Part shown: positions 1-64,000 of the stretch, in pieces
How the letters are laid out: every line of letters begins with the position of its first letter
Position numbering within the stretch: position 1 is the stretch's first letter
From: Candidatus Microgenomates bacterium
Lineage (GTDB): Bacteria > Patescibacteriota > JACPGU01
DNA length: 64,000 nucleotides
Assembly (NCBI GenBank): GCA_016188915.1
Contig: JACPGU010000002.1
Location: 11,388-75,387, forward strand
Direction of reading: 5' to 3'
The notes under the pieces: generated by a model
The model's database searches: none
The model's input: only the letters and a program-made list of their open reading frames with translations
Told to the model about the DNA's origin: nothing
Program-made: the position numbers and the translations under genes

Positions 1-644
1 TTTTCTTCAAAGCCAGGAATGAAGCGCGACTCCCCCAGAATAACTGCCATATTTTTTATTTGCATGCCCTTTAGCTCTTCAGGGGTGAAATCAGACGGAT
101 TAGCTACGTCTAGATCAAAATTTACCCAATCGCTCATTTCCGCCCCCTCTTCTTTGTCGGCTAATTGAGCGAATTGTTTCTGAATATTATTCAAGACATC
201 CAGAGTATCTTTTTCTTCTATCTTTATCTCTTCTTTTTTTATTTTTAATTTTTCACTTTTTACTTTTAATTTATTTTTCCACCCCTCTATGTTTATGGAA
301 GGAATCACATCTACTTCCCCACTCCAATCAAGACCATCTTTTTCCGAAAATTTTTCTATCTTAATATCGGCAGGTGAAGCCAGAGGCGTTATTTTTTCTC
401 TTGTCACCATTTCAAAATACGTATCTTGAATGGCTAGATCCTGCGCCTTGTGTTCTACGGCATGCTCGCCCAAAGCGTCCTTTGCCATTTCCTTTGGCAC
501 CTTGCCAGTCCGAAATCCTTTGATGGCGACATCCTTTGCTAGTATCTCCACCGCCCTATCAAAAAACTTCGCCACTTCTTCCGAAGTCGCTTTGATTTGA
601 AACTTGATTCTACTATTCGGCAATTTCTTGATTGTGCTTTCCAT
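1..644 (-). CDS. tig: Trigger factor, N-terminal part (gene continues beyond window start)
   Basis: Reverse-strand translation from ATG at 644 reads MESTIKKLPNSRIKFQIK...IKGFRTGKVPKEMAKDALGEHAV, matching the trigger factor N-domain GFRxGKVP signature. No stop before position 1. Confidence 0.75.
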   Translation of the reverse strand, partial: MESTIKKLPNSRIKFQIKATSEEVAKFFDRAVEILAKDVAIKGFRTGKVPKEMAKDALGEHAVEHKAQDLAIQDTYFEMVTREKITPLASPADIKIEKFSEKDGLDWSGEVDVIPSINIEGWKNKLKVKSEKLKIKKEEIKIEEKDTLDVLNNIQKQFAQLADKEEGAEMSDWVNFDLDVANPSDFTPEELKGMQIKNMAVILGESRFIPGFEE

Positions 645-702
645 GTATAGGGTTATTTTATTAGGCTTTCATTCTATCACAAAAGGCCCCCCTTGTTCAA
701 CT

Positions 703-732
703 TCAAAAGGAACCCGCCTATGCGGGTTTCTT
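703..732. terminator. Hairpin aacccgc-ctat-gcgggtt flanked by T/A runs; candidate bidirectional terminator
   Basis: Stem-loop read directly; T-rich on both strands. Confidence 0.4.
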
Positions 733-745
733 AGCCTGCGGGAAA

Positions 746-786
746 AGGTCGTTCCTCGGGTAGCGAAGCGGACAGAGGTGCGACCT
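746..786. repeat. Palindromic element family C, copy 1 (AGGTCG..CCTCGG-AGCGAAGC-..GAGGTGCGACCT)
   Basis: Near-identical to copies at 9169-9209, 41970-42004 and 49072-49116 (some reverse-oriented); internal inverted symmetry. Confidence 0.7.
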
Positions 787-804
787 TAAAGAGCAGGTCT
801 TATC

Positions 805-1122
805 TTACAAAACAATATTAATCACCAGCGCCAAAACGGTAAAAATGAAAGTCCAGCCGATAGTAAATGAGAGCATCCTGACTGCCTCTTTTTTCTTCCC
901 GTCCAGATACAGCATCACAGGCTTGGCGAAAAATAGAGAACCCATGATAGAGGCGGAAAGAACTAGAATTAGCAGTATCATCATCGGACCAACCATAGTC
1001 ATGTCATCCCCTTGGCCAAAAAGCGCTTCACCATTGGACATCAAAAGAGCAACAAGAGAAATATAGACGACAGCTAGCAGGGCATTGAGAAAACTTTGCA
1101 AAACCAGATTCTTTTTTTGCAT
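805..1122 (-). CDS. Small hydrophobic membrane protein (3 predicted TM segments), hypothetical
   Basis: 105-aa ORF, strongly hydrophobic; its first ~23 codons are duplicated at 2477-2549. Confidence 0.45.
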   Translation of the reverse strand: MQKKNLVLQSFLNALLAVVYISLVALLMSNGEALFGQGDDMTMVGPMMILLILVLSASIMGSLFFAKPVMLYLDGKKKEAVRMLSFTIGWTFIFTVLALVINIVL

Positions 1123-1123
1123 A
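1051..1123. repeat. 73-bp direct repeat, copy A (partner at 2477-2549); covers the 5' end of the 805-1122 gene
   Basis: ~69/73 identical to 2477-2549. Confidence 0.85.
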
Positions 1124-1172
1124 CATTTGACTTAATAATATGATAGTCTATGCAACCCTCCGCGAGTACAGC

Positions 1173-1236
1173 CTATTTGCAAATTTCTGATACCTGCCTT
1201 GCCGTAATGAAATCTATTTGCAAATTCCTGATATTC
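1173..1236. promoter_or_regulatory. Two 22-bp direct repeats (ctatttgcaaatttctgatacc / ctatttgcaaattcctgatattc) spaced 41 bp, upstream of the membrane-protein gene
   Basis: Read directly; 1 mismatch between copies. Confidence 0.4.
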
Positions 1237-1297
1237 AGGATATTGCAAGAGATTACACGAGAGAGGGCATGATAAAGTTAATGTTTTTTGTTTATTA

Positions 1298-2365
1298 CTA
1301 TTTAATTCTTTTTTTCCCGTTTTTCTCTACTTCCCTCAACTTTTTAAAAACGTCTCTATCGAAATCAGACTCTATTTTCTGGGCTTTATTAAATTCATTG
1401 TATTCCGTAAACGCTTTTTGCTCGGCTTTTTCGTGTGATACACCACCCTTCCCGTCCAAAATTTTGTATTCATTGAAACCCAAAAATTTGTCTACACTTT
1501 CTGCCAGATCTTCCATTTTCATAGTCTTATGATTTTCTATAATGTTTTCGATGTAATCAAAGAACCCCGAAATAGTCCTTTCCAGTCTTTTGATCTGATC
1601 CTCTTCGAGATAATTTTTTGCCACCCTAACATCTGTTTTGATTATTCTGCCCGTTGGGGAATTTTTCCAAGTAGTCAGCCCCATGTGTGGCTTGGTTTTG
1701 TCGGCTTTAGAATAAATAATTTCTGCAGCGGTTTGACCAGCAATAGCAAAATGAAATTTATTTTGCACCATTGAGTAGAAACTTTTTGTAATTTCTGATT
1801 GAGGGTCATAGTCCATACTGCACTCGGCAAAAATGTCTGTGATTTGCTGATAGATTCTGCGTTCGCTGGCGCGGATTGAACGAACTCTCTCCAAAAGCTC
1901 CATGAAATAATCTTTGCCAAAATGACTTCCGTTTTTGAGTCGTTCATCGTCCATAGCAAAACCCTTGATAATATACTCTCGCAGAGCTTGGGTCGCCCAA
2001 ATACGAAATCTGGTAGCCTGCGTGCTATTCACCCTATATCCAACAGATATGATAGCGTCAAGATTGTAAAAATTTGTATTGTATGGCTTGCCGTCACTGG
2101 CAGTTGTCCGGAATTTCCGGATAACTGAATATTTGCTCAATTCACTGCTTTTAAAGATATTCTGCAGATGTTCATTGACCGTTCTTACGTCTACGTCGAA
2201 AAGCTCGGCCATTTTCTTTTGGGTCAGCCAAACAGTTTCGTTTTGAAAAAAAACATCAATATTAACCTTGCCCTCAAACGTGGTATACAACAAAAACCTT
2301 GATTGTTGTGGTGTTGTGTTTTCCGATTCCCCTCTTGGCATATATTTAGGCTTATCATAATCCAA
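1298..2365 (-). CDS. RhuM-family virulence/DNA-binding protein
   Basis: Conserved RhuM block: WLTQKKMAELFDVDVRTVNEHLQNIF...YNLDAIISVGYRVNSTQATRFRIWATQ. Typical neighbour of hsdR. Confidence 0.7.
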   Translation of the reverse strand: MDYDKPKYMPRGESENTTPQQSRFLLYTTFEGKVNIDVFFQNETVWLTQKKMAELFDVDVRTVNEHLQNIFKSSELSKYSVIRKFRTTASDGKPYNTNFYNLDAIISVGYRVNSTQATRFRIWATQALREYIIKGFAMDDERLKNGSHFGKDYFMELLERVRSIRASERRIYQQITDIFAECSMDYDPQSEITKSFYSMVQNKFHFAIAGQTAAEIIYSKADKTKPHMGLTTWKNSPTGRIIKTDVRVAKNYLEEDQIKRLERTISGFFDYIENIIENHKTMKMEDLAESVDKFLGFNEYKILDGKGGVSHEKAEQKAFTEYNEFNKAQKIESDFDRDVFKKLREVEKNGKKRIK

Positions 2366-2476
2366 TTACATGATACCACAAAAAAATCCGCCTTCGCAGA
2401 TGTTTATACTTTAAGAACTTTACAGGCTTTACCGATCCATTGCGGGCTACACGGAGGTCAGACCTCCGGAGGTTTC

Positions 2477-2549
2477 AACAAGAGAAATATAGACGACAGC
2501 CAGCAACGCATTGAGAAAACTTTGCAAAACCAGATTCTTTTTTTGCATA
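2477..2549. repeat. 73-bp direct repeat, copy B; truncated duplicate of the membrane-protein gene start
   Basis: Encodes MQKKNLVLQSFLNALLAVVYISLV then diverges into a GGAGGTCAGACCTCC hairpin. Confidence 0.85.
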
Positions 2550-2604
2550 GGGCCTGATTATTAATATTATTATAGTTCTATTCTAGCAAGGAATCCTCCT
2601 CGCA

Positions 2605-4986
2605 TCAAACACCCACCTCTGCGTACAGCTCTTCCTGAAATTCAAAAAACATAGCTCGGATCTTTTCCACTCCGCCGAGGGCTGTCGCCGCATCAGCTAT
2701 AGCCTGATACTTGAGATTGAGAAGTTTTGGTAGTTTTTCCTCATCCAGCTCATCAACACCGTTATCAATATATTTATCAATAACAAAACTCAAGAATTCT
2801 TTTTCTTTGTCATCTATCCCCTTAAATATAAGAGGTCTTGCTCTGATAACTCTCTCCTCTCTTGTAATCGGTTTTATCGCAAAAGAAACATAGGAGAGAA
2901 CATCAAATAGGTCGGAATCTTCGGCATTGACCAATCTTTGCAGACCTTCTAGCTCTTCCTTCCCATATCCCTGATCTGCGATTTTCTCAAGGAATGCTTT
3001 TCTTGTTACGGGATTTGACCAGATCTTCCTTAGCTCTTCTTCACTTTTGAAAAACTCTGGCAATTTGCCAAACATGTTTTGCAGGAATTCTTCGGCAGAT
3101 ATGGGCTTGCCGTCGGCACTCCAAAAAGAAGTTGATACCATATGCTGGATTTCCCTTTCTTTCCCATCGCGTAATTTTATTTTCAGTTTCTGTCTTGGCA
3201 CATTTTCGCATTCACATGGATCTTTACTGCATTCAGGACAAAGATTGGGAACCCTTTCGCATATACAAGGATTCTCGCCACACACAGGGCACACTTCTTT
3301 TGGCTTCCTTTCGCAAATACAAGGATCTTCTCCGCATTTCGGACAGATCTCCTCGACGGGTTCGCCGTCCCACTCGGGGTCAGAAAAGTGATGATATGCT
3401 CCGACAAAATCTAGAATAGTAAAATACTCTTTACCGTCAAAAAGTCGTGTCCCACGACCAACGATCTGCTTGAATTCAATCATGGAGTTGACTGGACGCA
3501 TCAGAACGATGTTGCGGATGTTGCGGGCGTCAACACCAGTAGATAGTTTCTGTGAAGTAGTTAAGATGGTCGGAATAGTCTTCTCGTTATCTTGAAAATC
3601 TCGCAAATACTGTTCGCCTCTTGTGCCATCATTTGCAGTAACTCTAACGCAATAATTTGGGTTCGCACTTTTCTTAAATTGATTTATCAGGTCTCTCACG
3701 GCGGCTGCGTGTTCCTGCGTAGCGCAAAAAACAATCGTCTTCTGGCTCTGATCAATCTCGTCCAGCATTATCCTCACGCGCTTTTCTTCTCTCTCCTTGA
3801 TCTTGATAATCTTGTTGAAATCTTCCTCCTTGTATATCTTGCCAATCTCCACTTCTCCTTCGACAACTTCGTCGTCAGAAGTATAAACATATTCATCAAG
3901 AGTTGTTTGGATTCGCTTGACCTTGAATGGCGTCAAAAATCCGTCATTGATTCCCTCCTTCAGAGAATAGGTATAAACTGGCTCACCAAAATATTTGTAT
4001 GTATCAATATTATCTCTCCTTTTTGGCGTTGCTGTCAGGCCCAGTTGAACAGCGGGAGAGAAATAATCCAAAATATCACGCCAGTTTGATTCGTCGTTTG
4101 CTCCGCCTCGGTGACACTCGTCAATTATGATGAAATCAAAAAAGTCCTTTGGATATTCGCCAAAATATGGCGCGCCACCAGGACCACTCATAAATGTTTG
4201 AAATATTGTAAAAAATATACTGCCATTTGTTGGCACTCCACCCTTCTTGCGAATATCGAGTGGGCTGATACGAACTAGCGCATTTTGGTCAAACGGAGAA
4301 AACGAGTTGAACGCCTGATTTGCCAAAATATTTCGATCAGTAAGAAAAAGTATTCTGGGTTGCCTCGCCCCATCTCGCTTTAAGTTCCAACGAGAATGAA
4401 AGAGCTTCCAAGCAATCTGAAAAGCGATGAATGTCTTTCCCGTTCCGGTAGCGAGAGTTAGAAGAATTCTCTGCTTGTTCTCGGCAACAGCATCAAGAGT
4501 GTTGTTGATAGCATTCTCCTGATAGTATCGCAAGATCTTCGTACCACCAATATCTTCAAAAGGAACTTGCGCAAACTTATTTTTCCATTCATTTTGATCA
4601 GAGAAAGCTTTGTTCCATAATTCTTCTGGCGTTGGGAAGCTATCAACCAGAGTTTCTTTCCCACTTTTCATCTCAATCTCATAGATCTCCTTGCCATTGG
4701 TGGCATAGGTGTATTCTGTTTGCAGTTTCTTAGCATAATCTTTTGCCTGCGCCACACCTTCAGAATAAGAAATGGTTTCCGCCTTTGCTTCAACCACAGC
4801 CAGCTTCTGATTTTTGTAAACTAAAACATAGTCAGCAATTTCTTTTTTGCCTCTTATCCCTCCAGGCTGGATGCGCCCTTCGGTAATATGATGTTCGCGC
4901 AGAATCTTTGACCCCCCTGTCTCACCCCATCCGCTTTCTTTCAATTTCGGGTCAATATATTCCGCTCTTGTCTCTGCTTCGTTCAT
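2605..4986 (-). CDS. hsdR: Type I restriction enzyme R subunit HsdR (short form, 793 aa) with C-terminal Cys-rich tandem repeats
   Basis: N-terminal MNEAETRAEYIDPKL; helicase motifs TLATGTGKT and IIIDECHRG; TATPKR; ~3195-3345 encodes 3 repeats of CPxCGExPCICER. Confidence 0.9.
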   Translation of the reverse strand: MNEAETRAEYIDPKLKESGWGETGGSKILREHHITEGRIQPGGIRGKKEIADYVLVYKNQKLAVVEAKAETISYSEGVAQAKDYAKKLQTEYTYATNGKEIYEIEMKSGKETLVDSFPTPEELWNKAFSDQNEWKNKFAQVPFEDIGGTKILRYYQENAINNTLDAVAENKQRILLTLATGTGKTFIAFQIAWKLFHSRWNLKRDGARQPRILFLTDRNILANQAFNSFSPFDQNALVRISPLDIRKKGGVPTNGSIFFTIFQTFMSGPGGAPYFGEYPKDFFDFIIIDECHRGGANDESNWRDILDYFSPAVQLGLTATPKRRDNIDTYKYFGEPVYTYSLKEGINDGFLTPFKVKRIQTTLDEYVYTSDDEVVEGEVEIGKIYKEEDFNKIIKIKEREEKRVRIMLDEIDQSQKTIVFCATQEHAAAVRDLINQFKKSANPNYCVRVTANDGTRGEQYLRDFQDNEKTIPTILTTSQKLSTGVDARNIRNIVLMRPVNSMIEFKQIVGRGTRLFDGKEYFTILDFVGAYHHFSDPEWDGEPVEEICPKCGEDPCICERKPKEVCPVCGENPCICERVPNLCPECSKDPCECENVPRQKLKIKLRDGKEREIQHMVSTSFWSADGKPISAEEFLQNMFGKLPEFFKSEEELRKIWSNPVTRKAFLEKIADQGYGKEELEGLQRLVNAEDSDLFDVLSYVSFAIKPITREERVIRARPLIFKGIDDKEKEFLSFVIDKYIDNGVDELDEEKLPKLLNLKYQAIADAATALGGVEKIRAMFFEFQEELYAEVGV

Positions 4987-5057
4987 GTCTATATTATACT
5001 ATTTTCTGCTTATTTAAGCAAATATAGCAATCAAAAAACATCTCCCCTAGAGATGTT

Positions 5058-5297
5058 TTAATAATTTCTCATTATTTCTTCTGCGTCATACCCCCATCCT
5101 TCTGCCTGTTTGAGTTTGTCTCTCAAGACTTCTTTGTATATCTTGCTCTGCAATGTTATGAACTGTTTGTTCTTTGGGTTTGTTAGCTTGTAGTGTCCAC
5201 CTTTCCCTCCGCTCATATCCAGAATAAAGCCCATCTTTACGAAAGCTCGCGCAAGTCGTTTTTGAGATATGTCCGATGGCAGATCATGCGGTAACAT
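5058..5297 (-). CDS. hicA: HicA-family mRNA interferase toxin
   Basis: 79 aa, KRLARAFVKMGFILD..GGKGGHYKL resembles the HicA/YcfA fold signature (GxxGSH); overlaps upstream hicB by 14 nt. Confidence 0.7.
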   Translation of the reverse strand: MLPHDLPSDISQKRLARAFVKMGFILDMSGGKGGHYKLTNPKNKQFITLQSKIYKEVLRDKLKQAEGWGYDAEEIMRNY

Positions 5298-5652
5298 ATC
5301 TCTCCTCCCGCGCAGTCAACGACTGTGTAGCTGAAAGAGGAGATGAGTTAAGCGGTGGGTTAAAGGTGATTCTCTTGGGATCGCAATAGCGAACCGGTAT
5401 TTCAAACGCAGTAAATATCGCGTCCTTTAATTCTTTTTCTAAATCCTCTTTTGTAGTACCTGTGGCAGAGATGTACCCCCGTGGGTAATCCACGGACTCT
5501 GCATAAAGATATTTCTCACCATCTTCTTCTACCGAGCGTACATTGAATTTTATCCCTCTTTGAGAGAGCTCAATTCCAAGAACGTCAAGCTTCTCTAGCG
5601 CTTGTGAAGGTGTAGCTAAATATGATTGTATCCTATGGACTAGCCTGTTCAT
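5284..5652 (-). CDS. hicB: HicB-family antitoxin (UPF0150)
   Basis: EEDGEKYLYAESVDYPRGYISATGTTKEDLEKELKDAI matches the HicB EDGxY..PG..S.G.T.EEA pattern; coupled to hicA. Confidence 0.65.
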   Translation of the reverse strand: MNRLVHRIQSYLATPSQALEKLDVLGIELSQRGIKFNVRSVEEDGEKYLYAESVDYPRGYISATGTTKEDLEKELKDAIFTAFEIPVRYCDPKRITFNPPLNSSPLSATQSLTAREERYVTA

Positions 5653-5800
5653 ATATGTGCTTTTAGCTGAATTATAATGCTAGCAAAAAATTCAACAAAA
5701 GTCAAGAATTAACTACATTATAGCATCACCCAAATCATTGTCAAAGAAAGACAAGATGCCTCATAATTCTCCCCTAAATATCCCTGTCTCGCCGTAGCTT

Positions 5801-6979
5801 TTATAATTTCCCAGCGAAGGCGGATTGTAGCACCGACTTCTTCAGCTCCTCCAAATCCGCTAATTTTTGTTTATAAATCCCCTCCAGCTTCTTTGTCTCC
5901 CCTGATAACGCATCCAGCTTCGCAATAATAGACTTCTGTTCGGAAAGGGATTTTGGATAAAAAATATTAAAATCTTCCAACTGAGCTTTTGTAATTGCTT
6001 GCCTTGTTGCCCCTTGTCCACCAATTACCAATAATTGATCCTTATATATTTTTGAAGTAAGTAAATAGTTTAAAAAAGTTGGATCAATTATTTCTTTTCT
6101 TGGCCTTATAATCGATACATGCTGATTTACTCTTGCTGGTAAATATTTTTCATCAAAAACGCAACATCGCGCCACAGATGCTCCCGTTATATTTAATAAT
6201 ACGTCGCCTTTTTCAAGAGTAACATTTAATAGGTCTTTTGCCTGTTTATCATTAATAAAGGCGAGGTTTTTTTCTACAAAATTTCTATCATGTACATTCA
6301 TGCTGCGCACCAAAGAAATCCCTTGTTTTATATATGACTCCCTTCCTCCTCGTGGAGTTGCGCCACTTCCTATTTTTAAAGTTAGATTTTCAAGTCTATC
6401 AGTTTCCCAATCCTTCCCCTGATTCGTAAAAACACTCTGCAAATACGATTCAAAAAGCTCTTTGGAATTTTGGAGATTTTTTTCAGTATTCTCCTTCGCC
6501 TTTTTTATCTCCCCAAAAACCTCATCCAATATTTTTACAATGCGTTGCTGTTCGGGGAGAGGGGGGAGCGGAACCTGAATATTCTCTATATCTTTTTTGT
6601 TTATTGAAGCAAAAACTGCACCAGCATTGCCAGATATGTTTTTCTCATTAAGAACTAGGAAATAAAATAAAAAATCTTTGTCTATATCTTTTCCCGCTCG
6701 GATACTTGCGAGACCACGCCCGATACATATCTTTTGTGTTGCAAAGTTAATTGGACCAACCGGAGCACGAACAGACATTAAGATATCGTTTTCCTGTGCC
6801 TCTTTAGTGGTTTTAGTTGTCCATACCGTTGGTTCTCCGAGAAATATTTCGCCAAACTCTTTTTTTCCTTGATAGAAGGGTGTGCCATCTTGTTTGCTAT
6901 TATAAAAACGTCCTTCTGGGGATTGGCCAGCTATCACACTACAAACCTCACCAAGTTTCATTGTTTGCCAATTATTCAT
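5801..6979 (-). CDS. hsdS: Type I R-M specificity subunit HsdS (two target-recognition domains)
   Basis: MKLGEVCSVIAGQSP...conserved central LPPLPEQQRIVKILDEVF and C-terminal SLSEQKSIIAKLDAL repeats. Confidence 0.9.
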   Translation of the reverse strand: MNNWQTMKLGEVCSVIAGQSPEGRFYNSKQDGTPFYQGKKEFGEIFLGEPTVWTTKTTKEAQENDILMSVRAPVGPINFATQKICIGRGLASIRAGKDIDKDFLFYFLVLNEKNISGNAGAVFASINKKDIENIQVPLPPLPEQQRIVKILDEVFGEIKKAKENTEKNLQNSKELFESYLQSVFTNQGKDWETDRLENLTLKIGSGATPRGGRESYIKQGISLVRSMNVHDRNFVEKNLAFINDKQAKDLLNVTLEKGDVLLNITGASVARCCVFDEKYLPARVNQHVSIIRPRKEIIDPTFLNYLLTSKIYKDQLLVIGGQGATRQAITKAQLEDFNIFYPKSLSEQKSIIAKLDALSGETKKLEGIYKQKLADLEELKKSVLQSAFAGKL

Positions 6980-7547
6980 AAATACTTTTTTGTAGCTCCA
7001 TAATTAAAACCTCCCACTTTCTAAAGTATTCTTCTATTGTTGTATTTTTATTTGAATCAACCTCGTTTACGCCATCATCTAAATTTTTTATTCTATCATA
7101 GCTATCACTGTCTACGTCCAAATGTAGATAAGTATATTTACTCTTATCCTTATCAACAAGTTTTGCCGACGATGGCCATAAGCCTTCGAGAGCCAATCTT
7201 ATCTCCTTTGGTAAAAGTATATCCGATCTAATATCTATATGATCAAAAAGTAAGAAGTAATTTATATCAAAATACACTTTTTCTTTTGCTATAGAAACCA
7301 GATCCTTTTCATAAAATCTTCTTTTATCAACTAAAATATCATTTAGAAAAATCTGATAAATTGATCCATTGTTTGTGTATATTAAGAATCTTATATTCTT
7401 AATATATTCCAACAAACTTTTAGAAAAACTATATTTATCTCTTCCCCGAATTTCTGTTTTCCAGACCGAAAGTGCCTTCCAAGCAATAATAATTACAGCT
7501 ATTTGCAATAAAATCCCTATAATTCTTATAATATTTTCATAAATCAT
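6972..7547 (-). CDS. Hypothetical protein with a single N-terminal TM helix; embedded in the hsd operon
   Basis: 191 aa; IIRIIGILLQIAVIIIAW hydrophobic segment; 8-nt overlap with hsdS start, 12-nt gap after the KAP NTPase gene. Confidence 0.5.
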   Translation of the reverse strand: MIYENIIRIIGILLQIAVIIIAWKALSVWKTEIRGRDKYSFSKSLLEYIKNIRFLIYTNNGSIYQIFLNDILVDKRRFYEKDLVSIAKEKVYFDINYFLLFDHIDIRSDILLPKEIRLALEGLWPSSAKLVDKDKSKYTYLHLDVDSDSYDRIKNLDDGVNEVDSNKNTTIEEYFRKWEVLIMELQKSIYE

Positions 7548-7558
7548 TTGTTTGCCAG

Positions 7559-9004
7559 TTAGTTTTCATATTCGCGGTAACTATCTTTGTGATATTTACT
7601 TTTTTCTACATATTCAATAAGTAGATCCATAAACATCTTTTCCTTATTGTTATTACTGACGCTCATGCCCTCGTGGTCATTCAGATCAACATTGAGTTCA
7701 TACCCTTGCCACTTTACTGGGACGCCATCATTTTCTGGTATTTTTATATCCAGAGGTTTAAGCATGGTTTTTATAAATCTCATAAAAGGCATTCTTGCTC
7801 TTGATTCATTTGGATTACCTTTAATTTTTTTTAGTTTTTCAATAAAAACTTCAGGACTTGAGAAACTATTGATAGCTATATTAACTGCTATATCATATAT
7901 TTTTTGAAAATTATCTGAAAACGGATCCTCATTATAACTACCCTTTTTTAGCTCTTGCATTTGAAACTTTGTTGCCTTCAATAGTTCCCTTAGTGTCATG
8001 CTGTGGTTGCCTATAGCATTACTGAAAATATATGCAAGAAAGTACTTAATGTATCCGCTATCTTGTATTGCATCTTTTAAGTTCGGCTCTTCGTTTTTGA
8101 TACTTTTGACAATTTCATCAACCATATCTAGCACTGCCTTTCGATTATCAAAATAATATGGGGCAACTGAAAAAAACTTATCTACATAACCATAAAAATC
8201 GGTCTCAATTCCATATTTATGATGAAAAATATGCTTCAAGTTCGTATAATCGCCAACAATAATTATTAGGTCAAATCCAAACTTATTTTCATTTTCTTTT
8301 TCAAAATAAGCCGACAAAACATTTAAGATTCTAAATATATGCCCTGGGTCAATTCTATCTAGATCATCCAGAATAAGGACGCTTTTCTTCTGACCTTTTT
8401 GCTGAATAATTTTCTCCTTCAAAAGATGGCTTAAATAATCTGTTTCGGAAATACTTTTTGTTTTTATTGCTTCAGTGTATTTTTCCGCCAGCCCCTTCTC
8501 GCCTTTTTTGTATTCTTTCTTAAATTCCTGAAACTCTTTGTCAATTTCCAATAAGTCTTTTAGTGGCCTGCCAAGTTTCCCTAGTATATTAGTGATTGGG
8601 TCAATAGACAGTTCGGCATACGATTCTCCCGCGGAGAGAGTTGATTGCAAAAACGAATTTAGCGAAAATCTTTTCTTGCACCATGAATAAAAAAGAAGGG
8701 CGGAGTCTTTGATGCCTTCAATTTTATTTTCCTGTAATATATCTTGATTCTTTTTTAATAATTCTACTAAAATATCATATTTGATTAACTCTAATACATC
8801 TTCGTTATTACTAATTTGATAATTTACTGGGTAAAGATGAAACGCTTCATATTTGTCCTTTAGTGAATCAAAAAATTTATTGAGAAAATAGGTTTTCCCA
8901 ATACCAAATTTGCCAGAAAAAAACACTCGCGAATTTTTTTCTGTATCAAGGAAAGAATCAAATTTGCCTTTTATGGTTTCAATTGGTATTTCTATTTCAG
9001 TCAT
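7559..9004 (-). CDS. KAP-family P-loop NTPase (predicted), embedded between hsdM and hsdS
   Basis: Walker A GKFGIGKT; Walker B/KAP signature VLILDDLDRIDP; 481 aa; starts 7 nt after the hsdM stop. Confidence 0.6.
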   Translation of the reverse strand: MTEIEIPIETIKGKFDSFLDTEKNSRVFFSGKFGIGKTYFLNKFFDSLKDKYEAFHLYPVNYQISNNEDVLELIKYDILVELLKKNQDILQENKIEGIKDSALLFYSWCKKRFSLNSFLQSTLSAGESYAELSIDPITNILGKLGRPLKDLLEIDKEFQEFKKEYKKGEKGLAEKYTEAIKTKSISETDYLSHLLKEKIIQQKGQKKSVLILDDLDRIDPGHIFRILNVLSAYFEKENENKFGFDLIIIVGDYTNLKHIFHHKYGIETDFYGYVDKFFSVAPYYFDNRKAVLDMVDEIVKSIKNEEPNLKDAIQDSGYIKYFLAYIFSNAIGNHSMTLRELLKATKFQMQELKKGSYNEDPFSDNFQKIYDIAVNIAINSFSSPEVFIEKLKKIKGNPNESRARMPFMRFIKTMLKPLDIKIPENDGVPVKWQGYELNVDLNDHEGMSVSNNNKEKMFMDLLIEYVEKSKYHKDSYREYEN

Positions 9005-9010
9005 ATGAAC

Positions 9011-10513
9011 TTAAATAATAGTTTTTATCTTTTTTAGTATTTTTTCGTTTTCCTTGTCCGCCTCCTCTATCTCTCGTAAAATTTCTTTTGGCTCTCTTAT
9101 CTTTATCTCACCATCTTTATTCGGATTTTTTACGGAGAGGTCAAAGGTCGACGAAAAATCGCTCTTTAAGGTCGCACCTCCGTCCGCTTCGCTCCCCGAG
9201 GAACGACCTTTTCCCACGACATCAATCGTCCAAGAATTGGCGGAATCAGATTTGGTTTTTTGGAGAGCAAGAAAGTCGGCGAGGTCGGAGTCGTTCAAAG
9301 GATTGGTTTTGCCGAGGTTACGGTCGAGATTTAGCTGGTAATACCAAATCTTTTTTGTCGGTTCGCCCTTGGTAAAAAAAAGCACCACCGTCTTCACACC
9401 TGCTCCGGTAAATGTGCCACCAGGGAGATCGAGGATTGTGTGGAGATTGCAAGATTCTAAGAGCAGTTTGCGGAGCGAGACAGACGCATTATCAGTATTG
9501 GATAGAAATGTATTTTTTATAACTATGCCTGCTTTTCCTCCCGCTTTGAGGATTTTTATGAAATGCTGGAGAAAAAGAAAAGCCGTCTCACTGGTTTTGA
9601 TTGGAAAATTTTGCTGAACCTCTGGCCTCTCTTTGCCTCCAAAGGGCGGATTGGTGATTATGATGTCGTAACGATCTTTCTCTTGGATATCGGCAAGATT
9701 CTCCGTTAGAGTATTGGTATGAATAATATTTGGCGCTTCAATGCCATGCAAAATCATATTCATAATACCGATGATGTATGCGAGCGATTTCTTTTCTTTG
9801 CCATAAAAAGTTTTTTTCTGGAGTACGTCCCATTGATCAGGAGAGAGCTTCTCTCGATCTTGCGACAGATATTCAAAGGCGGAAACGAGGAATCCTGCCG
9901 ACCCAACAGCTCCATCGTAAATCTTGTTTCCTATTTTTAGATCAACCACTTTGACGATCGCCTTGATGAGCGGACGCGGAGTATAGTACTCCCCACCATT
10001 TCTCCCCGCATTGCCCATATTTTTGATCTTTGACTCATAGAGATGCGAGAGCTCATATTTCTCGCTTTGCGTATGAAAGTGCATACCATCCACAACGTCC
10101 AAAATATTGCGAAGCGTATAGCCACTTTGAATCTTGTTTTTTATTTCAGAGAAAATCTCACCGATTTTGTAATCAATCGTGTCCGGCTCTTCTGATTTGA
10201 ATTTCTTGAGATATGGGAAAAGCTCATGATCCACAAAATCCTTCAGATCGTCGCCTGAAAGCGCTTTATTGTGGTCGAGCTTACCATCAGCCATCTTTGG
10301 ACACGCCCACACTTCCCAGCGAAACTTTGGGTCTATAATATATTTGTATTCTTTGCCGGCCAATAGCGCTTCTTGCTTCCTATCTTCTTCGAGATCGTCA
10401 AGATACTTCAAGAAAAGAATCCATGAGGTCTGTTCAATATAATCAAGCTCGCTGGACAGCCCCGCGTCTTTCCAAAGCACATCGTCAATGTTTTTGAATG
10501 ATTGTTCAAACAC
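9011..10513 (-). CDS. hsdM: Type I R-M N6-adenine DNA methyltransferase subunit HsdM (GTG start)
   Basis: IITNPPFGG (NPPF catalytic motif), GSAGFL AdoMet motif; the C-terminal region carries an in-frame family C palindromic element. Confidence 0.9.
   Translation of the reverse strand: MFEQSFKNIDDVLWKDAGLSSELDYIEQTSWILFLKYLDDLEEDRKQEALLAGKEYKYIIDPKFRWEVWACPKMADGKLDHNKALSGDDLKDFVDHELFPYLKKFKSEEPDTIDYKIGEIFSEIKNKIQSGYTLRNILDVVDGMHFHTQSEKYELSHLYESKIKNMGNAGRNGGEYYTPRPLIKAIVKVVDLKIGNKIYDGAVGSAGFLVSAFEYLSQDREKLSPDQWDVLQKKTFYGKEKKSLAYIIGIMNMILHGIEAPNIIHTNTLTENLADIQEKDRYDIIITNPPFGGKERPEVQQNFPIKTSETAFLFLQHFIKILKAGGKAGIVIKNTFLSNTDNASVSLRKLLLESCNLHTILDLPGGTFTGAGVKTVVLFFTKGEPTKKIWYYQLNLDRNLGKTNPLNDSDLADFLALQKTKSDSANSWTIDVVGKGRSSGSEADGGATLKSDFSSTFDLSVKNPNKDGEIKIREPKEILREIEEADKENEKILKKIKTII
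9169..9209. repeat. Palindromic element family C, copy 2, in-frame inside hsdM (encodes ~GRSSGSEADGGATLKS)
   Basis: aggtcgcacctccgtccgcttcgctccccgaggaacgacct; matches copies 1, 3 and 4. Confidence 0.7.
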
Positions 10514-10553
10514 AAGATTGAATCCTCGTTATTTTTTTAGCTCTCTTTCCCCC

Positions 10554-10581
10554 ATTTTACCACAATTTTGCCGGGAGGCAA
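10554..10581 (-). promoter_or_regulatory. Candidate promoter of the hsdM operon (TTGCCT-N16-TGgTAAAAT, extended -10)
   Basis: Minus-strand read of ttgcctcccggcaaaattgtggtaaaat ~40 nt upstream of the hsdM start. Confidence 0.4.
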
Positions 10582-10640
10582 AGGCTAAGAAATTAAGAAA
10601 ATAAAAAATTAAGAAAATAAAGTTTGGTCGGGAATGACAT

Positions 10641-10670
10641 AAAAGTAAAAGGGCGCTATCTGCGCCCCTT
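10641..10670 (-). terminator. Rho-independent terminator (GGGGCGC-agata-GCGCCC + T-run) after the fic-like gene
   Basis: Read directly. Confidence 0.6.
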
Positions 10671-10690
10671 TACCGACTACCACTCATTTT

Positions 10691-11701
10691 CTACTTTTTC
10701 AACAACATCAAAACCAGACCAATTATTTGGTCTTTGTCTTTTGGGTTGCTTTCTGCAACCAATAGCGTAAGTGCAGTCAAAGCTTCGGGGGTCAATCGTT
10801 TAGTATTGAGCCGTCCCGCTTTTCTCAAAAACCAGATGAAAGCGAAAGCTCCACTTCTCTTATTGCCATCGATAAAAGGATGATTTTTTACCATGAAGTA
10901 AAGCAAATGAGTTGCTTTTTCTTCTATGGTAGGATAGGCATCTCCACCGCTGAAAGACTGCATAACATTTCCGACTATCCCAGCGACAGATCCCCTTTCT
11001 CGTTCTGTTGCAAAAAGATCTGTCGCCTCGTCTTTCTCTATAAGTGATTTCTTGAGTACGAGTATTGCTTCGTCGAGCATTTCGGAAGTTAGCTTTACTG
11101 ATTTCTTTGTTGCGCCTGAAGTCGCAAACTTTTTCTTGTCATAAGCCCCGATAGACAACCATGCATCTGCAAACATCGACACCAACTCCAATACGCCCTT
11201 CGTGTCAACAGATGCTCCGGCAGGCAAAAATTTCTTTACGTTCTCTACTGCCCTAATGAACTGTTCGTAGTTTTTTGCTATACGGTTTTTATTTATTGCA
11301 TAACCGTCTACAATATAACTTCGCAAAGTCTTGGTCGCCCATTGACGAAACCTTGTCCCCGTCTTAGAGCTAATACGATAACCAACAGAGACAATGGCAT
11401 CAAGATTATATATGTCAACCGAACGCTCGACCCTACGACCACCCTCTATTTGAACTTGTTCCATTTTGGAACATGTTGCTTTCTTAGAAAGCTCTCCCTC
11501 TTTGTAGATATTTTTGAGATGTTTTGTTATCGCCTGAGGATTTACGCCAAACACAAACGCCATCTGTGCTTGTGTCGCCCAAATAGTTTCGCGACTCAAA
11601 TCGCCCTTGAGCTCAATCGCCCCAGATTTCGCCTGATAAATTACGATCCGATTATTCGACTGATTATTCTTTTTCATCCTTCCTATTTTATCATCTTTCA
11701 C
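10691..11701 (-). CDS. RhuM-domain / Fic-domain fusion protein
   Basis: N-terminal RhuM block (AQMAFVFGVNPQAITKHLKNIY...YNLDAIVSVGYRISSKTGTRFRQWATK); C-terminal Fic motif HPFIDGNKRSGA. Confidence 0.75.
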   Translation of the reverse strand: MKDDKIGRMKKNNQSNNRIVIYQAKSGAIELKGDLSRETIWATQAQMAFVFGVNPQAITKHLKNIYKEGELSKKATCSKMEQVQIEGGRRVERSVDIYNLDAIVSVGYRISSKTGTRFRQWATKTLRSYIVDGYAINKNRIAKNYEQFIRAVENVKKFLPAGASVDTKGVLELVSMFADAWLSIGAYDKKKFATSGATKKSVKLTSEMLDEAILVLKKSLIEKDEATDLFATERERGSVAGIVGNVMQSFSGGDAYPTIEEKATHLLYFMVKNHPFIDGNKRSGAFAFIWFLRKAGRLNTKRLTPEALTALTLLVAESNPKDKDQIIGLVLMLLKK

Positions 11702-11706
11702 TGACA

Positions 11707-11750
11707 GGCAAAAACTATTTTGAGGTCACAATCTGTAACCTCAAGATTTT
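11707..11750. terminator. Bidirectional hairpin terminator (ttgaggt-cacaatctgta-acctcaa)
   Basis: Stem-loop with T-runs on both strands, between the fic start and the ALDH stop. Confidence 0.45.
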
Positions 11751-11780
11751 AATTTCTTAATTTCTTATTTTCTTAATTTC

Positions 11781-13253
11781 TTAGCTCTTATTCTCCACCA
11801 CGCTCTTGATTCTTGTCATCGCTTCAATGCTCCAACGAATGCCCTGGGTGCCGAGACCGGAATCTTTCACACCGAGGAAAGGAAAGGAGTCGGGAAATCT
11901 CTCGGACTTGGCGTTGATCTGAACGACCCCTGCTTCTAGCCTGAGAGCCACCTCGTACGCCTTGGCTTTGTCTTCTGTAAATATTGAGGCGCCGAGACCA
12001 TACTGGCTTTGATTGTGAAGTGAGATCATCTCTTCTTCGTCTTTGCAAGAAATGATCGGCAGAACGGGAGCGAATTGTTCCTCCCAGGCAATGCGCATTT
12101 TAGTGGTAACTTCGCCTAAGACTACCGCGTCTATATAATTTCCCCTCCTTGCCCCACCCAGCAGAATCTTTGCCCCCTCACCAATGGCTTCTTTGACCAT
12201 CGCTTCTATGTATTCGGCTTGCCTTAAAGAGATTACCGGCCCCATTTGTGTTTCTATAAGCCTTGGGTCGCCTACAATGCCGTATTTCTCCTTTACCTGC
12301 TCAATTATTTTTTTAGTTAATTCATTACAAATATCGCGATGAGCCAAAACTCTCTTGATCGCCGTGCATCTTTGCCCCGCGTAGGAAAAAGCGCCCTCCA
12401 CTATCTCTTCGGCCGCCAAATCCAAATCGGCATCGTCGAAAACCAAAGCGGCATCTTTCCCCCCCATCTCTAAAAGTAATGGCTTGAAACCCGCCTTTAT
12501 AGCGATATTTTTACCAACATCGGTACTGCCGGTAAAATTGATCATATCAATGTATTTACTGCCGACCAGATAATCTCCGATGGTAGCCCCATGGCCAGAG
12601 ACAAAACTGATGGCTCCAGGGACAACTCCCGCTTTATTAAAAATCTCAATTAGCATCGCTGTGCAAATAGAGCCTTGCGTAGGGCCTTTGACCACCACGC
12701 TGTTACCAGCCAAAAGAGCCGGCGCTATTTTTGTCACTGCTAGATTTATTGGATAATTAAAAGGCGAAATGGCCAAAACCACCCCCAATGGCTCACGAGT
12801 AATATGCGCGTTTTTATTTTTTGCCTTGGGAGAAAAATCTCCTCCCGCCAAATCATATGGCGCGTTAAAAATATTCATTTGGTTGGCCGTATAATCAATG
12901 ATGTCAGCCGAACGCAAAACACTGCTTTTCGCGGAATTTATGGTTTTGGCTATTTCCAAAACTTTTATTTCAGTTATCTCGTCGCAGTAAGTTCTCAAAA
13001 GCTCCGCTGCTTTTTTCAAAATAGCGGCACGATCTTCCAGATGAAAATTTGCCCATTTTTTTTGAGCTCTTTTGGCTTGCTCCAAAATTTCATCTACCTC
13101 ATCTTCCGTCACGGCCTGTAATTTACCGACCAAAGAATTGTCTATGGGCGAAAGCACATCAATCAAATTTCCCGAGCTACTTTTTACCCATTTTCCGCCG
13201 GAAAAAAATTTGTATATTCTTTCCTCTTTAATATCATTGAAAAAACTTGACAT
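11781..13253 (-). CDS. gapN: Aldehyde dehydrogenase family; likely non-phosphorylating NADP-dependent glyceraldehyde-3-phosphate dehydrogenase (GapN-like)
   Basis: LEMGGKDAALV and FSYAGQRCTAIKRV catalytic Cys region; glycolytic neighbours. Confidence 0.7.
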   Translation of the reverse strand: MSSFFNDIKEERIYKFFSGGKWVKSSSGNLIDVLSPIDNSLVGKLQAVTEDEVDEILEQAKRAQKKWANFHLEDRAAILKKAAELLRTYCDEITEIKVLEIAKTINSAKSSVLRSADIIDYTANQMNIFNAPYDLAGGDFSPKAKNKNAHITREPLGVVLAISPFNYPINLAVTKIAPALLAGNSVVVKGPTQGSICTAMLIEIFNKAGVVPGAISFVSGHGATIGDYLVGSKYIDMINFTGSTDVGKNIAIKAGFKPLLLEMGGKDAALVFDDADLDLAAEEIVEGAFSYAGQRCTAIKRVLAHRDICNELTKKIIEQVKEKYGIVGDPRLIETQMGPVISLRQAEYIEAMVKEAIGEGAKILLGGARRGNYIDAVVLGEVTTKMRIAWEEQFAPVLPIISCKDEEEMISLHNQSQYGLGASIFTEDKAKAYEVALRLEAGVVQINAKSERFPDSFPFLGVKDSGLGTQGIRWSIEAMTRIKSVVENKS

Positions 13254-13285
13254 AATGTTTCACTTACTTGTTATAAAATCTCTTT

Positions 13286-13380
13286 GAAATTTTTGAATTT
13301 TGTAATTTTTGAATTTTTAAACAATTTCTAATGTTCTAATTTTTAAAAATTAAAAAATTAAGATTTGTTTACAAAATTAT
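13286..13380. repeat. AT-rich MITE-like intergenic element, copy 1 (right arm truncated)
   Basis: Homologous to 14453-14566 and 37260-37364; left arm aaatttttgaattttgtaattttt. Confidence 0.6.
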
Positions 13381-13456
13381 CACCGCCTCAATAGTTTAAT
13401 AATAAGATGGTGTGGCGGGATCCCGCTAAAGCGGGAAAAATTCAAAAATTCTCCCC

Positions 13457-14446
13457 CTATATCCTACTCACTTTTACTTTGTTTTTCCGCGCTATTTCTT
13501 TCAGCTCCCGCAGATTCATTTGCCCTTTTTGCGCGCCGTAGAATGAGGCCACGCCCGCGCCATTGATGGCCGCAAATTTCAAACTATCTTCCGTGCTGAA
13601 ACCTTTTATCTGCGTGGCCACGAAAGAGCCGAAGAAAGCGTCCCCCGAACCGGCCGAACCGCGCGCCTTAATCTTCATAGCACTGACTTTGAAAAATTTT
13701 GAGCCGTCATGATAGAAAGCGCCGTGACGACCACGGGTGACAATCACCTTGGCCGCTCCCATATTGCAAATAGCGCACAGCAAATCTTTTATCTCCGCAC
13801 TGCTTTTCCGCGTCAATTGCAATGCTTCCTCAAAATTCACTGCCACTATTTCTGACCGAGCCACCATTTTTTTTAAAACTTTATATTGCTTCTCCAATTG
13901 ATAACCGCTGGGATTGAGATAAAGCTTTTTGCTCGTGCCGTCCAATGCGCCCAATATTTTTTCCTGCAAGATAGCAAAATGTGGCGCTATCCCCCCGACA
14001 TAGACGGCGTCAGATGCTTTGACTATTTTTTTCACATCTATCTTAGAATAATCGTTTTTTTCTCGATAAATCAAAATAGTGCGATCGCCATCGGGTCCGA
14101 TCAGAACCAAAGAAAATCCAAATTTTTCGTGCGGACCACGCAAAATAAATTTGGTGCTGATTTTGTGTTTTTTGAAAACTTGCAAGACTTCGCTATTCAA
14201 ACTGTTGCTTCCCAAGACCGTGGCAAAAGCGGATTTTATGCCCATTTTGGCCATCGCGACAATCGCGTTACAAGCTGAACCACCCAAACCGTAATGCACT
14301 TCGGAAACTGGGATCTTCTCTCCGTACTGATAGGCTAGATATTTTGTTTTGCCACCAAAATACCGACCGTCTTTCAAAAGTTTTGACGGCGCCAAAATGA
14401 AAATATCTTCCACGCAATCTCCGAAACCAGTGATTTGATAACGCAT
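13457..14446 (-). CDS. PfkB-family carbohydrate kinase (ribokinase-like)
   Basis: GGSACNAIVAMAKMG and C-terminal GSAGSGDAFFGSF (PfkB signature). Confidence 0.7.
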   Translation of the reverse strand: MRYQITGFGDCVEDIFILAPSKLLKDGRYFGGKTKYLAYQYGEKIPVSEVHYGLGGSACNAIVAMAKMGIKSAFATVLGSNSLNSEVLQVFKKHKISTKFILRGPHEKFGFSLVLIGPDGDRTILIYREKNDYSKIDVKKIVKASDAVYVGGIAPHFAILQEKILGALDGTSKKLYLNPSGYQLEKQYKVLKKMVARSEIVAVNFEEALQLTRKSSAEIKDLLCAICNMGAAKVIVTRGRHGAFYHDGSKFFKVSAMKIKARGSAGSGDAFFGSFVATQIKGFSTEDSLKFAAINGAGVASFYGAQKGQMNLRELKEIARKNKVKVSRI

Positions 14447-14452
14447 AACGGT

Positions 14453-14566
14453 AAAATTTTATAATTTTTAATTCTTAATTTTTAAATAAACCAGAAAATC
14501 CAATTTTTAAACATTAAGAATTAAAGTATTTTATTTATAAAATTACAAAATTCAAAAATTAAAAAT
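14453..14566. repeat. AT-rich MITE-like intergenic element, copy 2 (terminal inverted repeats present)
   Basis: Arms aaaattttataatttttaattcttaattttt / aaaattacaaaattcaaaaattaaaaatt. Confidence 0.6.
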
Positions 14567-14577
14567 TGCACATTAAG

Positions 14578-15477
14578 CTATTTACTTGAAAATAGCTTGA
14601 TGTGTCTTATTACTTCTTCTTCCATCGCCTTCCCTGCCTGATTTAGTAATTTATATAATTTTAAGCTATCTTGCCCATCATAGATATTATCCAATATTTC
14701 AACGATCATCGCTAATTGCAGATCGGTGTCAACATTTATTTTTCTAATACCCAATCCAATAGCTTTTTTCAAATCATGGGCAGATACTCCGATAGCATTG
14801 TTTATTTTTACTCCCCTTTCTTTTAAATCCATTACCAATTCTGAACGAACCATAGACGCCCCATGCAGAACCAATGGTACCGGAATTACTTTTCGCAAAA
14901 CCTCTAAAAGTTTGAAATCCAATTCTGATTTTTTTAAAAATTTATGAATACCATGAGAGGTGCCAATGGCTACCGCCAACATATCGCAATTTGTTTTTTT
15001 GACGAAATCTTGCGCGAGCAGAGGGTCGGTAAAAATTATTTTACGATTTTTTACATTTTCTTCATCGCCACCGATAGAACCTATTTCTGCCTCAACCGCC
15101 GCGCCATAGCGATGCGCCTGATTGACTATCGAGCGAGTCAGACGAACGTTTTCTGAAAAATCAAGATGCGATCCATCAAACATTACACTATCAAAACCAC
15201 CGTGAATAGCCTCTCCAATAATATCAAGATTGTACCCGTGATCCAAATGCAAAAACAATTCTATATTATATTTATTTTCGTAATAATCTTTTGCCCCGAC
15301 AAAAAATTCTAGCCCGCTATGCTCAATAGCTCCCTCAGAAACAGCAATGATGATCGGTTTTTTTGTTTTTTTTGAAGCCCTGACGGCTGCCTCAAAAGTT
15401 TCTATATTAGAAACATTAAAATGGCCTATAGCTATCTTGCGTTTTTCTGCTAATTGATAGAGACGCTTGATTTTCAT
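14578..15477 (-). CDS. fba: Class II fructose-bisphosphate aldolase
   Basis: HFNVSNIE, LHLDHG metal-binding motif, GASMV. Confidence 0.85.
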   Translation of the reverse strand: MKIKRLYQLAEKRKIAIGHFNVSNIETFEAAVRASKKTKKPIIIAVSEGAIEHSGLEFFVGAKDYYENKYNIELFLHLDHGYNLDIIGEAIHGGFDSVMFDGSHLDFSENVRLTRSIVNQAHRYGAAVEAEIGSIGGDEENVKNRKIIFTDPLLAQDFVKKTNCDMLAVAIGTSHGIHKFLKKSELDFKLLEVLRKVIPVPLVLHGASMVRSELVMDLKERGVKINNAIGVSAHDLKKAIGLGIRKINVDTDLQLAMIVEILDNIYDGQDSLKLYKLLNQAGKAMEEEVIRHIKLFSSK

Positions 15478-15489
15478 CTACTGCTGATT

Positions 15490-15592
15490 TACGAATTGAA
15501 TACAAATATACAAATACTGATCAAAATACTATGTGCGGATGAGACGCTTTAGTTGGCATTTGTATATTTGTATACAATTTGTATATTCGTAG
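15490..15592. repeat. Long imperfect inverted repeat (tacgaattgaatacaaatatacaaatac ... catttgtatatttgtatacaatttgtatattcgtag)
   Basis: ~25-30-bp arms, ~40-nt spacer, between fba and tpiA. Confidence 0.55.
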
Positions 15593-15600
15593 TATAGTGG

Positions 15601-16380
15601 CTATTGTTGTTCGATTTTTTGAACCATTTTTTTCAAACTTTCAGGGCGAAAACTTTCGCGACCAATGATGAAACCGGAAAGTTCTGACATTTCTAAATAA
15701 TCTCGGAAATTTTCACCATTGATACTACCTCCATAAAGTACGACTGGTTGTGGCACCATGTTTTTAGACCCCCCTATTCCAACCATGCCAAAAAAATATT
15801 TGCGACGAAAACGACGAAATATAATATTTTTTATACTGCGAATAGCTTTGCCAACCTGCTCCGGATGGGCCGGTTTGAGCGTTCCTATAGAGCCAATAGG
15901 CTCATAGGCAAAAAACATATTTCCTATCTCTTCAGCGGAAAAATTATTTACTATGCTTTTTGTTTCTCGGACAAAATCTTTGTAGCCGACACAGATAATA
16001 GGCGTCATATTATTTTTCAAAATCTCCCTGACTTTGGTAGCGACAATAACATCGGTATCTCCCAACCTCCTACTTTCACTATGGCCGACCAAAACATATT
16101 CCGCGCCGAATTCATTAACCATCCTAGCAGAAATTTGTCCAGTATAGGGTCCCTGCCCCTTCCAAAAAACGTTCTGCGCGCCCAAATGCATCAAGCGACT
16201 ACGCCTTTCGTCCACCATTTGAAAATACAAAAAAGGAGGGCATATTATTACCTCCGCCTTGCCTTGAGATTTCTGGTTTTTTCTGCCCGTTAGAGCTTTG
16301 TTATAGGCCGCCATCAAACCTTTGGCTTTGGCAAAACTAGATGGACTCATTTTCCAATTGCAGACAATATAATGACGCAT
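15601..16380 (-). CDS. tpiA: Triosephosphate isomerase
   Basis: CNWKM, LVGHSESRR, YEPIGSIGT, YGGSI. Confidence 0.85.
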   Translation of the reverse strand: MRHYIVCNWKMSPSSFAKAKGLMAAYNKALTGRKNQKSQGKAEVIICPPFLYFQMVDERRSRLMHLGAQNVFWKGQGPYTGQISARMVNEFGAEYVLVGHSESRRLGDTDVIVATKVREILKNNMTPIICVGYKDFVRETKSIVNNFSAEEIGNMFFAYEPIGSIGTLKPAHPEQVGKAIRSIKNIIFRRFRRKYFFGMVGIGGSKNMVPQPVVLYGGSINGENFRDYLEMSELSGFIIGRESFRPESLKKMVQKIEQQ

Positions 16381-16502
16381 CCTCCCCCTCCTTGGCTAAG
16401 AAAATAAGAAATTAAAAAAGTAAGAAATTAACGGAATATGGATTTCTTAATTAATTGCATTCTTGATTTTTTATTTTTTTGTTTTCTTAATTTTTTAGTT
16501 TT

Positions 16503-16829
16503 TTACTTCAGTGCTGACTCTATCCTTTTTACGATATTATCTTTCGGCTGCGCCCCAATAATATTGTCAACTATTTTACCTTCTTTGAATATCAACATAG
16601 CTGGAATACTCATTATTTTATATCTTCCGGCAACAATAGGATTTTCATCTACGTTGACTTTGCCCACTATTATTTTGTCCTCCATGTCTTTGGCTATTTC
16701 CTCTATCACCGGCCCCAATATTTTACAAGGACCACACCAAGGCGCCCAAAAATCTATTAGGGCTACTTTTCCGCTCGATAGTATTTCTTTATCAAAAGAA
16801 TAATCATCTAAAATCAAAGGATTTGGCAT
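16503..16829 (-). CDS. trxA: Thioredoxin
   Basis: WAPWCGPCK active site; 108 aa. Confidence 0.9.
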   Translation of the reverse strand: MPNPLILDDYSFDKEILSSGKVALIDFWAPWCGPCKILGPVIEEIAKDMEDKIIVGKVNVDENPIVAGRYKIMSIPAMLIFKEGKIVDNIIGAQPKDNIVKRIESALK

Positions 16830-16854
16830 AACTGATTTTTAGTAATAATCTGAT

Positions 16855-17850
16855 CTATCTCCACCTTTTGTTTAATTTTTGTATTTCTCCCAAAGCTGCC
16901 AGGCCAATTTTGAAATGAGCTTCGTCTGGCTCACGAATAAATATCCTCTCAACAATAGTAAACGGCCAAATAAAAATAGTATAAAATATTCCACGGTATT
17001 TCAAGCTCCACCAAACCAATTCATATGCCAAAGCGAAAGCAAAAATTATGATCCCCAGCAAAACTATCATTACTACCCCAAAAGGCGCTCCTGACAAATG
17101 CAAAAAGGATACTGCTCCTGATACAAAAATCATTGTCCAGACCCAAGCAATCAAAGAACAGCGATCGTCCAACAGGCTCTCTTTGCGCAAAGAATCAATA
17201 GATATCTTACCCTTTTTCTCCAAGGCTCTGATTATTTTATGTTCTACGCCGTGGTAAAAAAGCCAATCCGCCTCTTCTCTCGTTAATGTCGCTATCAAAA
17301 TAAAAATTAAAGCAAACAAGATGAGATAACCGAAAGTGACTGCCCAATTATACAATCCCATATCCCAAGTAACAATCGGATATCCTTGCAAATTAGCTGA
17401 AAGATAATTAAAGATAGCTACAGCCAAAGCTAGATAGACGATGTACAAAACATACTGCCTTAATCGCACAAAAAAACGATGGTAAATAGTTTTTGTTTTT
17501 AGATTTTTTTTAATAAAACGCCTTTTGTAAAAAAGAGCCAATAGATTAATGACCAGCGCCTCAACGAAAAAAGCAATGCCACGAATCAAAGGATAATATA
17601 AAAAACGATTTTTCCGCGCGCTCCTTTTTAATTTGGCCGAGACCAATTCGATATTGCCCAATTCATCTCGCATAGCCAAGGTCATAATTTTTCTGTTGCG
17701 CAAAACTACTCCGCAAGACAAAGCAATCCCGCCAAAAGGATCGTTCAGTTCCTCTCCAGAAACAGACCTGCTATTCTTTTTTTTCTTTATTTTTTGCTTT
17801 TTATTTGGCATCAACCCTCCCATATTCAAGAATAGCGAACAAACGCGCAA
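16855..17850 (-). CDS. DUF1385 (YqhQ-like) membrane protein
   Basis: YHGVEHK motif; multi-TM; the true start may be an internal Met. Confidence 0.55.
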   Translation of the reverse strand: MRVCSLFLNMGGLMPNKKQKIKKKKNSRSVSGEELNDPFGGIALSCGVVLRNRKIMTLAMRDELGNIELVSAKLKRSARKNRFLYYPLIRGIAFFVEALVINLLALFYKRRFIKKNLKTKTIYHRFFVRLRQYVLYIVYLALAVAIFNYLSANLQGYPIVTWDMGLYNWAVTFGYLILFALIFILIATLTREEADWLFYHGVEHKIIRALEKKGKISIDSLRKESLLDDRCSLIAWVWTMIFVSGAVSFLHLSGAPFGVVMIVLLGIIIFAFALAYELVWWSLKYRGIFYTIFIWPFTIVERIFIREPDEAHFKIGLAALGEIQKLNKRWR

Positions 17851-17925
17851 TAATCAATATCCAAATCTTTTTCCTAATTTTTTATTTATTACTTTTCACT
17901 CTTTACTTTTAACTTTTCACCTATC

Positions 17926-20709
17926 CTAAGAGCATCCTCCTGACGCTTCCCCGCATTGCAGACAGGTCATGCAGGTACCAGAACGAACCATGATACCGCC
18001 GCATTTTTGACAGGCTATCCCCGAAGAAACAGAACTATTGATTTTCTTCTGTGGCTCCTCTACATTCATTATCTCTGAAGAAATATCAGCGACAGCTTCA
18101 TTTTTTGTTTCTGTTTCTTTTTTCTCCAGCATTTCAACATTATCAATAGCCGACATGCCAAATTCAGCTAATTCTTCTGGTTTCAAAAATCTCAGTCCCA
18201 AATATCTGAAAATATAGTCAACTATGCTCGTAGCTATTCTAATATTGGAATTGTCAGTAAAGCCGCTAGGCTCAAAACGAGAATAGACGAATTGTTTGAC
18301 CAATCCTTTCAAAGGTACTCCGTACTGCAGGGCCATGGAAACACTAATAGCAAAAGCATCTAGGAGCCCGGACAGAGTGCTCCCCTGTTTGGCCATTCTA
18401 ATAAAAATCTCTGCCAGGGCCCCATCTTCAAACATACTGTAAGTAATATAGCCCTTATGATCGGCTAAAGAAAATCTATGTGTCTCCGATACTCTGGTAG
18501 AAGGCAATTTGCGACGAGAAGTAGTCGTTGTCAGCCCTAGCCCCAATTGAGAGCTCTCTTTCTTTTTCTTTGCGGAAGACGAAGACAAAGGCTGGGTTGC
18601 CTTGGAGCCATCACGATAAACAGCAAAAGCTTTGACCCCCAATTTCCACGCCATCATATAAGCATCGTAGATTTCTTCTACCGTTGTTTCATTGGCCATA
18701 TTAAATGTCTTGGAAATAGCTCCTGACACAAAAGGCTGCACCGCGCCAACGAGCCGAATGTGCCCTTGCCAACTAATTAGTCTCTTGCCGTTAGCCGGCT
18801 TCGCCGCGCAGTCAAATATCGGCAGATGACGATCTTTGAAATGTGGCGCGCCCTCAATAGTGCCGTTTTCTTCTATGTAGTCAATGATGTCTTTGATCTC
18901 CAGCTCTTTGTAGCCGAGTCGATGCAGAGCCGAATCTACTGATTTGTTGACTATTTTGAGCCAACCCCCACCGACCAATTGTTTCATTTTGACCAACGAA
19001 TAATCCGGTTCAATACCGGTCGTGTCGCAATCCATCATGAAGGCAATGGTCCCAGTGGGAGCGATAACTGTCACTTGCGCGTTGCGAAAGCCATATTTTT
19101 CTCCCTCGGCTATTACTTTGTCCCAAATCTTGGTAGCTTCAATAGCTATCTTTTTATTAGACAAAAATTTTAAATCAATATCTCGAGAGGCAGCTCTGTG
19201 TTTTTCCATTACACGCAACATTGGCTCTCTATTCTCTTCATATCTGTCAAAAGCGCCTATCCGACGAGCAACTTGCGCCGAATAACGGTAAGCTTCTCCT
19301 GACAAAATTGAAGTCAATGCTCCAGCCCAAGCCCGACCTTCATCGGAATCATAAGGAATACCATTAAACATCAGAAAAGCTCCCAAATTGGCAAATCCCA
19401 AGCCTAATTGCCTCATACTCCTGGCATTAGCGCCTATTAATTCTGTTGGATAGCTGGAACCGGCTACCAAAATATCCTGCGCCAAAATAATCACCCTGAT
19501 CGCCTGCAGATAGTCTTCCAGGAGAAATTCTCCGTCTTTACCAACAAATTTCATGAAATTAATAGAGGCGAGATTGCAGGCAGAATTGTCAATGTGCATA
19601 TATTCAGAACAGGGATTAGAAGCATTAATCCTGGCCGTGTTAGGGCAGGTGTGCCAATCATTGATGATGGTATCAAATTGCACCCCAGGATCACCGCATT
19701 CCCAAGCGGCTTGCGCTATTTCTTTGAGTAGTTCCCTGGCATTATATTCATCGGCCACTTCTCCTGTTTTGATAAATTTCGTCTGCCAAACCCCCTCCGA
19801 CTCTACCGCCTTCATGAAGTCGTCAGTAATTCGAACCGAGTTATTGGCATTTTGAAATTGAATAGAACTCCAGGCTTCGTTATTAAGATCGGACATATCA
19901 TATCCAGCATCAGTCAAGGCTCTAATTTTCTGTTCTTCATCCGCTTTGCAACGGATGAATTCCATAATGTCGGGATGATCAATATTCATAATGACCATCT
20001 TGGCGGCGCGTCTAGTTGCGCCACCAGATTTAATCATTCCAGCTACCGCATCCGCCCCACGCATAAAAGATACCGGGCCGGAAGATCTACCTCCTGCCGT
20101 CATTGTTTCTCTTTTTGAACGCAAAGTAGAAAGATTGATACCAGAACCAGAGCCACCCTTGAAAATCATTCCTTCAGTTTTAATCCAATCCAAAATGGAA
20201 GGCATTGTGTCTTCTACCGATAGGATAAAGCAAGCTGAACATTGTGGATGTTCGGAAATTCCAACATTGAACCAGACCGGACTATTGAAAGCTGCCTTTT
20301 GGTAAATAAGCAAATGCGTCAGCTCATCTTCAAATATTTCCCTAGTAGGAGTTTCGAAATAACCATGCTTTTCCCCCCAACTACCGATAGTTTTGACCAC
20401 TCGATCAATCATTTGACGCGCCGATTTCTCGCGCGCCGGTGTCCCCAGCCTACCACGCAAGTACTTGGAAGCCGTAATGTTAATCGCGTTGTCCGACCAA
20501 AAGTCTGGAAATTCAACATCTTTTTGCTCAAAAACTTTTTTTTCTTTACTTCCCACCACCGCGTCTCTTTTCACCCATTTGATTCCCTTGTAGGGATTTT
20601 TCGGTGTTTTGTCGGTGAAATGCCGTTTCAAAGGTATCTCATTTTTTTTGGCATAAGGCATTTTTGTCTTGCCTGCGCTAATCTTGGAAACCGTCTGGAT
20701 AGTGGGCAT
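17926..20709 (-). CDS. nrdJ: Class II (adenosylcobalamin-dependent) ribonucleotide reductase
   Basis: 927 aa; RNR core with C-terminal Zn ribbon CQKCGG..CMTCLQCG. Confidence 0.85.
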   Translation of the reverse strand: MPTIQTVSKISAGKTKMPYAKKNEIPLKRHFTDKTPKNPYKGIKWVKRDAVVGSKEKKVFEQKDVEFPDFWSDNAINITASKYLRGRLGTPAREKSARQMIDRVVKTIGSWGEKHGYFETPTREIFEDELTHLLIYQKAAFNSPVWFNVGISEHPQCSACFILSVEDTMPSILDWIKTEGMIFKGGSGSGINLSTLRSKRETMTAGGRSSGPVSFMRGADAVAGMIKSGGATRRAAKMVIMNIDHPDIMEFIRCKADEEQKIRALTDAGYDMSDLNNEAWSSIQFQNANNSVRITDDFMKAVESEGVWQTKFIKTGEVADEYNARELLKEIAQAAWECGDPGVQFDTIINDWHTCPNTARINASNPCSEYMHIDNSACNLASINFMKFVGKDGEFLLEDYLQAIRVIILAQDILVAGSSYPTELIGANARSMRQLGLGFANLGAFLMFNGIPYDSDEGRAWAGALTSILSGEAYRYSAQVARRIGAFDRYEENREPMLRVMEKHRAASRDIDLKFLSNKKIAIEATKIWDKVIAEGEKYGFRNAQVTVIAPTGTIAFMMDCDTTGIEPDYSLVKMKQLVGGGWLKIVNKSVDSALHRLGYKELEIKDIIDYIEENGTIEGAPHFKDRHLPIFDCAAKPANGKRLISWQGHIRLVGAVQPFVSGAISKTFNMANETTVEEIYDAYMMAWKLGVKAFAVYRDGSKATQPLSSSSAKKKKESSQLGLGLTTTTSRRKLPSTRVSETHRFSLADHKGYITYSMFEDGALAEIFIRMAKQGSTLSGLLDAFAISVSMALQYGVPLKGLVKQFVYSRFEPSGFTDNSNIRIATSIVDYIFRYLGLRFLKPEELAEFGMSAIDNVEMLEKKETETKNEAVADISSEIMNVEEPQKKINSSVSSGIACQKCGGIMVRSGTCMTCLQCGEASGGCS

Positions 20710-20775
20710 GAGCGTATGATTATTAGTATTTATTTTCCCGTTCGTATGTTCGCAATGGTTCGTATGTGTGTAGTC

Positions 20776-21225
20776 TTAGTCTTTTTCCAATCTCTGTATT
20801 TCTTTTTCAAAAGCCTTCGTACTCCTGAAATTCCTATATATTGAAGCAAATCGGAGATAGGCCACTTTGTCTAATTGCCTCAAATGTTCCAAGACAATGC
20901 GACCAATTTGTTCGGAAGCGACTATTTCTTTGCGCAGATTCATCAAATCGTTTTCTATCATAAACATCAATCTCTGAAACTGCTCTTCATTAATTGGTCT
21001 TTTTTCTAAAGCCTTTCTTAAACCGCTCTCCAATTTGTGCCGGTAATATGGCTGGGTGACACCTCTTCTTTTGGCTACTCTCAAATCTACCAAGGTCACT
21101 TTTTCGTAAGTAGTAAATCGCTGGCCACATTTCAAACATTCCCGCCGCCTTTTAATAGCTCGCCCCTCTTCGGCGAGGCGAGAATTGGTCACTCTGGTAA
21201 TGGATTTACAAATGGGACAGTTCAT
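20776..21225 (-). CDS. nrdR: Transcriptional repressor NrdR
   Basis: MNCPICKS...CLKCGQRF zinc ribbon plus ATP-cone; the ORF track starts 6 codons earlier (MTLLSK). Confidence 0.85.
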   Translation of the reverse strand: MNCPICKSITRVTNSRLAEEGRAIKRRRECLKCGQRFTTYEKVTLVDLRVAKRRGVTQPYYRHKLESGLRKALEKRPINEEQFQRLMFMIENDLMNLRKEIVASEQIGRIVLEHLRQLDKVAYLRFASIYRNFRSTKAFEKEIQRLEKD

Positions 21226-21247
21226 TTTGCTTAGTAAAGTCAAAATA

Positions 21248-21276
21248 ATAAGCTATAATACAATTTGTAGTATAGC
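21248..21276. promoter_or_regulatory. 27-bp near-palindrome AGCTATAATACAATTTGTAGTATAGCT just upstream of nrdR (candidate operator)
   Basis: Read directly. Confidence 0.35.
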
Positions 21277-21362
21277 TACATATTAAAGTATACAAACATA
21301 TCCTTAGGCATTTATATTTTATCACTTCGTTTTTCGCCCGCAATAGGATTTTTTAGAAAAAA

Positions 21363-21389
21363 TAAAAAACGGCTACAAAGCCGTTTTTT
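21363..21389. terminator. Bidirectional rho-independent terminator aaaaaacggct-acaa-agccgtttttt
   Basis: Perfect stem with A- and T-runs; lies after the minus-strand tRNA cluster. Confidence 0.7.
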
Positions 21390-21562
21390 GAAATGCTCGA
21401 GGAGAGAACTCGCCCTCGACTCTCACCTCTCCGTCGCTCGGTTCGGTCTGGGCACCGCCTCACTCATTTTTCTGGTGAAAAATTTCGCTCCGGTGTTCTC
21501 GCCCTCTTCTATACTTTTTTTCATAAATAAACAATCCTTTGGGATTATTTATTTATGAAAAA

Positions 21563-21644
21563 TGCCCAGGAGAGGACTCGAACCTCCAAACCTTTCGGTA
21601 CATGGTCCTAAGCCATGCGCGTATACCAATTCCGCCACCTGGGC
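21563..21644 (-). tRNA. tRNA-Leu (anticodon TAG), long variable arm
   Basis: Acceptor GCCCAGG/CCTGGGC; anticodon stem CATGG-CTTAGGA-CCATG; T-arm GGAGGTTCGAGTCCTC. Confidence 0.85.
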
Positions 21645-21724
21645 ATATCGTTGCCAAAATACATTAAATATCAAAGCACTTCAGACAAAAGTATATTGAA
21701 CCCGCTTCATCAAAAAATATATGG

Positions 21725-21776
21725 GGAAGCGGGTGAAATCCCGCCCCCAAGGCGGGACCAATTCCGCCACCTGGGC
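21725..21776 (-). repeat. Partial duplicate of the tRNA-Leu(TAG) 5' end (19 nt identical) followed by hairpin CCCGCC-TTGGG-GGCGGG + TTT
   Basis: ccaattccgccacctgggc occurs at 21626-21644 and 21758-21776. Confidence 0.7.
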
Positions 21777-21889
21777 TTGTTTTTGAATCATGAGTTATGA
21801 ATTAAGAAGTGCGGATTATGAATCATACTTTCTATATGATCCATGACTCGTAATTCACGACCCATATTTTATAACTTATAATTCATAAA

Positions 21890-21971
21890 TGCTCGAGAGA
21901 GGATTTGAACCTCCAACCCTTGCGGGATACGCTTCTGAAGCGTACGCGTATACCAGTTCCGCCACTCGAGC
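21890..21971 (-). tRNA. tRNA-Leu (anticodon CAG), long variable arm
   Basis: Acceptor GCTCGAG/CTCGAGC; anticodon stem TACGC-TTCAGAA-GCGTA; T-arm GGAGGTTCAAATCCTCT. Confidence 0.85.
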
Positions 21972-22002
21972 TTGATTTTCCCTAACATCTGAAAACTAAT
22001 CG

Positions 22003-22662
22003 CTATACGCTGATTTGCGATTTTATCTTTTCAAAAAGCGCCTCGCCAATCCCCTTAACTTTTTTTAAATCTTCTATTATCTCAAAGCCATTATTAGCCT
22101 GCCGCCAGTCAATTATTCTTTGTCCAATGGCCGGCCCTATCCCAGGTAAGGAATCTAGTTGAGAGAGATCGGCTGTATTAATATTTATTAATCTTGCGCC
22201 CCCATCAACCGTCTGGCCTGATGCTTCAAGCGACAGGTACCCAGAACCATTTCCAGAGATTACCATTTCGGAATTTGCGTCGGATAAAGTAAAAATATAA
22301 ATTTTGCTATTATTGCCGATAATAGCCGCCTGATTTATCTCTCTGACTATCCGAAAACGATCAGCTATGCTGGACAATCCACCCGCTTTTTCTATCGCGT
22401 CAGCTATAACACTACCGCTGTTCAAACGATAAACACCTGGTTTCTCTACGCCTCCTTCAATATCAAAAACTATTTTCTGACTGGAAATATTTTGCTTTTC
22501 AGTGGAGACAAAATCTTCTGATGTTATTATTTTGCCCTGTGTTTGATTGGCGCCCCAAATCATCACAGCGCCTCCCCAGAGAAGTAAAATCAAAATCATA
22601 CCCAAACCAATAGACAATCTATATTTTTCAAAAAAAGCTGTAATTATCGCCCGACTAATCAT
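22003..22662 (-). CDS. comEA: ComEA-family DNA-binding protein (helix-hairpin-helix)
   Basis: C-terminal ININTADLSQLDSLPGIGPAIGQRIIDWR...GIGEALFEKI. Confidence 0.75.
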   Translation of the reverse strand: MISRAIITAFFEKYRLSIGLGMILILLLWGGAVMIWGANQTQGKIITSEDFVSTEKQNISSQKIVFDIEGGVEKPGVYRLNSGSVIADAIEKAGGLSSIADRFRIVREINQAAIIGNNSKIYIFTLSDANSEMVISGNGSGYLSLEASGQTVDGGARLININTADLSQLDSLPGIGPAIGQRIIDWRQANNGFEIIEDLKKVKGIGEALFEKIKSQISV

Positions 22663-22671
22663 AAAAAATTG

Positions 22672-23220
22672 CTATATTTTTTGCCAAATTGCCACATGGC
22701 TATCACCATAGGTGCGATCTTCAAGCAACCTTAAAATATCTATTTTAGGGATAGCTACTCGACTACTTGATTCTAGCACAAAAACGCCATCTTTGGCTAG
22801 AATATCGGCTACTAATTCTATTTTTTGTAAGTCAAAGTCATAATACGGTGGATCGGCGAAAACAAGATCGTATTTCTGCAGAGACAAAGCATGCTTTGTC
22901 TCTGCCATAAATTTATCATAACTCATACTTCGTACTTCATAATTCGTAAAACCAAAGGTTTCCATGGCCAACTTAACATCTCTTATCGAACCCCTATCTC
23001 TATCGACAAAAGTAACTGTCCCCGCTCCTCTTGAAATCGCTTCTATCCCATACATCCCGCTTCCCGCAAAAAGATCGACAACTTTTATATTTTCAAAATC
23101 CACCATATTTCCCAGGATATTAAAAACCGCCATTCGCACTTTTTCCGAAGTCGTTCTTCTGCCCTTGCGTTCTCGGTAAGAGACTTGCCTACCCTGAAAT
23201 TGTCCGCCTGTAATTTTCAT
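22672..23220 (-). CDS. rsmD: 16S rRNA (guanine966-N2)-methyltransferase RsmD, with an in-frame palindromic insertion
   Basis: VDLFAGSGMYGIEAISRGA...FADPPY; insertion at 22878-22905 encodes ETKHALSLQ. Confidence 0.8.
   Translation of the reverse strand: MKITGGQFQGRQVSYRERKGRRTTSEKVRMAVFNILGNMVDFENIKVVDLFAGSGMYGIEAISRGAGTVTFVDRDRGSIRDVKLAMETFGFTNYEVRSMSYDKFMAETKHALSLQKYDLVFADPPYYDFDLQKIELVADILAKDGVFVLESSSRVAIPKIDILRLLEDRTYGDSHVAIWQKI
22878..22905. repeat. Palindromic element family A (GCAGAGACAAAGCATGCTTTGTCTCTGC), in-frame in rsmD
   Basis: Perfect 28-bp palindrome; related copies at 23838, 24918 and 40110. Confidence 0.75.
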
Positions 23221-23253
23221 CTTATTTTCTTATTTTCTTAATTTCTTATCTCC

Positions 23254-25458
23254 CTATTCCCAATGTTTAATGGTATTTATCTCCTCTATTTTTTCTTTCA
23301 GTTTATCATATTTTTCCAAACCTTCATCAATTATAGTCTGCGCCTCTGCGCGAGCCAATTTAATCAAGGATTGGTCCCAGAGATTGGCAATTTTTAATTG
23401 CGGGAATCCTGACTGCTCCGCGCCCCAAAATTCACCCGGACCACGGTTTTTCAAGTCAAACTCGGCTAGCTCAAATCCTGAATTCGTCCCCGCAAATTTT
23501 TTCAATCTCTCTATCGCTTCGGGATTTCTGCTTTCAGAAAAAACCAAACAATAGGCTTGCCTCTCACCTCGCCCCACTCGTCCGCGAAATTGGTGGAGTT
23601 GCGCCAGCCCAAATCTGTCAGCGTTTTCCACTACCATAATGTTCGCATTGGGTATATCGATCCCCACTTCAATCACGGAAGTGGAAACGAGGATTTGTGT
23701 TTTTTTGTTTTTGAAGTCTTGGAGAATTTTTTCTTTTTCTTCTGACTTTATTCTGCCATGTAAAAAAGCTATCTGAAAATCTGGAAATATTTTTTTTAAT
23801 CTTTCCGCCTCTTCCATCACCGTCCTGCGGTCATCCTGTAGAGACGAAGCATGCTTCGTCTCTACAAAATCCGAATTCTTGTTTTCTTGCTTACTTGTTT
23901 TTCCCGCCTCTATATTCAATCTTATTGTATGGCAGGACCTCGCCAAAGGCGGTGGCTTGTTTTCTCGACTAATCAACGAACATACCACAAACACTTGCCC
24001 TCCCTCCTTCACTTTCTCCGCGATGAATTCGTAGGCCTTCTTCCTCTTCGTCCCATCCACAAATCGCGAAACAATCGGTTTCCTGCCTTTTGGCAATTCG
24101 TCAATAATGGAAATATCCAAGTCGCCATAAAGAGTTAGGGCAAGCGACCTCGGGATAGGTGTCGCCGTCATAGAGAGAAAATGTGGTGTCAAATTTTTAA
24201 GGCCAGATTTTTCTTTCAAAATTTTTCTTTGCTCCACGCCAAAACGATGTTGCTCATCCACGATGACCAGGCCAATTTTTTTGTATTTAACTTTTTTTGA
24301 AAACAGGGCGTGAGTACCGATGATAATATCAGATTGAAGATTGAAGATTTTAGATTTAGGATTTTCAATTTTTCCCTGAATCCTGAATCCTGAATCCTGA
24401 ATCCTACCTGTAATCAAGCTCACGCTTACGCCAAACTCGCTCAATAATTTAGAAATAGTCTCATAATGTTGTTGCGCCAAGATCTCCGTCGGACACATAA
24501 TCACAGACTGATAACCCGCGTCATGCGCCATCAGACAAGTGGTAGCGGCCACCAGCGTCTTGCCACTGCCAACATCTCCCTCTAGCAATCTATTCATTGG
24601 GTTTTCCTTTTCTATATCCTGCAATATCTCCCACAGAGATTTCTTCTGTGAAAGCGTCATTTCAAAGGGCAAAGTGGCGAGAAACTTCTTTGTTAATTCT
24701 AGATTGAATTTGATTTTTGGCGCCTTAAATTTCTCTAGCTCTTTTTTTTGGGACAAAAGTGAAAGCTGAATCAGAAATATCTCGTCGAAACCGAGACGAC
24801 GGCGCGCTTCAACTAACAATTCCCGACTAGAAGGGAAATGGATCTCGCGCAAAGCATCAGCCAGAGGGAGAAAGTCGTTTCTTTTAATAATGTCTAGAGG
24901 CAAGTATTCAGGTATTTGCAGAGACGAAACATGCTCTGTCTTTGTGAAAAACGGGTAGATAATTTTCCTCAAAAATTTTGAATTCAAACCATCTGTTTGA
25001 GAATAAATAGGGATAATCCCTCTGGTATGGATTAAATCTGCTTCTTCTTCCAATTTTTCCACCATTGGATTATTGAATTGCAAACCCCTCCTCCCAAAAC
25101 CAATTTTGCCACTTAAAATTATTTGGTCCCCTATTTTAAGGTTATTGGTAATATATGGCTGATTAAACCAGATAGCGCTGACTGTGCTTTCTCCGTCTGA
25201 CACTGCCATAGTGGTAATACTCATCCGGCGTCTTTTCCAGGCTTTTTTTGTGCCCAAATCCCAGATTTGGCCACGAATCGTCCCACTTTCGCCATTTTTT
25301 AGCTCTTTTATGGTTTTTATATGTGAAAAATCCTCCCACCTGCGAGGAAAATGATAGACTAAATCTTTTATTATCTCCACGCCTAATTTCTTGAATCTTT
25401 CGGTTGTCTTCATCCCTACGCCAGGCAGTTGGAAGATAGGTGTCTCCAGGTTTAGCAT
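23254..25458 (-). CDS. recG: ATP-dependent DNA helicase RecG (contains two palindromic insertions and a heptanucleotide repeat)
   Basis: Wedge/helicase motifs: [28 protein letters not shown]. Confidence 0.9.
23838..23865. repeat. Palindromic element family A (GTAGAGACGAAGCATGCTTCGTCTCTAC), in-frame in recG (ETKHASSLQ)
   Basis: Perfect 28-bp palindrome. Confidence 0.75.
24376..24403. repeat. Heptanucleotide microsatellite (CTGAATC)x4 inside recG coding sequence
   Basis: Encodes [17 protein letters not shown]; unit length not divisible by 3. Confidence 0.8.
24918..24947. repeat. Degenerate family A palindrome (gcagagacgaaacatgctctgtctttgtg), in-frame in recG
   Basis: Shares the AGAGAC..GCATGC core; right arm decayed. 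Confidence 0.5.
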
Positions 25459-26032
25459 ACCTGCATTCTATCACAAAAATTGGTAATGGATTAGCAATAA
25501 TTAATGTTTTTTGATAAAGGGCTTGACAGGGCTATTTTCTTGTGCTAAATTAATATTCGTACCCTAAAAAATAGCAGAGAAAATGGCTTAAGAGAGAGAA
25601 AAATGGGTGTATCTCTACCCCTTTATAGGGACCCCCCGTTAATTCGGGTCATACACCCATCTTTCTCCCTCCAAAGCCCTCCTTTCCTTGATTTTTCAAG
25701 AAAAGGTATCAACTCGCTTGGGGGCTAGACGCCTATTTTACAAAAAATAGGGTCCCGCTCTTTCAAAAGCGGGTTGTCTCGAGGGAACGCTCCAAAAGAG
25801 CCGGAATAGAACCGGAAAACACCTTCTTTTTAGAACTGTTTTCTTTATTCCGCTCTTTGGCGGAAAGATCGCTCCGGCGATGCGTTCTAATCCTTTGCTT
25901 TCAAAAGAGCACTAAAAAGCGGATCTGAGAAAAGTGTAGAGGTCAGACGACCTTATTTAGACCTCCCGGTCTTCACGTTTGGTCTTTTGGCCAAGCTACA
26001 CTCTATCTTTTCCGCTTTTTTTTACAAAATTA

Positions 26033-26061
26033 TTGACTTTTCTATAAATTTATAGTATAAT
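26033..26061 (+). promoter_or_regulatory. Consensus sigma70-type promoter TTGACT-N17-TATAAT
   Basis: ttgacttttctataaatttatagtataat; followed by palindrome TGGCCTAGCCA and SD AAGGGAGG 7 nt before ATG 26121. Confidence 0.65.
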
Positions 26062-26120
26062 GGTAGAAGTGGCCTAGCCACTATTAAAAATTTGTCAAAA
26101 ACCAAAAGGGAGGTTTTTTC

Positions 26121-27044
26121 ATGAAAAAGATGGTTGCGCTGTTTCTTTTGATGGCCACGATGGCTATCACGGATCTGTCCCCCGTTTGGGCAGGTGAACT
26201 GCAGGTGGAGGTACAAAAGCTTTCCACCGCGAGCAATCCACCCCTGCATCGGCTCGCCGTCTTGAAGACGGACATCGAGCAGATGGATCGAATCCTGGCG
26301 GAGACGACCGAAATCAGGGAAAATATTTTTCAGGTCTCCCTGACCGCCGAGAAGGAAAACATCCGACTGACCGGACTCTCCCTCTTGCTTCCGAACCTGG
26401 ACCGGTCGGGAAATTTCCGCGAAGACGGACTGACCAATCTCGAGGAGGCCGAGCTTTATCTCGGCACCGAGCTGGAAGTCTCCGTCGACCGAAAAACCGG
26501 GCTGATTTCGACCAACAAGGTCGGCACCGCTCTGCCCAAGGACAACACCATCTCTTGGGGACTGGATATGCTCGTTCCGGCCGGCAAAACTATCTCTCTG
26601 TTCGTTTCGGGAAAATTTTCCGAAACTTACGCGGAAACAGGGAAAAATTCCTGGCCACCGGCGGTTCAACTTTTGAGCCTGACCGCCGAGAATATCGACG
26701 GCCAACCGGCGGAAGTCAATTTCTCTTCCCGCCTCCCCGATGAAGGAGTGAAGTTGGAGAGAAACCTTCTACCGGCACCGGATAACTCCGGCCGAGCACT
26801 GATTCGGGTGAAAAATTCCGACCCGATCAGCATCGAGCCGGGGATGACATTGGAAATCGGCCATGAAATCATGGTCGTGGCCAAATGCCATACCGCCTGC
26901 GCCGCTCCGGAAACCGAGCTGGAGGTCATTCGCGGAGACAACCGCGAGATGCCCCTTTTCGGAACGATGACATCCCCGCACTACGCGGGCGAGAAGGTCG
27001 AAGTCTACGACCTCCGCCCCCATCCACAAGCTCCCACGATCTAG
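26121..27044 (+). CDS. Secreted protein of unknown function, compositionally foreign (GC ~55%)
   Basis: Signal peptide MKKMVALFLLMATMAITDLSPVWAGE; GC-rich codons (ctg/gcc/ggc) unlike neighbours; strong SD. Confidence 0.6.
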   Translation: MKKMVALFLLMATMAITDLSPVWAGELQVEVQKLSTASNPPLHRLAVLKTDIEQMDRILAETTEIRENIFQVSLTAEKENIRLTGLSLLLPNLDRSGNFREDGLTNLEEAELYLGTELEVSVDRKTGLISTNKVGTALPKDNTISWGLDMLVPAGKTISLFVSGKFSETYAETGKNSWPPAVQLLSLTAENIDGQPAEVNFSSRLPDEGVKLERNLLPAPDNSGRALIRVKNSDPISIEPGMTLEIGHEIMVVAKCHTACAAPETELEVIRGDNREMPLFGTMTSPHYAGEKVEVYDLRPHPQAPTI

Positions 27045-27070
27045 GAGAGCAAAAAAGTTGAGTTGAACTA

Positions 27071-27100
27071 AAAGGCCACCCAAAAGGTGGCCTTTTTCTT
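27071..27100 (+). terminator. Strong rho-independent terminator GGCCACC-caaaa-GGTGGCC-TTTTT
   Basis: Read directly. Confidence 0.75.
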
Positions 27101-27134
27101 ATTTAATTTCTTATTTTCTTAGTTTTTTAATTTC

Positions 27135-27899
27135 TTATTTTTCTAGCTCCAAAACTATCGGGCAATGATCCGACCCTATCACCTCCGGCCGGATATAACT
27201 TTTCTTCACCTTGTCTTTCAACTCACTGGATACCACAAAATAATCTATCCGCCAGCCGACATTGTTGGCCCGGGCATTGCCGAAATGGCTCCACCAAGTA
27301 TAGTGACCACCATCTTTTTCAAACAGACGAAAAGTATCAACATAACCGTGCTCTAAAAGTTTAGTGAACCAGCCTCGTTCTTCGTCGGTAAATCCCTTTT
27401 TTCCACGGTTAGCTTTGAAATTAGTCAGATCGATTTCTTCATGCGCCACATTGAAATCACCACAAATTATAATCGGTTTTTTCTCTCTTAGCTTTTCGCA
27501 GAATTTCAAAAGGTGATCATTGTATTTCATGCGAAATGGCAAGCGAGAGAGTTCGTCATTGGCGTTGGGGAAATAACAATTGAGCAAATAAAAGTCTTCA
27601 AACTCCGTAACGATAGTCCTCCCCTCTAAATCCGCATCGCTCCAACCAATACTATCAAATACCGATTGTGGCTTTTTTTTCGTATAAGTGACAACCCCGC
27701 TGTAACCTTTTTTCACCGAGGAAAAAGACCAGAAAGATTCATAGCCTTCTATATTAGAAAGAAACATGCCGACTTTTTCTGGTGTTACTTTGGTTTCCTG
27801 AAAACAATAGATGTCGGCTTTTTCAGATTTGATAAAATCAAGCAGCCCCGTCTTGACCGAGGAATTGATGCCATTGACATTCCAGCAGATAATTTTCAT
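27135..27899 (-). CDS. xthA: Exodeoxyribonuclease III (AP endonuclease)
   Basis: MKIICWNVNGI...CFQETK...GDFNVAH...SDHCPI. Confidence 0.9.
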   Translation of the reverse strand: MKIICWNVNGINSSVKTGLLDFIKSEKADIYCFQETKVTPEKVGMFLSNIEGYESFWSFSSVKKGYSGVVTYTKKKPQSVFDSIGWSDADLEGRTIVTEFEDFYLLNCYFPNANDELSRLPFRMKYNDHLLKFCEKLREKKPIIICGDFNVAHEEIDLTNFKANRGKKGFTDEERGWFTKLLEHGYVDTFRLFEKDGGHYTWWSHFGNARANNVGWRIDYFVVSSELKDKVKKSYIRPEVIGSDHCPIVLELEK

Positions 27900-27907
27900 G
27901 AGAGAGA

Positions 27908-28306
27908 TTACAAAATGAATGAAGCGATCATCAAAACTACAAAATTAATCGCGGAGAGCACGCACCAAGTGCAAAAGGCGCGGAGAACAAAAGCTTGAAT
28001 ATAAGTAAAGTATGTAGCGAAAAGAAAGCCGATAGTGATAGGAATCTCAAGCCACCAGAAGGGAGTGATACTATAAAAATACAAAATCGCCAAAACAAAA
28101 ATCACCAGATACATCACCAGTCCCGCCACGGAATTAGGGATACCAAAAGTTTTGCTGTATTTACTTTGCTGGACCCTGCGACACCACTCGGGCGGGAAAA
28201 AAATACAAGCCACTTCCGTCCCTTTGATTTTGTGATAGATCAAATAAAGAGTATCGGTAATGCCGATGATGGAAAATATAAAAATGAGAATAAGAGAGGT
28301 AGGCAT
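27908..28306 (-). CDS. Vitamin K epoxide reductase (VKOR)-family membrane protein
   Basis: 4-TM protein with loop cysteines (ACIFFPPEWC) and CTWC active-site CxxC. Confidence 0.6.
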   Translation of the reverse strand: MPTSLILIFIFSIIGITDTLYLIYHKIKGTEVACIFFPPEWCRRVQQSKYSKTFGIPNSVAGLVMYLVIFVLAILYFYSITPFWWLEIPITIGFLFATYFTYIQAFVLRAFCTWCVLSAINFVVLMIASFIL

Positions 28307-28354
28307 ACTGGAAATTTTTGATTGTTATTGTTTGAGGCTTTGATTATTTAGAAT

Positions 28355-31207
28355 TTAGGATTTAGGATTTAGAATTTCCTTCAGATATTTCCCGGTATAA
28401 CTCTCTTTTACTTTGGCTACTTCTTCCGGAGTCCCCTCGGCCATTATTCTTCCCCCATTATCTCCCCCTTCCGGGCCAAGGTCAAGAATCCAGTCGGCGC
28501 ATTTAATAACATCAAGATTGTGCTCAATGACCAAGATGCTGTTACCTTTATCCACCAAAGCCTGCAAAACATGGAGTAATCTTTTGATGTCGTCAAAATG
28601 CAACCCTGTCGTCGGCTCATCTAGAATATAGAGAGTTTTGCCGGTAGCGCGACGGGAAAGCTCGGTTGAAAGTTTTACTCTCTGCGCTTCACCGCCCGAC
28701 AAAGTGGTAGAAGATTGCCCTAATTTCATATAAGAAAGACCGACATCATTTAGGACTTGCAATTTTTGTTTGAGAGTCGGAATATTGGCAAAAAACTCCA
28801 GGGCTTCTTCCACCGTCATATTGAGCACATCAGCGATATTTTTGTCTTTGTAGAATATCTCTAGTACTTCTTTGTTATAACGCTGGCCATCGCATACTTC
28901 GCAGGTAACATAAACATCGGGCAAAAAATGCATTTCTATTTTGTTCACTCCATCGCCAGCGCAGGCCTCGCATCGACCACCCTTGACATTGAAGCTGAAA
29001 CGGCCATCTTTGTATCCCCTCGCCTTGGCGTCCTTTGTTTGGGCGAATATTTCTCTAATAATAGTGAAAATGCCCGTGTAGGTAGCGGGATTACTCCTAG
29101 GCGTTCGGCCGATCGGTGATTGGTCTATGTCTATCACTTTGTCTAGATTTTCTATACCTAAAATTTCTTTGCACTTGCCTGCTGTCTGTTGGGAATGATG
29201 ATATTCTGCCGCCAATTTTTTGGCAATGATTTCATTGACCAGTGATGATTTGCCAGAACCAGAGACACCTGTTACCGCGACAAAAAGACCTAGCGGGATC
29301 TCCGCTCTGATATTTTTCAAATTATTTTCTGCCGCTCCCACCACCACCAATTTTTTTCCATTGGGCTTTCGCCTTTTGAGAGGAGTGGCAATGAATAATT
29401 TTCCAGACAGATAGCGCCCCGTCAAAGACTTTGAATCTTTTTTTACTTGCGCCGGCGTGCCGGCCGATACCACTTTGCCTCCGTGCTCTCCGGCGCCCGG
29501 ACCAATATCTATCAGATAATCCGCCATTTCCATCACTTGTTCATCATGTTCTACCACAATGACCGTATTGTCCAAATCGCGCAGATTTTCTAAAGTTTTT
29601 ATCAATCTAGCGTTATCTCTTTGATGCAGCCCAATCGTCGGCTCATCCAATATATATAGAACACCGGTTAGCCCCGAACCGATTTGCGTAGCAAGACGGA
29701 TACGCTGCGCTTCGCCGCCTGATAATGTTGCCGCCGCCCTATCAATAGCCAAATACGAAAGACCAACATCATTCAAAAAAATCAGCCTAGCGATTATTTC
29801 TTTAATTATCTGTTTGGCAATAATTTTGTTTTTTTCAGATAATGTTTTCGGCAGTTTCTCAAAAAAAATCAGCGCCTTTTCTACTGTATCGCCAGACACT
29901 TCATCTATAGATCGTCCTCCAACCTTGATGCCTAATATCTCTTTTTTTAGTCTTTTGCCACCACATTCATCGCATATTTTCTCCCGCATGAATTTTTCTA
30001 TCTCTCGACGAACAATGTCGGAATCAGTTTCTTTGTAGCGCCTCTCGAGATTGCGCACTACTCCCTCATAGGTCATGGGATATTCATTGATACTGCCAAG
30101 CGTTGTTTTGTGACGATAAATATAAACATTATCACCTGTGCCATACATAATAATATCGCGAATTTTCTGTGAAAGAGTTGCTACCGGAGTATTGAGATCA
30201 AAACCATATTTTTTTCCTACTTGCTCCAAGACTTTTATATGCCAACCAGCATTAGTTGTAGTCCTAGACCACGGGCGAATCGCCCCTTCGGCGATAGTCA
30301 AGCGAGGGTTTGGCATAACTAAAGCTTCATCTATTTCTAATTTTTTCCCAAGCCCCGTGCATTTCAGACAAGCACCGTGAGGAGAATTAAAAGAAAAAAT
30401 ACGCGGAGATATTTCGGGCAGAGAGACACTGCATATCGGACAAGAAAAGTGTTCACTATATATTTTTTCTTTATTGTTATCAATATTGAGCACCGCGACA
30501 CTGCCAGAACTTTTGCGCAAAGATAATTCTACCGAATCACTCAAGCGTAGCCTCAATTCATCGCTTTTGGCATCTTCCATAATTATCCTATCAACCACTA
30601 TTTCAATAGTATGCTTTTTATTTTTGTCCAAAGAAATATTATCATCAATATCCATTATGGTGCCGTCTACGCGAACTCTGACGAAACCATCTTTTTTTAT
30701 CTTTTCCAAAATATGCCGATGCTCCCCTTTTTCACCATTGATCAAGGGAGCGAGAATCAAAAGTTTGCTTTTTTCTTTTTCTTGCAATATCTGTCCGACT
30801 ATTTCTGGCACACTTTGAGAAACTACCTGTCGGCCGCAGACTGGACAAAAAACATCACCGATATTGGCAAAAAGTAAGCGCAGATAATCATAAATCTCCG
30901 TTACTGTTCCAACCGTGGAACGCGGATTAGATGATGCGCTTTTTTGGTCAATAGAAATAGCCGGAGACAAGCCATCGATATGATCCACATCGGGTTTTTC
31001 CATCAGCCCCAAAAATTGCCGCGCGTACGAAGAGAGTGACTCCACATAGCGCCTTTGTCCCTCCGCGTATAGTGTGTCAAAGGCCAGTGATGATTTGCCC
31101 GAACCAGAAAGCCCCGTGATTACTACCAATTTGTTCCTCGGTATCTCCAGGGAGATATTTTTCAAATTGTGTTCGCGAGCGCCTTTGACAACGATTTTGT
31201 TCTGCAT
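28355..31207 (-). CDS. uvrA: Excinuclease ABC subunit A
   Basis: [45 protein letters not shown]; two ABC modules; Zn fingers. Confidence 0.95.
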
Positions 31208-31249
31208 AGCAATAAATAGTTATTGTTAGCGCTTTTCCAATTCAATCTA

Positions 31250-31278
31250 TTATACTCGCCTGTCAAGATATTCTCAAG
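31250..31278 (-). promoter_or_regulatory. Candidate uvrA promoter (TTGAGA-N17-TATAAT on minus strand)
   Basis: Read from the reverse complement of the divergent intergenic region. Confidence 0.35.
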
Positions 31279-31344
31279 TATTTGTTTTTCTTTTGTTTCA
31301 ACGAAAATAGTGGTATAATATGAAAAATACTATTAATCTTTCCT

Positions 31345-31746
31345 ATGGCCTTATTCAAAAAAAGAGAGCTTTTGGCGCAAGTCGCTCACGCCGAAACCAT
31401 AGTGGGAGGTGGCGTCACTTTGTCTGGAAAAATAGAGGCGAAACATAATATCCAAATCAATGGGACATTCTCTGGAGAGATTGTTGCCGAAGGAGATGTA
31501 ATCGTCGGATCGGATGGTGAAGTGAATGCTCCCATCAATGCTAAAAATGCCACTATCGCCGGCACAGTTAACGGCAATGTGAATGTCGTTAATGAATTGG
31601 ACATCCTCTCTACTGGAAAAATTTTTGGCGATATCTCTGCCAAAACGCTCTCTGTCAAATCTGGAGGTATTTTGTCCGGACGCTCCATAATGCACGGAAA
31701 GATAGAAGATCAAAAAATAGTAAAACCAACTTACGAGACAGAGTAA
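31345..31746 (+). CDS. Bactofilin (polymer-forming cytoskeletal protein, DUF583)
   Basis: Repetitive beta-helix pattern GEIVAEGDVIVGSDGEVNAPINAKNATIAGTVNGNVNV. Confidence 0.7.
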   Translation: MALFKKRELLAQVAHAETIVGGGVTLSGKIEAKHNIQINGTFSGEIVAEGDVIVGSDGEVNAPINAKNATIAGTVNGNVNVVNELDILSTGKIFGDISAKTLSVKSGGILSGRSIMHGKIEDQKIVKPTYETE

Positions 31747-31775
31747 GCTAATAATTTTAATTATTTTAATCTCCA

Positions 31776-32600
31776 ATGAATTTATATTTATTCAATCCGG
31801 AGGCTCGTCGCGGTCGGGCCAAAAAATTAGAGCCAAAGATAAAACAATATTTGATTGATTTAGGCGCCACTGGAGAATTTATCAATTTAGCAAAAAAGGG
31901 GGATGCTGGTAAGGCGATAAAAGAAGCCAAAAAGAAAGGTACCGATACATTAGTCGCCATCGGTGGTGATGGTTTGCTATATCAAATCATCCAAGAAATA
32001 GCTCATGAAAAAATAAATCTTGGCGTTATCCCTATCGGCCACAGCAATCTTCTTGCTCATTTTCTGGGCATTGATTCTTGGCAAACCGGTTGCGAGTCTT
32101 TGGTAAAAGGCTATGTTGCCAAAATAAGCCTGGGCGTAGTAGGTGGTCGCTACTTTACTTCTTCTGTAGAGATAGAGAGTCGAGAGCGGAATAAGAAAAA
32201 AATGCTAGGCCTAATCCCTATCCCATCCGCCATACAATATCTACCAGCTACCGTTATCATCAATTCAGAAAATGGGAAATTAAAATTACAATCCAACATC
32301 GCCTCTATCTCTGTCATCTCTTCTTCGTTGATAAAAAAAGTCAGTGGCAAAGAAGACGATGGGAATGAAGACGAGGAATTGAGTATTTTTATAAAAAGTA
32401 AACCCCTGCACTCAAAAAAAAGAGCGAAAGAAGAGCTAACTGTGCTAAGAGGGAATTCCCTGGAAATAAAATCTGAATCAGTTTTTTATATCAAAGCCGA
32501 TGGTGAACCAGCTGGCAAAACCCCCATCAAGATCAGCATAGACAAACAATGCCTACGCGTCATAGCCCCTCAAAAAGACTTGGATATTGATAAGACCTGA
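31776..32600 (+). CDS. Diacylglycerol-kinase-family lipid kinase (YegS/BmrU-like)
   Basis: NPEARRGRA ... VAIGGDGLLYQII (DAGK catalytic motif GGDG). Confidence 0.6.
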   Translation: MNLYLFNPEARRGRAKKLEPKIKQYLIDLGATGEFINLAKKGDAGKAIKEAKKKGTDTLVAIGGDGLLYQIIQEIAHEKINLGVIPIGHSNLLAHFLGIDSWQTGCESLVKGYVAKISLGVVGGRYFTSSVEIESRERNKKKMLGLIPIPSAIQYLPATVIINSENGKLKLQSNIASISVISSSLIKKVSGKEDDGNEDEELSIFIKSKPLHSKKRAKEELTVLRGNSLEIKSESVFYIKADGEPAGKTPIKISIDKQCLRVIAPQKDLDIDKT

Positions 32601-32653
32601 TTTTTATGCTACAATCTGATTTGTCCTAGAAAAATAATTATCAAAAATATTTA

Positions 32654-33181
32654 GTGAATACGCCAAAAAACAAACTGCACAGAAAAAATGAAGATATAAA
32701 AGTGCCTTTTGTTGTCTTAATCACAGACACCGGAGAAAAAAAAGACAAAATCCCTACAAGGGAGGCTCTGGAGATGGCTTATGATCGTGGCATGGATCTG
32801 GTCTTAGTAGCAGATACTACCACTCCCCCTATCGCCAAAATCATGGATTGGGGCAAATACAAATACGAGCAAACAAAAAAAGAGCAGCAAAATCGCAAAG
32901 CTCAAAAAATAGCCGAAATAAAAGAAATCCGCCTCCGTCCCAAAACAGGAACACACGATCTAGAGGTAAAGATGGGAAAAATAAAAGAATTTTTAGCAAA
33001 GGGACACAAAGTAAAAATATCAATGGTTTTTCGTGGTCGTGAAGCGATGTATCTAGACAAAGGCAAAGAAAATCTGAAAAAGCTCATCGCCGATATCGCC
33101 AATATTGCTCAGCCAGAATCATATCCATCGTATCAATTCAAAAGACTATCGGTCACTCTCATACCAATCAAAAAAAATTAA
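32654..33181 (+). CDS. infC: Translation initiation factor IF-3
   Basis: DLVLVADTTTPPIAKIMDWGKYKYE...ISMVFRGREAMY; followed by rpmI-rplT. Confidence 0.85.
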   Translation: MNTPKNKLHRKNEDIKVPFVVLITDTGEKKDKIPTREALEMAYDRGMDLVLVADTTTPPIAKIMDWGKYKYEQTKKEQQNRKAQKIAEIKEIRLRPKTGTHDLEVKMGKIKEFLAKGHKVKISMVFRGREAMYLDKGKENLKKLIADIANIAQPESYPSYQFKRLSVTLIPIKKN

Positions 33182-33233
33182 GTTAAGCAGACATTCGCGA
33201 AAATTATAAAAAAATCTGTGAGGATTAGCGACC

Positions 33234-33428
33234 ATGAAATTAAAGACCAAAAAATCATTAGCTAAAAGAATCAAAATAACCAAGACTGGTAAGCTGAAAA
33301 AAAGACGCACTCATCAGTCACATTTGATGTGGAAAAAATCAAAGAAAAGAAAAAGAAAGATGGCCAAAACTCAAACTATATTCAAAGGTGAGTCTCAGAC
33401 CATTCGCCGACTACTACCTTATTCTTAA
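33234..33428 (+). CDS. rpmI: 50S ribosomal protein L35
   Basis: MKLKTKKSLAKRIKITKTGKLKKRRTHQSHL. Confidence 0.9.
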   Translation: MKLKTKKSLAKRIKITKTGKLKKRRTHQSHLMWKKSKKRKRKMAKTQTIFKGESQTIRRLLPYS

Positions 33429-33463
33429 TTTTTTAATTTCTTAATTTATTAATTTATTAGACC

Positions 33464-33808
33464 ATGCCAAGAGTAAAAAGAGCTGTTATCGCTAAGAAAA
33501 AACATAAGAAACTGCGCGCCCGAGCTCGTGGGCGTCGGCTTTTAAATAGAACTACTATCAAAAGAGCTCGCCAGATGGATTTGAAATCTGGGGTCAAGGC
33601 TTACGCTGATAGAAAAGTTAAAAAGCGCACTATGCGCGCTCTTTGGAATATCAGAATCAATGCTGGCTTGAGACCCTTGGGGCTCACTTATTCTAGATTC
33701 ATTAATCTTTTGAAAAAAGCCAATGTAGAAATCGACAGAAAAGTATTATCGCAACTCGCAAAAGACCATCCGGAAATTTTTGCGAAAGTGGTAGAAAAAG
33801 TGAGTTAA
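33464..33808 (+). CDS. rplT: 50S ribosomal protein L20
   Basis: MPRVKRAVIAKKKHKKL...ADRKVKKRTMRALWNIRINAG. Confidence 0.95.
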   Translation: MPRVKRAVIAKKKHKKLRARARGRRLLNRTTIKRARQMDLKSGVKAYADRKVKKRTMRALWNIRINAGLRPLGLTYSRFINLLKKANVEIDRKVLSQLAKDHPEIFAKVVEKVS

Positions 33809-33822
33809 AAAAAATTGAGTAT

Positions 33823-33855
33823 TAAAAAATCCCGCCTTTTTGGCGGGATTTTTAC
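33823..33855. terminator. Bidirectional terminator AATCCCGCC-ttttt-GGCGGGATT between convergent rplT and secA
   Basis: Read directly. Confidence 0.7.
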
Positions 33856-33871
33856 TTTCATAGATTTCGTT

Positions 33872-36613
33872 CTATCCTCCATGACATTTTTTGTATTTTT
33901 TGCCGCTCCCGCATGGACAGGGATCGTTGCGACCGATATTTTTTTTGTCCATCTTTCCTACTGTATTGTCTTGATTATTTTCTTCTTTTTGATTATTTTG
34001 ATTACTAGAATTTGTTTGTGTTTTGTGATTTGTGTTTTGTGATTTTTCTATTTGTATTTTAAAAAACATTTTAGCAAAGTTACTATCTACCAAAGACTGT
34101 AATTGCTGAAACATATTATATGACCTGTGTTTGTATTCCACTAAAGGATTCTTTTGCCCATAGCCGACCAAGCCTATAGATGTGCGCAAATGGTTCATTT
34201 CTGTCAAATGTTGTACCCAGAACATATCAATTATTCTCAGAAAAAGATATCGCAAAACTCCTTTTGTCTCTTCTCCGAACTCTTCTATTTTTTGAGAAAA
34301 TCTTTGGTCTGTTATCGGTGCCAATTTTTGTTCCATCTCAAAGCCATCTCTTGAGGAATCTAGATCTTTCTGCTCAAGGCCTAATGGCAGTGGAGAAAAA
34401 ATAGCGTTCAATGTTTCTACTATTTCTTTTGTGTTCCAAGATTCTCTATCCCCGATACTATTGCGATGAATGATATCAACCACTTCTTTTTGTATTACAA
34501 ATTTAGCCTTTTCTTGTAATTCGACGGACTGTCCGCTCAAATCATCTTGTCCTTTCAAAATAGCGTCTCTCCTGGAATATATGGCGGCACGCTGACGATT
34601 CATTACATCGTCATACTCCAAAACATGTTTTCTAATATCAAAATTATGCCCTTCTACTTTTTTCTGCGCTGTCTCAATGGCACTGGAAACTATTTTATTT
34701 TCTATTGGCTGGTCGTCTGGGATGCCTAGAGTGTCCATCATTTTTTTGATCCTTTCAGCGCCGAATATTCTCATCAAATCATCTTCCATAGAAATAAAAA
34801 ATTGAGAAAAGCCAGGATCTCCCTGACGGCCAGAACGCCCTCGCAGTTGATTGTCAATCCTTCGAGATTCGTGTCTTTCCGTGCCAAAAACGCACAATCC
34901 TCCCAAGTCCCTTACTTCATTAGCTTTTCCCTCGTCATAGGGATGCCCTCCTAAAATAATATCCACACCTCTTCCCGCCATATTGGTAGCGATAGTGACT
35001 GCTCCTTTTGCTCCCGCTTGAGCGATGATGGTAGCCTCTCTTTCGTGTTGCTTGGCATTCAAAACTTCGTGGGGAACGCCATTTATTTTTAAAAGATGCG
35101 AGAGTAATTCATTTTTTTCTATAGAAATAGTACCTACCAAAACAGGCTGACCAATCTCATTGCGCTTTTTTATTTCCTCTACCAAAGCCTTGAATTTACC
35201 AGTTTCATTTTTGAATATTTTGTCACCCGAATCTTTTCTGACAGTTTTTTTATTGGTGGGAATTTCAACAACATCCAATTTATATATGCTAAAAAATTCT
35301 TCGCTTTCTGTCATCGCCGTCCCAGTCATACCGGCTAGTTTATCGTATAATCTGAAATAATTTTGAAAAGTGATAGTAGCTAATGTCACACTTTCTTTTT
35401 TTATTTCAACGTTTTCTTTAGCTTCAATCGCTTGATGCAACCCTTCAGAATATCTACGCCCAAACATCAATCTGCCCGTAAATTCATCTACGATAATGAT
35501 TTCGCCATCCTTGATGACATAGTCGCGATCTTTTTTGAAAAGAACATGCGCTTTTAGCGCTTGCTCCAAATGATGGGCCAATTCCACACCTTTATCGTAA
35601 AGATTGTCCATCCCCAAAAGATTTTCCATTTTCTTTATTCCCTCATCAGTCAAAGAAACTGCCCGTAATTTTTCATCAACATTATAGTCAGTATTTTCTA
35701 AAAGAGTAGGGATAAGCCCCGCGAATTTGCGATATAAATCTCCAGATTCTTCGGCGGGAGCGGAGATAATCAGAGGCGTTCTTGCTTCATCAACCAAAAT
35801 AGAATCCACTTCGTCAATGACAGCGTAATAAAGATCGCGCTGAACTTTGGCCGCGATATCAGGAGCCATATTATCTCTCAAATAGTCAAAGCCAAATTCA
35901 TTATTAGTGCCATAAGTAATGTCTGCCAAATAGGCTTGCCTGCGACTCGTCTCTTGCAAATTTTGCGATTCTACTTCTATTTGCTGATCGGAAGTTTCTT
36001 CTATTTTTTTTCTTTCTTGATCAAAATTTATCAAAAAAGAATGATCATGCACTATCACCCCCACGCTCAAGCCTAAAAAATCAAAAATCCTACCCATCCA
36101 TTCGGCATCTCTTTTTGCCAAATAATCATTTACTGTCACGACATGCACTCCTCTACCTAATAAAGCGTTCAAATAAATAGGCAAAGTTGAAACAAGAGTT
36201 TTTCCTTCGCCTGTTTTCATCTCGGCGATTTTCCCCTGATGTAGGATTATTCCCCCAATCATCTGAACATCAAAATGCCGCATCAAAAGAACTCTCCTGG
36301 AGGCTTCCCTAACAAGAGCGTAGGCTTCCGGTAGTATTTCTTGTAAGATTTTTTGCTGTTTTTTATATAAATTAGTTTTTTGAGAATCTTTGCTAGAATC
36401 GCCAAATTGTTCTTCCAGCTCATCTTTCCTCTTTTCATCAATCGTCAGATATCGCGATATTCTATCTTTGAATTCTTGCGTTTTCGCGCGCAAAGATTCG
36501 TCCGACAAATCTTGGAGCAATTTTTCATAAGCTCCTATTTTCACCAAAAAAGGATTAATTTTTTTGATCTGTTTTTTACTAGGGTCTCCTAATATTTTTA
36601 TCCAAATCGACAT
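33872..36613 (-). CDS. secA: Preprotein translocase ATPase SecA
   Basis: 913 aa; DEAD motor motifs; C-terminal Zn-binding CPCGSGKKYKKCHG. Confidence 0.95.
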   Translation of the reverse strand: MSIWIKILGDPSKKQIKKINPFLVKIGAYEKLLQDLSDESLRAKTQEFKDRISRYLTIDEKRKDELEEQFGDSSKDSQKTNLYKKQQKILQEILPEAYALVREASRRVLLMRHFDVQMIGGIILHQGKIAEMKTGEGKTLVSTLPIYLNALLGRGVHVVTVNDYLAKRDAEWMGRIFDFLGLSVGVIVHDHSFLINFDQERKKIEETSDQQIEVESQNLQETSRRQAYLADITYGTNNEFGFDYLRDNMAPDIAAKVQRDLYYAVIDEVDSILVDEARTPLIISAPAEESGDLYRKFAGLIPTLLENTDYNVDEKLRAVSLTDEGIKKMENLLGMDNLYDKGVELAHHLEQALKAHVLFKKDRDYVIKDGEIIIVDEFTGRLMFGRRYSEGLHQAIEAKENVEIKKESVTLATITFQNYFRLYDKLAGMTGTAMTESEEFFSIYKLDVVEIPTNKKTVRKDSGDKIFKNETGKFKALVEEIKKRNEIGQPVLVGTISIEKNELLSHLLKINGVPHEVLNAKQHEREATIIAQAGAKGAVTIATNMAGRGVDIILGGHPYDEGKANEVRDLGGLCVFGTERHESRRIDNQLRGRSGRQGDPGFSQFFISMEDDLMRIFGAERIKKMMDTLGIPDDQPIENKIVSSAIETAQKKVEGHNFDIRKHVLEYDDVMNRQRAAIYSRRDAILKGQDDLSGQSVELQEKAKFVIQKEVVDIIHRNSIGDRESWNTKEIVETLNAIFSPLPLGLEQKDLDSSRDGFEMEQKLAPITDQRFSQKIEEFGEETKGVLRYLFLRIIDMFWVQHLTEMNHLRTSIGLVGYGQKNPLVEYKHRSYNMFQQLQSLVDSNFAKMFFKIQIEKSQNTNHKTQTNSSNQNNQKEENNQDNTVGKMDKKNIGRNDPCPCGSGKKYKKCHGG

Positions 36614-36670
36614 AAAAACTAAATTATTGATACCATATCTATATTATCAAAAAATAGTCCCTCTAACAAG

Positions 36671-36696
36671 AAAAAGGGGCTTTTGCCCCTTTTGTT
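36671..36696. terminator. Hairpin terminator GGGGC-tttt-GCCCC with flanking A/T runs
   Basis: Downstream of the hpf stop. Confidence 0.6.
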
Positions 36697-36708
36697 GTCC
36701 TGACGGTC

Positions 36709-37254
36709 TTAGCTTTCTATCAGCCCATATCCGCCATCTTTTCTTTTATAGACCAAAGCCTGTTTATTGCTAAGAGCATTGATAAAAATATAAAAATCGT
36801 GTCCCAAAAGTTCCATATTGGCTACCGCTTCTTCTTCCGTAATGGGAGTACCGAGATCTATTTTTTTTCTTTTTACTATGCTTTCTGCTTGGCTGTAGGT
36901 GATGCCTGGGTCTAGGGCTTCTGATTTTAAATCTTTTTTGCGATTTCTTATGAATTTTCTTTTTGCATCGCGAATCTTTCTTTCTATTTTTTCCTGCACG
37001 ATATCTATCGCCTCGTACATTTCGCCTGCTGTTTCTTCACAGCGTATTTTTGCACCGGCCAAAATTAACATTACTTCTACTTTTGCCTTGGGGGCACCTT
37101 TGCTACTGCCCTTACCGGAATAAGACAGCCCAACATCGCAAGATATAACATCCGATGTAGCTAAATAGTTATCCAATTTGTTCATTTTTTGTTGGACATA
37201 GGACTTGATGGCTTCCGTCAACTCAAAATTTTTACCAGAAATTGAAATTTGCAT
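36709..37254 (-). CDS. hpf: Ribosome hibernation promoting factor (long form)
   Basis: MQISISGKNFELTEAIKSYV... plus C-terminal dimerisation domain. Confidence 0.85.
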   Translation of the reverse strand: MQISISGKNFELTEAIKSYVQQKMNKLDNYLATSDVISCDVGLSYSGKGSSKGAPKAKVEVMLILAGAKIRCEETAGEMYEAIDIVQEKIERKIRDAKRKFIRNRKKDLKSEALDPGITYSQAESIVKRKKIDLGTPITEEEAVANMELLGHDFYIFINALSNKQALVYKRKDGGYGLIES

Positions 37255-37259
37255 GTTGT

Positions 37260-37364
37260 AAAATTTTTAATTTTATAATTTTTAATTTTTAAATAATTTT
37301 CTAATTTCTAATGTTTAAAAATTTAGTAAATTATAATTTGTTTATAAAATTACAAAATTAAAAA
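37260..37364. repeat. AT-rich MITE-like intergenic element, copy 3 (full length, terminal inverted repeats)
   Basis: Left arm aaaatttttaattttataatttttaattttt; right arm aaaattacaaaattaaaaattcaaaaatt. Confidence 0.6.
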
Positions 37365-37372
37365 TTCAAAAA

Positions 37373-38617
37373 TTATTGTGCTTTAATAACTTCCTTCCCC
37401 ACCCATTTCTGCAAAACTTCGGGGACTTTGATACTACCATCCGCTTGCTGATTATTCTCCAATATCGCTATAGGAAAACGACTAGTCACTATCGCCGTGC
37501 CGTTCAAGGTGTGAACAAATTCTGTTTTGCCCCCATCCGTCCGATAGCGGATATTCAGTCTCCTGGATTGATAATCGGTGCAATTACTGGTGCTAGTTAT
37601 TTCTCCATAATCTTTATTCATAGTCATCCATGCCTCAATATCAAATTTGCGATAAGCAGGAGAGCCTAAATCTCCGGAGGCGATATCAATAACGCGATAA
37701 GGCAATTTCAGCCCTTCGCAGATTTCTTTTTCTATATTTAATATTTCTTGATGATATTTCTCGCTATCTTCTGGCTTACAAAAAACAAACATTTCTAATT
37801 TCGTGAATTGATGGACGCGATAGAGACCTTTGCTGGTACGGCCATAAGCGCCAGCTTCTGTCCTGAAACAATGAGATAAAGCGACATATTTTTTTGCGCT
37901 CTTTGAAAGATCCAATATTTCATCGGCATGATATCCACCAATAGTTATTTCAGCGGTACCGATCAAACTCAAATCAGTATTCTCCAAAGAATATACTTGA
38001 GTTTCTTCTCCACGAGGGTTGAAGCCAATACCCGACAAAATATTATTTTTAGCAATATCTGGAGTCTCCATCAAAATATAATTATGATTGGTGGCGATAT
38101 CTATGCCGTAATTAATCAGCGCCTGGTTTAGCCTCACCAAATCATTTTTTACGAAATAAAATTTTGCCGCTGATGTTTTCGCTCCCCTCTCAAAATCAAG
38201 TAAGTCTAGATTTTTAGCCAATATCTCATGGTCTTTCGGCTCAAAAGAAAATTCCGTGATGTGTCCTTTTTTTTCTAAAATTTTAAAATCTTCTTCTCCG
38301 CCTATTGGTGCATCAGGATGAGTAAGATTAGGAACGCTCAATAAAAGTTTTTTATAATTTTCTTCTATGCTCTCCAATTCTTTTTCTAGATCTTTTATCT
38401 GCTCGCCTACTTTGCGCATTAGTTCTATCTCTTCTTGATTGGGTTTTTCTTTAGATTTCTTGTTGCGCTGTGCGCGTAGCTCGTCTATCTGCGTGGTCAA
38501 CTCTCGACGCCTTTCATCGAGATGAAGAATCTTTTCGATATCAACATTTACCCTGCGATTTTTGCAGTTTTCTTTGACTCGCTCTTTATTTTCACGAATG
38601 TATTTGATATCCAGCAT
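37373..38617 (-). CDS. serS: Seryl-tRNA synthetase (likely start at MLDIKYIREN; ORF track extends to 38659)
   Basis: N-terminal coiled coil; class II motifs (FRTEAG, GSGLAIGR-like). Confidence 0.9.
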   Translation of the reverse strand: MLDIKYIRENKERVKENCKNRRVNVDIEKILHLDERRRELTTQIDELRAQRNKKSKEKPNQEEIELMRKVGEQIKDLEKELESIEENYKKLLLSVPNLTHPDAPIGGEEDFKILEKKGHITEFSFEPKDHEILAKNLDLLDFERGAKTSAAKFYFVKNDLVRLNQALINYGIDIATNHNYILMETPDIAKNNILSGIGFNPRGEETQVYSLENTDLSLIGTAEITIGGYHADEILDLSKSAKKYVALSHCFRTEAGAYGRTSKGLYRVHQFTKLEMFVFCKPEDSEKYHQEILNIEKEICEGLKLPYRVIDIASGDLGSPAYRKFDIEAWMTMNKDYGEITSTSNCTDYQSRRLNIRYRTDGGKTEFVHTLNGTAIVTSRFPIAILENNQQADGSIKVPEVLQKWVGKEVIKAQ

Positions 38618-38696
38618 AATCACACCTACTAGTAGAGACGACTTATGCCTGCTCGCCAAAGTGGAGGGAATTGTCTCTGCCTAATTTCTTATTTTC

Positions 38697-40058
38697 TTAA
38701 TTTTTTATTTTCTTATCTTTCTCCCTCATATACGGGAAAAACATTATTTCTCGCAAAGTTTCACTATCGGTGAGAAGTTTGACGAGACGATCCACGCCCA
38801 TGCCCCAACCGGCGGTTGGTGGCATACCGTACTCCAGCGCTTCAATATAATTATTATCTACTTGGTGCGCCTCTTTATCTCCTTTTTTCCTATTTTTGTC
38901 TTGCTCTTCAAATCTAGCCAATTGGTCTGCCGGATCATTAAGCTCGCTATAAGCTTTTACCAATTCCTGGCCCGCGACAATCAGCTGAAAGCTTTGCACT
39001 GTCTTGCCGTCTTTGTTTTTCTTGGCCAGTGGCAAAAGTTCCGTAGGATGATCGATCACAAAAGTCGGCTGTATTAATTTTTTTATTCCGTTTTTGAATG
39101 CTTCGTCAGATTTTTTGCCACCCGTCACTTGCGCAAAAGTTTTCCGAGCAAAAGGTTTTTTGAATATAATTTTTTTCCCGCCTGCCGTAATGTAATTTTT
39201 GCCAAAAACATCTTTGGCCAATCTTATGAGCATTTCTTCTGTCAATTTCATTAAGTTTTCATAGTCAGCGTAAGCCCAGTAAAATTCTAGAATGGTAAAT
39301 TCCGGATTGTGATTGGCGTCCACTCCTTCGTTGCGAAAGGCCTTCCCGATTTCATACACTTTTTCAAAACCACCGATAATCAATCGCTTCAAATAAAGTT
39401 CCGGCGCGATGCGCAAATAAACATCAGCGTCGTAAGCATTGTAGCGAGTCTTGAAGGGCTCCGCGATAGCTCCTCCGGCCATCGGCTGGATGATGGGCGT
39501 ATCTACCTCTAGAAATCCTTTATCTTCAAGAAAGCCAGTCAAAGATTTGATGATTTTGTTTCTGGTAATGAATTTTTCCTTGGCTTCTTTGTTGAAAATA
39601 AGGTCTAGATGGCGACGGCGATAACGTTCTTCGGTATCGGTAATGCCGTGCCATTTGTCGGGCAAGGGGAGGAGAGATTTGGTTAATATCTCAAACTTTT
39701 TCACCAAAATAGTCTTCTCTCCTGCCTTGGTCTTGAAGGTCTCGCCTTCTACGCCAATGAAGTCCCCGAGATCGAAATTTTTGATGAAAAATTTGTATTG
39801 TTCTTTGCCAATTTCCTTTTCGTTGAAAGCGATTTGGATTCTGCCCGCCCCGTCTTGAATGTGAGCGAAACAAATCCGCCCGAGATCGCGAATGAGCATC
39901 AGTCTCCCCGCCACTCGCACCTTCTTGGCGCCCATTTTCAATTTCAAAGCCTCCGCGCTGGTGTGCGTTCGGTCAAATTTCGCCGGATAGGAGTTCACCC
40001 CCATTTTCTTCAAATTTTCCAGCTTTTCTAGGCGAATTTTTTTGAAATCTTGCTCCAT
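38697..40058 (-). CDS. lysS: Lysyl-tRNA synthetase class II (likely start MEQDFKKIRLEKL; ORF track extends to 40148)
   Basis: OB-fold N-domain; class II motifs; C-terminal GMGVDRLVKLL. Confidence 0.9.
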   Translation of the reverse strand: MEQDFKKIRLEKLENLKKMGVNSYPAKFDRTHTSAEALKLKMGAKKVRVAGRLMLIRDLGRICFAHIQDGAGRIQIAFNEKEIGKEQYKFFIKNFDLGDFIGVEGETFKTKAGEKTILVKKFEILTKSLLPLPDKWHGITDTEERYRRRHLDLIFNKEAKEKFITRNKIIKSLTGFLEDKGFLEVDTPIIQPMAGGAIAEPFKTRYNAYDADVYLRIAPELYLKRLIIGGFEKVYEIGKAFRNEGVDANHNPEFTILEFYWAYADYENLMKLTEEMLIRLAKDVFGKNYITAGGKKIIFKKPFARKTFAQVTGGKKSDEAFKNGIKKLIQPTFVIDHPTELLPLAKKNKDGKTVQSFQLIVAGQELVKAYSELNDPADQLARFEEQDKNRKKGDKEAHQVDNNYIEALEYGMPPTAGWGMGVDRLVKLLTDSETLREIMFFPYMREKDKKIKN

Positions 40059-40109
40059 ATCAGTAAGTATAGCATAGAAAAAAAATGAGCGGAAGATAGG
40101 CCTTTCTTC

Positions 40110-40138
40110 GTAGAGACGTTGCAATGCAACGTCTCTAC
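40110..40138. repeat. Palindromic element family A variant (GTAGAGACGTTGCAATGCAACGTCTCTAC) in the lysS leader/5' extension
   Basis: Perfect 29-bp palindrome. Confidence 0.75.
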
Positions 40139-40172
40139 AGATTTCCATTAATTTCGCGCGAAGCGCTAATTT

Positions 40173-41072
40173 CTACAAATTTCGTAGTAATTTGATAGCA
40201 TTCTCGGTCGTCACCCTCTCTACCTCTTCTATCGTAACATCTTTCAGTTCGGCAATCTTGGTAGTGATTAAGGGCAGATATCCGGGCTGGTTTCGCTCCC
40301 CTCGATGGGGTACGGGGGCGAGAAAGGGGCAGTCGGTTTCTAGCAAGATCCGCTCCAGTGGAATTTCTCGCACCACCTGCATTATCCCCTCGTCATAAGT
40401 AACCAATCCCCCAATACCGAAATAAAATCCGAGGTCAACGATTTTCTGAATCCTCTTCTTCCCGCCGGTATAGCAATGGAAAACACCTCTTAATTTCAGA
40501 TTGCAGATTTCAGATTGCAGATTGTCGGAAGAAAAAATCTCCAATACTTCGTCGTAGGTCTTGTTGACATGAAGCAACAAAGGAAGCTTGTATTTGATTG
40601 CCAAATCTATTTGGGAAAGAAAAATTTTCCTTTGTTCGTCATGACTAAGCGGATTGGTATCATTATTCATTCGGTTCCCATTCGTCATATTCGTGTGTAG
40701 ATTCGTGTCATTCGTGTCGCCAGAAAAATCTAACCCGCACTCTCCCACCGCCACTATGTTCTCGCGGTTTTTGCCAATTAGCTCATCCAAACCACTTAAT
40801 TGCTCATCAATACTCAAACTTGAATCTGCCCCCTCGTTATGCGGATGGATGCCGACGGCAGGATATATCACGCCCGGAAATTTCCGTGCCATTTCGAGAT
40901 TTAACCGGCTATCCGTTAGTGATGTCCCCGCGCAAATGATTTTTTTTACATTTTTCTCTATCGCAAAACTAACGATTGATTCATAGTCGTCTTGGTAAAA
41001 AGTTTCATTGATATGCGCATGGGTATCTACAAGCACTATTCTTCTATTTAACAAATAAAGAGATAACAACAC
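40173..41072 (-). CDS. tatD: TatD-family metal-dependent hydrolase with low-complexity insertion
   Basis: VDTHAHI...GECGLDFS...; ~20-aa N/T/D-rich insertion encoded by tandem ~9-nt repeats at 40670-40712; heptamer repeat at 40495-40522. Confidence 0.8.
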   Translation of the reverse strand: MLLSLYLLNRRIVLVDTHAHINETFYQDDYESIVSFAIEKNVKKIICAGTSLTDSRLNLEMARKFPGVIYPAVGIHPHNEGADSSLSIDEQLSGLDELIGKNRENIVAVGECGLDFSGDTNDTNLHTNMTNGNRMNNDTNPLSHDEQRKIFLSQIDLAIKYKLPLLLHVNKTYDEVLEIFSSDNLQSEICNLKLRGVFHCYTGGKKRIQKIVDLGFYFGIGGLVTYDEGIMQVVREIPLERILLETDCPFLAPVPHRGERNQPGYLPLITTKIAELKDVTIEEVERVTTENAIKLLRNL

Positions 41073-41907
41073 AAACCAAGACCACTGCCAGGCCTATAAT
41101 ATTTCTGATGCGAATCTTTTTCTCTTTTAAGAAAAAATGCGAATACATAATAGCAAGAAATGGTGTCGGCATCAGTATCAGCGAAGTATAGACCACGCCA
41201 AAGATTTGGTAGCTGTAATAAAAAGCCATCATGCCCGCTACCCAGAGGAAGCTGACAATCATGAGCTTCCAAAGATCCCGACCTGCCCCTTTTTTCACTA
41301 TCGGCCGGAAAAAAATGAAAAGAACGGCAAATATTAAGGCTGTCCTCACGCCATAGAGAGCCAGTGGAGAATAAGCGGTCAAGAGCTCTTTGGCTAGATT
41401 GTTTTCCAAAGCTTCGAGCAGTACCGCCGCTACTATCGGCACCAGTCCACGATCCAGGACAAAATGCTTTTTCTCTATATGCGTCAGAACCAAAGCCAAA
41501 GCGGCGACAATAGCCAAGATAAAAATAAAGAGATTTCTTTCATCGGGATAGACAATGCCGGCAAAAAGAATGGTCAAGAGTGGCACAAAGGCCATAAATG
41601 GTTCTATCTCTGAAATCCCTTCGCGAATCAATCCGTAATAAAACAAAGCGTTACGAATACTGGCGATGATAGCGACCGCCAAGATAATAATCAGCATCAC
41701 ACTGCTATACGCCACTTGATTGATAGACCACAGATTTGGCCAAAGAAAACCGAAAAGAACCGTTACCAAAAAAACAAACAAAAAACCATAGGCGAGATAC
41801 GCCCGGTAAGATGCTTTGTTGCGAGAAAAAATCTTTTTGTCAAAATTGATTCCCAGAACACTCAAGATCATCGCAGCGATAGGATAAAGAATTGGCATGA
41901 ATAGCAA
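41044..41907 (-). CDS. Integral membrane protein (~9-10 TM; possible DMT/EamA-like transporter)
   Basis: Strongly hydrophobic throughout. Confidence 0.45.
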   Translation of the reverse strand: MLFMPILYPIAAMILSVLGINFDKKIFSRNKASYRAYLAYGFLFVFLVTVLFGFLWPNLWSINQVAYSSVMLIIILAVAIIASIRNALFYYGLIREGISEIEPFMAFVPLLTILFAGIVYPDERNLFIFILAIVAALALVLTHIEKKHFVLDRGLVPIVAAVLLEALENNLAKELLTAYSPLALYGVRTALIFAVLFIFFRPIVKKGAGRDLWKLMIVSFLWVAGMMAFYYSYQIFGVVYTSLILMPTPFLAIMYSHFFLKEKKIRIRNIIGLAVVLVCVVISLFVK

Positions 41908-41969
41908 TGTTAGATTGTCGTATTGTTATATTGTTAAAAAGATAGAAACCTCAAACCGTCTCCGACAAG

Positions 41970-42004
41970 AGGTCGTTCCTCCGGCTCTGCTGGAGGTGCG
42001 ACCT
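41970..42004. repeat. Palindromic element family C, copy 3
   Basis: aggtcgttcctccggctctgctggaggtgcgacct. Confidence 0.7.
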
Positions 42005-42058
42005 CAAATTTCGCGCCATCTTGTAGAAGCCACAGAACTATCGACCGGCCAGCATTTC

Positions 42059-43474
42059 TTATTTCTTCGGAAACAGCGGTTCCGCTTTCACTATCTTTTC
42101 TTGTTTGAAAATACTGAGAATTTTTTCTGATATCTCTGGAATGAAAGGCAATAGCTTACCGGCGATATCTTTGATCGCGACTAGACAAATGCCAATGATT
42201 TCCTCTAATTTTTCTTTATCATCTTTGATCGCCCATGGCTCTTCTTTTGCGATGAAATTGTTACATGCTTCTATCTTCTTTGCGACCACTTCCAGCGCTT
42301 TGTCTAGTCGCAGTTCGGTAAAACATTTGTCGTACTCCTCCGAGATATTTTCCAAATCCTGATATTTTTCAGAAAACGCTATATTATTTTTTTCCGCCAG
42401 ATTCGTCACGCGACTGACAAGATTGCCGAGGCCATTAGCTAATTCATTATAACGAATATCAAATCTTTCCCATGTAAAATCGCCGTCTTCGGTAGTTGGG
42501 ATTTCACGAAGGAGGAAATAACGCAGAGCATCCACGCCGTAGCGACCGAGCGCCTCATCAACATCAATGGTATTGCCCAAGGTTTTACTCATCTTTTTCC
42601 CACCGGAGATAATATGCCCGTGCACCAAAATACCTTTCGATGGTTCGATATCAGCTGACAGCAACATCGCCGGCCAATAAATAGCGTGAAATCTCGTGAT
42701 GTCTTTGCCGATGACATGCAGATCGGCCGGCCAATATTTCCTGAACTTTTCTTCATCGGAAAAAGCTCCGACTCCGGAAAGATAATTCGCGAGCGCGTCA
42801 AACCATACATACATTACTTGCGTCGAATCATCCGGCACCTCTATCCCCCAGGTCAGCTTTTCCTTTGGTCGAGAGACGGAAAAGTCCTCTAGTTCGTTCA
42901 AGATATTCAAAACTTCTTTTTTGCGATGCTCCGGATAGATTTTGAGATTCCCATTCGTAATCAATTCGCGTATTTTGTCTTTGTAGTTCGCGAGCTTGAA
43001 GAACCAATTTTCTTCCTCCACCGCATCGGGCGCTCTATCGTGATCCGGACATTTACCACTAACCAAATCGCTTTCTTTTTTGAAGCTCTCGCATTCGGTG
43101 CAGTAAAGTCCTTGATATTTTTTCAAATACAAATCGCCTTTGCTCTTGCATCTCTCCCATATTTTTTTCACCACTTCAATATGGTCAGGATCGGTCGTGC
43201 GAATGAAACGATCAAAAGAAAGGTTGAATCTTTCTTTCATAGCGACAAATTCCTTCACATTCCGGTCAACCAGCTCTTGCGGAGTGATGCCTTCTTTTTC
43301 CGCCATCTGTTGCATCTTAAAGCCGTGCTCATCAGAACCAGTCAAAAAAAATACTTCCTCGCCTTTTTCGCGATGATAGCGCGCAATGGTATCGGCCACA
43401 ATCTTTTCAAAAACATGCCCGATATGCGGTCGCCCGTTAAGATAGTCAATGGCAGTAGTGATGTAGAATTTCAT
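42059..43474 (-). CDS. metG: Methionyl-tRNA synthetase (short form, no C-terminal tRNA-binding domain)
   Basis: PHIGHVFE (HIGH), KMSKTLGN (KMSKS). Confidence 0.95.
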   Translation of the reverse strand: MKFYITTAIDYLNGRPHIGHVFEKIVADTIARYHREKGEEVFFLTGSDEHGFKMQQMAEKEGITPQELVDRNVKEFVAMKERFNLSFDRFIRTTDPDHIEVVKKIWERCKSKGDLYLKKYQGLYCTECESFKKESDLVSGKCPDHDRAPDAVEEENWFFKLANYKDKIRELITNGNLKIYPEHRKKEVLNILNELEDFSVSRPKEKLTWGIEVPDDSTQVMYVWFDALANYLSGVGAFSDEEKFRKYWPADLHVIGKDITRFHAIYWPAMLLSADIEPSKGILVHGHIISGGKKMSKTLGNTIDVDEALGRYGVDALRYFLLREIPTTEDGDFTWERFDIRYNELANGLGNLVSRVTNLAEKNNIAFSEKYQDLENISEEYDKCFTELRLDKALEVVAKKIEACNNFIAKEEPWAIKDDKEKLEEIIGICLVAIKDIAGKLLPFIPEISEKILSIFKQEKIVKAEPLFPKK

Positions 43475-43545
43475 TTTTGTAACACTTAAAATTTATACAA
43501 AAAAAACAAAAATGCCCCGAGTACCCCCGAGAGGGAAACTATATT

Positions 43546-43725
43546 AGGACTTACGCACTTGACCTTATCATCTAGTCACCGTACACCGTCAGGTAATTTC
43601 TAATGGTTGTTGCGTATTTTGATGTCCGACGTCCCTGCCCGCATTGCTATGCAAAGCGTTGCAGGCGGGTGGGCATCCTTTGACGTCGGACATCTTTGCG
43701 AAAAAGGCCAGATGCGTAAGTCCTA
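43546..43725. repeat. Nested inverted repeats (outer AGGACTTACGCA/TGCGTAAGTCCT; inner GATGTCCGACGTC/GACGTCGGACATC) around a GC-rich core
   Basis: Read directly; ~180-nt structured element between metG and the next gene. Confidence 0.6.
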
Positions 43726-43834
43726 TATATATTAGTATAAATGAAAAAACACTCCAAAACAAGTAGCGACAGAGCAAAAGAAAGAACCCGCGATTTTACT
43801 CGCGGGCTTTTGTTTGTGCTGCCATCCGGAAAAA

Positions 43835-44668
43835 CTAGAATGCGACGACCACGCTTGCTAGCAAACGATTATTCATTGGACTCGCTTCGTAGTCCAAAAT
43901 CGCGAAGCTTTCCTCCTCTTTGAATCGTAGCCCAATAGTATTGATCGTGCTGATATGTTGGGTAAAGTCGGTTTGAAAATGGAGACTAAATCTTTTTCCG
44001 AAAGATTTCTCAGTAAAAACATAGCCACCACTTTTCTTCTTCCCATTGTCGCTTCGCAGATAGAAAGCTCCCCGTGTTATAATTCCGAGATTTGCATCCT
44101 GCCTTTCTCCGCTCACAAGGATTTGCGAATTGTGGTTATCATCGTAGCGGAGAATGGTGCTAACAGACTTCCCGGGGTCTTCCCTTGCCAGTCTCAAACT
44201 GACTTGAGAATATCCGAGATTATCCTGAATTGCTGTTCCGTTCGGAGATCCGCTGACCTCCAGTATGGCCGAAGAATCAGCAGAAAGTTTTTCCGTCACC
44301 TGGAGTCCGTTACCGTAGAATCCGCCAGAAATTCTTGGCCATGAGACTGTGTAAAGATTCTGCGGTGCGGGCAGGCTGTAGCCCTCCAGCAACGGGATCC
44401 GTCCGATGGTGATTCTTCCACGTGACACAAACGCGAGCTTCAACCAGTCTTCACTGTCGAGATTGTATCGATTCGGCTCGATGCGGACGAAGTAATAAGT
44501 GCCCGTTGCTGTCAGTACGAATAAGTTGAACCGCATCTGCGAGATGCTGGTTTTGCCAGAACCTCCAAGATAATCAGTCCGAACAACTCCCGATAAAGTC
44601 GTCTGGGCTGTTGCTCTCATTGTCGTGTTCAAAACGATAAGCACCGATAGAAAAACGATTTTCTTCAT
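43835..44668 (-). CDS. Secreted beta-rich protein, possibly a beta-barrel (C-terminal ...VVVAF); hypothetical
   Basis: Signal peptide MKKIVFLSVLIVLNTTMRATAQ; alternating-residue strands; GC higher than genome average. Confidence 0.4.
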   Translation of the reverse strand: MKKIVFLSVLIVLNTTMRATAQTTLSGVVRTDYLGGSGKTSISQMRFNLFVLTATGTYYFVRIEPNRYNLDSEDWLKLAFVSRGRITIGRIPLLEGYSLPAPQNLYTVSWPRISGGFYGNGLQVTEKLSADSSAILEVSGSPNGTAIQDNLGYSQVSLRLAREDPGKSVSTILRYDDNHNSQILVSGERQDANLGIITRGAFYLRSDNGKKKSGGYVFTEKSFGKRFSLHFQTDFTQHISTINTIGLRFKEEESFAILDYEASPMNNRLLASVVVAF

Positions 44669-44922
44669 GTCTTTCCTTCCCCTCCCTTCATTGACTCCTT
44701 AATCTCTCTTTGAATCTCTTTCTTTTCTTCTTTACTTAATCCCAGCACTTCCTCCATAGTGCTTAATCTTGCATCAGTTCTAACTAGGCGCCCATGGTCG
44801 TCTCCTCCGTAGGTCATAAAATCACTATGGCCATACTTTTGCTTCATTGCTTCGGACATCTCAAAATACTCTCTTAGGAGATTTTTGTATTTTAGAAGTC
44901 CTTCCTCTATCGAGCTAATCAT
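44665..44922 (-). CDS. Small hypothetical protein
   Basis: 85-aa ORF with a 4-nt overlap to the downstream gene; no recognisable motifs. Confidence 0.3.
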   Translation of the reverse strand: MISSIEEGLLKYKNLLREYFEMSEAMKQKYGHSDFMTYGGDDHGRLVRTDARLSTMEEVLGLSKEEKKEIQREIKESMKGGEGKT

Positions 44923-45260
44923 CGGTATCTCTCCCTTCCTAGGATTTACTTCCGTACGGTGATGAAAACAACAGATCCCACCCTATCGTGGACGATAAAG
45001 CTGAATCCAATCTCCTTAAGCACTGCGACAACCTCGCCCTCCTTCATGCTCTATCGCGAAACACAGCATTGGTTTTTATTTCTCAATTTTCCAGGTACGC
45101 TTTGCGTAGCTATGGCCATATTAACACACTTTTCAGAACCTGTCAACTATTTCCGACGACAACTTTCCGTTATCCCAAAAACATACTATTCCCAACCACC
45201 TGTTGTATGAAAATATTTATATTTGTGCTATATTAAAAATAAGAGAAGTCATATCTTTAT

Positions 45261-46007
45261 ATGTCGCAAAAGGATATCTTGTCAAAATTAGAACAGCTCC
45301 ACCTTTCCCCCAATGAGGCCGAGGCCTACCTAGCGCTTCTAGAAATCGGGCAAACATCAGCGGGGGCTATTATCAAAAAAACAAAGCTACACCGTAGCGT
45401 TGTTTATGAGACATTAGAGAAGCTAATAGACAAGAAATTAGTTTTTAAATTGACGAAAAAAAAGATTGCCTATTTTCAGACCACCGCTCCAACCAAGATT
45501 TTGGATCACGCCAAATCACAGCAGAGAATTGCCGAGAAGCTCCTACCGCAATTAAAAAAAATGGCCAAAGAGGGGCTACCCGAAATCAATGTTTATGAAG
45601 GAGTGGAGGCCTATCGTCAATTCTGGATAGACGCCTATAGTAATCTACCGATTGGCACCGTAGATTATGTTGCGGGATCAATAAGCAAAAAGTGGATTGA
45701 CTATATGGGAGGCGATCAAGAAATCATCAATAGGATACGAACCAAAAGAAAGATCAAGTGGGTGGCGATTTGTTTCGAAAAAAATCCCGTAGAGGTAGCG
45801 CTGATGCGATCATGCCCAGCTCTCAATGAGTACCGGCTCATCAAAAAAAATGTAGGAAAATATGGAAATTTCAATATCTTTGGCGATCATACCCTGATAC
45901 TGCATTCTGCTGTTGAGCCAATGATTATTAAGATAAAAAACAAAACATTGGTAAAAGTTTTTGAAAATATCTTTAGTATATTGTGGGAAATTGGGAAAAA
46001 GTTCTAG
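45261..46007 (+). CDS. TrmB-family transcriptional regulator
   Basis: N-terminal wHTH LSPNEAEAYLALLEIGQTSAGAIIKKTKLHRSVVYETLEKLIDKKLV. Confidence 0.55.
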   Translation: MSQKDILSKLEQLHLSPNEAEAYLALLEIGQTSAGAIIKKTKLHRSVVYETLEKLIDKKLVFKLTKKKIAYFQTTAPTKILDHAKSQQRIAEKLLPQLKKMAKEGLPEINVYEGVEAYRQFWIDAYSNLPIGTVDYVAGSISKKWIDYMGGDQEIINRIRTKRKIKWVAICFEKNPVEVALMRSCPALNEYRLIKKNVGKYGNFNIFGDHTLILHSAVEPMIIKIKNKTLVKVFENIFSILWEIGKKF

Positions 46008-46196
46008 AACCCCTTCATTATTTCTAAGTATTACCATTCGCGACCACCTCCCTAATCATAATACGAGAGAGATATTTCGGAAATTGTGGGAGAAGACCAA
46101 AGAATAATATGCATCAAATTTTTAAGGAGAGACCTTAAGAATTTTCCCAAGGTCTCGCCTTGGTAAATTATTCCCGTTTTATAGTTTCTTAATTTC

Positions 46197-46910
46197 TTAC
46201 TTTCTTAATTTCTTATTAATCGCCACCACAAACTCGCCTTTCTGCTTCTTTTTGCCAAAATACTCTGAAAGCTCCGAGAGCGTACCTCTTTTGATCTCTT
46301 CAAATATTTTGGTTAGTTCTCTACCCACCACTGCTTCGCGATCGCCTAGAAAATTCTCTAGCTCTTTCAATGTTTTGACGATGCGATGAGGCGACTCAAA
46401 AAAAATGATTGTTCGATTTTCTTTTTTCAAAGATTGCAACAAGGTTTGTCTGCCTTTTTTCTTGGGCAAAAATCCGAGAAAGAGGAATTGGTCGGTCGGA
46501 AAACCGCAGACAGAAAGGATAGAGGTGAGAGATGAGGCACCTGGGATAGGCACGATGTTAGTCCCGAGGAGAGACCTCGGGGAATCCCCCGAGGTCTCTC
46601 CTCGGGAAGATTCTGTGTAGATTTTCTCGATTAAGCGATTCCCCGGATCGGCTATCCCCGGTGTTCCCGCGTCGGTCACGAGCGCGAGATTTTTCCCATT
46701 TTGCAAAAGCTTTAAGATCTCTTCTTCGCGCGAGTTTTTGGAATGTTCGTGATAGGAGATGAGCGGGATCTTGATATTGTATTTGTCCAAAAGTTTTTTT
46801 GTCACTCTGGTATCTTCCGCCAAAACAAAATCCACGCTTTTCAATACCTCCAAAGCGCGTAGTGTGACATCGCCTAAATTGCCAATGGGAGTGCCTACTA
46901 TATAGAGCAT
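46197..46910 (-). CDS. rsmI: 16S rRNA (cytidine1402-2'-O)-methyltransferase RsmI, with an in-frame GC-rich palindromic insertion
   Basis: MLYIVGTPIGNLGDVTLRALEVL...ESPHR; insertion encodes SSRGETSGDSPRSLLG. Confidence 0.85.
   Translation of the reverse strand: MLYIVGTPIGNLGDVTLRALEVLKSVDFVLAEDTRVTKKLLDKYNIKIPLISYHEHSKNSREEEILKLLQNGKNLALVTDAGTPGIADPGNRLIEKIYTESSRGETSGDSPRSLLGTNIVPIPGASSLTSILSVCGFPTDQFLFLGFLPKKKGRQTLLQSLKKENRTIIFFESPHRIVKTLKELENFLGDREAVVGRELTKIFEEIKRGTLSELSEYFGKKKQKGEFVVAINKKLRK
46563..46606. repeat. 44-bp GC-rich palindrome (CCCGAGGAGAGACCTCGGGG-aatc-CCCGAGGTCTCTCCTCGGG), family B; shares the AGAGAC/GTCTCT core with family A
   Basis: Read directly; inside rsmI. Confidence 0.75.
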
Positions 46911-46983
46911 AAGAAATTAAGAAATTAAGAAATTAACAGCTCAAGAGTTTTTCTGGTTTTTTATTTTTTATTTTCTTATCCCA

Positions 46984-48267
46984 CTATCTCATCACAAACA
47001 TCAACACCGCCGCCACCAGCATGACAAAGAAAGTTAGCCAGCCGAGGGAGCGAAGGAGGAGCCCGCTCTGGTATTTACCCATCACTTTTTTGTTTCCGGT
47101 AATTACCGTGATCAGCAGAATGAGAGGCACCGCCACGATACCATTAATGATAGCGGCGTAGATTAGAGCCTGTATAGGATTTACACCCAAGATATTCAAA
47201 AATAATCCGACCAAGGTAGAAACAATAATAACTCCATAGAACCCTTTCGCATCTTGAAATTTCTTTGACAGACCCTGTCTCCAACCGAATGTTTCAGACA
47301 CCGCGTATCCCGCCGAACCGGCCAAGACCGGTATGCCAAGTAACCCCGCGCCGATGATGCCGATGGCAAAAAGTAAATACGCGCCATCTCCGGCCAAAGG
47401 TCGCAACGCTTCCGCCGCTTCTCTGGCGGAAGTTATCTCATGGATGCCGGCGGTAAAAAGTGTGGAAGCGGCAGTGATAACAATAAAGAAAGTGATGGCT
47501 TGCGAGAAAATCATCCCAACAGCGGTGTCGGCATTGACTCGGGAGAAATCTGCCTTTGATACTTTGGGGGCATTCGCCCCTATTTCAGCTAATTTCCCTT
47601 CCGCTACCTCTTCCTCCGCTTCTTCCGATGTCTGCCAGAAAAAAAGATAGGGAGAAATGGTCGTACCGAGGAAAGCAACGACCATCATAATATAGGCGCT
47701 ATTCCACTCAAAGCGCGGGATGAAAAGAGAGCGAAAAATATTCGACCAGTCCTGCGGGATGATAAAAGCCACCAAGACATAGGAGAGAAAAATTACCGTC
47801 AGCCATTTCAATATCTGCACATATTTTTTGTATTTTACAAAAACCTCCAGCAAAATAATAACCAGCGCCACGATAATAGACCAGACCAAGATATTTCCAG
47901 CAAAAAGCATCTGCAGGACCGCTCCGATAGCCGAGATGTCCGCGCCAATATTGATAGTATTGGCGATGATCAGAAGCGCCACCACGAAATAAAGTAGATA
48001 CTTGGAATAATGTTTCTTTATCACTCCTGCCAATCCCATGCCGGTTACCAGTCCCAACCGTCCACACATTTCCTGCACCGCAATCATTAGCGGTAGCTGA
48101 AAAAGCGCCATCCATAATTGCCCCAGACCAAATCTGGCCCCCGCCATAGAGTAGGTCACAATCCCTGATGGATCATCGTCAGAAAACCCGGTGATAACGC
48201 CTGGACCGATGGATCGCCCCACGCGACTCCAAAAGCCACTTTTATTTCTTTGCTCTGATTTTTTCAT
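46984..48267 (-). CDS. mntH: NRAMP-family divalent metal transporter
   Basis: GPGVITGFSDDDPSGIVTYSMAGA; 11-12 TM. Confidence 0.75.
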   Translation of the reverse strand: MKKSEQRNKSGFWSRVGRSIGPGVITGFSDDDPSGIVTYSMAGARFGLGQLWMALFQLPLMIAVQEMCGRLGLVTGMGLAGVIKKHYSKYLLYFVVALLIIANTINIGADISAIGAVLQMLFAGNILVWSIIVALVIILLEVFVKYKKYVQILKWLTVIFLSYVLVAFIIPQDWSNIFRSLFIPRFEWNSAYIMMVVAFLGTTISPYLFFWQTSEEAEEEVAEGKLAEIGANAPKVSKADFSRVNADTAVGMIFSQAITFFIVITAASTLFTAGIHEITSAREAAEALRPLAGDGAYLLFAIGIIGAGLLGIPVLAGSAGYAVSETFGWRQGLSKKFQDAKGFYGVIIVSTLVGLFLNILGVNPIQALIYAAIINGIVAVPLILLITVITGNKKVMGKYQSGLLLRSLGWLTFFVMLVAAVLMFVMR

Positions 48268-49027
48268 AGATATTTTCCCAATTTTCTAAATTTAATTCTT
48301 GTGACCGAATTTTTTCATCCATCCCCATCTTCCCCAGTATAACAAAGATTTTGTCTTTTGTAAGATTTTCGTATCCCGTCAGATTGTTCGCCAACGTTTT
48401 CCGCTTTGAAGAAAACCCTTGCTTGATTAAATTAAAGAAAGTGGTTTGGTCTTTAATTTCATAATTTCTTAATTTCTTAATTTCTAATTTTATTACTGCC
48501 GAGTCCACCTTCGGCGCGGGATGAAACGACTTTTTACTCACAAAAAATTTGATTTCAGCGACGGCAAACATCTGTACCGAAAGGGCGAGCAGATTCATCT
48601 GGGGTGGCTGGGCGCACATCCTCTCCGCTACTTCTTTCTGCACCATAAATGTCATTTCCGATGGCTTATTCTCCATTCCCGAAATAGTCCGCAGGAGAAA
48701 CGAGGTAAGATAGTATGGGATATTAGAAATAATTTTGTAATTTTGTAATTTTGTAATTTTTAAATATTGAAGGATGTCCCCGTTCACCAGTTCAAGATTT
48801 TCCACCTTAGAAAATTTCCTTTGCAGATATTCAAAAAGTTTCTCGTCCTTCTCCACCGCGATCACTTTTTTCGCTTTTTGGCACAAGGCGTAGGTCAGCG
48901 ATCCTTGCCCCGGACCTATTTCCAAAACAATATCGGACGGCTCTATTTCCGCCACTTCAATTATCCGGCGTAAAACTCCTCCATCCGCCAAAAAATTCTG
49001 TCCCAGTTTTGCTCTGTGAGATTTCAT
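48242..49027 (-). CDS. rsmA: 16S rRNA (adenine1518/1519-N6)-dimethyltransferase RsmA/KsgA
   Basis: LGQNFL, EIGPGQGSLT, NIPYYLTS. Confidence 0.9.
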   Translation of the reverse strand: MKSHRAKLGQNFLADGGVLRRIIEVAEIEPSDIVLEIGPGQGSLTYALCQKAKKVIAVEKDEKLFEYLQRKFSKVENLELVNGDILQYLKITKLQNYKIISNIPYYLTSFLLRTISGMENKPSEMTFMVQKEVAERMCAQPPQMNLLALSVQMFAVAEIKFFVSKKSFHPAPKVDSAVIKLEIKKLRNYEIKDQTTFFNLIKQGFSSKRKTLANNLTGYENLTKDKIFVILGKMGMDEKIRSQELNLENWENIYEKIRAKK

Positions 49028-49071
49028 GCTGGCCGTATACTATTTAATTTTTCTAAAAGCTATGCCCTATC

Positions 49072-49116
49072 CGAGGTCGCACCTCCGTCTTCGCTTCGCT
49101 ACGACCGAGGAACGAC
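49072..49116. repeat. Palindromic element family C, copy 4
   Basis: aggtcgcacctccgtcttcgcttcgctacgaccgaggaacgacct. Confidence 0.7.
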
Positions 49117-49177
49117 CTCTTTTTGGATATCTTTAGTGAATCCTAGTTGTTTCTTAATTTCTTAATTTCTTAATTTT

Positions 49178-51082
49178 TTATTTTCTGTGCTCTACTGCGT
49201 CTTCTGGCAGCTCAGAAAGAAATCGTGACGGCAGATTGTTTTGAAAACCTCCATAAAGCAGACGGGTGCGAGCATAAAGTAAAAAAAGTTTTTTGCGCGC
49301 TCTGGTGATACCCACATAGCAAAGTCGGCGCTCTTCCTCTATCTCGTGATCTTCATTCATCGCTTGTCCAGAGGGGAAGATACTCTCTTCCATTCCAACA
49401 ATAAAAACATAATCAAATTCTAATCCTTTGGCTGAATGCAAGGTCAGCAAAGACACCGCGTCTTTTTGGAAATCAGCGTTGTCTAGATTGGTGATGAGCG
49501 CAATGTCTTGCAGGAAAGCGGTGAGCGACTCCATCGGCCCGAGATTATCAAATCTTTGTGCCACGGAAAGCAATTCCCGAATATTCTCCCACCTGCCGTC
49601 CCCTTCTTTCGTTCCGTCCAAAATCATTTCTTTATATCCAGACATTATCGCAACTGCGGTAATGAGTTCCGAAACATTGGTCTCCGCCGCTACATTGCAT
49701 ATTCTTTCGTAAAGATTTTTAAAATTGCCGAGAGATTTTTTACTGCGAGTATCTAGTGGACCCAAGAAATCATCGGTCAGGTCATGAAGATTGGTAAGTT
49801 TTTTGAGATGAGCAAAAGCTGTTTCACCAATGCCTCTGGCTGGCTTATTGATAATCCTTGAGAGCGACACGAAATCCGATGGATTTTGGATGATACGCAG
49901 ATAGGCGATAATGTCTTTGACTTCCATTCTTTCGTAAAAACTAGTCCCTCCTACAATACGATATGGGACAGAGGAATTAAGGAACGCTTCTTCCAGCGCA
50001 CGACTCTGCGCATGCGTCCGGTAAAAAACTACAAAATCGTTGAAAGATGCGTCGCTTTTTCTTCTGACATTTTTTATTTGATCACAGACAAAAATTCCTT
50101 CATCTCTTTCGTTGGTCGCTTCAAAAATACCAATCGCTTCCCCCTCGTTGTTTTTCGTCCAAAGATCTTTGCTCTTTCGCTGACGATTGTTCTCTATCAG
50201 CTTCTGCGCGGCGAGCAATATCTTTTGCGTTGAGCGATAATTTTCTTCCAATTTGAAAATTTTGGTGTCCGGATAATCTTTTTCAAAGTTTAGGATATTA
50301 CGAATATCCGCGCCCCTGAAATTATAAATAGATTGATCGGGATCGCCCACCACGCAGATATTGTTTTTTTCATTGACTAAAAGTTTGACGAGAAGATATT
50401 GCGCGCGGTTAGTATCTTGATATTCATCTACTAATATATAGTGAAAAACTCTCTGATATTTAGCGCGAATTTCTGGAAAGTTCTGCAATATTTCTATCGT
50501 CTTGCCAATCAGGTCGTCAAAATCCAAAGCGTTACTAGCTCGCAATTTTTTCTGATACATCGCGTAGACTTCGGCTACTTTTTCGTCAAAAAAAGTATTG
50601 GCGTAATTTTGGGCAAAATCAATCGGCGAAATAAATTCATTTTTAATACCGGAAATTCTGGAAGCAAAGGCGCGCGGCTTGAACATTTTTTCGTCACTGC
50701 CCAATTCTCTCAAACATTCCTTGATTAGATCCTGCTGATCAGAACTGTCATATATAGTAAAGGAACGATCGTAGCCGATGTGATGAATCTCGCGACGCAG
50801 GATCCTCACGCAAATAGAGTGAAAAGTGCCGATCCACATCGCGCCGATAGGATTGCCCAACAATTTTTCCACTCTCTCCTTCATCTCCCCCGCCGCTTTG
50901 TTAGTGAAAGTAACAGCCAAGATTGATTCTGACTTGATGCCTTGCGCGATAAGGTGGGCGATACGATAGGTAATCACTCTTGTTTTGCCCGATCCGGCGC
51001 CGGCCAAAATCAAAATAGGTCCGTCGATAGTCTCGACGGCTTTTTGTTGTTCTGGATTGAGACTGTCTTGTTTTATTTTCAT
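49178..51082 (-). CDS. pcrA: ATP-dependent DNA helicase PcrA/UvrD (short, 634 aa)
   Basis: LNPEQQKAV, AGAGSGKTRVIT, VDEYQDTN, C-terminal VGITRAR. Confidence 0.9.
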   Translation of the reverse strand: MKIKQDSLNPEQQKAVETIDGPILILAGAGSGKTRVITYRIAHLIAQGIKSESILAVTFTNKAAGEMKERVEKLLGNPIGAMWIGTFHSICVRILRREIHHIGYDRSFTIYDSSDQQDLIKECLRELGSDEKMFKPRAFASRISGIKNEFISPIDFAQNYANTFFDEKVAEVYAMYQKKLRASNALDFDDLIGKTIEILQNFPEIRAKYQRVFHYILVDEYQDTNRAQYLLVKLLVNEKNNICVVGDPDQSIYNFRGADIRNILNFEKDYPDTKIFKLEENYRSTQKILLAAQKLIENNRQRKSKDLWTKNNEGEAIGIFEATNERDEGIFVCDQIKNVRRKSDASFNDFVVFYRTHAQSRALEEAFLNSSVPYRIVGGTSFYERMEVKDIIAYLRIIQNPSDFVSLSRIINKPARGIGETAFAHLKKLTNLHDLTDDFLGPLDTRSKKSLGNFKNLYERICNVAAETNVSELITAVAIMSGYKEMILDGTKEGDGRWENIRELLSVAQRFDNLGPMESLTAFLQDIALITNLDNADFQKDAVSLLTLHSAKGLEFDYVFIVGMEESIFPSGQAMNEDHEIEEERRLCYVGITRARKKLFLLYARTRLLYGGFQNNLPSRFLSELPEDAVEHRK

Positions 51083-52086
51083 TTCAAAGAAAAATAATCA
51101 TAAAGCGTCTTTGATATATTACGAATAGCTGGTATGGCTTCTTCATATACAGCTTCGTTCGTCATAACAACACAGATAAAATTTCCTTTAGGGGAAAATA
51201 TAATACCAGCATCGCTATATACTCCTTCCCAGGTACCTATCTTGTGAGACACCTTTGCTTCTTTGGGCAAATAAAATGGTATCCTGTCTTCAGAAACAGT
51301 GCCTTGCATTGCCTTAATCATTTCTTCATAAGAAGCCTCATCTAAAAATTCTTTCCTATATAAAGATTTGAAAAATTTACCGACATCAAAAGCCGTTGTA
51401 TCGTTGGTATCAAAATCTGTCCCTTCTAAAAATATAGATCTATCAAATTCATTAATTGCCTTAATTCCTAAAAAGCGTGTCATCATAGAAAAAGCAATAT
51501 TATCACTTTGATTGAGCATTCTCCATGTCAAATCCTTAGCATAGTATTGGCCTTCGTCATCTACTGACGACAAAGAACTACCTTGGTCTACCCTGTCCTC
51601 TCCTAATATTTCTATGGAACTGCTGGCTATACTTTTGTCGCTGGAATATTTTTTGTAAAAAGTTCCAGCCACAAAAAGCTTGGCTAGACTTGCCGCGGTC
51701 ATTTTCCTGTCTTGATTTAACCCCACTTCTTCTCCATTAGAAAAATCATAAGCATAAATGCTATATTCTCCTTTTAAAGGAGATACCATATTTACCAATT
51801 CATTGTAGAGCTGTTCTTTGGTGGTAATCAATATTTTGTCGCTTGGGTCATATTTATAATCTGCCAATATCTTTTTTTCAATAGTCTGGTTAAAAGAACT
51901 GGCCGGTAGGGTGTATTTTACCGACCAAAATGGGATACTGGCTACCCACAAAACTATTATTAGACCTATCAAAGATATCAAAAAAATAAATCCATCAAAA
52001 TGAACCAAAGAATCCCTGCCCCCAATCTGGCGCTTTCTTTGAGATTTGAATATAGCATCTATTTTTGGAGATCCTATCCTTCCCAT
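51079..52086 (-). CDS. Membrane-anchored class A beta-lactamase-like serine hydrolase
   Basis: N-terminal TM; SxxK (ASLAKLF), SDN (NQSDNIAF), KTG-like HKIGT. Confidence 0.55.
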   Translation of the reverse strand: MGRIGSPKIDAIFKSQRKRQIGGRDSLVHFDGFIFLISLIGLIIVLWVASIPFWSVKYTLPASSFNQTIEKKILADYKYDPSDKILITTKEQLYNELVNMVSPLKGEYSIYAYDFSNGEEVGLNQDRKMTAASLAKLFVAGTFYKKYSSDKSIASSSIEILGEDRVDQGSSLSSVDDEGQYYAKDLTWRMLNQSDNIAFSMMTRFLGIKAINEFDRSIFLEGTDFDTNDTTAFDVGKFFKSLYRKEFLDEASYEEMIKAMQGTVSEDRIPFYLPKEAKVSHKIGTWEGVYSDAGIIFSPKGNFICVVMTNEAVYEEAIPAIRNISKTLYDYFSLK

Positions 52087-52143
52087 ACTTCGTATTATAC
52101 TACAAACAAAACACCTCTACTGGTGATTTTGTTTGTGTCGCTC

Positions 52144-52353
52144 AAATAGCCACAAGGAGAATCGCTTGTCCCGACTTCTTGCTTTGCAAGAACGTCGGGG
52201 AACTCCTTTCCTAATGCTTTCTAAATAGTTCTTCTTAGTTGAAACAGTAAATAGCCCCAAGGAGAATCGCTTGTCCCGACTTCTTGCTTTGCAAGAACGT
52301 CGGGGAACTCCTTTCCTAATGCTTTCTAAATAGTTCTTCTTAGTTGAAACAGT
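52144..52353. repeat. Two tandem 105-bp repeats, each carrying a copy of the tRNA-Glu 3' end (tagccMcaaggagaatcg) and a 13-bp-stem hairpin
   Basis: Units 52144-52248 and 52249-52353 nearly identical; phase continues into the tRNA at 52354. Confidence 0.85.
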
Positions 52354-52356
52354 AAA

Positions 52357-52428
52357 TAGCCCCAAGGAGAATCGAACTCCTCTTTTCAGCTTGAGAAGCT
52401 GACGTCCTAACCGATAGACGATGGGGCC
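52357..52428 (-). tRNA. tRNA-Glu (anticodon CTC)
   Basis: Acceptor GGCCCCA/TGGGGCT; D-stem GTCT/GGAC; anticodon stem TCAGC-TTCTCAA-GCTGA; T-arm AGGAG-TTCGATT-CTCCT. Confidence 0.8.
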
Positions 52429-52612
52429 ACCGATATAAATTAAAAGATAAAAGGAAAGAGCGAAAAATGATGAAGTGACTTTGCCACGATATATTAAAAA
52501 TTACCAAGAGATGGGGTGGTCATATTTTAGCACAAATCATATCTTTAGCGCTAACTTAAAAGAGCCACACACAGAGCGCGACCCCTTTAACCCCTCCTCA
52601 AAACACTATTTT

Positions 52613-52828
52613 TTAGCCCTTTTTCAACATTGGCAAACCAGTTCTAGGGTTTTCTACTACCTTGTAACCGCCCGGCAAATCGTTAAGAGCACATTTTGGA
52701 TCGATCTTGTCCTTGCCAGAGAACCAATAGATTCTCTGTTTTGTTCCCTTGCTACCCTTTAGAGTCACCTCTTTAGAGTGAAGGAAATAATCTTTGCCGC
52801 TCTTTTTGCTTTTCACAGAGTATGGCAT
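52613..52828 (-). CDS. Small basic hypothetical protein
   Basis: 71 aa, Lys-rich; no recognisable motif. Confidence 0.3.
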   Translation of the reverse strand: MPYSVKSKKSGKDYFLHSKEVTLKGSKGTKQRIYWFSGKDKIDPKCALNDLPGGYKVVENPRTGLPMLKKG

Positions 52829-53000
52829 ATGACCTCCTGTTTAACCCAGGTTTTCCCCAGGCCTTATTAATATTAAACCCATTATACCTGGTGCTAACCT
52901 GGAAGTCAAAAAGAGCATAGTACTCTTTATCCCCTTATAAAAATAAGTCACCAAAAGTGACCCGGATTAGCTCTTTGGCGTATTGTATATCGCGCCACCC

Positions 53001-54236
53001 TTATTGATAGCTATAAACATCCACTAGCTCACCGCTGGCATTGCGCAAATAGGCTGGTTCACCGATTCTGTCCCAGACAGGAGCCGTATCAGTAAGAAAA
53101 CTAAAACCACCTTTATTGGTATTTATTCTAATGGTCTGTCCTGGTTGAATAAGAAAACCTGGAAAAGTAAAAACATGGCCATCGGAATCTCTTACTGTCC
53201 ATCCGGCCAGGTCTTTTTCTCCGTCTCCTGTGTTGCGAACTTCTACATATTCATCTTGACCCTCACCATTGATGTCCAGACTATATAGAATATAACTAAC
53301 AATAATCTTGGATGGGTAGATGATTATTGGCGGCGGATCATTATTGCCCCCATCATTATCGCCTCCACCATCGCTTCCATTGCCATTACCATTGCCATTA
53401 TCGCCTCCGCTGTTATCGCCTCCTCCATTATTCCCATTACCACCACCTCCACCATTATCATTCTCATTGTTCCCGCTGCCATTGCTACCATCATCATTAC
53501 CGCTATCGCTATCATCGTTATTATAGTTTACCGAGATAGATTCGCTAGTAGAGCCATCTTCGTCAGAAGCTACTATATCAATAGTATTATCTCCCGGATC
53601 CAATATTATTTCCGCCTCAAAATGGCCATCGTCATCAACTGGGGTATCTTGTCCATCTATCTCTACCGTTGCTCCAGGATCGGTATCGCCAATGACAGTA
53701 ATATTAGGATCAATGACTACGCTTTCATCATTTGGCGACGATATCACCAACTCTGGACCTGGTCCTACTATATATTCTATTGTCTCATCAATGATGGTTG
53801 CTTCTGTCCCATCGGATCTTTCCTCTCTGACTAGTAAATCATTTTCGCCCGGGTTAAGATCGATGACAAATGAAAATGAACCATCGGGGTTGATAATTAG
53901 ATTGTCGGCGTCTATCAATAGCCCATCTAAAAATATTTTTATTTTAGAATCTGAGTTACCTAATTGTCCATTTATATCCAAGGGAGAATCATAAACTACT
54001 CTATTCTCCGGATCAAAGGCTTGTCGGCCACGGAAAGGATTAAACCAAATGAGTCCCAACAGAAGGAGTAGTGGCAAAAGGCAGCCGAAGAAGAAGGGGA
54101 TGATAGGCAAACGCCTTTTATCTTTTCCCTCCTCTTTTTTCTTGCGACGCTTTTCTACCAATTCTTCCAGATTTTTTATTTCTTCTTTTGGCATTCTATT
54201 TTTGTTTGCTACGCTATTAATAACAATATAGCACAA
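53001..54236 (-). CDS. Membrane-anchored surface protein with Gly/Asn/Asp-rich linker and C-terminal lamin-tail domain (LTD)
   Basis: N-terminal TM; LTD-like EYVEVRNTGDGEKDLAGWTVRDSDGHVFTFPGFLIQPGQTIRINT. Confidence 0.55.
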   Translation of the reverse strand: MCYIVINSVANKNRMPKEEIKNLEELVEKRRKKKEEGKDKRRLPIIPFFFGCLLPLLLLLGLIWFNPFRGRQAFDPENRVVYDSPLDINGQLGNSDSKIKIFLDGLLIDADNLIINPDGSFSFVIDLNPGENDLLVREERSDGTEATIIDETIEYIVGPGPELVISSPNDESVVIDPNITVIGDTDPGATVEIDGQDTPVDDDGHFEAEIILDPGDNTIDIVASDEDGSTSESISVNYNNDDSDSGNDDGSNGSGNNENDNGGGGGNGNNGGGDNSGGDNGNGNGNGSDGGGDNDGGNNDPPPIIIYPSKIIVSYILYSLDINGEGQDEYVEVRNTGDGEKDLAGWTVRDSDGHVFTFPGFLIQPGQTIRINTNKGGFSFLTDTAPVWDRIGEPAYLRNASGELVDVYSYQ

Positions 54237-54557
54237 TAATTATTTTTTAAAAGGTTAAGCTAAATCTTATAACTGAGAGACTTGGATTCTGCCGGCATCC
54301 GCCAGGCGGGAAGCGAATGTTGGGCGAACCTTTTACAGCTGACTTTATTGAATGAAATCCGAACTTTTTTTCAGGAAAATTCGGACTCCGAATAAATTTG
54401 CGGGGCGTCCTGTGGGGGTAGGATCGCCCCGCCTGAATCTTTACCCGCCTCTGGAGGGCCCAAAATCCAAAAACTTGTCCGCCTCCTCGGGAGGATTTCC
54501 GCCATCGTTTTCATCTTGATTTTGGAAATCGGAACACTTTTTAAATTTCTTTGTTTG

Positions 54558-57500
54558 TTACTCAACAATATTATCAATATTGTCCACTTTTTTAGGATTA
54601 TTGGCATCAAAGTCTTCTGCCCTCTCCCAGTCTATAGGTGTTACATTTACAACCGTTCCACTGTCTTCATCAAATTCAATAATAGTATCTTTTATTCTCC
54701 ATCTTTTATCAATTTTTAATTTATCTCTAAATAAATCTGCCAGTTCTTTATTCTTTTCAGAAACATCTTGAATTATCGCATTTATCTTCTCATCGCTAAA
54801 TTTACCAGATTCCCTTAAATGCTTTTCAAATTTTCTTCCAGAAATTCCTTCTACTTTTTTCATAAGAAGATAGCTACCATCAACTTCTTTTTTCCCAGAC
54901 ATAAAACCAACCGGTTCTGCCGTAGGCAATCCCACCTTTTTCGCCGATATTAATATAGAAAATTCTTTTCTAGATTCTTTGGCTTTGCGAAGTTCTATTT
55001 TTTTTGCTACTATTTCTGTTCCATCGCTTAATTCAAAAGAGATAATTTCCTCATCTGGATATTCTCCTTCGCCTTTGCCACCCTTTAGCAAAGTACCACT
55101 TTCAGCAAAAAACTTTTTTGGGTTTTCAATAAATTCTTTTGGTAATAAATCCAAGTACTCCTGTCTTATCCTTATGGAATAATTTTCAGAATCAACGCCG
55201 ACATTACCAGATGGTTCATGATACAGTTTTTCTTGCAACCAATAGTGGCGAGCAATAGCTTGCTTTATCATCATATAGTAGAACTGTTCTTCGGGGCTTG
55301 TTGGTTGTGCGATATGGTGAATTTTTCCAGTTTCTTCGTCAATAATTAACCCCTCGGCTGTATTTTCTGTTTTGGCATTATGCTCAATATATTCAATAAT
55401 TTCCGATCGAGCATTTTCTGGGATACCTTTAACACGTCTATGTACACTTGGAGCAGAGAGCAATCTAATCCTTCTCTCAATATCTTCGTCATCAAAATCC
55501 ATCACTCTCATTATTTGTTCAGGTATTGTGCCTGTATATCCAGTATCATAAAAAAGAGGGTCAGCATCGGGGGTAATTCTTTCTTGTTCAAGAAATTGAC
55601 GCTTAGTATCATAATCAAGATTGTCTCTAAAATATCTAGGGTATACAAGATATTGAGGATTTATTTCAATTATGTCCCCCATTTTTTGCAACTTTTTTCT
55701 GCCCTCAGGTCCAAGCTTTTTGCGACGCGCTATATCCTGCGCCCATCTTCCTATCCATGCATAAACACCATCTCTTCCAAGAAACACTTCGGTCGGATAA
55801 CGACCTGTTTCACGAAGATTATCAAATTCCTCATATAGCTTATCGTATAGGGGAATGTCCACTTCGTGAACTTTAATATATTTTTTAAATCCCTCCTCCA
55901 AAACACCGTCCATATTATTTAGCGATTCTCGTAAATCAGAAATGCGATTTAAGTCGCCTCCTATACTTTGCACAAGGTATCTTATTGCAAAATATTGAAG
56001 ATTATTTGATAAATCAAAGAATGGAGTCATTTTTACAGCCAACGATTCTGGACTAGCCAAGGCTTTTTTATCATCATCATTAATTTTAGAATTGGATTGA
56101 AATCTTGTAATAAATTTTTCGTAAGATTCTTTTATTTTTTCATTTATTTTTGCGAGCAGTGGCTCTATTTCAGATTGATTAATGTTCAGATCTTTCATCC
56201 TTCTCGGATTTATTTTTCCTCTCATTATATCAGTTAGGGCGTCAGTTAAAACTGCTTGTTGTTTATTAAAAACCCAAGGATTATTTTCATAAGGGTTACT
56301 TTCCCTGAAACCCTCACTTCCATGACTATAGCTATAATCATGTTCTCCATCGCCAAATTGCGCTCCGTGTTCAGCTAATGTTTTATTCGCTTTTTCAATA
56401 ACATCCTGCACCCATGGTTCGTTCTTCCACGAGAAATTCTCTATGCCATTAATAAACTTATTCGCTACAGAATAATGCGAAACAGCGACAAGCATTCCTT
56501 TACCCGCCCATTCTTTATCATGGTAGTTGCCTGCGTTCTCCAAAAAATAGTCAGCTAAATCATCATTGGATTCTAAGTTATCCAGAATCATCTCTATTGC
56601 TTTTTCGGAGGTTAAGGGCATAGGAAGGAGTGTATCAAAATCTTTTCCAAGATGCTTAACAAACGAAATTAAATTGTTAGGATTTATTTTAGACGCACAT
56701 TCTTCATCGGATTGTCGCATGTCTGATAATTGAAATACTCCTTCTGACAAATTAAATGACTTTTTTATTTCTAAGGCCTCGCTAATTTCACCGGCAGATG
56801 CTTTATTGAGCACAGCCTTTTTCGCAGCTTCTTGGATCTCGGGTAGCTTAATGACTTCTACGAGAAGATAATTGAATGCACTTTTTATTCTGTTCGTAGT
56901 ATTGATATCGCCAGACGACAGCTTATCTATTAACACTTTTTTTGCGGCTTCCTGGATTATCAAATCTGAGATATTAAATATCTTTAGTATTTTTTCGACA
57001 TTTTGAGTGTCAACATTGGCTAATGAATCCATTAGGCTTCCTTTTATAGCTTCTTTGGTTTCCTCAAGATCTGGGTTTTTTTCAATTTCCTCTTTTGAAT
57101 ATAGGATATAACCATTAGATAGGTCCTCAAGTATTTTATTTTTTATTGCTTTTTGAATTATGTCCCCCGATACATTTAATTCATTCTTTATTCTAATTGC
57201 CCAAGAGAATGCGCGTTTCTCCACCATCAAAATTATCTCTTTCTTTGCAGCTTCTTGAAATTCAGGTGAGTCAGCAAAATCACGGGGAATATTTAATGCC
57301 TTTATTATTTCAAAGTAATGACGAACATCTTCAGTATAATAGCCACCATGACCTAGCTTTCTTATTAATCCTTCTCTTACAGCTTCCTGGACTTCAGGTA
57401 AATTACTAAAGCCCTCGGGAAGACCAAGCTCGTTTTTTATTTTAATGACGTCATAGACATCGCCATTACTCACTTTGCGATATAAACCTTCCTCTAAGGC

Positions 57501-58325
57501 TTTTTGAAATTCAGGTGAACTGTCAAAATCTTCTTGAGCGATAAATTCGTTTTTTAGCTCAATAGCGTTATGGACATTCCCGAATGCCATCTCCTTAATT
57601 ATTTTTTTCTTAGCGGCCTCTCGGACTTCAGGTGAGTTAACTATATCGTCGGGTAGATCTAATTTTTTATTAATCTCAATAGCTCTATATGGCTCTCCAA
57701 AATATGAGAAACTTTCAACAATTGTTTCCTTTGCGACTTCCAAAACTTCAGATGAGCTAATAAAGCTATCTGGTAAGTGAAGTCTCTTTATTATCTCAAT
57801 GGCTTTATCGGGGAGACCATGCGATATGTAGAATATCGCCCCCTTCTTTGCAGCTTCCTGAATTGCAGGTGAATTGATAAAATCATCGTCAGGCAAACCC
57901 AATGCTTTTTGTATTTCGAAAATATCATCTATACGATAACTAAAGATATCTTCGAATAGTTTTGAAGCGCGATAATTTATAGCTTTTTGAACTTCGGGTG
58001 AATTAACTATCTCATTTAGCTGGTGGGCGCTAAGGCCACAGTTATTTTTAATACGCAATAGTTCACTCATACCGTCCCTAGACACCGTGTACATCAAGGT
58101 CTCTATTATGCGTTTTCTCGTACTTTTCTGTTCTGGCGTTAAAATAATTTCTTCTCCATCTTCCTTTTTTTCTTTTGGGCCAAAAATAGAATCAACATGT
58201 TTCTGGGCTTGTTCTTGAACTTTGTCAAATTCTTCAGCAGTCGGTTTTTCACCAGCAAGCCTCTGCATTTCAGCAGCTTCAGCTTGAGCGCGAATTGGAT
58301 CGTATAAATTTGGGTTTTCTGACAT
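54558..58325 (-). CDS. Very large (1255 aa) hypothetical protein with ~10-12 N-terminal tandem ~36-aa helical repeats (SPExQEAAKK...AIEIKNEL.LP..F)
   Basis: Repeats read from the translation; no known catalytic motif recognised. Confidence 0.55.
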   Translation of the reverse strand: MSENPNLYDPIRAQAEAAEMQRLAGEKPTAEEFDKVQEQAQKHVDSIFGPKEKKEDGEEIILTPEQKSTRKRIIETLMYTVSRDGMSELLRIKNNCGLSAHQLNEIVNSPEVQKAINYRASKLFEDIFSYRIDDIFEIQKALGLPDDDFINSPAIQEAAKKGAIFYISHGLPDKAIEIIKRLHLPDSFISSSEVLEVAKETIVESFSYFGEPYRAIEINKKLDLPDDIVNSPEVREAAKKKIIKEMAFGNVHNAIELKNEFIAQEDFDSSPEFQKALEEGLYRKVSNGDVYDVIKIKNELGLPEGFSNLPEVQEAVREGLIRKLGHGGYYTEDVRHYFEIIKALNIPRDFADSPEFQEAAKKEIILMVEKRAFSWAIRIKNELNVSGDIIQKAIKNKILEDLSNGYILYSKEEIEKNPDLEETKEAIKGSLMDSLANVDTQNVEKILKIFNISDLIIQEAAKKVLIDKLSSGDINTTNRIKSAFNYLLVEVIKLPEIQEAAKKAVLNKASAGEISEALEIKKSFNLSEGVFQLSDMRQSDEECASKINPNNLISFVKHLGKDFDTLLPMPLTSEKAIEMILDNLESNDDLADYFLENAGNYHDKEWAGKGMLVAVSHYSVANKFINGIENFSWKNEPWVQDVIEKANKTLAEHGAQFGDGEHDYSYSHGSEGFRESNPYENNPWVFNKQQAVLTDALTDIMRGKINPRRMKDLNINQSEIEPLLAKINEKIKESYEKFITRFQSNSKINDDDKKALASPESLAVKMTPFFDLSNNLQYFAIRYLVQSIGGDLNRISDLRESLNNMDGVLEEGFKKYIKVHEVDIPLYDKLYEEFDNLRETGRYPTEVFLGRDGVYAWIGRWAQDIARRKKLGPEGRKKLQKMGDIIEINPQYLVYPRYFRDNLDYDTKRQFLEQERITPDADPLFYDTGYTGTIPEQIMRVMDFDDEDIERRIRLLSAPSVHRRVKGIPENARSEIIEYIEHNAKTENTAEGLIIDEETGKIHHIAQPTSPEEQFYYMMIKQAIARHYWLQEKLYHEPSGNVGVDSENYSIRIRQEYLDLLPKEFIENPKKFFAESGTLLKGGKGEGEYPDEEIISFELSDGTEIVAKKIELRKAKESRKEFSILISAKKVGLPTAEPVGFMSGKKEVDGSYLLMKKVEGISGRKFEKHLRESGKFSDEKINAIIQDVSEKNKELADLFRDKLKIDKRWRIKDTIIEFDEDSGTVVNVTPIDWERAEDFDANNPKKVDNIDNIVE

Positions 58326-58427
58326 AAAAATAAAATTTATCTCAATAATTCTTCAACCTTAACGCCAATTACTAGGGATAACCTTTCTATTGTTGAAGTG
58401 GATAAGACGACTACCTTCCGTCACAAT

Positions 58428-58501
58428 TGGCTGCGGGACATGGGGTCGAACCATGATTACCTGCTCCAGAGGCAGGCGTCCTACCATTAGACGATCCCGC
58501 A
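58428..58501 (-). tRNA. tRNA-Gln (anticodon CTG) with encoded CCA, flanked by a perfect 10-bp inverted repeat
   Basis: Acceptor TGCGGGA/TCCCGCA; anticodon stem CCTGC-CTCTGGA-GCAGG; T-arm CATGG-TTCGACC-CCATG; flanks GTCACAATTG / CAATTGTGAC. Confidence 0.85.
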
Positions 58502-58543
58502 ATCAATTGTGACAAAACAGACGATCTCCCAATGGCTAAAAAA

Positions 58544-59980
58544 TTAAGAAATTACTTTCTCCAATGCCTTCTTAATTCTTTTCAAACCTTCCTCTCTCCC
58601 CAAAACCCACAGTAACTCGGCAGGTGAAGGACTTTTTTCTTCGCCACTTAAGGCATAACGCACTGGCCAGAAAACATCGCCATTTTTCAAATTTTCTGCC
58701 TCTACTGTTCTTTTTAGAATATCTTCTAGTATTCCCAAGCTCTTCCATGAACTTTCCGGGGCTTTGGCCAAATTATCCCTAGCGGCAGAAATACCCTTGA
58801 TAGTTTCAGGCCAAAAACTTTTTGGAAATTTTAATATATCTTTTTTTACTTTTGGTGAGGCAAAAAAATAATTAGTTAGCAAGTCAAAGTCTTTTAGGGT
58901 ACGCATTCTGTCTCTGGTCACTTTTAATATTTTGCCAATAAACTCTTTATCATAAGAATCTATATCTATTTTTGAAAAATCTCGCAAAAGATCAATCAAA
59001 ATATCTTCATTCATTTTTCTAATATAATAAGAATTAATATATTGTAATTTATCAAGATCCAAGATGGCAGGATTCTTATGAATTTTCTCCGGAATAAATT
59101 CTCGGCTTAATTCTTTGAGAGTAAAAAATTCTCTCTCATCGTTTGGACTCCACCCCAAAAAAGCGATAAAATTAATAATGGCTTCTGGTAGATAGCCATC
59201 TTTTTTAAATTTCTCTACCGAAACATCGCCTTCTCTCTTGCTTAATTTTTTTTTGTCTTTGCCGACTATATTAGGCAAATGAGCAATAACAGGTGGGTGC
59301 CAACCGAAAAATTTATAAAGCAAAAGGTGTTTTGGCGTGGAAGAAAGCCATTCTTCTCCTCTCAAAATATGCGTGATGCCAGACTCATAGTCATCTACCA
59401 CTGAAGCCAAATGATAAGTGGGAAACCCATCTGATTTTATCAAGACCTGATCATCTATATTATTAGTATTGAATTCCACCCTGCCGCGAATCATATCATC
59501 AAAAGATATTTTCTCCCCAAGGGGTATTTTCATCCTAATAATATGAGGCTCATTATTTTTTAATTTAGATAATATTTCTTCTCCTTTAAGATTTCGACAA
59601 AAACGATCGTAGCCAATGGGTTGCTTTTTTTTCGTTTGCTCTAGACGCAATTTTTCCAATCTATCGGCAGAACAAAAACAAAAATAAGCGTGGCCTTTTT
59701 CTAATAATTGTCTAGCGTATTCTTTGTATAGAGATGTTCTAGAAGATTGATAAATGGGATCCTCTGCCCAATTCAATCCCAGCCATTCTAATACTTCCAA
59801 AATACGTAAATCTGAATCTTTGACTAAGCGGCTTTGATCAGTATCCTCAATGCGCACTAAAAAATAACCATCATTTTTTTTAGCAAAAAGATAGGCATAA
59901 AGAGCGGTCCTTGCTCCGCCAATATGCAATTCACCGGTGGGGCTAGGAGCAAAACGAGTTCTAACTATTGGTCCTGGCAT
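58544..59980 (-). CDS. gltX: Glutamyl-tRNA synthetase
   Basis: RFAPSPTGELHIGGARTAL (HIGH-like); KLSKR (KMSKS). Confidence 0.9.
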   Translation of the reverse strand: MPGPIVRTRFAPSPTGELHIGGARTALYAYLFAKKNDGYFLVRIEDTDQSRLVKDSDLRILEVLEWLGLNWAEDPIYQSSRTSLYKEYARQLLEKGHAYFCFCSADRLEKLRLEQTKKKQPIGYDRFCRNLKGEEILSKLKNNEPHIIRMKIPLGEKISFDDMIRGRVEFNTNNIDDQVLIKSDGFPTYHLASVVDDYESGITHILRGEEWLSSTPKHLLLYKFFGWHPPVIAHLPNIVGKDKKKLSKREGDVSVEKFKKDGYLPEAIINFIAFLGWSPNDEREFFTLKELSREFIPEKIHKNPAILDLDKLQYINSYYIRKMNEDILIDLLRDFSKIDIDSYDKEFIGKILKVTRDRMRTLKDFDLLTNYFFASPKVKKDILKFPKSFWPETIKGISAARDNLAKAPESSWKSLGILEDILKRTVEAENLKNGDVFWPVRYALSGEEKSPSPAELLWVLGREEGLKRIKKALEKVIS

Positions 59981-59985
59981 AAAAT

Positions 59986-60354
59986 TTATATATCAAAATT
60001 TTCTATATGTTTGATGTCATAAAGACCGCCATAGCGATCTCTTATCACAGAAATGACATCCATCCTTACGATTGGCTCTGGTCCATTCCATCGACCTAAA
60101 ACATAATTGATTATATTGTTTATTTTTTCTATTTTGACGCTATCTACCATCTCCTCTGGCAAACCAAAACGATTTGATGTTTTGGTTTTTACTTCTACAA
60201 AAACTAGATTTGGTCCTCTGCGAGCAATAATATCTATTTCGCCAAAATAACAGCGATAATTTCTTTTTATAATATCATAGCCACGCGCTCGGAGATATTT
60301 GGCTGCTACCTCTTCTCCCCAGTCGCCAATTTTTTTGTTTTCGTATTTGCTCAT
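59986..60354 (-). CDS. yraN: YraN-family (UPF0102) endonuclease
   Basis: GEEVAAKYLRARGYDII..NYRCYFGEIDIIA...VFVEVKTK. Confidence 0.75.
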   Translation of the reverse strand: MSKYENKKIGDWGEEVAAKYLRARGYDIIKRNYRCYFGEIDIIARRGPNLVFVEVKTKTSNRFGLPEEMVDSVKIEKINNIINYVLGRWNGPEPIVRMDVISVIRDRYGGLYDIKHIENFDI

Positions 60355-60968
60355 TGAACAATTATATCATGGATCGGATGGAAGCTTTTCCGATGCTCCG
60401 GACAAATACCATATTTTTTGATCGCCCCTAAGTGTTTGGCCGTCCCATAGCCTTTGTGATGCTCAAAGCCATATTCTGGATATTTTTTTGCTAATTCTTT
60501 CATATACCTATCGCGACTTACCTTTGCGATGATAGATGCTAGGGCTATGGAAAAAATTTTTGAGTCACCCCCTACTACCTTTTCTTGTCTTGTCGTAAGG
60601 CCACCTATCTCAAACCCATCTACCAAAACATAGTCTGGTTTTTGGCTCAACCCATCGACTGCTTTTTTCAGAACTAATTGATTGGCTCGTCCCAGTCCTA
60701 TTTTATCAATTTCTTCGGCAGAAATAAACGCAACAAAATATTCAATGTCTTTAATATCTTTGACTATCTCAAATATATCTTCCCTCTTTTTCTCGCTTAA
60801 TTTCTTTGAATCCCGTACGCCCAAATTTGAGATTTGAGATTTGAGATTTGAGACTATTGTCGCTGCTGCGACGATTGGTCCCGCCCAAGGTCCGCGACCA
60901 ACTTCATCCACCCCGCAAATATAAGAAAAGCCCCTATCAAAAAGGGCTTTTTCATAAGTCACAGGCAT
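60351..60968 (-). CDS. rnhB: Ribonuclease HII (likely start at MPVTYEKA; ORF track extends to 61052 and overlaps rplS)
   Basis: GVDEVGRGPWAGPIVAAA...DSKKLS; contains (GAGATTT)x3 heptamer repeat at 60828-60855. Confidence 0.85.
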   Translation of the reverse strand: MPVTYEKALFDRGFSYICGVDEVGRGPWAGPIVAAATIVSNLKSQISNLGVRDSKKLSEKKREDIFEIVKDIKDIEYFVAFISAEEIDKIGLGRANQLVLKKAVDGLSQKPDYVLVDGFEIGGLTTRQEKVVGGDSKIFSIALASIIAKVSRDRYMKELAKKYPEYGFEHHKGYGTAKHLGAIKKYGICPEHRKSFHPIHDIIVQ

Positions 60969-60978
60969 GCCCTGTTTT

Positions 60979-61635
60979 TTATTTTTCTTCATCGTCAGAC
61001 GATTTATCAGATTGTTCGCTGTTATCTTTCGCGCTATTCTCCACAGGTTCAATATCGGTGGGAGGCTCGTCCGTGCTGTCCAAGACGATAGCTTCCGTTG
61101 CCGGTTCTACGACATTATCGCTCTCCTCTATTTTTGTCTCTGTTGTTTTTTCTAACGATTCTTCTTGCTTTGAGGCTTCATCGATTGTTTGGCCAGCAGA
61201 GCTACTCTCGGCATCTGCCACCATATCTTCTGCCGGCGATTCTTGAGCTGTCTCCTCTTCGCCATGAGTAATTGCTTCCAGGACCGCCCTCTGGCTTTCT
61301 TTCAATTTAGCTGCTTTGCCAGTAAGCCCCCTCAAAAAGAATATTTTTTTTCTACGGGTTTTGGAACTGCGAACAATTTTTATATTTTCAATCAAAGGGC
61401 TAAGCAAGATATATTTTTTTTCCACCCCTACGCCACTGGCAATCTTTCTCACGGTGATAGAAGCGCTGACACCATTGCCCCCGTCTCTCGCGATAACAAT
61501 GCCTTCAAATATTTGCGTTCTAGTTTTCCCCCCTTCTTCTACTTTTATCGCTACACGCACAATATCGCCCGTGGCGATATCGGGAATTTTTCCTTTGTTG
61601 TATTTTTTATTGACATAAGAAAGCAATGGATTCAT
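60979..61635 (-). CDS. rplS: 50S ribosomal protein L19 with ~100-aa acidic C-terminal extension
   Basis: GDIVRVAIKVEEGGKTRTQIFEGIVIARDGG...; Glu/Asp/Ser-rich tail. Confidence 0.85.
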   Translation of the reverse strand: MNPLLSYVNKKYNKGKIPDIATGDIVRVAIKVEEGGKTRTQIFEGIVIARDGGNGVSASITVRKIASGVGVEKKYILLSPLIENIKIVRSSKTRRKKIFFLRGLTGKAAKLKESQRAVLEAITHGEEETAQESPAEDMVADAESSSAGQTIDEASKQEESLEKTTETKIEESDNVVEPATEAIVLDSTDEPPTDIEPVENSAKDNSEQSDKSSDDEEK

Positions 61636-61699
61636 CGTAGATTATATTTAAATGTAAGCCTGACAATAATAGCACAGAGAGACTTTTTTGTCCACTTCT

Positions 61700-64000
61700 T
61701 TAATGGACGGGTAAATCTACCACTGTATACTCAGGATTCTGGCCAAGGCTTTTTTTGATTTCATTTTTTATTTCTTCGTCAAAGCGCACCTTAAAAGAAG
61801 TCTTTATTTTTTTAAGACCATTTGGGCCGATTAATTTCAATATTACCGCTGTTTCTCCGCTATTTTGCATAAAAACTTTCTTCAGCCTGTTTAGATCATC
61901 TAGCATCAATTTATCGTTAAAGGAAATTTCTAAAATCTGTTTTTCTTCTTGTCCTATCTTGATCATTTCTTTATTGTATAAATCCAAAAGCGATGGAGTG
62001 AAGTCTTCAAATTCATTAACCAAGATTTTGGCTGAGCCATCTTTATTGGAAATTTTCCCAGATACAATAATTACTTTTCCCTCCGTCCAAAAACCCGGCT
62101 TTTCAATTAATTTTTTAGGGAAGACTATTAATTCTAATTGACCAGAAAAATCTTCCACTGTGACAAATAGCATCGGTTCCTTATTCCTGGTTGTTATTTT
62201 ATGGATTAAAGAGATAGAGCCGATAATTTTTATCTCTTTACCATCTAGATCATTACTGATAGAGGAAATAGCTGGAAAAAAATTTTTTGCTATCTCTCGA
62301 AAAGGATCCATCGGATGCCCAGATACATAGATGCCCAAAAGTTCTTTTTCCCAATCCAGTTTTTGTTTTTCAGAAGCTTTCTCTACTATCTCCAATTTTA
62401 TCGTATCCAAAAGCGCCCTGTCGGCTGTTTCGCCAAAGATATTGATTTGGTTGCTCCCCACATTTTTTCTTACATTTTGCGCGTACTGCAAAATATTATC
62501 TAATGATGCTAATAATTGATTGCGTTCTCCAAAAATATCCATCGCTCCGCTTTTGATCAAACTTTCTATCGTTTTTTTGTTGACATCACTCGTAGCCGTC
62601 CTTTCAATAAAATCCTCCAATGATTTAAATGCCCCTTTCTCTCTACGAGAATTTTCAATGGCTTCAATCGGCCCCTCGCCAACATTTTTTATAGCCGACA
62701 ACGCATAACGAATCTCCTTTTTGCCAGGGACTACGGCAAAAGTCGTAAAGCTTTCATTAACATCTGGAGGCAAAACCTTTATTCCAATAGAACGACATTC
62801 ATCGATTTCTTTGGCTATCCTGTCCAGGTCATTTTTGTCAGAAGTCATTAAGGCCGCCATAAAAGCTTCTGGATAATGAGCTTTGAGATAAGCTGTCTGC
62901 ACCGCAATCAGCGCGTAACAAGCGGCGTGAGATTTGTTGAAACAATAAGCGGCAAAGTCTTCGAGGCTTTTCCAGAGATTTTCCACGAAATCTTTTTTCG
63001 CGCCACTATGTTCTATCGCTCCTGCGACAAAAGCTTCCTTCATCTTGGTCATCGTCTCTATCTTCTTTTTGCCGATGGCCCTCCTCATGGTATCCGCTTG
63101 TCCACCAGTAAAACCGCAAAGGTCCTTGGATATCTGTATCACCTGCTCCTGATAAACGATAATGCCATAAGTGTTTTTCAGGGACGCTTCCATTTTGGGA
63201 TGCCCATAGGTAATGAGATCGGAATTGTGCTTTCTTTTGATGAAATCTTCAATCCACTGCATTGGTCCCGGTCGGTAAAGGGCTACCATCGCGATGATAT
63301 CTTCAAATTGGTTGGGGCGTAATTCTTTGATGTAGCGCTTCATCCCATCAGATTCCAGCTGAAAGACTCCCGTGGTCTCGCCCCTGCTCAAAAGTTCATA
63401 GGTCGCCCGATCATCTATCGGTATATCGGCAATATCAATATTTATCTCGTAGGCTTTTTTGATGATTCTTAAAGTATTTTTTATAATAGTAAGGTTGGCC
63501 AGTCCCAAAAAGTCAAATTTCAATAATCCTATATCTTCAATCGGCCCCATTGAATATTGAGTGGCGATACCGCCTTTTTGCGCTCGCACTAAGGGTGCGT
63601 GTTCTACTATCGGATCTTTAGAGATAACTACTCCTGCCGCGTGCACGCCGGCATTACGAATAGTTCCTTCCAATTGCATGGCGATATTAATAAGATTTTT
63701 TGCCCTGGAGTTAGTATTGTACTCTTTGGACAATGTTGGATCTTCAATTATAGATTGGGATAGCGACGTATGTTTGCCTTGCACTGGCGCTGGAATTAAT
63801 TTGGCTATAGCATCTACTTCGGCATAGGGCATGCCCAATACTCTTCCTGTGTCTCTTACCGCGTTGCGAGCCGCCATCACGCCAAAGGTGATGATTTGTG
63901 CCACACGATCTTGCCCATATTTCTCGGTAGCGTATTTGATTACTTCATCTCTTCTATCATCGGCAAAGTCCATATCAATATCAGGCATAGAGATACGATC
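61700..64000 (-). CDS. dnaE: DNA polymerase III alpha subunit, C-terminal portion (N-terminus beyond window end)
   Basis: GVHAAGVVIS, NKSHAACYALIAVQTAYLKAHYP, OB-fold tail. Confidence 0.9.
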   Translation of the reverse strand, partial: DRISMPDIDMDFADDRRDEVIKYATEKYGQDRVAQIITFGVMAARNAVRDTGRVLGMPYAEVDAIAKLIPAPVQGKHTSLSQSIIEDPTLSKEYNTNSRAKNLINIAMQLEGTIRNAGVHAAGVVISKDPIVEHAPLVRAQKGGIATQYSMGPIEDIGLLKFDFLGLANLTIIKNTLRIIKKAYEINIDIADIPIDDRATYELLSRGETTGVFQLESDGMKRYIKELRPNQFEDIIAMVALYRPGPMQWIEDFIKRKHNSDLITYGHPKMEASLKNTYGIIVYQEQVIQISKDLCGFTGGQADTMRRAIGKKKIETMTKMKEAFVAGAIEHSGAKKDFVENLWKSLEDFAAYCFNKSHAACYALIAVQTAYLKAHYPEAFMAALMTSDKNDLDRIAKEIDECRSIGIKVLPPDVNESFTTFAVVPGKKEIRYALSAIKNVGEGPIEAIENSRREKGAFKSLEDFIERTATSDVNKKTIESLIKSGAMDIFGERNQLLASLDNILQYAQNVRKNVGSNQINIFGETADRALLDTIKLEIVEKASEKQKLDWEKELLGIYVSGHPMDPFREIAKNFFPAISSISNDLDGKEIKIIGSISLIHKITTRNKEPMLFVTVEDFSGQLELIVFPKKLIEKPGFWTEGKVIIVSGKISNKDGSAKILVNEFEDFTPSLLDLYNKEMIKIGQEEKQILEISFNDKLMLDDLNRLKKVFMQNSGETAVILKLIGPNGLKKIKTSFKVRFDEEIKNEIKKSLGQNPEYTVVDLPVH

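Follow-up and report, generated by a model that had tools for sequence, protein, structure and literature searches.

The window (i.e., the whole 64-kb stretch of DNA that was analysed) contains four copies of a short imperfect palindrome, for which the best reading is a REP/RAYT-type system of CPR bacteria with in-frame insertions resembling those of Rickettsia palindromic elements (RPEs). The four repeats are probably (rough probability: 0.65) copies of a REP-type non-autonomous element that acts as a single-stranded hairpin and is moved by a RAYT-like Y1 transposase. The element is repeated, its hairpin covaries, its two strands are asymmetric, homologous sites are found both filled and empty, and a syntenic RAYT-like gene is accompanied by palindromes having the same arms.

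Four copies of the palindrome in the window

The imperfect palindrome GGTCGTTCCTC-N11..21-GAGGTGCGACC has four exact matches in the 64-kb window vs. 0.00 in 100 dinucleotide-preserving shuffles, which confirms the four copies described in the earlier note (Table 1). A scan for GGTC...GACC hairpins (11-nt arms, up to 2 mismatches) finds these four copies and nothing else in the window, the mean for 100 first-order Markov simulations of the window being 0.16. A fuzzy search tolerating up to 3 arm mismatches gives no further copy in the window. The four sites were correctly located in that note, except for a shift of 1-3 bases in the fourth interval (49072-49116). The GCGAAGC core that it attributed to the family is present in copies 1, 2 and 4 and absent from copy 3. 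Its «miniature versions» are not supported as family members: 2454-2466 and 25940-25953 are generic palindromes of 13-15 nt only.

Table 1. Palindromic features of the window and palindromes bracketing RAYT-like genes in other loci.
Feature	Position or locus	Strand	Exact-arm core	Description
Copy 1 (class A)	735..797	+	747-785 (+)	core hairpin with distal GCGAAGC mini-hairpin
Copy 2 (class A)	9159..9219	-	9170-9208 (-)	in frame in hsdM
Copy 3	41969..42005	+	41971-42003 (+)	plain hairpin GAGGTCGTTCCTCC-GGCTCTGCT-GGAGGTGCGACCTC; fold -15.8 kcal/mol, z -4.2
Copy 4	49068..49129	-	49075-49117 (-)	core plus extra outer stem TATCC/GGATA; -16.2 kcal/mol, z -4.1
Context hairpin	711..728	-		AACCCGC-ATAG-GCGGGTT then CCTTTTGAAG; terminator-like, judged by eye
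hsdM	9011..10513	-		type I R-M methyltransferase subunit; carries copy 2
RsmI palindrome	46562..46607			perfect 21-bp palindrome, arms GAGGAGAGACC/GGTCTCTCCTC «inside-out»; in frame in RsmI (ORF 46197-46910, -)
Bracketing palindromes	L231/L232			AAGGTCGCACCTTGCAAG/CTTGCAAGGTGCGACCTT
Bracketing palindromes	L034			GCATAGGTCGCACCTA...TAGGTGCGACCTATGC
Bracketing palindrome	L233			GTTGTGCAAGGTCGCACCTTGCACAAC, both sides of the gene

Copies 1 and 2 have 55 nt in common with 2 differences, GGGAAAA preceding the core and TTAAAGAGC following it. Copy 1 has an outer stem (CCTGC/GCAGG) and a purine-rich 5x5 internal loop (GGGAA / AAAGA); its DNA fold is -14.9 kcal/mol (z -3.1).

Three copies are intergenic and lie at gene 3' ends, as reported earlier, each just 3' of a (-) strand gene (105-aa ORF, MetRS and PcrA, respectively). 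The distance from the stop codon is 19 nt for copy 1 (ORF 805-1122, -) and 55 nt for copy 3 (MetRS, ORF 42059-43474, -), and both copies are reversed relative to the genes. Copy 4, flanked by PcrA (49178-51082, -) and RsmA (48242-49027, -), is oriented like both. On the transcribed strand, copy 1 is directly followed by the context hairpin, which is G+C-rich, thus copy 1 is placed between the stop codon and this hairpin. The context stem is conserved, with changes, in L050, the locus carrying the copy 1 ortholog; the terminator scan reports at this place an overlapping but different terminator-like stem (715-684, -). The palindrome within RsmI is possibly related to the repeat family, this link being drawn from arm similarity only.

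Structure and conservation of the hairpin

The core is 28-65 nt long, with an 11-bp stem that usually reaches 13 bp by an (A/G)A...T(T/C) extension; the ends of the element are (A/G)AGGTCG ... CGACCT(T/C). The distal stem-loop is variable and the flanks are particular to each subfamily. The stem contains an invariant T·G and an invariant T·T mismatch, making the two strands unequal. Only the top strand shows wobble pairs. As DNA, its hairpin exceeds that of the bottom strand in stability by 1.8-4.1 kcal/mol, with fold z-scores from -1.5 to -4.2.

Pairing is observed for 99.1% of cells, and five pairs change on both sides (A-U/G-C 22:12, G-C/C-G 18:17). Among the matches listed, the compensated arm variants are G-C to T-A (six), C-G to T-A (four) and T-A to C-G (one), TT/TG being kept throughout. 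The outer stems are copy-specific yet complementary (mean run of 5.5 bp vs. 1.9 in permutations). There is a conserved internal loop, CGGGAAAA / TTGAGGAG, and two topologies are found.

The copy 1 ortholog in L050 is identical over 61/61 nt vs. 70-82% in the flanks, and LeuRS copies are identical at 62/64 nt though the LeuRS proteins are only 54% identical. Outer-stem changes at orthologous copies are compensated. Such a conservation, better than that of the flanks, would not be shown by simple decaying junk. The flanks are inverted, not direct, and neither a target-site duplication nor a defined target was found. GTAG and CGTC are absent from the element ends, both occurring only inside some loops.

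Distribution and gene context

The repeat is far from restricted to the window: a motif scan finds the same arms in at least 99 reference-genome stretches, almost all of them from Patescibacteria/CPR MAGs. Metagenome contigs with these arms number at least 120, while none was found among the viral contigs searched. Its distribution among CPR genomes is wide but patchy. Exact arms, which were those scanned, give up to about 15 loci in one MAG; the window has its 4 copies in 64 kb.

About a quarter of the copies are in frame in housekeeping or essential genes, and 35 out of 108 are included in stop-free ORFs of at least 120 codons. In-frame copies are confirmed in HsdM, LeuRS, AlaRS, UvrA, TsaD, Tgt and a PcrA-like helicase; another one is 34 codons into a stop-free P-type ATPase ORF and may precede the true start. 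Intragenic copies occur in both orientations and in four reading frames. Most class B copies, like three of the four in the window, are localized about 3-60 nt past a stop codon. Orientation is near random: 50 copies run with transcription and 36 against it, and the split by GC skew is 41:40. By class, class B leans toward the gene orientation (16:6) and class A the other way (6:13). In the same LeuRS loop, the repeat is found in both orientations in different lineages.

The HsdM insertion and other filled or empty sites

Copy 2 is indeed inside hsdM and in frame, as the earlier note had it, and represents an insertion relative to the homologues. The operon partners of this gene are KAP NTPase, hsdS and hsdR. 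The top strand of the repeat is the sense strand; the ORF reads ...VVGKGRSSGSEADGGATLKSD... and encodes the peptide GKGRSSGSEADGGATLKS. The 17-20 extra residues are missing in more than 100 homologues, and the site is filled only in the window and in one 86%-identical homologue. No direct duplication is visible on comparing filled and empty HsdM sites. The reading frame is intact and an annotated NCBI protein has the identical sequence; the insert is presumably translated and tolerated. For annotation, the hsdM of the window is to be read as intact, with a repeat-derived insert. Conversely, the UvrA site is empty in the window and filled in L068. Filled and empty homologous sites both exist for LeuRS.

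The earlier idea of a mobile or recombinogenic short palindromic element is thus supported by the unrelated contexts, both orientations, the filled and empty homologous sites, the spread far beyond the window and the absence of an Rfam match, as well as by the RAYT-like Y1 transposase found in related genomes between palindromes having the same arms (see below). Strain-level (recent) insertion polymorphism was not obtained.

A RAYT-like Y1 transposase in related genomes

Clustering of the ORFs from 219 element-bearing loci reveals a family of 220-260 aa that only LeuRS exceeds in recurrence and that is present in 10-12 loci from 9 lineages; no other transposase family is recurrent in these loci. 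The enrichment estimate for this gene assumes one gene per genome. Seven out of eight members are above the gathering cut-off of 23 for Pfam Y1_Tnp (PF01797), at 26.9-39.9 bits. Among NCBIfam models, all eight match that of the REP-associated tyrosine transposase best (NF047646, E down to 1.5e-13), with scores of 14.5-50.9 bits, i.e., below the curated 80-bit cut-off; the IS200 model is far worse (E about 0.03-0.07 vs. 1e-13 for the RAYT model). Among solved structures, the family profile matches E. coli TnpArep (4ER8) best, although weakly (E 0.011). The conserved motifs NHFHL (HUH) and YIxxNP are found in the family, and the profile alignment places its HUH and YIxxNP onto HMH and YIYINPV of TnpArep. 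On these profile scores, the family is a distant relative of RAYT rather than a curated member.

The neighbourhood of the gene (sigma factor, DUF5667 and a gene of about 700 aa on one side, LCAT-type lipase on the other) is held from 84% down to 59% identity, consistent with a single-copy gene, vertically inherited at a conserved locus. In the loci with gene tables, no tnpB was called beside it. The RAYT-like genes are bracketed by palindromes carrying the arm of the element (AAGGTCGCACCT…AGGTGCGACCTT; Table 1): in three lineages, the palindromes on either side of the syntenic gene are identical to the element over 10-13 nt of the arm. In L234, one exact copy and two variants are found within 7 kb of the gene. 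The bracketing palindromes are perfect (GGTCGCACC/GGTGCGACC), whereas the dispersed copies carry GGTCGTTCC on one arm. At several RAYT-like genes situated near copies, the flanking palindromes are quite different (L037, L051, L220, L134, L195), thus the family provides only a candidate for the cognate enzyme. There is no RAYT-like gene in the 64-kb window.

According to the mechanism proposed, a RAYT-like Y1 (HUH) transposase encoded elsewhere in the genome would recognise the top-strand hairpin on transiently single-stranded DNA, the putative active form, then cut it and rejoin it at new sites. IS200/IS605 TnpA and RAYT enzymes cut and rejoin hairpins likewise. Insertions would persist where the harm is small, i.e., just past stop codons or in frame in permissive loops such as that of HsdM. 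In-frame survival would be possible because all six frames of the G+C-rich arms are free of stop codons.

Comparison with known systems

Typical REPs are about 20-40 bp long and usually number more than 100 copies per genome. Like the REP/REPIN-RAYT systems of Escherichia, Pseudomonas and Stenotrophomonas (PMC2817692, PMC3116915, PMC3733652), the CPR repeat consists of dispersed imperfect palindromes, mostly just downstream of genes, with G·T pairs in the stems and, in related genomes, a syntenic and presumably single-copy Y1 (HUH) gene bracketed by same-arm palindromes. It differs by its CPR host, by arms common to distant CPR lineages and by the lack of the GTAG or CGTC present at one end in the REP super-families (PMC3733652). 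Moreover, the CPR proteins are longer than RAYT (220-260 aa) and score under the curated cut-off, and the hairpin, imperfect in its dispersed copies, takes a perfect form in the palindromes that flank the transposase. In-frame copies in essential genes make up a much larger fraction than in REPs; however, intragenic REPs are reported too (PMC3733652), thus the extragenic character expected of REPs, from which the CPR copies depart, is a matter of degree. A literature search for REP/RAYT in Patescibacteria/CPR found no report.

RPEs insert in frame in unrelated housekeeping genes, adding a conserved peptide (PMC10969869). The resemblance lies in palindromic repeats, a host-dependent bacterium with a reduced genome and in-frame insertion in housekeeping genes. 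Nevertheless, RPEs are about 100-150 bp long, limited to Rickettsia and without known transposase, whereas the CPR element is about 30-65 bp long, unrelated in sequence and has a candidate Y1 transposase. IS200/IS605, their miniature derivatives and «TIRtrons/TIRYT» (PMC3733652) share with it a Y1 HUH enzyme, mismatch-bearing hairpins on one DNA strand and a palindrome-bracketed transposase gene; unlike IS200/IS605, the CPR gene appears to be single-copy at a conserved syntenic site rather than a moving IS. Correia/NEMIS, ERIC, BOX, RUP and other bacterial MITEs are also short non-coding dispersed repeats that form hairpins and are sometimes co-transcribed or in frame, but they are 100-200 bp long with DDE-derived terminal inverted repeats and target duplications, neither of which is found in the CPR element. 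DDE-type MITEs were rejected on the inverted flanks and the HsdM sites described above.

Alternative explanations

It is unlikely that the repeats are primarily hairpins serving the host (stem-loops stabilising or terminating transcripts at 3' ends, or binding sites for a conserved CPR protein) with mobility incidental or long past. The positions after stop codons, the class B lean toward gene orientation, the A-run/T-run outer stems around some class A copies, the conservation of orthologous copies with compensated outer stems and the one-strand tolerance of G·T/G·U, an argument used for transcribed REPs (PMC3733652), would agree with such a role. However, orientation is near random overall and opposite for class A, about a quarter of the copies are in essential genes, where a terminator would be harmful, and a separate terminator-like hairpin follows copy 1. 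Intrinsic terminators were rejected: when read in gene orientation, none of the four window copies passes the terminator scan. In copies 2 and 4 it is the non-transcribed strand that carries the T-runs, and the transcribed strand of copy 1 offers no more than TTTT. The host-serving and REP readings can hold together, as they do for E. coli REPs. It is highly improbable that the repeats are small structured RNA genes or self-cleaving ribozymes; the earlier note mentioned a shared RNA gene fragment as a possible source of the similarity. Strong covariation, the internal loop, the two topologies and a conserved G·U-type mismatch favouring one strand recall an RNA, but the copies are many per genome with unrelated flanks, occur in ORFs in both orientations and four frames and lack orientation bias. 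Moreover, Rfam 15 at gathering score reports only four tRNAs in the window, and the elements of six loci have no match even at E up to 1.

A palindrome of RPE or MITE type, independent of the Y1 genes, which would be near by coincidence, appears doubtful as well. It could spread by recombination, natural transformation, hairpin template switching or the DDE transposase of an unrelated insertion sequence. The frequent in-frame copies in housekeeping genes recall RPEs (PMC10969869), the complementary, copy-variable outer stems would result without selection from «palindrome correction» by template switching, and many RAYT-like genes near copies have unrelated palindromes. On the contrary, the 10-13 nt arm identity at the syntenic gene in three lineages, the lack of the terminal inverted repeat with direct target duplication typical of DDE-type MITEs and the absence of any other recurrent transposase family in the 219 loci argue against it. 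CPR bacteria are naturally competent. Tentatively, and with a rather low probability, the repeat may have a role beyond that of a passive REP: either a hairpin targeted to structures or sites that moves horizontally among CPR bacteria, or a domesticated module under nucleotide-level selection, which could also supply new surface loops to essential enzymes. This is based on the 61/61 and 62/64 nt conservation, the LeuRS loop occupied in both orientations and the copy-specific outer stems.

As for the REP/RAYT reading itself, the points counted against it are the perfect bracketing arms, the unrelated palindromes at several RAYT-like genes, the sub-cut-off RAYT scores, the weak PDB match, the lack of a RAYT-like gene in the window, of target-site duplication and of strain-level polymorphism, and orthologous copies much better conserved than their flanks.

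Biological significance

Little selfish DNA is to be expected in genomes as tiny as those of CPR/Patescibacteria, and most descriptions of REP-RAYT systems concern Proteobacteria, plus a few other phyla. If the REP/RAYT reading is true, these systems would extend to a large and poorly known part of the bacterial tree, and the repeat would provide a marker with which to type strains and to locate assembly breaks in CPR MAGs. It would also explain the odd low-complexity inserts of 15-25 residues in CPR proteins (HsdM, LeuRS, AlaRS, UvrA, RsmI and others), which could otherwise be mistaken for lineage-specific protein features. Finally, it would represent, beside Rickettsia, a second and independent case in which palindromic DNA has colonised the coding sequences of a host-dependent bacterium.

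Number and sequence of the copies

The pattern GGTCGTTCCTC-N(11-21)-GAGGTGCGACC is found exactly four times in the window and never in 100 shuffles, thus the four copies of the earlier note are recovered; relaxed pattern searches gave no fifth copy in the window. Copies 1, 3 and 4 are outside genes, in keeping with their description as intergenic copies at gene 3' ends, while copy 2 is inside hsdM (see the table). On the contrary, the proposed miniature versions are two generic short palindromes that are not assignable to the element family.

On the top strand (i.e., the strand on which the arms are written) the arms pair as G-C, G-C, T-A, C-G, G-C, T·G, T·T, C-G, C-G, T-A, C-G; read on the bottom strand, the two irregular positions become C·A and A·A. 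An (A/G)A...T(T/C) extension lengthens the stem. Copies 1 and 2 have 55 nt in common, including GGGAAAA 5' of the core and TTAAAGAGC 3' of it. DNA folding makes the top strand of all four window copies more stable than the bottom strand, by 1.8-4.1 kcal/mol. The - strand has nearly all of the window genes, and the whole window has negative GC skew.

An octamer, AAGAAAT(T/A), in about three tandem units, is present at no fewer than (at least) 12 gene boundaries of the window. Its two-unit pattern has 34 window matches vs. 1.7 expected. It is an abundant short repeat of gene ends and starts, unrelated to the element.

Coordinates of the element copies and associated features (L followed by a number: locus of another genome)
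Feature	Locus	Position	Strand	Remarks
Copy 1, core	window	747-785	+	19 nt past the stop of a 105-aa ORF, then a separate terminator-like hairpin; reverse to genes
Copy 2, core	window	9170-9208	-	in frame inside hsdM; same orientation as genes
Copy 3, core	window	41971-42003	+	55 nt past metG; reverse to genes
Copy 4, core	window	49075-49117	-	between pcrA and rsmA; same orientation as genes
hsdM ORF	window	9011-10513		
Type I restriction-modification operon	window	2605-11701		broken by a KAP-family NTPase (7559-9004)
rsmI ORF	window	46197-46910	-	
RsmI palindrome	window	46562-46607		perfect, 21 bp, in frame: TCCCGAGGAGAGACCTCGGGG aatc CCCCGAGGTCTCTCCTCGGGA
AAGAAAT(T/A) examples	window	10587-10617, 11752-11782, 16398-16496, 23225-23247, 27106-27136, 33428-33458, 38684-38714, 46184-46214, 46911-46977, 48456-48486, 49149-49179		
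LeuRS copy	L011	1976-2018		
LeuRS copies	L085	2157-2199; 3330-3368		
LeuRS copies	L039	7709-7762; 7889-7952		
LeuRS copy	L092	7489-7527		
Orthologous site, copy 1 vs. L050	window; L050	735-797; 4693-4731		element 61/61 nt; flanks 70-82% identical
Orthologous site	L014; L035	93-126; 1367-1400		element ~70 nt, one compensated pair; flanks ~70% identical (read from the alignment)
Orthologous site inside LeuRS	L011; L085			element 62/64 nt; LeuRS proteins 54% identical
Nested form	L057	3600-3716		also in L033, L016, L103, L162
Palindrome of flanking type	L233	10189-10230		within the RAYT-like ORF itself
Palindrome of flanking type	L234	10198-10257		within the RAYT-like ORF itself

Anatomy and strand behaviour

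The anatomy was described on 108 exact-arm copies. The distal part, which forms a stem-loop of its own, varies in length from 5 to 42 nt. In class A, which includes window copies 1 and 2, an outer stem, complementary but copy-specific, precedes (C)GGGAAAA-core-TTGAGGAG; its mean run is 5.5 bp vs. 1.9 in 1000 permutations (permutation maximum 2.75). Class B reads GYATTTRA-core-TYGNCAAAYTTG. Among the remaining forms are very long perfect palindromes round the same core. It must also be mentioned that in L057 and four other loci the core hairpin sits within a further palindrome (GGTCTTTCC.../...GGAGAGACC) with the internal loop CGGGAAAA / TTAAGGAG in rotated order; the L057 palindrome has a DNA fold of -37 kcal/mol (z -8.4).

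Among 36 distinct 34-nt cores, 99.1% of cells are paired and five pairs have both sides changed. One-sided changes almost all give G·T on the top strand, where the bottom strand would give A·C. Changes in the arm variants are compensated, and TT/TG is retained in all of them. Orientation is unbiased with respect to transcription (50:36, classes A and B leaning oppositely) and to GC skew (41:40), i.e., there is no replication-related orientation bias. Taken together, these data point to a hairpin of one DNA strand and not to a sense-specific RNA.

Copies inside genes

The protein of the hsdM ORF is on record at NCBI with 100% identity, from a Candidatus Microgenomates bacterium. Its segment GKGRSSGSEADGGATLKS is absent from more than 100 HsdM homologues (~484 aa, from CPR and other phyla); the only homologue with it, at the same place, is P0002 (86% identity). 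The frame is intact, the conserved C-terminal motif TFDLSVKNPN following the insert in frame. The hsdM copy, which the earlier note had also placed in frame, is an insertion, and we infer that it is translated. In the DNA of P0002 the arms differ by C to T (C-G to T·G) and by G to A (T·G to T-A), so both changes keep the pairing on the sense/top strand. Alignment with 5YBB puts the insert just before the YDL..NPN motif and says nothing more on its placement; the AlphaFold model of HsdM (mean pLDDT 44) is too poor to place it. A search for the repeat-encoded peptide in a set of 5.8 billion proteins gave one word-sharing candidate and none that scored; the 32-residue window peptide, too short a query, had 0 matches at E up to 0.001 among 1.84 billion representatives. 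The restriction-modification operon of the window is also interrupted by a 191-aa ORF between hsdM and hsdS, and has a RhuM/Fic-domain gene upstream.

Of the 108 copies, 35 are within ORFs that run for 120 codons or more without a stop. Full-length hosts by NCBIfam are LeuRS, AlaRS (two copies), a PcrA-like helicase, UvrA, TsaD and Tgt. In a P-type ATPase the copy is 34 codons into the stop-free ORF and may precede the true start. In-frame copies use four of the six frames, and sequence reading finds the arms without stop codon in every frame. At the UvrA site that is filled in L068, the window has the empty allele.

LeuRS is a host in three MAGs (exact-arm copies), with variant copies also in L085 and L092. 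It is the gene most often tied to the element (10 lineages among 219 loci) and some LeuRS genes have two copies. In the loop just before the FTTRPDT motif the element is in opposite orientations in different MAGs: LeuRS sites are filled in one orientation in L011 and L085, in the other in L039, and are empty in L029 and L088.

The second in-frame palindrome of the window is in RsmI, the 16S rRNA 2'-O-methyltransferase, where the residues that it adds between the DPG and PIPGAS motifs number ~15 (SSRGETSGDSPRSLL). The arms of this palindrome, GGTCTCTCCTC/GAGGAGAGACC, are similar to those of the element but stand in inside-out order.

Distribution and conservation

The element is not confined to the window. 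Its pattern is present in 99 stretches of a one-genome-per-species collection (chance expectation ~2 by our own estimate, for uniform composition) and in at least 120 metagenome stretches. The matches of the genome collection are nearly all in Patescibacteria/CPR MAGs: Paceibacteria/Parcubacteria, Vogelbacteria, Minisyncoccales and bins labelled Saccharibacteria. Few are in Streptomyces, Actinoplanes and other G+C-rich genomes, and these look like chance since they have non-hairpin loops and are inside ORFs. One Saccharibacteria-labelled bin, CAYHEQ01, is syntenic with the window. Comparison of L050 and other CAYHEQ01 loci with window 50-1192 indicates that one of the TPA MAGs named uncultured Candidatus Saccharibacteria is closely related to the window organism, whose HsdM is Microgenomates at NCBI; these taxon labels are unfit to infer breadth. 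Literature searches by sequence and keywords gave no description of this repeat, nor of REP/RAYT in CPR.

Between orthologous sites the copies hardly differ, and changes in their outer stem are compensated, while the flanking DNA is 65-82% identical. Selfish DNA in simple decay would not account for this conservation, which could reflect selection on the hairpin, repeated site-preferring insertion or homogenisation. No target duplication was found at the copies. The insertion polymorphism envisaged by the earlier note was sought by exact-protein look-ups with the genes adjoining copies 1, 3 and 4: these proteins are not on record, and no recent, strain-level polymorphism was found.

A RAYT-like transposase

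Clustering of all ORFs of the 219 element-bearing loci, by which only the family was detected, gave a family of 220-260 aa in 10-12 loci of 9 lineages, second to LeuRS. Pfam Y1_Tnp is above cut-off in 7 of 8 members; the best NCBIfam model is the REP-associated tyrosine transposase (RAYT), with a score under the model cut-off, and the IS200 model fits far less well. Among solved structures, the family profile is closest to E. coli TnpArep 4ER8, a weak match (E 0.011). The HUH and YIxxNP motifs are conserved. A phmmer search with IS608 and IS200 TnpA queries gave 0 matches. Orthologues, from 84% down to 59% identity, have the same neighbours; conserved position is given as RAYT behaviour, as opposed to IS200 transposases, in PMC5581495.

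Matching palindromes bracket each RAYT-like gene at a distance of 0-60 nt. In the L034 lineage they are GCATAGGTCGCACCTA...TAGGTGCGACCTATGC in L034, AAGGTCGCACCTTGCAAG/CTTGCAAGGTGCGACCTT on both sides in L231 and L232, and GTTGTGCAAGGTCGCACCTTGCACAAC on both sides in L233, with more GAGGTCGCACC...GGTGCGACCTC palindromes nearby; other orthologues have GGTGTCACC- or GGTTTCACC-type arms. The dispersed hairpin is imperfect, and the palindromes flanking the gene are its perfect form. Unrelated palindromes flank several RAYT-like genes near copies. L234 has an exact element copy (AAGGTCGTTCCTCGCTGTAATCGGCGAGGTGCGACCTT) and two variants at most 7 kb from the RAYT-like gene. A RAYT gene bracketed by the repeat thought to be moved by it is the defining picture of REP-RAYT (PMC2817692, PMC3116915, PMC3733652).

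Nature of the element

Several other readings were considered. A transposase encoded in the window was rejected: the window has no RAYT-like gene, and ten non-housekeeping-looking ORFs searched gave no transposase. An intrinsic terminator was rejected because the terminator scan in gene orientation reports none of the four window copies. A known RNA family, and with it a shared RNA gene fragment, was rejected on the absence of any Rfam match, and a phage origin on the absence of the element from all viral contigs searched. Sequence reading also led to the rejection of an integron attC, a DNA uptake sequence, a k-turn and a hammerhead (misfit of end motifs, variable spacing or helix number), and of a Xer/dif-like site, the 11-6-11 layout being found in the shortest copies only.

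The element works like REPs, its dispersed hairpins being short and imperfect and its partner a Y1 transposase, and resembles the Rickettsia palindromic elements in its behaviour in coding regions (PMC10969869). Lacking an end tag, it falls outside the GTAG/CGTC REP super-families. It is also not strictly extragenic, and the protein associated with it is related to RAYT only distantly. REPs inside genes, as well as RAYT-like genes flanked by long repeats, were noted earlier by Di Nocera et al. (PMC3733652). On these grounds, the element is filed as a REP/RAYT-type system of CPR bacteria, with unusually frequent in-frame insertion into essential genes.

Follow-up and report, generated by a model that had tools for sequence, protein, structure and literature searches.

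Why do conserved genes in a 64-kb stretch of Microgenomates DNA (the window) carry short palindromes that leave the reading frame open, and what kind of element are they? The original prediction described five such features as a single family. All five exist, none of them more than 1 bp away from where the prediction put it, and Pfam confirmed the identities of the four genes concerned, all on the minus strand: an rsmD-family methyltransferase gene (22672–23220; PF03602), recG (23254–25458; RecG wedge and helicase domains), lysS (38697–40058; class II LysRS) and rsmI (46197–46910; TP_methylase), encoding the 16S rRNA C1402 2′-O-methyltransferase. The encoded peptides were also read correctly.

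The first four features, to which no strand is assigned, share a general format: GTAG-AGAC, a self-complementary core of 12–13 nt, and GTCT-CTAC. The perfect 30-bp palindrome TGTAGAGACGAAGCATGCTTCGTCTCTACA at recG site 2 (23837–23866) has the architecture T-GTAGAGAC-GAAGCATGCTTC-GTCTCTAC-A, with a 28-bp GTAG...CTAC core (23838–23865). The 29-bp copy next to lysS, GTAGAGACGTTGCAATGCAACGTCTCTAC (40110–40138), is built as GTAGAGAC-GTTGCAATGCAAC-GTCTCTAC and has the same feet. In rsmD, the perfect 28-bp palindrome GCAGAGACAAAGCATGCTTTGTCTCTGC (22878–22905) reads GCAG-AGAC-AAAGCATGCTTT-GTCT-CTGC, an allowed GYAG-foot variant of the double-foot repetitive extragenic palindrome (REP). A second recG copy, at site 1 (24918–24947; peptide TEHVSSLQ), has two mismatches to the 24-nt pattern and is a decayed relic that has lost its folding (z = −0.15). 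The window thus holds three intact GTAG-type copies and one relic, and the core RAAGCATGCTTY is common to three sites.

Folded as DNA, the intact hairpins, that of rsmI included, reached −12.6 to −29.1 kcal/mol (z from −5.6 to −8.0); the intact GTAG-type copies have stems of 12–13 bp, loops of 3–4 nt and energies of −12.6 to −14.8 kcal/mol. Their supposed GC-richness is modest (47–50% versus ∼40–42% locally for the 28–30-mers), although it does hold for the rsmI hairpin. With respect to the criteria for MITEs, each GTAG-type element is one palindrome throughout, without an internal segment. A T...A preference in the flanking bases, which lengthens the palindrome, is weak, and a clean empty site could not be aligned.

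Of the four GTAG-type copies, three lie within recG or rsmD, whereas REPs in the strict sense are extragenic. The rsmD copy and the recG site 2 copy are in frame and each codes for a 10-residue peptide. The latter falls in a linker that follows strand one of helicase domain 2; this linker is 46 aa long here and 6 aa in Thermotoga maritima RecG (1GM5); in the AlphaFold2 model the 46-residue stretch has pLDDT <50 and no secondary structure, while site 1 is a loop. The expectation that the elements keep the frame and occupy surface linkers was borne out for the in-frame inserts of recG, rsmD and rsmI, with the AlphaFold2 model placing the recG copies in a loop and a disordered linker, but it fails for the lysS copy. 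Homology of LysRS to solved structures begins at residue 34 of the long lysS ORF, and the likely start is therefore M31, at 40058. Since the palindrome lies in the spacer of 114 nt that separates this start from the end of the gene upstream (40173), it is extragenic and not part of the protein. A consensus scan of 39900–40300 found no intrinsic terminator near this copy, and no consensus promoter was found in the region 40110–40138; on the coding strand a T-run occurs only ∼27 nt past the hairpin.

The fifth feature, in rsmI (46562–46607), is a 46-bp hairpin with perfect 21-nt arms, a 4-nt loop and 67% GC. It starts with TCCCGAGG and encodes, in frame, SSRGETSGDSPRSLLG. Because it has no GTAG feet, the rsmI hairpin is, judged by its sequence, a separate palindrome family, and the grouping of all five sites into one family has to be given up. 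A sixth, imperfect hairpin (46124–46161; −10 kcal/mol, z = −4.6), which is intergenic and lies just past the stop codon of rsmI, where two genes converge, shares GGAGAGACCT and AGGTCTC with it. No second copy of the rsmI hairpin was present in 1.25 Mb of DNA searched. The insert is missing from Escherichia coli RsmI (5HW4) and from most orthologs in the candidate phyla radiation (CPR), and in an 83%-identical rsmI ortholog this site is occupied by another hairpin. The rsmI hairpin and its intergenic neighbor probably behave in the way of the GTAG-type elements, while belonging to another palindrome family that lacks GTAG feet.

Comparison with orthologs, as the original prediction had proposed, shows on the sequence level that the inserts are lineage-specific palindromic insertions. 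Four syntenic orthologs of rsmD (L002, L005, L006 and L007) lack its insert, and the recG site 2 insert is missing from several members of the clade as well as from all distant orthologs. In the closest relative, L001 (76–78% RecG identity), a perfect GTAGAGACACGACATGTCGTGTCTCTAC occupies recG site 1, where the window has the relic. Hairpin inserts exist in both the window and this relative at recG site 1, recG site 2, rsmD and rsmI, yet at none of these four sites do the two share an insert sequence. The likeness of cores is instead found within genomes: RAAGCATGCTTY at three window sites and CACGAYRTCGTG at three L001 sites. At recG site 2, six of seven genomes have precisely 2 nt between the end of the element and the conserved codons for DDRK.

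A scan of genomes for the double-foot pattern yielded at least 120 loci from Bacteroidota, Cyanobacteria, Chloroflexota and other phyla, with one Patescibacteria contig among the loci listed. Among the matches listed, 126 of 132 instances were 28 or 29 nt long, and the inner 12–13 nt were fully self-complementary in 84 of 132 and had one mismatch in another 28. The cores covary: over 61 distinct 28-mers, 95.4% of the cells were paired (82.3% in shuffles), and double-sided changes numbered 134 against 40.9 in shuffles, a value matched by 0 of 500 shuffles; slid registers of the alignment gave 25–53% paired. In a metagenome scan most matches had GT..AC feet, though the search pattern did not demand them. 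Elements of identical format recur in hundreds of unrelated contexts. In other phyla ∼21% of the copies lie within long stop-free stretches, and both open reading frames of the element are used across genomes.

In other phyla, genes resembling REP-associated tyrosine transposases (RAYTs) adjoin or contain the palindrome at seven of the 120 loci listed. In L030, which is a REPtron, the gene is flanked on either side by doublets of REPs. Three RAYTs themselves carry in-frame inserts: VETRHALSLQ in L040, RRDAMHRVST in L028 and another 10-residue peptide in L162; their motifs NH[FVI]H, WQ and YIxNNP agree with the table for subclass 2.4. They also match NCBIfam NF047646 with E-values of 1e-15 and 1e-13.

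Taken together, we consider the three intact GTAG-type elements (22878, 23837 and 40110) and the decayed one (24918) to be, with good probability, RAYT-spread double-foot REPs of the type associated with RAYT/TnpA_REP subclass 2.4. Such an element is a perfect 28–29-bp palindrome with a 5′ GT[AG]G foot, a 3′ C[TC]AC foot, a conserved AGAC/GTCT stem base and a core of 12–13 nt, free to vary as long as it stays self-complementary; REPs of this type flank, and enter in frame, genes for HUH-tyrosine transposases that form subclass 2.4 (Bertels group 4). What is known of IS200/IS605 and of E. coli TnpA_REP suggests, by analogy, the likeliest mechanism: the hairpin would form on single-stranded DNA, and the transposase would recognize the GTAG foot and the stem, then cut and rejoin the DNA at the hairpin, with copies spreading in trans. 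A copy in a coding sequence may be expected to survive only if its length gain is divisible by three (28 + 2 = 30 nt, 10 aa), if it is not read in the TAG-containing frame and if it lands in a tolerant loop. As the TAG-containing frame is barred, two peptides would be possible, VETxxxxSLQ or RDxxxxVST; and most copies would be intragenic because a gene-dense CPR genome offers tolerated landing places mostly inside genes.

We infer that a RAYT mobilized the copies of this genome, and the inserts are presumably translated. Current mobilization here is unproven, since tblastn of the window and of syntenic CPR loci (L001–L007, ∼130 kb) found no RAYT homolog and no CPR member is among the named best 120 RAYT relatives. 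The copies could be relics, or another part of the 311,798-bp contig could hold a RAYT. Even in model organisms, according to PMC6006769 and PMC8266576, mobility of REPs by RAYT has had no formal demonstration, and PMC8266576 still describes REP spread as poorly understood. The GCAG/CTGC feet of one copy, and the intragenic position of three out of four in elements named extragenic, also count against the REP reading.

Could the palindromes have arisen without insertion, as ancestral linker sequence or by chance? Relative to T. maritima RecG, the net length gain at recG site 1 is just a few residues, as this explanation would have it. The pattern AGAGAC-N6-26-GTCTCT, however, has four matches in the window where shuffles give an expectation of 0.01, and this excess, with the insert-free orthologs, refutes it; the identical format in so many unrelated contexts speaks against it as well, and we regard it as extremely improbable. 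That the elements belong to the Rickettsia palindromic elements (RPEs), or to a close homolog of that family, is no more credible. The comparison with RPEs was apt as far as behavior goes (palindromic, in frame, in conserved genes), but foot type and size contradict membership. Classic RPE-1 elements are ∼100–150 bp long, unlike the 28–30-bp elements here, whose feet are paired GTAG/CTAC with no unpaired CGTC tag. RPE-4 and RPE-6 have been equated with small CGTC-type REPs (Di Nocera et al., PMC3733652), which would bring the two groups closer; against this, the enzyme family linked to our elements, RAYT, is reported as unassociated with CGTC repeats, a class for which no associated transposase has been reported.

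Two further explanations are both unlikely. The somewhat stronger one does without a transposase and holds that quasi-palindromes in permissive linkers are made and kept perfect locally, through template switching within a strand or through repair templated by the hairpin; each site would then drift along a ‘palindrome ridge’. It draws on an observation that counts against the REP reading: the palindrome center, the would-be hairpin loop, is also self-complementary, with the central 4 nt palindromic in most copies, which would not be expected if only a hairpin were selected for. The four sites shared with the closest relative, filled with wholly different and still perfect palindromes, and the CPR loci in which RAYT was not seen point the same way. 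Local maintenance nevertheless leaves unexplained the GTAGAGAC/GTCTCTAC feet and fixed 28–29-nt length across distant phyla, the tight linkage to RAYT genes and the core likeness within each genome. Still less probable is that functional hairpins were selected in place, for example as mRNA structures serving ribosome pausing at domain boundaries, transcript stability or termination, the peptide being incidental. At orthologous sites it is indeed hairpin-forming ability and not sequence that is conserved, inserts sit at domain linkers, and the extragenic copy has genes of one strand on both sides, a typical setting of transcribed REPs. But many orthologs, close ones too, lack an insert at these sites, recG is intact although one of its copies is a non-folding relic, the lysS-proximal copy has no terminator-like T-run, and across phyla these elements turn up both in intergenic DNA and in genes unrelated to one another.

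We put forward, while regarding it as less likely than not, that in this Microgenomates clade occupied sites are inherited and their contents overwritten, through a foot-targeted, cassette-like exchange of REPs by a Y1 transposase. If so, overwriting of site contents would be natural evidence for a step of REP dissemination that has never been directly observed, and REP turnover would steadily supply CPR proteins with new linker peptides, recG being a favored recipient. In any case, occupied sites with changing content in close relatives provide a comparative handle on REP spread. For annotation, the elements account for the recurrent peptides VETxxxxSLQ and RDxxxxVST and for spurious N-terminal extensions such as that of lysS.

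No new kind of element is revealed here. The family that appeared distinct to the original prediction is the GTAG double-foot REP class, catalogued, tied to RAYT subclass 2.4 and pan-bacterial, and in-frame REPs were documented before this work (PMC3733652; PMC6006769). What is new is the host, which extends a known class to the candidate phyla radiation, the mostly intragenic location, and the shared occupied sites with differing element sequences; small gene-dense CPR genomes seem to retain them chiefly in housekeeping proteins, as in-frame inserts of 10 residues.

Among known systems, Rickettsia RPEs are likewise in-frame palindromic inserts in conserved genes, tolerated in surface loops, but differ in size, sequence and host lineage, and RPE-4 and RPE-6 carry a CGTC-type tag in place of paired GTAG/CTAC feet. 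REPINs and REPtrons (Bertels and Rainey 2011, PMC3116915; Nunvar et al. 2010, PMC2817692) are also non-autonomous hairpins of genome-specific sequence types, whose spread is thought to be due to a single-copy domesticated Y1 transposase, and L030 has the REPtron layout. REPINs, however, are REP doublets with a spacer, whereas the elements here are single, fully symmetric 28–29-mers, possibly collapsed doublets as Quentin et al. suggested (PMC6006769).

Intragenic GTAG- and CGTC-tagged REPs that lie inside known genes and encode extra residues were reported by Di Nocera, De Gregorio and Rocco (2013, PMC3733652). Those are over-represented in replication and repair genes (uvrA-D, recBCD, polA), as recG is a host here, and their N-terminal ‘intragenic’ cases are often truly extragenic, like our lysS copy. 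Neither GTAGAGAC nor a recG entry was found in the supplementary text of that paper. Their tag is an unpaired motif at one end; here the tags stand at both ends and pair with each other.

The subclass 2.4 REPs (Quentin et al. 2018, PMC6006769) are the closest match. Our copies differ in their CPR/Microgenomates host, a group unsampled in that study, in the cognate tnpA_REP not seen within 64 kb, in being mostly in housekeeping genes and not beside or inside a transposase gene, and, for one copy, in GCAG/CTGC feet. They share the GT[AG]G/C[TC]AC feet, the 28–29-nt length with a 12–13-bp stem, the AGAC (or GGGC) stem base with the GTAGAGAC...GTCTCTAC format, and the entry into protein-coding genes with the frame kept. 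The published elements occur in Cyanobacteria, Bacteroidetes and scattered other phyla, and Table S1 of that study includes GTAGAGACGCACGGCCGTGCGTCTCTAC, 28 nt long and flagged ‘double foot’, from Chloroflexus aggregans.

The five palindromes of the original prediction are present as described in sequence and in encoded peptides. Three are perfect: 28 bp in rsmD (22878-22905; GCAGAGACAAAGCATGCTTTGTCTCTGC), 30 bp at recG site 2 (23837-23866; 28-bp core GTAGAGACGAAGCATGCTTCGTCTCTAC) and 29 bp near lysS (40110-40138; GTAGAGACGTTGCAATGCAACGTCTCTAC). The rsmI hairpin (46562-46607) is 46 bp long with 67% GC, starts with TCCCGAGG and has perfect arms of 21 nt, and recG site 1 (24918-24947) holds a degenerate copy with two mismatches to the 24-nt pattern. 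By Pfam, the host genes encode an RsmD-family methyltransferase, RecG, LysRS and RsmI. AGAGAC-N-GTCTCT occurs four times in the window versus 0.01 expected. Folded as DNA, the intact copies reach −12.6 to −29.1 kcal/mol (z from −5.6 to −8.0); the recG site 1 copy folds no better than shuffled sequence (z = −0.15).

The GTAG-type elements in the window are catalogued double-foot repetitive extragenic palindromes (REPs) in a new host lineage, Candidatus Microgenomates. Subclass 2.4 of the REP-associated tyrosine transposases (RAYT or TnpA_REP), which corresponds to Bertels RAYT group 4, is plentiful in Cyanobacteria and Bacteroidetes and scattered elsewhere; its REPs include the double-foot type, with 5′ GT[AG]G and 3′ C[TC]AC, and are uniquely prone to enter tnpA_REP genes with the frame kept (Quentin et al. 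2018, PMC6006769). Table S1 of that work lists a 28-nt double-foot REP of subclass 2.4 from Chloroflexus aggregans, GTAGAGACGCACGGCCGTGCGTCTCTAC, and a GTAGGGGC-type REP beside a second RAYT of this genome.

A cross-phylum scan for GTAGAGAC-N8-16-GTCTCTAC, with one genome per species, returned at least 120 loci. The matches listed come mainly from Bacteroidota and Cyanobacteria, and include Chloroflexota, Spirochaetales, Omnitrophota, Geobacter and other Desulfuromonadales, Acidobacteriota, Planctomycetota, Zixibacteria and Methylococcales, with Patescibacteria represented by one contig. Among the 132 instances listed, which have more than 40 distinct cores, a length of 28 nt occurs 89 times and one of 29 nt 37 times; over the inner 12-13 nt, not constrained by the pattern, self-complementarity is full in 84 instances and broken by a single mismatch in another 28. 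For the 61 distinct 28-mers, 95.4% of cells are paired versus 82.3% in shuffles, and double-sided changes number 134 versus 40.9 (none of 500 shuffles was as high); slid registers are 25-53% paired. The palindrome centre, the would-be hairpin loop, is symmetric too, which hints at a copying step templating one half on the other. Among the matches listed, ∼21% of copies in other phyla, an upper bound, lie within long stop-free stretches; in the window, genes contain three of the four copies of GTAG type. In two related metagenomic contigs (L131, 3849-3877; L166, 704-732) the REP TGCAGAGACGAAGCATGCTTCGTCTCTAT is located in a secA linker directly before the C-terminal zinc-finger motif, a place taken in the window secA (33872-36613) by a low-complexity N/Q/K-rich linker without a REP.

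RAYT genes were searched for by tblastn, first with E. coli RayT as the query and afterwards with three of its matches, subclass-2.4 RAYTs. RAYT-like genes touch palindromes in 7 of the 120 listed 8-kb loci, and in one of them (L030) palindrome doublets stand on both sides of the gene, making a REPtron. In-frame copies were seen inside the transposase gene itself, encoding VETRHALSLQ in L040, RRDAMHRVST in L028 and 10 residues in metagenomic L162. The RAYT-like proteins of these loci carry NH[FVI]H, WQ and YIxNNP, the same motifs that define subclass 2.4 (PMC6006769); matches to NCBIfam NF047646 (REP-associated tyrosine transposase), at 1e-15 and 1e-13, are both below the equivalog cut-off. 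The L162 gene (982-1572), which adjoins an RND/AcrB-like pump gene on a contig of 36% GC, has a copy whose core, AAAGCATGCTTT, is identical to that of the rsmD insert in the window; the REP core is thus also present in a probably non-CPR organism (CPR, candidate phyla radiation). The same queries found no RAYT in the window or the syntenic CPR loci, a regular expression for the RAYT Y-motif gave no match, and none of the best 120 RAYT relatives has a CPR name (names are Bacteroidota, Leptospiraceae and similar); mobilization by a resident RAYT is therefore something that we infer. On a Patescibacteria MAG contig (L106, JAMCYY010000019.1), a GTAGAGACGCCCCGTCGGGGCGTCTCTAC REP joined to a second hairpin, AAAATCCCGC...GCGGGATTTT, is situated downstream of rplL (3863-3925), and the ORF that follows, where the contig ends, is broken by an inverted copy of this composite (4337-4378). 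This ORF, with a GTAGAGAC REP composite upstream of it and within it, was considered as a Y1-like candidate, but Pfam, NCBIfam, PDB and phmmer against 120 RAYTs gave nothing significant.

Comparison with orthologs bears out the claim that the palindromes are insertions at rsmD, recG site 2 and rsmI. In four syntenic rsmD orthologs (L002, L005, L006 and L007), F-[IV]-K-x-C-D-E-[KR]-F-D-L takes the place of a 16-residue stretch of the window counterpart. The recG site 2 insert is missing in clade members P0008, P0015 and P0016 and in all more distant orthologs, and this stretch comprises 46 residues in the window versus six in Thermotoga maritima RecG. Neither E. coli RsmI (5HW4) nor the majority of CPR orthologs have the rsmI insert (∼15 residues). 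Clean 'empty site' alignments were not obtained for rsmD and secA because the linkers are unalignable, and tblastn gave no support to an apparent likeness between the rsmD site and the flanks of L133 and L138. In an AlphaFold2 model of RecG built with 28 orthologs as input (mean pLDDT 72.7), site 1 is located in the loop at residues 172-187 and site 2 falls within residues 496-541, which have pLDDT <50 and no secondary structure; this placement supports the predicted location in surface linkers. The inserts are presumably translated. The lysS-proximal copy had been taken as a possible N-terminal extension; homology to solved LysRS covers the long ORF from residue 34 onward, which places the start at M31 and the palindrome in the upstream 114-nt spacer, outside the protein. 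N-terminal 'intragenic' REPs are often annotation artefacts (PMC3733652).

The closest relative (L001/L169; RecG identity 76% by BLAST and 78% by alignment, RsmI 83%) has the same four sites occupied by different elements. Site 1 of recG is a decayed relic in the window and a perfect GTAGAGACACGACATGTCGTGTCTCTAC in the relative; site 2 holds an AGAC-type single copy versus a GGGC-type composite; rsmD holds a single copy in the ET...SLQ frame versus a split composite in the RD...VST frame; and the 46-bp rsmI hairpin is matched by an unrelated one with 13-bp arms. It looks as if occupancy was inherited and contents were overwritten genome by genome: cores are alike between sites of one genome (RAAGCATGCTTY in the window, CACGAYRTCGTG in L001), and at recG site 2 the element ends exactly 2 nt ahead of the DDRK codons in six of seven genomes, with differing contents. 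Insertions that arose independently in a small number of permissive loops may also explain the shared sites.

Across this Microgenomates clade, palindromic inserts accumulate in recG (window 23254-25458; L002 10001-12262; L006 8933-11125; L005 3875-6031; L001 1840-4020). L002 has five GC-rich hairpins in recG versus one in the other 20 kb, and the nearby uvrA and secA have few inserts or none. Other GC-rich palindrome-derived peptides occur in RecG P0002, P0008, P0011 and P0018, at site 2 of L001 and L007, and at 12289-12309 of L006. In RecG orthologs, VGAGLAP...GRPQGSPLQ peptides derive from GTAGGGGC-foot elements, often composites; further palindrome-derived families are PPASPKLSFGGRG in L006 rsmD, IYPGQKSGGM, and SPREISRSDNFVSDKIISWG near the RecG C-terminus.

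The five sites had been grouped as one family. The rsmI hairpin, lacking GTAG/CTAC feet, is a separate palindrome family that behaves like the GTAG-type copies. No second copy was found in 1.25 Mb of fetched DNA; an imperfect hairpin between genes, at a distance of 400 bp (46124-46161), is its sole relative.

The window has other inverted repeats. A hairpin at 10645-10673 was rejected as a REP family member, being an ordinary stem of terminator type with a T-run after it; it is located in a neighbourhood (9011-11701) that may serve restriction-modification or defence, with an N6-adenine methyltransferase-like ORF carrying an NPPF motif (9011-10513) and a 336-aa ORF (10691-11701). Symmetric intergenic hairpins with an A-run, GC stem and T-run (21364-21389, 27070-27096, 33825-33853 and 36672-36693) resemble intrinsic terminators acting in both directions and have no relation to the REP family. 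Long AT-rich inverted repeats, with arms of 19-46 nt that are 70-95% complementary, cluster at 13-16.5 kb (13296-13375, 14467-14548, 15479-15594 and 16397-16473) and also occur at 37261-37339 and upstream of recG (25567-25696).

Motif-string and CPR-palindrome literature searches returned primers and irrelevant papers only, and none was found that connects REPs with CPR. Published descriptions (PMC6006769, PMC3733652) already cover this class of element, the format of its sequences and the way it behaves in frame. The elements belong to the catalogued double-foot GTAG REPs (PMC6006769) and not to a distinct family, as had been proposed. The likening to in-frame palindromic elements was correct as to behaviour; Rickettsia RPE-4 and RPE-6 are themselves CGTC-type REPs (PMC3733652). 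Many species have in-frame intragenic GTAG and CGTC REPs, with a concentration in genes for replication and repair (Di Nocera et al. 2013, PMC3733652), and the recG inserts resemble this published repair-gene bias.

Follow-up and report, generated by a model that had tools for sequence, protein, structure and literature searches.

A single GC-rich gene lodged between recG and xth in a groundwater Candidatus Microgenomates bacterium is probably a horizontally acquired genomic islet, with a coding sequence (CDS) whose composition points to a donor of clearly higher GC. It lies within a 64-kb stretch of DNA, here called the window, which was analysed as a whole and supplies all coordinates unless another contig is named. 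In the NCBI record its product is a hypothetical protein, HYV44_01295 (MBI2448180.1), encoded on a contig of 311,798 nt under the name 'Candidatus Microgenomates bacterium'; the source is an uncultivated groundwater MAG. The features of the locus are collected in Table 1.

Table 1. Features of the recG-xth region and of related sites. Positions are those of the window, except for L096 and L097, the contigs of two relatives.
Feature	Position	Strand	Remarks
CDS	26121-27044	+	307 aa, 56% GC
Predicted Sec-type signal peptide MKKMVALFLLMATMAITDLSPVWA	26121-26192	+	predicted cleavage between A and GE
Putative sigma-70-type promoter TTGACT-N17-TATAAT	26033-26061	+	matches consensus at 11 of 12 positions
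Small stem-loop GTGGC-CTA-GCCAC	26069-26081	+	read from sequence; at predicted mRNA 5' end
Shine-Dalgarno (SD) sequence AAGGGAGG	26106-26113	+	7 nt before ATG
Intrinsic terminator AAAAGGCCACC-CAAAA-GGTGGCCTTTT	27070-27096	both	resident, common to convergent xth
19-nt direct repeat, left copy CCAAAAGGGAGGTTTTTTC	26102-26120	+	SD AAGGGAGG and 7-nt spacer
19-nt direct repeat, right copy CCAAAAGGTGGCCTTTTTC	27080-27098	+	terminator loop, 3' arm and T-run
Indel of ~1,025 nt	26045-27069		in window, not in L096 or L097; breakpoints about ±20 nt
Candidate ncRNA of ~465 nt	25558-26023	+	resident, conserved, highly structured; directly upstream of insertion
Putative ncRNA promoter TTGACA-N17-TAAATT, TG-extended	25523-25551	+	boxes invariant in L096
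ncRNA homologue in L096	about 1040-1540	-	
ncRNA homologue in L097	about 1080-1271	-	truncated
REP-like palindromes in L096	about 950-1000	-	GC-rich, perfect; CCTGCCTGCCGGCAGGCAGG and variants
REP-like palindromes in L097	about 870-1010	-	GC-rich, perfect; CCTGCCTGCCGGCAGGCAGG and variants
AT-rich 8-nt-period motif	27099-27146; about 38682, 11748, 16396-16505, 49154, 23220, 46189, 46910		

Composition and coding status

As far as sequence tells, the open reading frame (ORF) is a real protein gene, and it translates to the 307 aa given in the preliminary description. In 5,000 shuffled versions of the segment, stop-free runs reached at most 276 codons, so that none attained 307. Moreover, GC at the first, second and third codon positions (0.59/0.41/0.69) is typical of coding sequence, and the order GC3 > GC1 > GC2 fits the sense frame. 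A reading of the segment as a GC-rich structured non-coding RNA, or as some other element with an accidental ORF, is highly improbable. Structured RNAs do form GC-rich islands in AT-rich genomes, a structured ncRNA adjoins the segment, and a 227-aa ORF is also present on its antisense strand. However, such a reading is at odds with the shuffles and the codon-position GC, and with the canonical signal peptide that directly follows the SD; Rfam yields nothing, and the antisense ORFs (two were searched in Pfam, PHROGs and NCBIfam) have no family.

The ORF is the GC maximum of the window, at 56.2% compared with a mean of 40.2% (sd 3.7%, 924-nt windows). The GC content of ~55% first ascribed to it is thus borne out, but the ~35% ascribed to its neighbours is too low, as about 40% was measured. 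Sliding-window GC and codon usage agree on a foreign composition. GC3 is 0.69 in the ORF versus 0.24-0.54 in 39 host ORFs (z = 3.9), and the synonymous-codon distance from pooled host usage gives z = 4.7. TTA, ATA, AGT, TCA, CCT and CGT are never used, CTG, ATC, TCC, ACC, CCG and GTC are preferred, and, compared with host proteins, the product has half the Lys and Ile and almost twice the Pro and Thr. Expression-linked codon bias does not explain this composition, since the host translation genes IF3, L35 and L20 have a GC3 of only 0.34-0.38. The step in GC matches the ends of the CDS within about 20 nt. The ORF is the compositional outlier of the 64 kb.

Genuineness of the join

The locus has been assembled more than once. 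Logan contigs of runs SRR12113422 and SRR12113420 are 100% identical to the window over 12,668 nt and 13,455 nt, respectively, with both junctions included, and both carry recG, the ORF, xth, VKOR, uvrA and further genes. Within about ±12 kb the neighbours are all housekeeping genes, namely class II ribonucleotide reductase, two tRNA-Leu, comEA, rsmD, recG, xth, VKOR, uvrA, bactofilin, DAGK, IF3, L35, L20, SecA and HPF. The GC spike is very probably not a binning or assembly error in the public MAG. A contig chimera had been among the first explanations offered, and a sharp compositional step is indeed the classic warning sign of a chimeric assembly or of a contaminant read-through joining a GC-rich fragment to the contig. 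Yet such an artefact is now extremely improbable, given that two independent de Bruijn assemblies from different runs agree in full across both junctions and that the NCBI contig extends over 312 kb. In addition, the GC-rich part amounts to exactly one complete ORF with an optimally spaced SD, set between conserved, colinear resident flanks 1 kb apart. The junction formerly placed at ~25460 does not hold either, for 25459-26044 is resident DNA and houses the conserved candidate ncRNA gene.

An engineered segment was the other artificial origin under consideration. A near-consensus promoter, a strong SD, a clean terminator and a high GC confined to the CDS, as in a codon-optimised insert, would suit a synthetic expression cassette, but the probability of this origin is practically negligible. 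The cassette showed no DNA similarity to 72,556 plasmids and 50,697 phages by blastn, distant mode included, its terminator and -35 box are homologous to natural sequence of wild relatives, and the genome comes from a groundwater CPR bacterium that has not been cultivated.

The empty site in relatives

The lineage is thinly sampled, with the best xth match among GTDB species representatives at 56% and the best recG match in JGI metagenomes at 44%. Only two closer relatives were retrieved, via a 5.8-billion-cluster protein search and cluster look-up, and both are represented by short (1.3-1.8 kb), low-coverage contigs. L096 (1,836 nt) comes from Hainich groundwater (ENA ERZ1292618) and encodes an Xth 81% identical in amino acids; the Xth of L097 (1,271 nt, GCA_040960375.1) is 88% identical. 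Read in window orientation, L096 passes from the start of recG through a conserved promoter, a homologue of 25558-26023, a T-run, the hairpin TCACCC-AAA-GGGTGG with T7 and a GC-rich palindrome to the xth stop. L097 begins inside the homologue of 25558-26023 and goes on with the T-run, GCAAAAAATCATTGATTTATTCCAAA, the terminator CCCGCCC-N8-GGGCGGG with T6, and about 170 nt with palindromes before the xth stop.

Inspection of sister genomes had been proposed in the preliminary description, and the ORF is absent from the recG–ncRNA–xth locus in both relatives. Between recG and xth lie 640 nt in L096, compared with 1,676 nt in the window. The limits of the indel were set by scanning all possible deletions for the best colinearity with the spacers of both relatives. 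Its content comprises the -10 box, the 5' hairpin, the leader, the SD, the CDS and a 25-nt 3' tail; the 76-nt portion of the leader that falls inside it is AT-rich and host-like. Limits at about 26045-27069 imply that the terminator is resident and the -35 box probably so, with the rest of the cassette inside the indel.

The stretch from the terminator to the xth stop is a hotspot for indels. REP-like palindromes occur there in the relatives (Table 1), and the window has none. These palindromes were also considered as a source of the GC-rich DNA, and were rejected, as no similarity was detected at E <= 1e-3.

Expression signals and the direct repeat

The putative promoter, the palindromic element and the SD reported upstream of the gene are all found (Table 1), the palindromic element corresponding in RNA to the hairpin GTGGC-CUA-GCCAC. 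No other site within 5 kb is as promoter-like; the pattern TTGAC-N18-TATAAT has two occurrences in the 64 kb, with 0.11 expected. The sole other exact site of this kind in the window lies at 52881-52909 on the minus strand. L097 has TTGATT aligned at the window -35 box TTGACT, which is consistent with a probably resident -35 box; the -10 box falls inside the indel. Transcription is predicted to start at about 26068, and the stem-loop would then lie at the 5' end of the mRNA, possibly as a stabiliser.

An SD was found for 2 of the 40 window ORFs, and a TATAAT-like -10-like box 4-10 nt before the ATG for 9 of the 40, both counts being rough because start codons were taken as the first ATG. The latter suggests widespread leaderless mRNAs; example sites upstream of host ORFs are 25459-25480 (recG), 4987-5010, 52087-52110 and 61636-61655. 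Since the host hardly uses SD sequences, the 'textbook' SD of the ORF is atypical for this genome.

The terminator consists of an 11-bp stem (6 GC) with a 5-nt loop and a following T-run, and an A-run on the other side of the stem makes it bidirectional. Homologous hairpins, those quoted above, occupy the same place in L096 and L097. A terminator does follow the gene, as had been reported, but it is resident DNA that is also present in relatives without the gene. The implied idea that the signals had come with the foreign gene therefore keeps the -10 box, leader and SD, which lie in the indel, and loses the terminator and probably the -35 box. In several minus-strand genes, an AT-rich motif of 8-nt periodicity (TTTCTTAT/TTTCTTAG...) recurs on the stop codon or immediately beyond it; it may be a 3' UTR or termination signal.

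The CDS is bracketed by two copies of a 19-nt direct repeat that are only 79% identical. The 19-mer pattern is found nowhere else in the window (0 versus 0.04 matches expected), a comparison that is partly circular as the pattern was derived from the same copies. In L097, the 3' half of the terminator reads CAAAAGGGCGGGTTTTTTC and agrees with the left copy at 17/18 positions. From these likenesses we infer that the 19-mers look like a duplicated target or the outcome of recombination between terminator-like sites.

Gain, loss and origin

Horizontal acquisition, as already suggested in the preliminary description, is supported by the foreign composition and codon usage and by absence of the gene in the two nearest relatives. 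The direction of the event rests on composition, from which a gain appears likely. The window, L096 and L097 are about equidistant, with xth nucleotide identities of 0.77-0.79 and third-position identities of 0.52-0.57. No syntenic outgroup was found: four contigs with 56-58% xth homologues are not syntenic, the JGI recG matches share no gene order beyond recG-rsmD, and a search for sister genomes with the recG N-terminus was unproductive. With three equidistant taxa and no outgroup found, parsimony cannot tell a gain from a single loss in the ancestor of the relatives.

An ancestral gene at recG-xth, deleted once in the L096/L097 lineage, for example by recombination between the terminator-like 19-mers, is unlikely, although several observations suit it. 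The taxa are only roughly equidistant, with L096 and L097 marginally closer together, so that one loss is as parsimonious as one gain; the direct repeat around the CDS offers a substrate, and the single terminator of the relatives resembles both of its copies. A gain is favoured in that an ancestral gene should have moved toward host GC3 at this divergence and the ORF has not. While xth has drifted to a third-position identity of about 52-57%, GC3 is still 0.69 in the ORF versus about 0.40 in the host, and the host-favoured codons are wholly missing. Moreover, a full HMMER search of 1.84 billion representatives recovered no homologue in any other genome, which does not sit easily with an old resident gene.

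Two observations stand against acquisition as well. For a recent transfer it is unusual that 15 billion proteins include no donor family, and an AT-rich leader inside the indel is not predicted by a simple one-step transfer of donor DNA. A two-step history is possible: a different low-GC replicon would have taken up the CDS first, and CDS and leader would later have moved on together. Within about ±12 kb there are no mobility genes, and the site has neither a tRNA gene nor terminal inverted repeats.

A more elaborate scenario, quite unlikely when all its parts are taken together, would draw the CDS from an unsampled organism of higher GC, possibly the host cell of the episymbiont. The CDS would have been captured almost nucleotide-precisely into a resident terminator region, where the -35 box and terminator already existed and a duplicated terminator arm furnished the SD; it would have been expressed at once as a secreted protein and would have founded a new cell-cell interaction family.

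Comparison with known elements

The gene resembles horizontally acquired orphan-gene islets in its atypical GC and codons, its presence or absence at an orthologous locus and its position in an intergenic spacer beside a terminator. However, no integrase, transposase, tRNA target or phage remnant accompanies it, the foreign composition ends at the CDS, and some of the expression signals belong to the resident DNA. At 307 aa and with 16 points more GC than its host, the ORF also departs from typical bacterial ORFans, which are short and richer in AT than the genomes that carry them.

The compact unit of ~1 kb with one ORF also recalls an integron cassette, and a GTTRRRY-like heptamer (GTTGAGT / GTTGAAC) stands 3' of the stop, a match expected by chance. 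A cassette was rejected: there is no attC-type imperfect inverted repeat, the sole 3' inverted repeat being the resident terminator, no integrase or attI occurs within about ±12 kb, and no cassette array is present. Furthermore, unlike a cassette, the inserted unit has its own -10 box and SD. Hybrid promoters generated by insertion sequences (IS) offer another parallel, with a -35 box that is seemingly resident, a -10 box that arrives with the inserted DNA and an imperfect direct repeat at the borders. An IS or MITE was likewise rejected, as there are no terminal inverted repeats at 26045/27069, no transposase and no second copy in the window. The 19-nt repeat, besides, is far longer than the usual target duplications and only 79% identical.

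The predicted secreted orphan protein

The N-terminus fits a generic Sec/SPase I signal, and the protein is predicted to be secreted. By inspection, an n-h-c layout can be recognised, with MKK as the n-region, a hydrophobic core at residues 4-17 and V-W-A before the cleavage site. The W occupies the middle (-2) position, so the -3/-1 rule is satisfied by V and A. The protein has no other hydrophobic segment, and its highest-scoring hydrophobicity windows all fall in residues 1-25. A signal peptide had indeed been reported, and as 'Gram-negative-type'; the peptide is there, but the qualifier has no basis. A bacterial lipoprotein was rejected, as there is no lipobox L-x-x-C and no Cys in residues 1-40. 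The predicted mature protein is acidic, with 283 aa, 31 kDa and a pI of 4.8, and the only two Cys of the whole protein both fall in CHTAC near residue 255.

The 307-aa protein is a strict orphan, recovering nothing but itself in a word-indexed search of 5.8 billion clusters and again in the full HMMER search. The earlier statement that no domain is recognisable stands for Pfam, NCBIfam and PHROGs, which give neither domain nor family; a sequence search of the PDB, tblastn against phages and plasmids and a search of IMG/VR also returned no match. No paralogues occur in the window or in 103 loci, and there are no significant internal repeats, only weak colinear motifs (SLTAE, LLPxxDxSG, TELEV). 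Two single-sequence AlphaFold2 runs yielded β-rich models that are unreliable (pLDDT 39 and 41). A Foldseek search of the PDB with the first model gave generic β-sandwich matches with TM <=0.23 and none at E <= 0.001, which are not usable. Literature searches found no description of the gene, the neighbouring RNA or the sequencing runs.

Being a strict orphan with predicted secretion, the protein is a candidate surface or host-interaction factor; a role in attachment to, or interaction with, the host of the episymbiont is a guess. Elsewhere in the window, three minus-strand genes (54558-58325, 43835-44668 and 53001-54194) encode possibly surface-located or family-less proteins at host-typical GC. 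Among their products, one of 1,255 aa and one of 277 aa have no Pfam family, the latter gene with one of the few strong SDs, and one contains Glucodextranase-B and Lamin-tail domains.

The neighbouring candidate ncRNA

The 662-nt spacer between recG and the ORF contains a candidate new ncRNA, proposed from three closely related sequences. It has its own putative promoter, and its 3' end is a long hairpin followed by a run of 8 T. On the plus strand, 25555-26032 folds with a z of -9.6 (MFE). A covariance model of domain A (25581-25780), built from the window sequence alone, scores L096 at 154.7 bits. The 71 pairs of this domain divide into 55 without change, 5 with a compatible one-sided change, 7 altered on both sides and 4 that no longer pair. 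For domain B1 (25777-25894) the model scores L096 at 51.8 bits and the truncated L097 at 20.8 bits, with 95.6% of the cells in 43 pairs paired and 7 compensatory pairs, compared with 0-1 in slid controls. The two modelled domains thus contain 14 compensatory pairs. For instance, a 5-bp stem reads ATCGC/GCGAT in the window and GCCAC/GTGGC in L096 as well as L097.

A small-protein gene inside the ncRNA was rejected, the 41-aa ORF being frameshifted in L096. Searching Rfam 15 (4,227 families) gave nothing near threshold in 25400-27200, L096 or L097, and only tRNAs pass the gathering threshold in the window. With the covariance models R1/R2, searches of 1.44 Mb and 0.28 Mb of other loci yielded no additional copies, and an exact 23-mer scan of IMG/VR for the ncRNA was empty. 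The candidate resembles OLE, GOLLD, ROOL, raiA and HEARO in its own promoter and terminator, its many conserved helices with compensatory changes and its unusually long, GC-enriched intergenic region. It differs from them in being represented by three close sequences only and in having no recognised associated protein gene. The neighbouring RNA may be more novel than the inserted gene.

Proposed expression and significance

If the gene works as its signals predict, transcription would start at a hybrid promoter composed of a resident -35 box and a -10 box within the indel. It would be strong, and its 53-nt leader would open with the small stem-loop and carry a strong SD for SD-dependent translation. 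The Sec pathway would export the 307-aa precursor, with cleavage following VWA (residue 24). The resulting β-rich mature protein would be released outside the cell or at its surface. Transcription would stop at the pre-existing bidirectional terminator.

With its probable history of gain, the locus would present a case in which a streamlined CPR genome wires in a single foreign gene without recognisable mobile-element machinery, seen at base-pair resolution. The foreign gene would reuse the resident terminator and part of a promoter. As an orphan in 15 billion sequences, it is also a test case for the origins of orphan genes. To our knowledge, almost no large ncRNA classes have been described from this phylum; the ~465-nt RNA next to the gene, if confirmed, would add one.

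Follow-up and report, generated by a model that had tools for sequence, protein, structure and literature searches.

We found that the tRNA-Glu(CUC) gene of this Candidatus Microgenomates bacterium (CPR/Patescibacteria) was followed by a small tandem array, in which two identical spacers alternate with copies of the tRNA's own 3' end. The array is best explained as a tandemly duplicated remnant of the tRNA-Glu 3' region, similar in layout to the RtT repeats of E. coli: a single unit would have arisen once, been doubled recently, and be carried along in a co-transcribed trailer with little or no function. We give this reading a probability of about 60%. The array is then a small, recent and lineage-specific duplication by a tRNA gene, which matters mainly for annotation; it makes a false open reading frame (ORF) of 82 aa, disrupts k-mer assemblies and could pass for the att site of a mobile element.

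The whole stretch of DNA that was analysed, 64 kb in length, is called the window below. The tRNA-Glu(CUC) gene was called at 52356-52429 by ARAGORN and at 52357-52428 by Rfam, on the minus strand in both cases, so "downstream" means lower coordinates here. CCA is not encoded, and a G1-U72 wobble pair tops the acceptor stem. TRF reported a repeat at 52144-52374 with a period of 105 bp, 2.2 copies, 99% matches and a score of 455. The array is 231 bp overall and is laid out as tRNA[1-55]-A-B-A-B-A', with the following parts.

52357-52428, minus strand: tRNA-Glu(CUC) gene, supported by ARAGORN, Rfam RF00005 (59.5 bits) and a cloverleaf MFE fold.
52354-52374, minus strand: A1, 21-nt block CGATTCTCCTTGGGGCTATTT, tRNA positions 56-73 and 3 nt of trailer, from which the others were copied.
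52270-52353, minus strand: B1, 84-bp spacer of unit 1, composed of an AT-rich 5' part, AGGAGTTC, the hairpin and ACAAG.
52305-52312, minus strand: AGGAGTTC of unit 1, matching the tRNA T-stem 5' half plus U54-U55-C56.
52275-52304, minus strand: hairpin of unit 1, CCCGAC-G-TTCTTGC AAA GCAAGAA GTCGGG, 13 bp with 1 bulge.
52249-52269, minus strand: A2, exact 21-nt copy of the tRNA 3' end.
52165-52248, minus strand: B2, 84-bp spacer of unit 2, 100% identical to B1.
52200-52207, minus strand: AGGAGTTC of unit 2.
52170-52199, minus strand: hairpin of unit 2.
52144-52164, minus strand: A', the distal copy of the 21 nt, which differs by one G>T change (TTGTGG) and borders on unique sequence.

An earlier note on this DNA had described 105-bp tandem units after tRNA-Glu that recopy about 18 nt of its 3' end, with identical intervening units and a 13-bp-stem hairpin. 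The units were confirmed by TRF and by the sites of the 18-mer CGATTCTCCTTGGGGCTA, and their strand is corrected to minus. This 18-mer occurred three times, against 0.01 expected by chance, at 105-bp spacing: at 52357-52374 (within the tRNA), at 52252-52269 and, with 1 mismatch, at 52147-52164. The length needed amendment, since the TTT after the discriminator recurs too: the copied block is 21 nt and spans T-loop C56 to discriminator A73 plus three trailer bases, and its distal copy has 1 change. The two spacers were identical as had been described, and the hairpin is real, with one bulged base in its 13 bp, a 3-nt AAA loop, a dG of -19.8 kcal/mol and z = -3.9.

The T-stem 5' half in each unit was absent from the earlier description, as were the minus strand and the parallel with RtT. 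AGGAGTTC is precisely the 8 nt that stand before A in tRNA-Glu, and the chance of finding this 8-mer in shuffled B is about 0.0013. Toward its end each B reads ...AAGGAGTTC, a 36-nt insert follows, and then directly comes GATTCTCC of the following A block. Judged from its sequence, the unit is a T-arm with a hairpin insert between C56 and G57, together with the acceptor 3' strand; the acceptor 5' strand, the D-arm and the anticodon arm are missing from it. The remainder of B aligned with the 5' part of tRNA-Glu at chance level (p = 0.18). A decayed tRNA copy as the origin of the unit is thus not demonstrated by alignment, and we rejected the reading of the whole unit as decayed tRNA-Glu, there being no significance beyond the 8-mer.

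Folding of the whole region gave z = -5.5. In the MFE folds a T-stem-like helix is predicted to close the hairpin, through pairing of AAGGAG or the neighbouring AGGA with CUCCUU, and the GGGGCUA tail is mainly unpaired. No terminator-like site was called within the units on either strand; on the minus strand the hairpin is followed by ACAAGCGAUUC and has no U-run. The unit hairpin was therefore rejected as an intrinsic terminator, for which an AU-rich hairpin past the array is a better candidate.

Several other identities were also considered and rejected. An archaeal-type bulge-helix-bulge intron in the T-loop does not fit a continuous 13-bp stem, which is not a 4-bp helix between 3-nt bulges; besides, the unit lacks most of the tRNA body, and this is a bacterium. 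The 3' half of a split tRNA was rejected because the tRNA contributes just 18 nt and no GC-rich leader has a complementary trailer. A dispersed palindrome of REP or MITE type was dismissed, as the hairpin occurs in the two units alone, with no further copy in the 64-kb window at <=3 mismatches. Through blastn-short, no further copy of B was found in the window or in any of the loci compared.

The tandem units also carry an ORF.

52117-52365, minus strand: 82-aa ORF across the array, spurious, with no homologue and no Pfam match.

The frame stays open through the array because 105 bp is 35 codons, a multiple of 3. It starts at a TTG within the tRNA acceptor stem and has no in-frame ATG or GTG start. 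We found no homologue among 5.8 billion proteins and no Pfam match, and the ORF itself is not on record; a translated search that used it as a proxy for homologous units returned nothing. These results agree with the previous judgement that the ORF is spurious. That the ORF encodes a genuine small, basic, internally repeated protein, akin to the "protamine-like" Tpr of the E. coli RtT unit, is hardly credible: the frame is open across both units and rich in Arg and Lys over the hairpin, and E. coli tpr is annotated over the equivalent hairpin part of the RtT unit, but the sequence has neither homologue nor Pfam domain and starts at a TTG inside a tRNA.

The number of units comes from a short-read MAG and may be wrong. 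An assembler might have duplicated a 105-bp segment, or a G/T polymorphism in the population might have been resolved as two units, and a 231-bp array exceeds the typical read. We consider such an artefact very improbable. Tandem repeats are usually collapsed by assemblers, not created, and the array is situated mid-way in the 64-kb window, away from the contig end. Moreover, an independent Logan contig, L001 (SRR12113420), begins exactly 30 nt before the G>T base of A'. In a Logan graph with a k-mer size that we take to be k=31, a break 30 nt before the variant means that the hairpin-A(G) and the hairpin-A'(T) junctions are both in the reads. L001 breaks inside the repeat and does not itself give the number of units, but its break point argues against an artefact and supports at least 2 hairpin-bearing units or, with less likelihood, a polymorphism in the population.

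On the other side of A', the sequence continues with the AU-rich hairpin, then TATAAT and then the ATG of a hydrolase gene.

52102-52136, minus strand: AU-rich hairpin (A-rich 5' arm, U-rich 3' arm; dG -15.4, z -5.0), candidate terminator of the tRNA-Glu unit.
52094-52099, minus strand: TATAAT, 7 nt before the hydrolase ATG, candidate near-leaderless promoter.
51079-52086, minus strand: class A beta-lactamase-like serine hydrolase (Beta-lactamase2 family by Pfam), the next gene downstream, outside the repeat.

Similar AU-rich hairpins were located 3' of tRNA-Glu in one relative (contig L003) and 3' of tRNA-Trp in another contig (L012), and TGGTATAAT stands before the homologous hydrolase gene in L003 as the equivalent of TATAAT. 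Given the terminator-like hairpin and the TATAAT 3' of the array, the array probably belongs to the tRNA-Glu transcription unit, ahead of the terminator, and not to the hydrolase mRNA.

Relatives that share the same tRNA or the same gene order, all of them distant, do not have the array, which is on these comparisons lineage-specific. In contigs L003 and L004 the tRNA-Glu(UUC) gene adjoins the hydrolase gene through a 98-bp spacer, with the order tRNA-Glu, AU-rich hairpin with U-run, TGGTATAAT and hydrolase ATG and without the repeat; these are distant relatives, the closest hydrolase homologues being <=46% identical. Two contigs of the CPR, L010 and L012, have an identical tRNA-Glu(CUC) 3' half without the array, and a metagenome scan for the tRNA-Glu 3' half gave 3 loci, none with the array. 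The split-T-arm pattern, given as this T-arm sequence with a gap of 26-46 nt, was searched in 185,579 species-representative genomes, a collection that does not include the source genome, and gave one chance match, on an Acidobacteriota contig without a tRNA. The A block had 0 matches in viral contigs and the B-A (hairpin/A) junction 0 matches in JGI metagenomes; in phage records, blastn matched tRNA-Glu genes alone. Rfam found the tRNA alone and left the units unmatched at both the gathering and the E <= 10 thresholds; weak matches to RNAI, patAB and bxd were rejected as noise.

The genes flanking the array are housekeeping genes. On the downstream side Pfam identified the Beta-lactamase2 hydrolase, UvrD (UvrD/PcrA), RrnaAD (RsmA) and Nramp, and the order hydrolase-UvrD-RsmA-Nramp is kept in relative L005, indicating that no island lies downstream of tRNA-Glu. 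The upstream side contains a 71-aa ORF, an LTD/Ig-domain protein and a 1255-aa protein, of which the LTD protein alone had a Pfam match. An exact-protein look-up of the flanking genes in other assemblies returned a single 1.3-kb Logan contig (L001), and neither the 71-aa nor a 411-aa ORF is on record.

The earlier note had likened the arrangement to serial attL/attR remnants of tiny elements. Such units would be left by integrative or cis-mobilizable elements that inserted successively in the T-loop of tRNA-Glu and that each carried in a tRNA 3' end of their own. The copied block, from the T-loop (C56) past the 3' end, is indeed a classic integrase footprint, the T-loop being a canonical crossover site. 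Phage Ms6 has its attB in the T-loop (PMC1762012), and 20-bp ssrA repeats bound tandem T-loop-inserted islands, some of them without integrases (PMC3146451); tRNA fragments from integration are described as widespread (PMC9897764). The array resembles the att remnants of tRNA and tmRNA genes in having a repeat from T-loop to 3' end, in several copies after one gene, with a diverged distal copy. The only mutation is in that distal copy, as expected of a displaced original 3' end, and the flank of A', TTTGAG, weakly resembles the trailer of the tRNA-Glu in L003. We still regard serial insertion as improbable, and the suggestion is not supported for the array. The spacers are 100% identical, which indicates one event that was duplicated and not a series, and 84 bp leave no coding capacity. 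Known att remnants bound kilobases of cargo, usually with an integrase, and serial islands differ from each other, whereas here the identical non-coding spacers lie between housekeeping flanks whose order matches L005. The search for an integrase or recombinase gene that had been proposed found none among the Pfam-scanned neighbours on either side, and no attP-like sequence was found in viral contigs, metagenomes or phage records. In addition, the hairpin parts AGGAGTTC from A, and the two would be contiguous at a normal attR. An old integration scar could nevertheless be the origin of the first A-B-A' unit.

From the anatomy, context and distribution of the array and from its parallel in E. 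coli, we infer the origin, transcription, processing and lack of function of the tandemly duplicated remnant as follows. A single A-B-A' would have arisen once: it may descend from a second tRNA-Glu gene that decayed and whose T-loop had taken up an insert, or be a scar left by integration targeted to the T-loop. The second unit would then have formed through the 21-nt A copies, by unequal recombination or replication slippage between them, and recently, because the units are base-for-base identical. The earlier idea of a slippage duplication of a trailer or terminator survives in its first part, as a trailer duplicated by slippage or unequal recombination fits the identical units and the order A-B-A-B-A'; its second part is not supported, the unit hairpin having no U-run. 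A repeat of 21 nt is short for RecA-dependent recombination, which counts against the recombination step. Transcription of tRNA-Glu would continue through the array as far as the AU-rich hairpin at 52102-52136, and maturation of the tRNA 3' end would cut after A73 and free the trailer. In tRNA genes without CCA, 3' maturation presumably takes place through an RNase Z-type cut; as no CCA is encoded here, the cut after A73 is presumably of this type. The T-stem-like helix closing the hairpin may give a fairly stable by-product of ~105 nt, by analogy with the rtT RNA of E. coli. The product probably has little or no function, since the array is lineage-specific and the relatives do without it.

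Partial copies of tRNAs were also found elsewhere. A script that looked for copies of a tRNA's own 3' end downstream of all 25 tRNAs in the sequences compared recovered three cases: the present tRNA-Glu, the E. coli positive control, and the tRNA-Trp of L010/L012. After the tRNA-Trp there are a terminator-like hairpin, GC-rich hairpins, and then a tRNA-Trp-like stretch that resembles the anticodon-arm, variable and T-stem 5' side of tRNA-Trp (weakly, p = 0.08). An exact 32-nt copy, from T-loop to CCA plus 13 trailer nt, stands 26 nt before tRNA-Glu(CUC). Like the array, this case belongs to the CPR and lies in a trailer with GC-rich hairpins in an AT-rich genome, and a stretch resembling the T-stem 5' side precedes an exact block from T-loop to 3' end. 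Unlike the array, it is single and not tandem, its 32-nt block includes CCA, its T-loop is shortened instead of interrupted, and it has no sequence similarity to the unit; it does not belong to a family described before. By sequence comparison, then, the tRNA-Trp case shows that the phenomenon of partial tRNA copies recurs in the CPR.

L011 belongs to a high-GC organism and carries an orphan 3' fragment of tRNA-Glu about 100 nt after tRNA-Glu(UUC). Partial tRNA copies beside tRNA genes are common, in agreement with PMC9897764.

For reference, we analysed the tyrT-tyrV locus of E. coli K-12 directly from its sequence. TRF found there a repeat of 178 bp in 3.1 copies. Each RtT unit has at its end AATCCTTCCCCCACCACCA, which repeats the final 19 nt of tRNA-Tyr from within the T-loop onward, and contains CTTCGA(CC)AAGGTTCGA, which corresponds to the variable arm, the T-stem 5' half and the first T-loop bases; after AAGGTTCGA come about 70 nt of GC-rich hairpin insert, followed by the 3' block. 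The E. coli 9-mer would turn up by chance with a probability of about 0.0005. Over its first 92 nt the unit can be aligned with tRNA-Tyr, in the 5' part of the latter (p = 0.009), and the RtT units have the look of tRNA-Tyr copies that decayed and took up an insert in the T-loop. In the Rfam RtT consensus, GGGGAAGG pairs with the copied CCUUCCCC around internal hairpins and the CCACCA tail is free. The end of the annotated rttR RNA coincides exactly with the first copied CCA, and the tpr CDS (29 aa, "protamine-like") overlies the hairpin region. The RF00391 model matched four E. coli units, one of them in the tyrT-tyrV spacer, at 133-138 bits; the same covariance model gave no match in 52050-52480 of the window even at E <= 10. 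The number of RtT units per E. coli genome ranged from 1 to 9, with a median of 2, and about 700 of 5,426 genomes had no RtT match, which indicates that such arrays are dynamic, expanding and contracting, and are dispensable. As for the product, one tyrT repeat unit encodes rttR (PMC3318445), and RtT yields a stable RNA (Bosl and Kersten 1991, cited in PMC3318445).

The parallel with RtT raises the question of a selected RNA. The units may be an rtT-like small RNA or a cis-acting element, co-transcribed and released by tRNA-processing enzymes at its tRNA-like 3' ends; it could act as a decoy or sponge for tRNA-binding factors, or modulate the maturation of tRNA-Glu. The architecture matches E. 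coli RtT, in which one unit is annotated as a stable RNA ending at the copied CCA; the hairpin and its closing helix are strongly predicted, in a region whose folding z is given above; the array lies within an apparent transcription unit, before a terminator-like hairpin; and partial tRNA copies with GC-rich hairpins adjoin another CPR tRNA. Even so, we find selection unlikely. No homologous unit was found in the 185,579 species genomes, JGI metagenomes, viral contigs or phage records, and relatives exist without the unit. RtT itself is missing from the roughly 700 E. coli genomes mentioned, and its function is still called unknown in bioRxiv 10.1101/2024.07.17.603846.

A broader proposal is that split-T-arm units form a recurrent, convergent class of by-product RNAs of tRNA operons, made and trimmed by the tRNA maturation machinery and kept through titrating or reporting tRNA-binding enzymes. 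Members may be the units at E. coli tRNA-Tyr (RtT), at the CPR tRNA-Glu described here and, in looser form, at the CPR tRNA-Trp. This is a speculation that we hold to be quite improbable. If it were true, the array would be the first non-enterobacterial, non-homologous example of the class, and would illustrate a general route from tRNA-gene remnants to small RNAs in a minimal-genome bacterium.

Compared with RtT (RF00391), the array described here has the same arrangement of tandem units directly distal to a tRNA gene and on its strand. In both, every unit closes with the final ~19-21 nt of the tRNA, beginning in the T-loop; the T-stem 5' half and first T-loop bases are parted from this 3' block by a GC-rich hairpin insert; and an Arg-rich ORF spans the hairpin. 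The Rfam consensus of RtT also has a helix in which the copied T-stem 3' half pairs with a complement further upstream, so that hairpins are enclosed and the acceptor 3' strand is left single-stranded; for the array, a helix of this kind is predicted in MFE folds. The differences are also clear. There is no sequence or covariance-model similarity, so that the parallel is architectural only; the array has 105 bp in 2.2 copies against 178 bp in 3.1 copies in E. coli; it follows a tRNA-Glu without encoded CCA instead of tRNA-Tyr; its insert is 36 nt with one hairpin against ~70 nt with two; and alignment to the D-arm, anticodon-arm and variable-arm part of the tRNA is significant for the E. coli unit (p = 0.009) but not above chance for the unit here (p = 0.18). 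On present sequence evidence, the array is RtT-like in layout and is not a member of RF00391, but a non-homologous variant of tRNA-linked repeats of partial tRNA copies. The layout of RtT at E. coli tyrT, whose origin and function are unclear decades on, is thus reproduced without homology in a very distant phylum. The shared split-T-arm layout may reflect one mechanism that creates such units at the T-loop, or a fate that such remnants share in tRNA transcripts, and the array offers a second system, beside that of E. coli, for asking about the origin and fate of RtT-type repeats.

The two 105-bp units that follow the minus-strand tRNA-Glu(CUC) gene each contain one weak sigma-70-like site on the opposite strand:

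52239-52267, plus strand, site of one unit
52344-52372, plus strand, site of the other unit

Each site consists of TTGAAA, a 17 nt spacer and GAGAAT (9/12 matches), would be oriented antisense to both the array and the tRNA, and has its -10 element within the copied tRNA 3' end; these sites are probably due to chance.

The beta-lactamase-like hydrolase gene downstream of the array was compared at its start with the homologue in L003, a relative lacking the array:

window 52084-52099, TATAAT and start of the hydrolase gene
L003 2988-3003, the same region of the homologue

Only 7 nt separate TATAAT from the ATG in the window, and no Shine-Dalgarno sequence was found upstream of this ATG. The homologue carries TGGTATAAT at roughly equal distance from its start, and the presence of such an element close to the start in both genes suggests a conserved leaderless or near-leaderless hydrolase mRNA. 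The best gene order match (hydrolase-UvrD-RsmA-Nramp) was found in contig L005, which extends 431 bp beyond the hydrolase gene on its upstream side and ends there; no tRNA was called in this segment (L005 1-431).

Upstream of the tRNA, repeats were found in two protein-coding regions of the window:

53337-53431, short tandem repeats of 6, 12 and 15 bp, inside the minus-strand ORF 53001-54236
54558-58325, minus strand, ORF of 1255 aa

In a 411-aa protein with Glucodextranase-B/Ig-like and Lamin Tail domains, the tandem repeats code for a low-complexity linker rich in Gly, Asn and Asp. The 1255-aa ORF had no Pfam match and contains many copies of a motif of about 35-40 aa ending in ...SPE(V/F)QEAAKK...

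Four tRNA-Glu genes were compared, and a fragment was noted in the high-GC metagenome contig L011:

window 52357-52428, tRNA-Glu
L003 2831-2902, tRNA-Glu
L010 (CPR contig) 816-888, tRNA-Glu
L011 4785-4859, tRNA-Glu
L011 4661-4859, minus strand, tRNA-Glu(UUC) with orphan 3' fragment

In all four, the acceptor stem is topped by a G1-U72 wobble pair, and CCA is not encoded in the CPR genes among them. The orphan tRNA-Glu 3' fragment, located about 100 nt after tRNA-Glu(UUC), has a different T-arm (GAGAGGAGTTCGATTCTCCTTGGGGCTA) and probably represents a tRNA pseudogene or the remnant of an integration.

A partial tRNA-Trp(CCA) copy was found in two CPR contigs:

L012 4102-4345, copy region
L010 572-815, same region

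After tRNA-Trp(CCA) come a terminator-like hairpin, GC-rich hairpins and a degenerate sequence similar to the tRNA's own anticodon arm and T-arm. Beyond these, 26 nt upstream of tRNA-Glu(CUC), a 32-nt sequence repeats exactly the T-loop-to-CCA block of tRNA-Trp together with 13 trailer nt. Within the bacterial group of the window, this represents an independent case of a partial tRNA copy.

As a known system, the E. coli K-12 tyrT-tyrV locus (L013, NC_000913.3 1285800-1287700) was used:

L013 911-1042, RtT unit
L013 1089-1220, RtT unit
L013 1267-1398, RtT unit
L013 1564-1695, RtT unit

One of the four units lies in the tyrT-tyrV spacer, and 1 to 9 units were found per genome across 5,426 genomes. 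The 5' part of the unit aligns with tRNA-Tyr (p = 0.009), and AAGGTTCGA stands upstream of a GC-rich insert; the RtT units look like copies of tRNA-Tyr that have decayed and whose T-loop is interrupted by this insert of about 70 nt.
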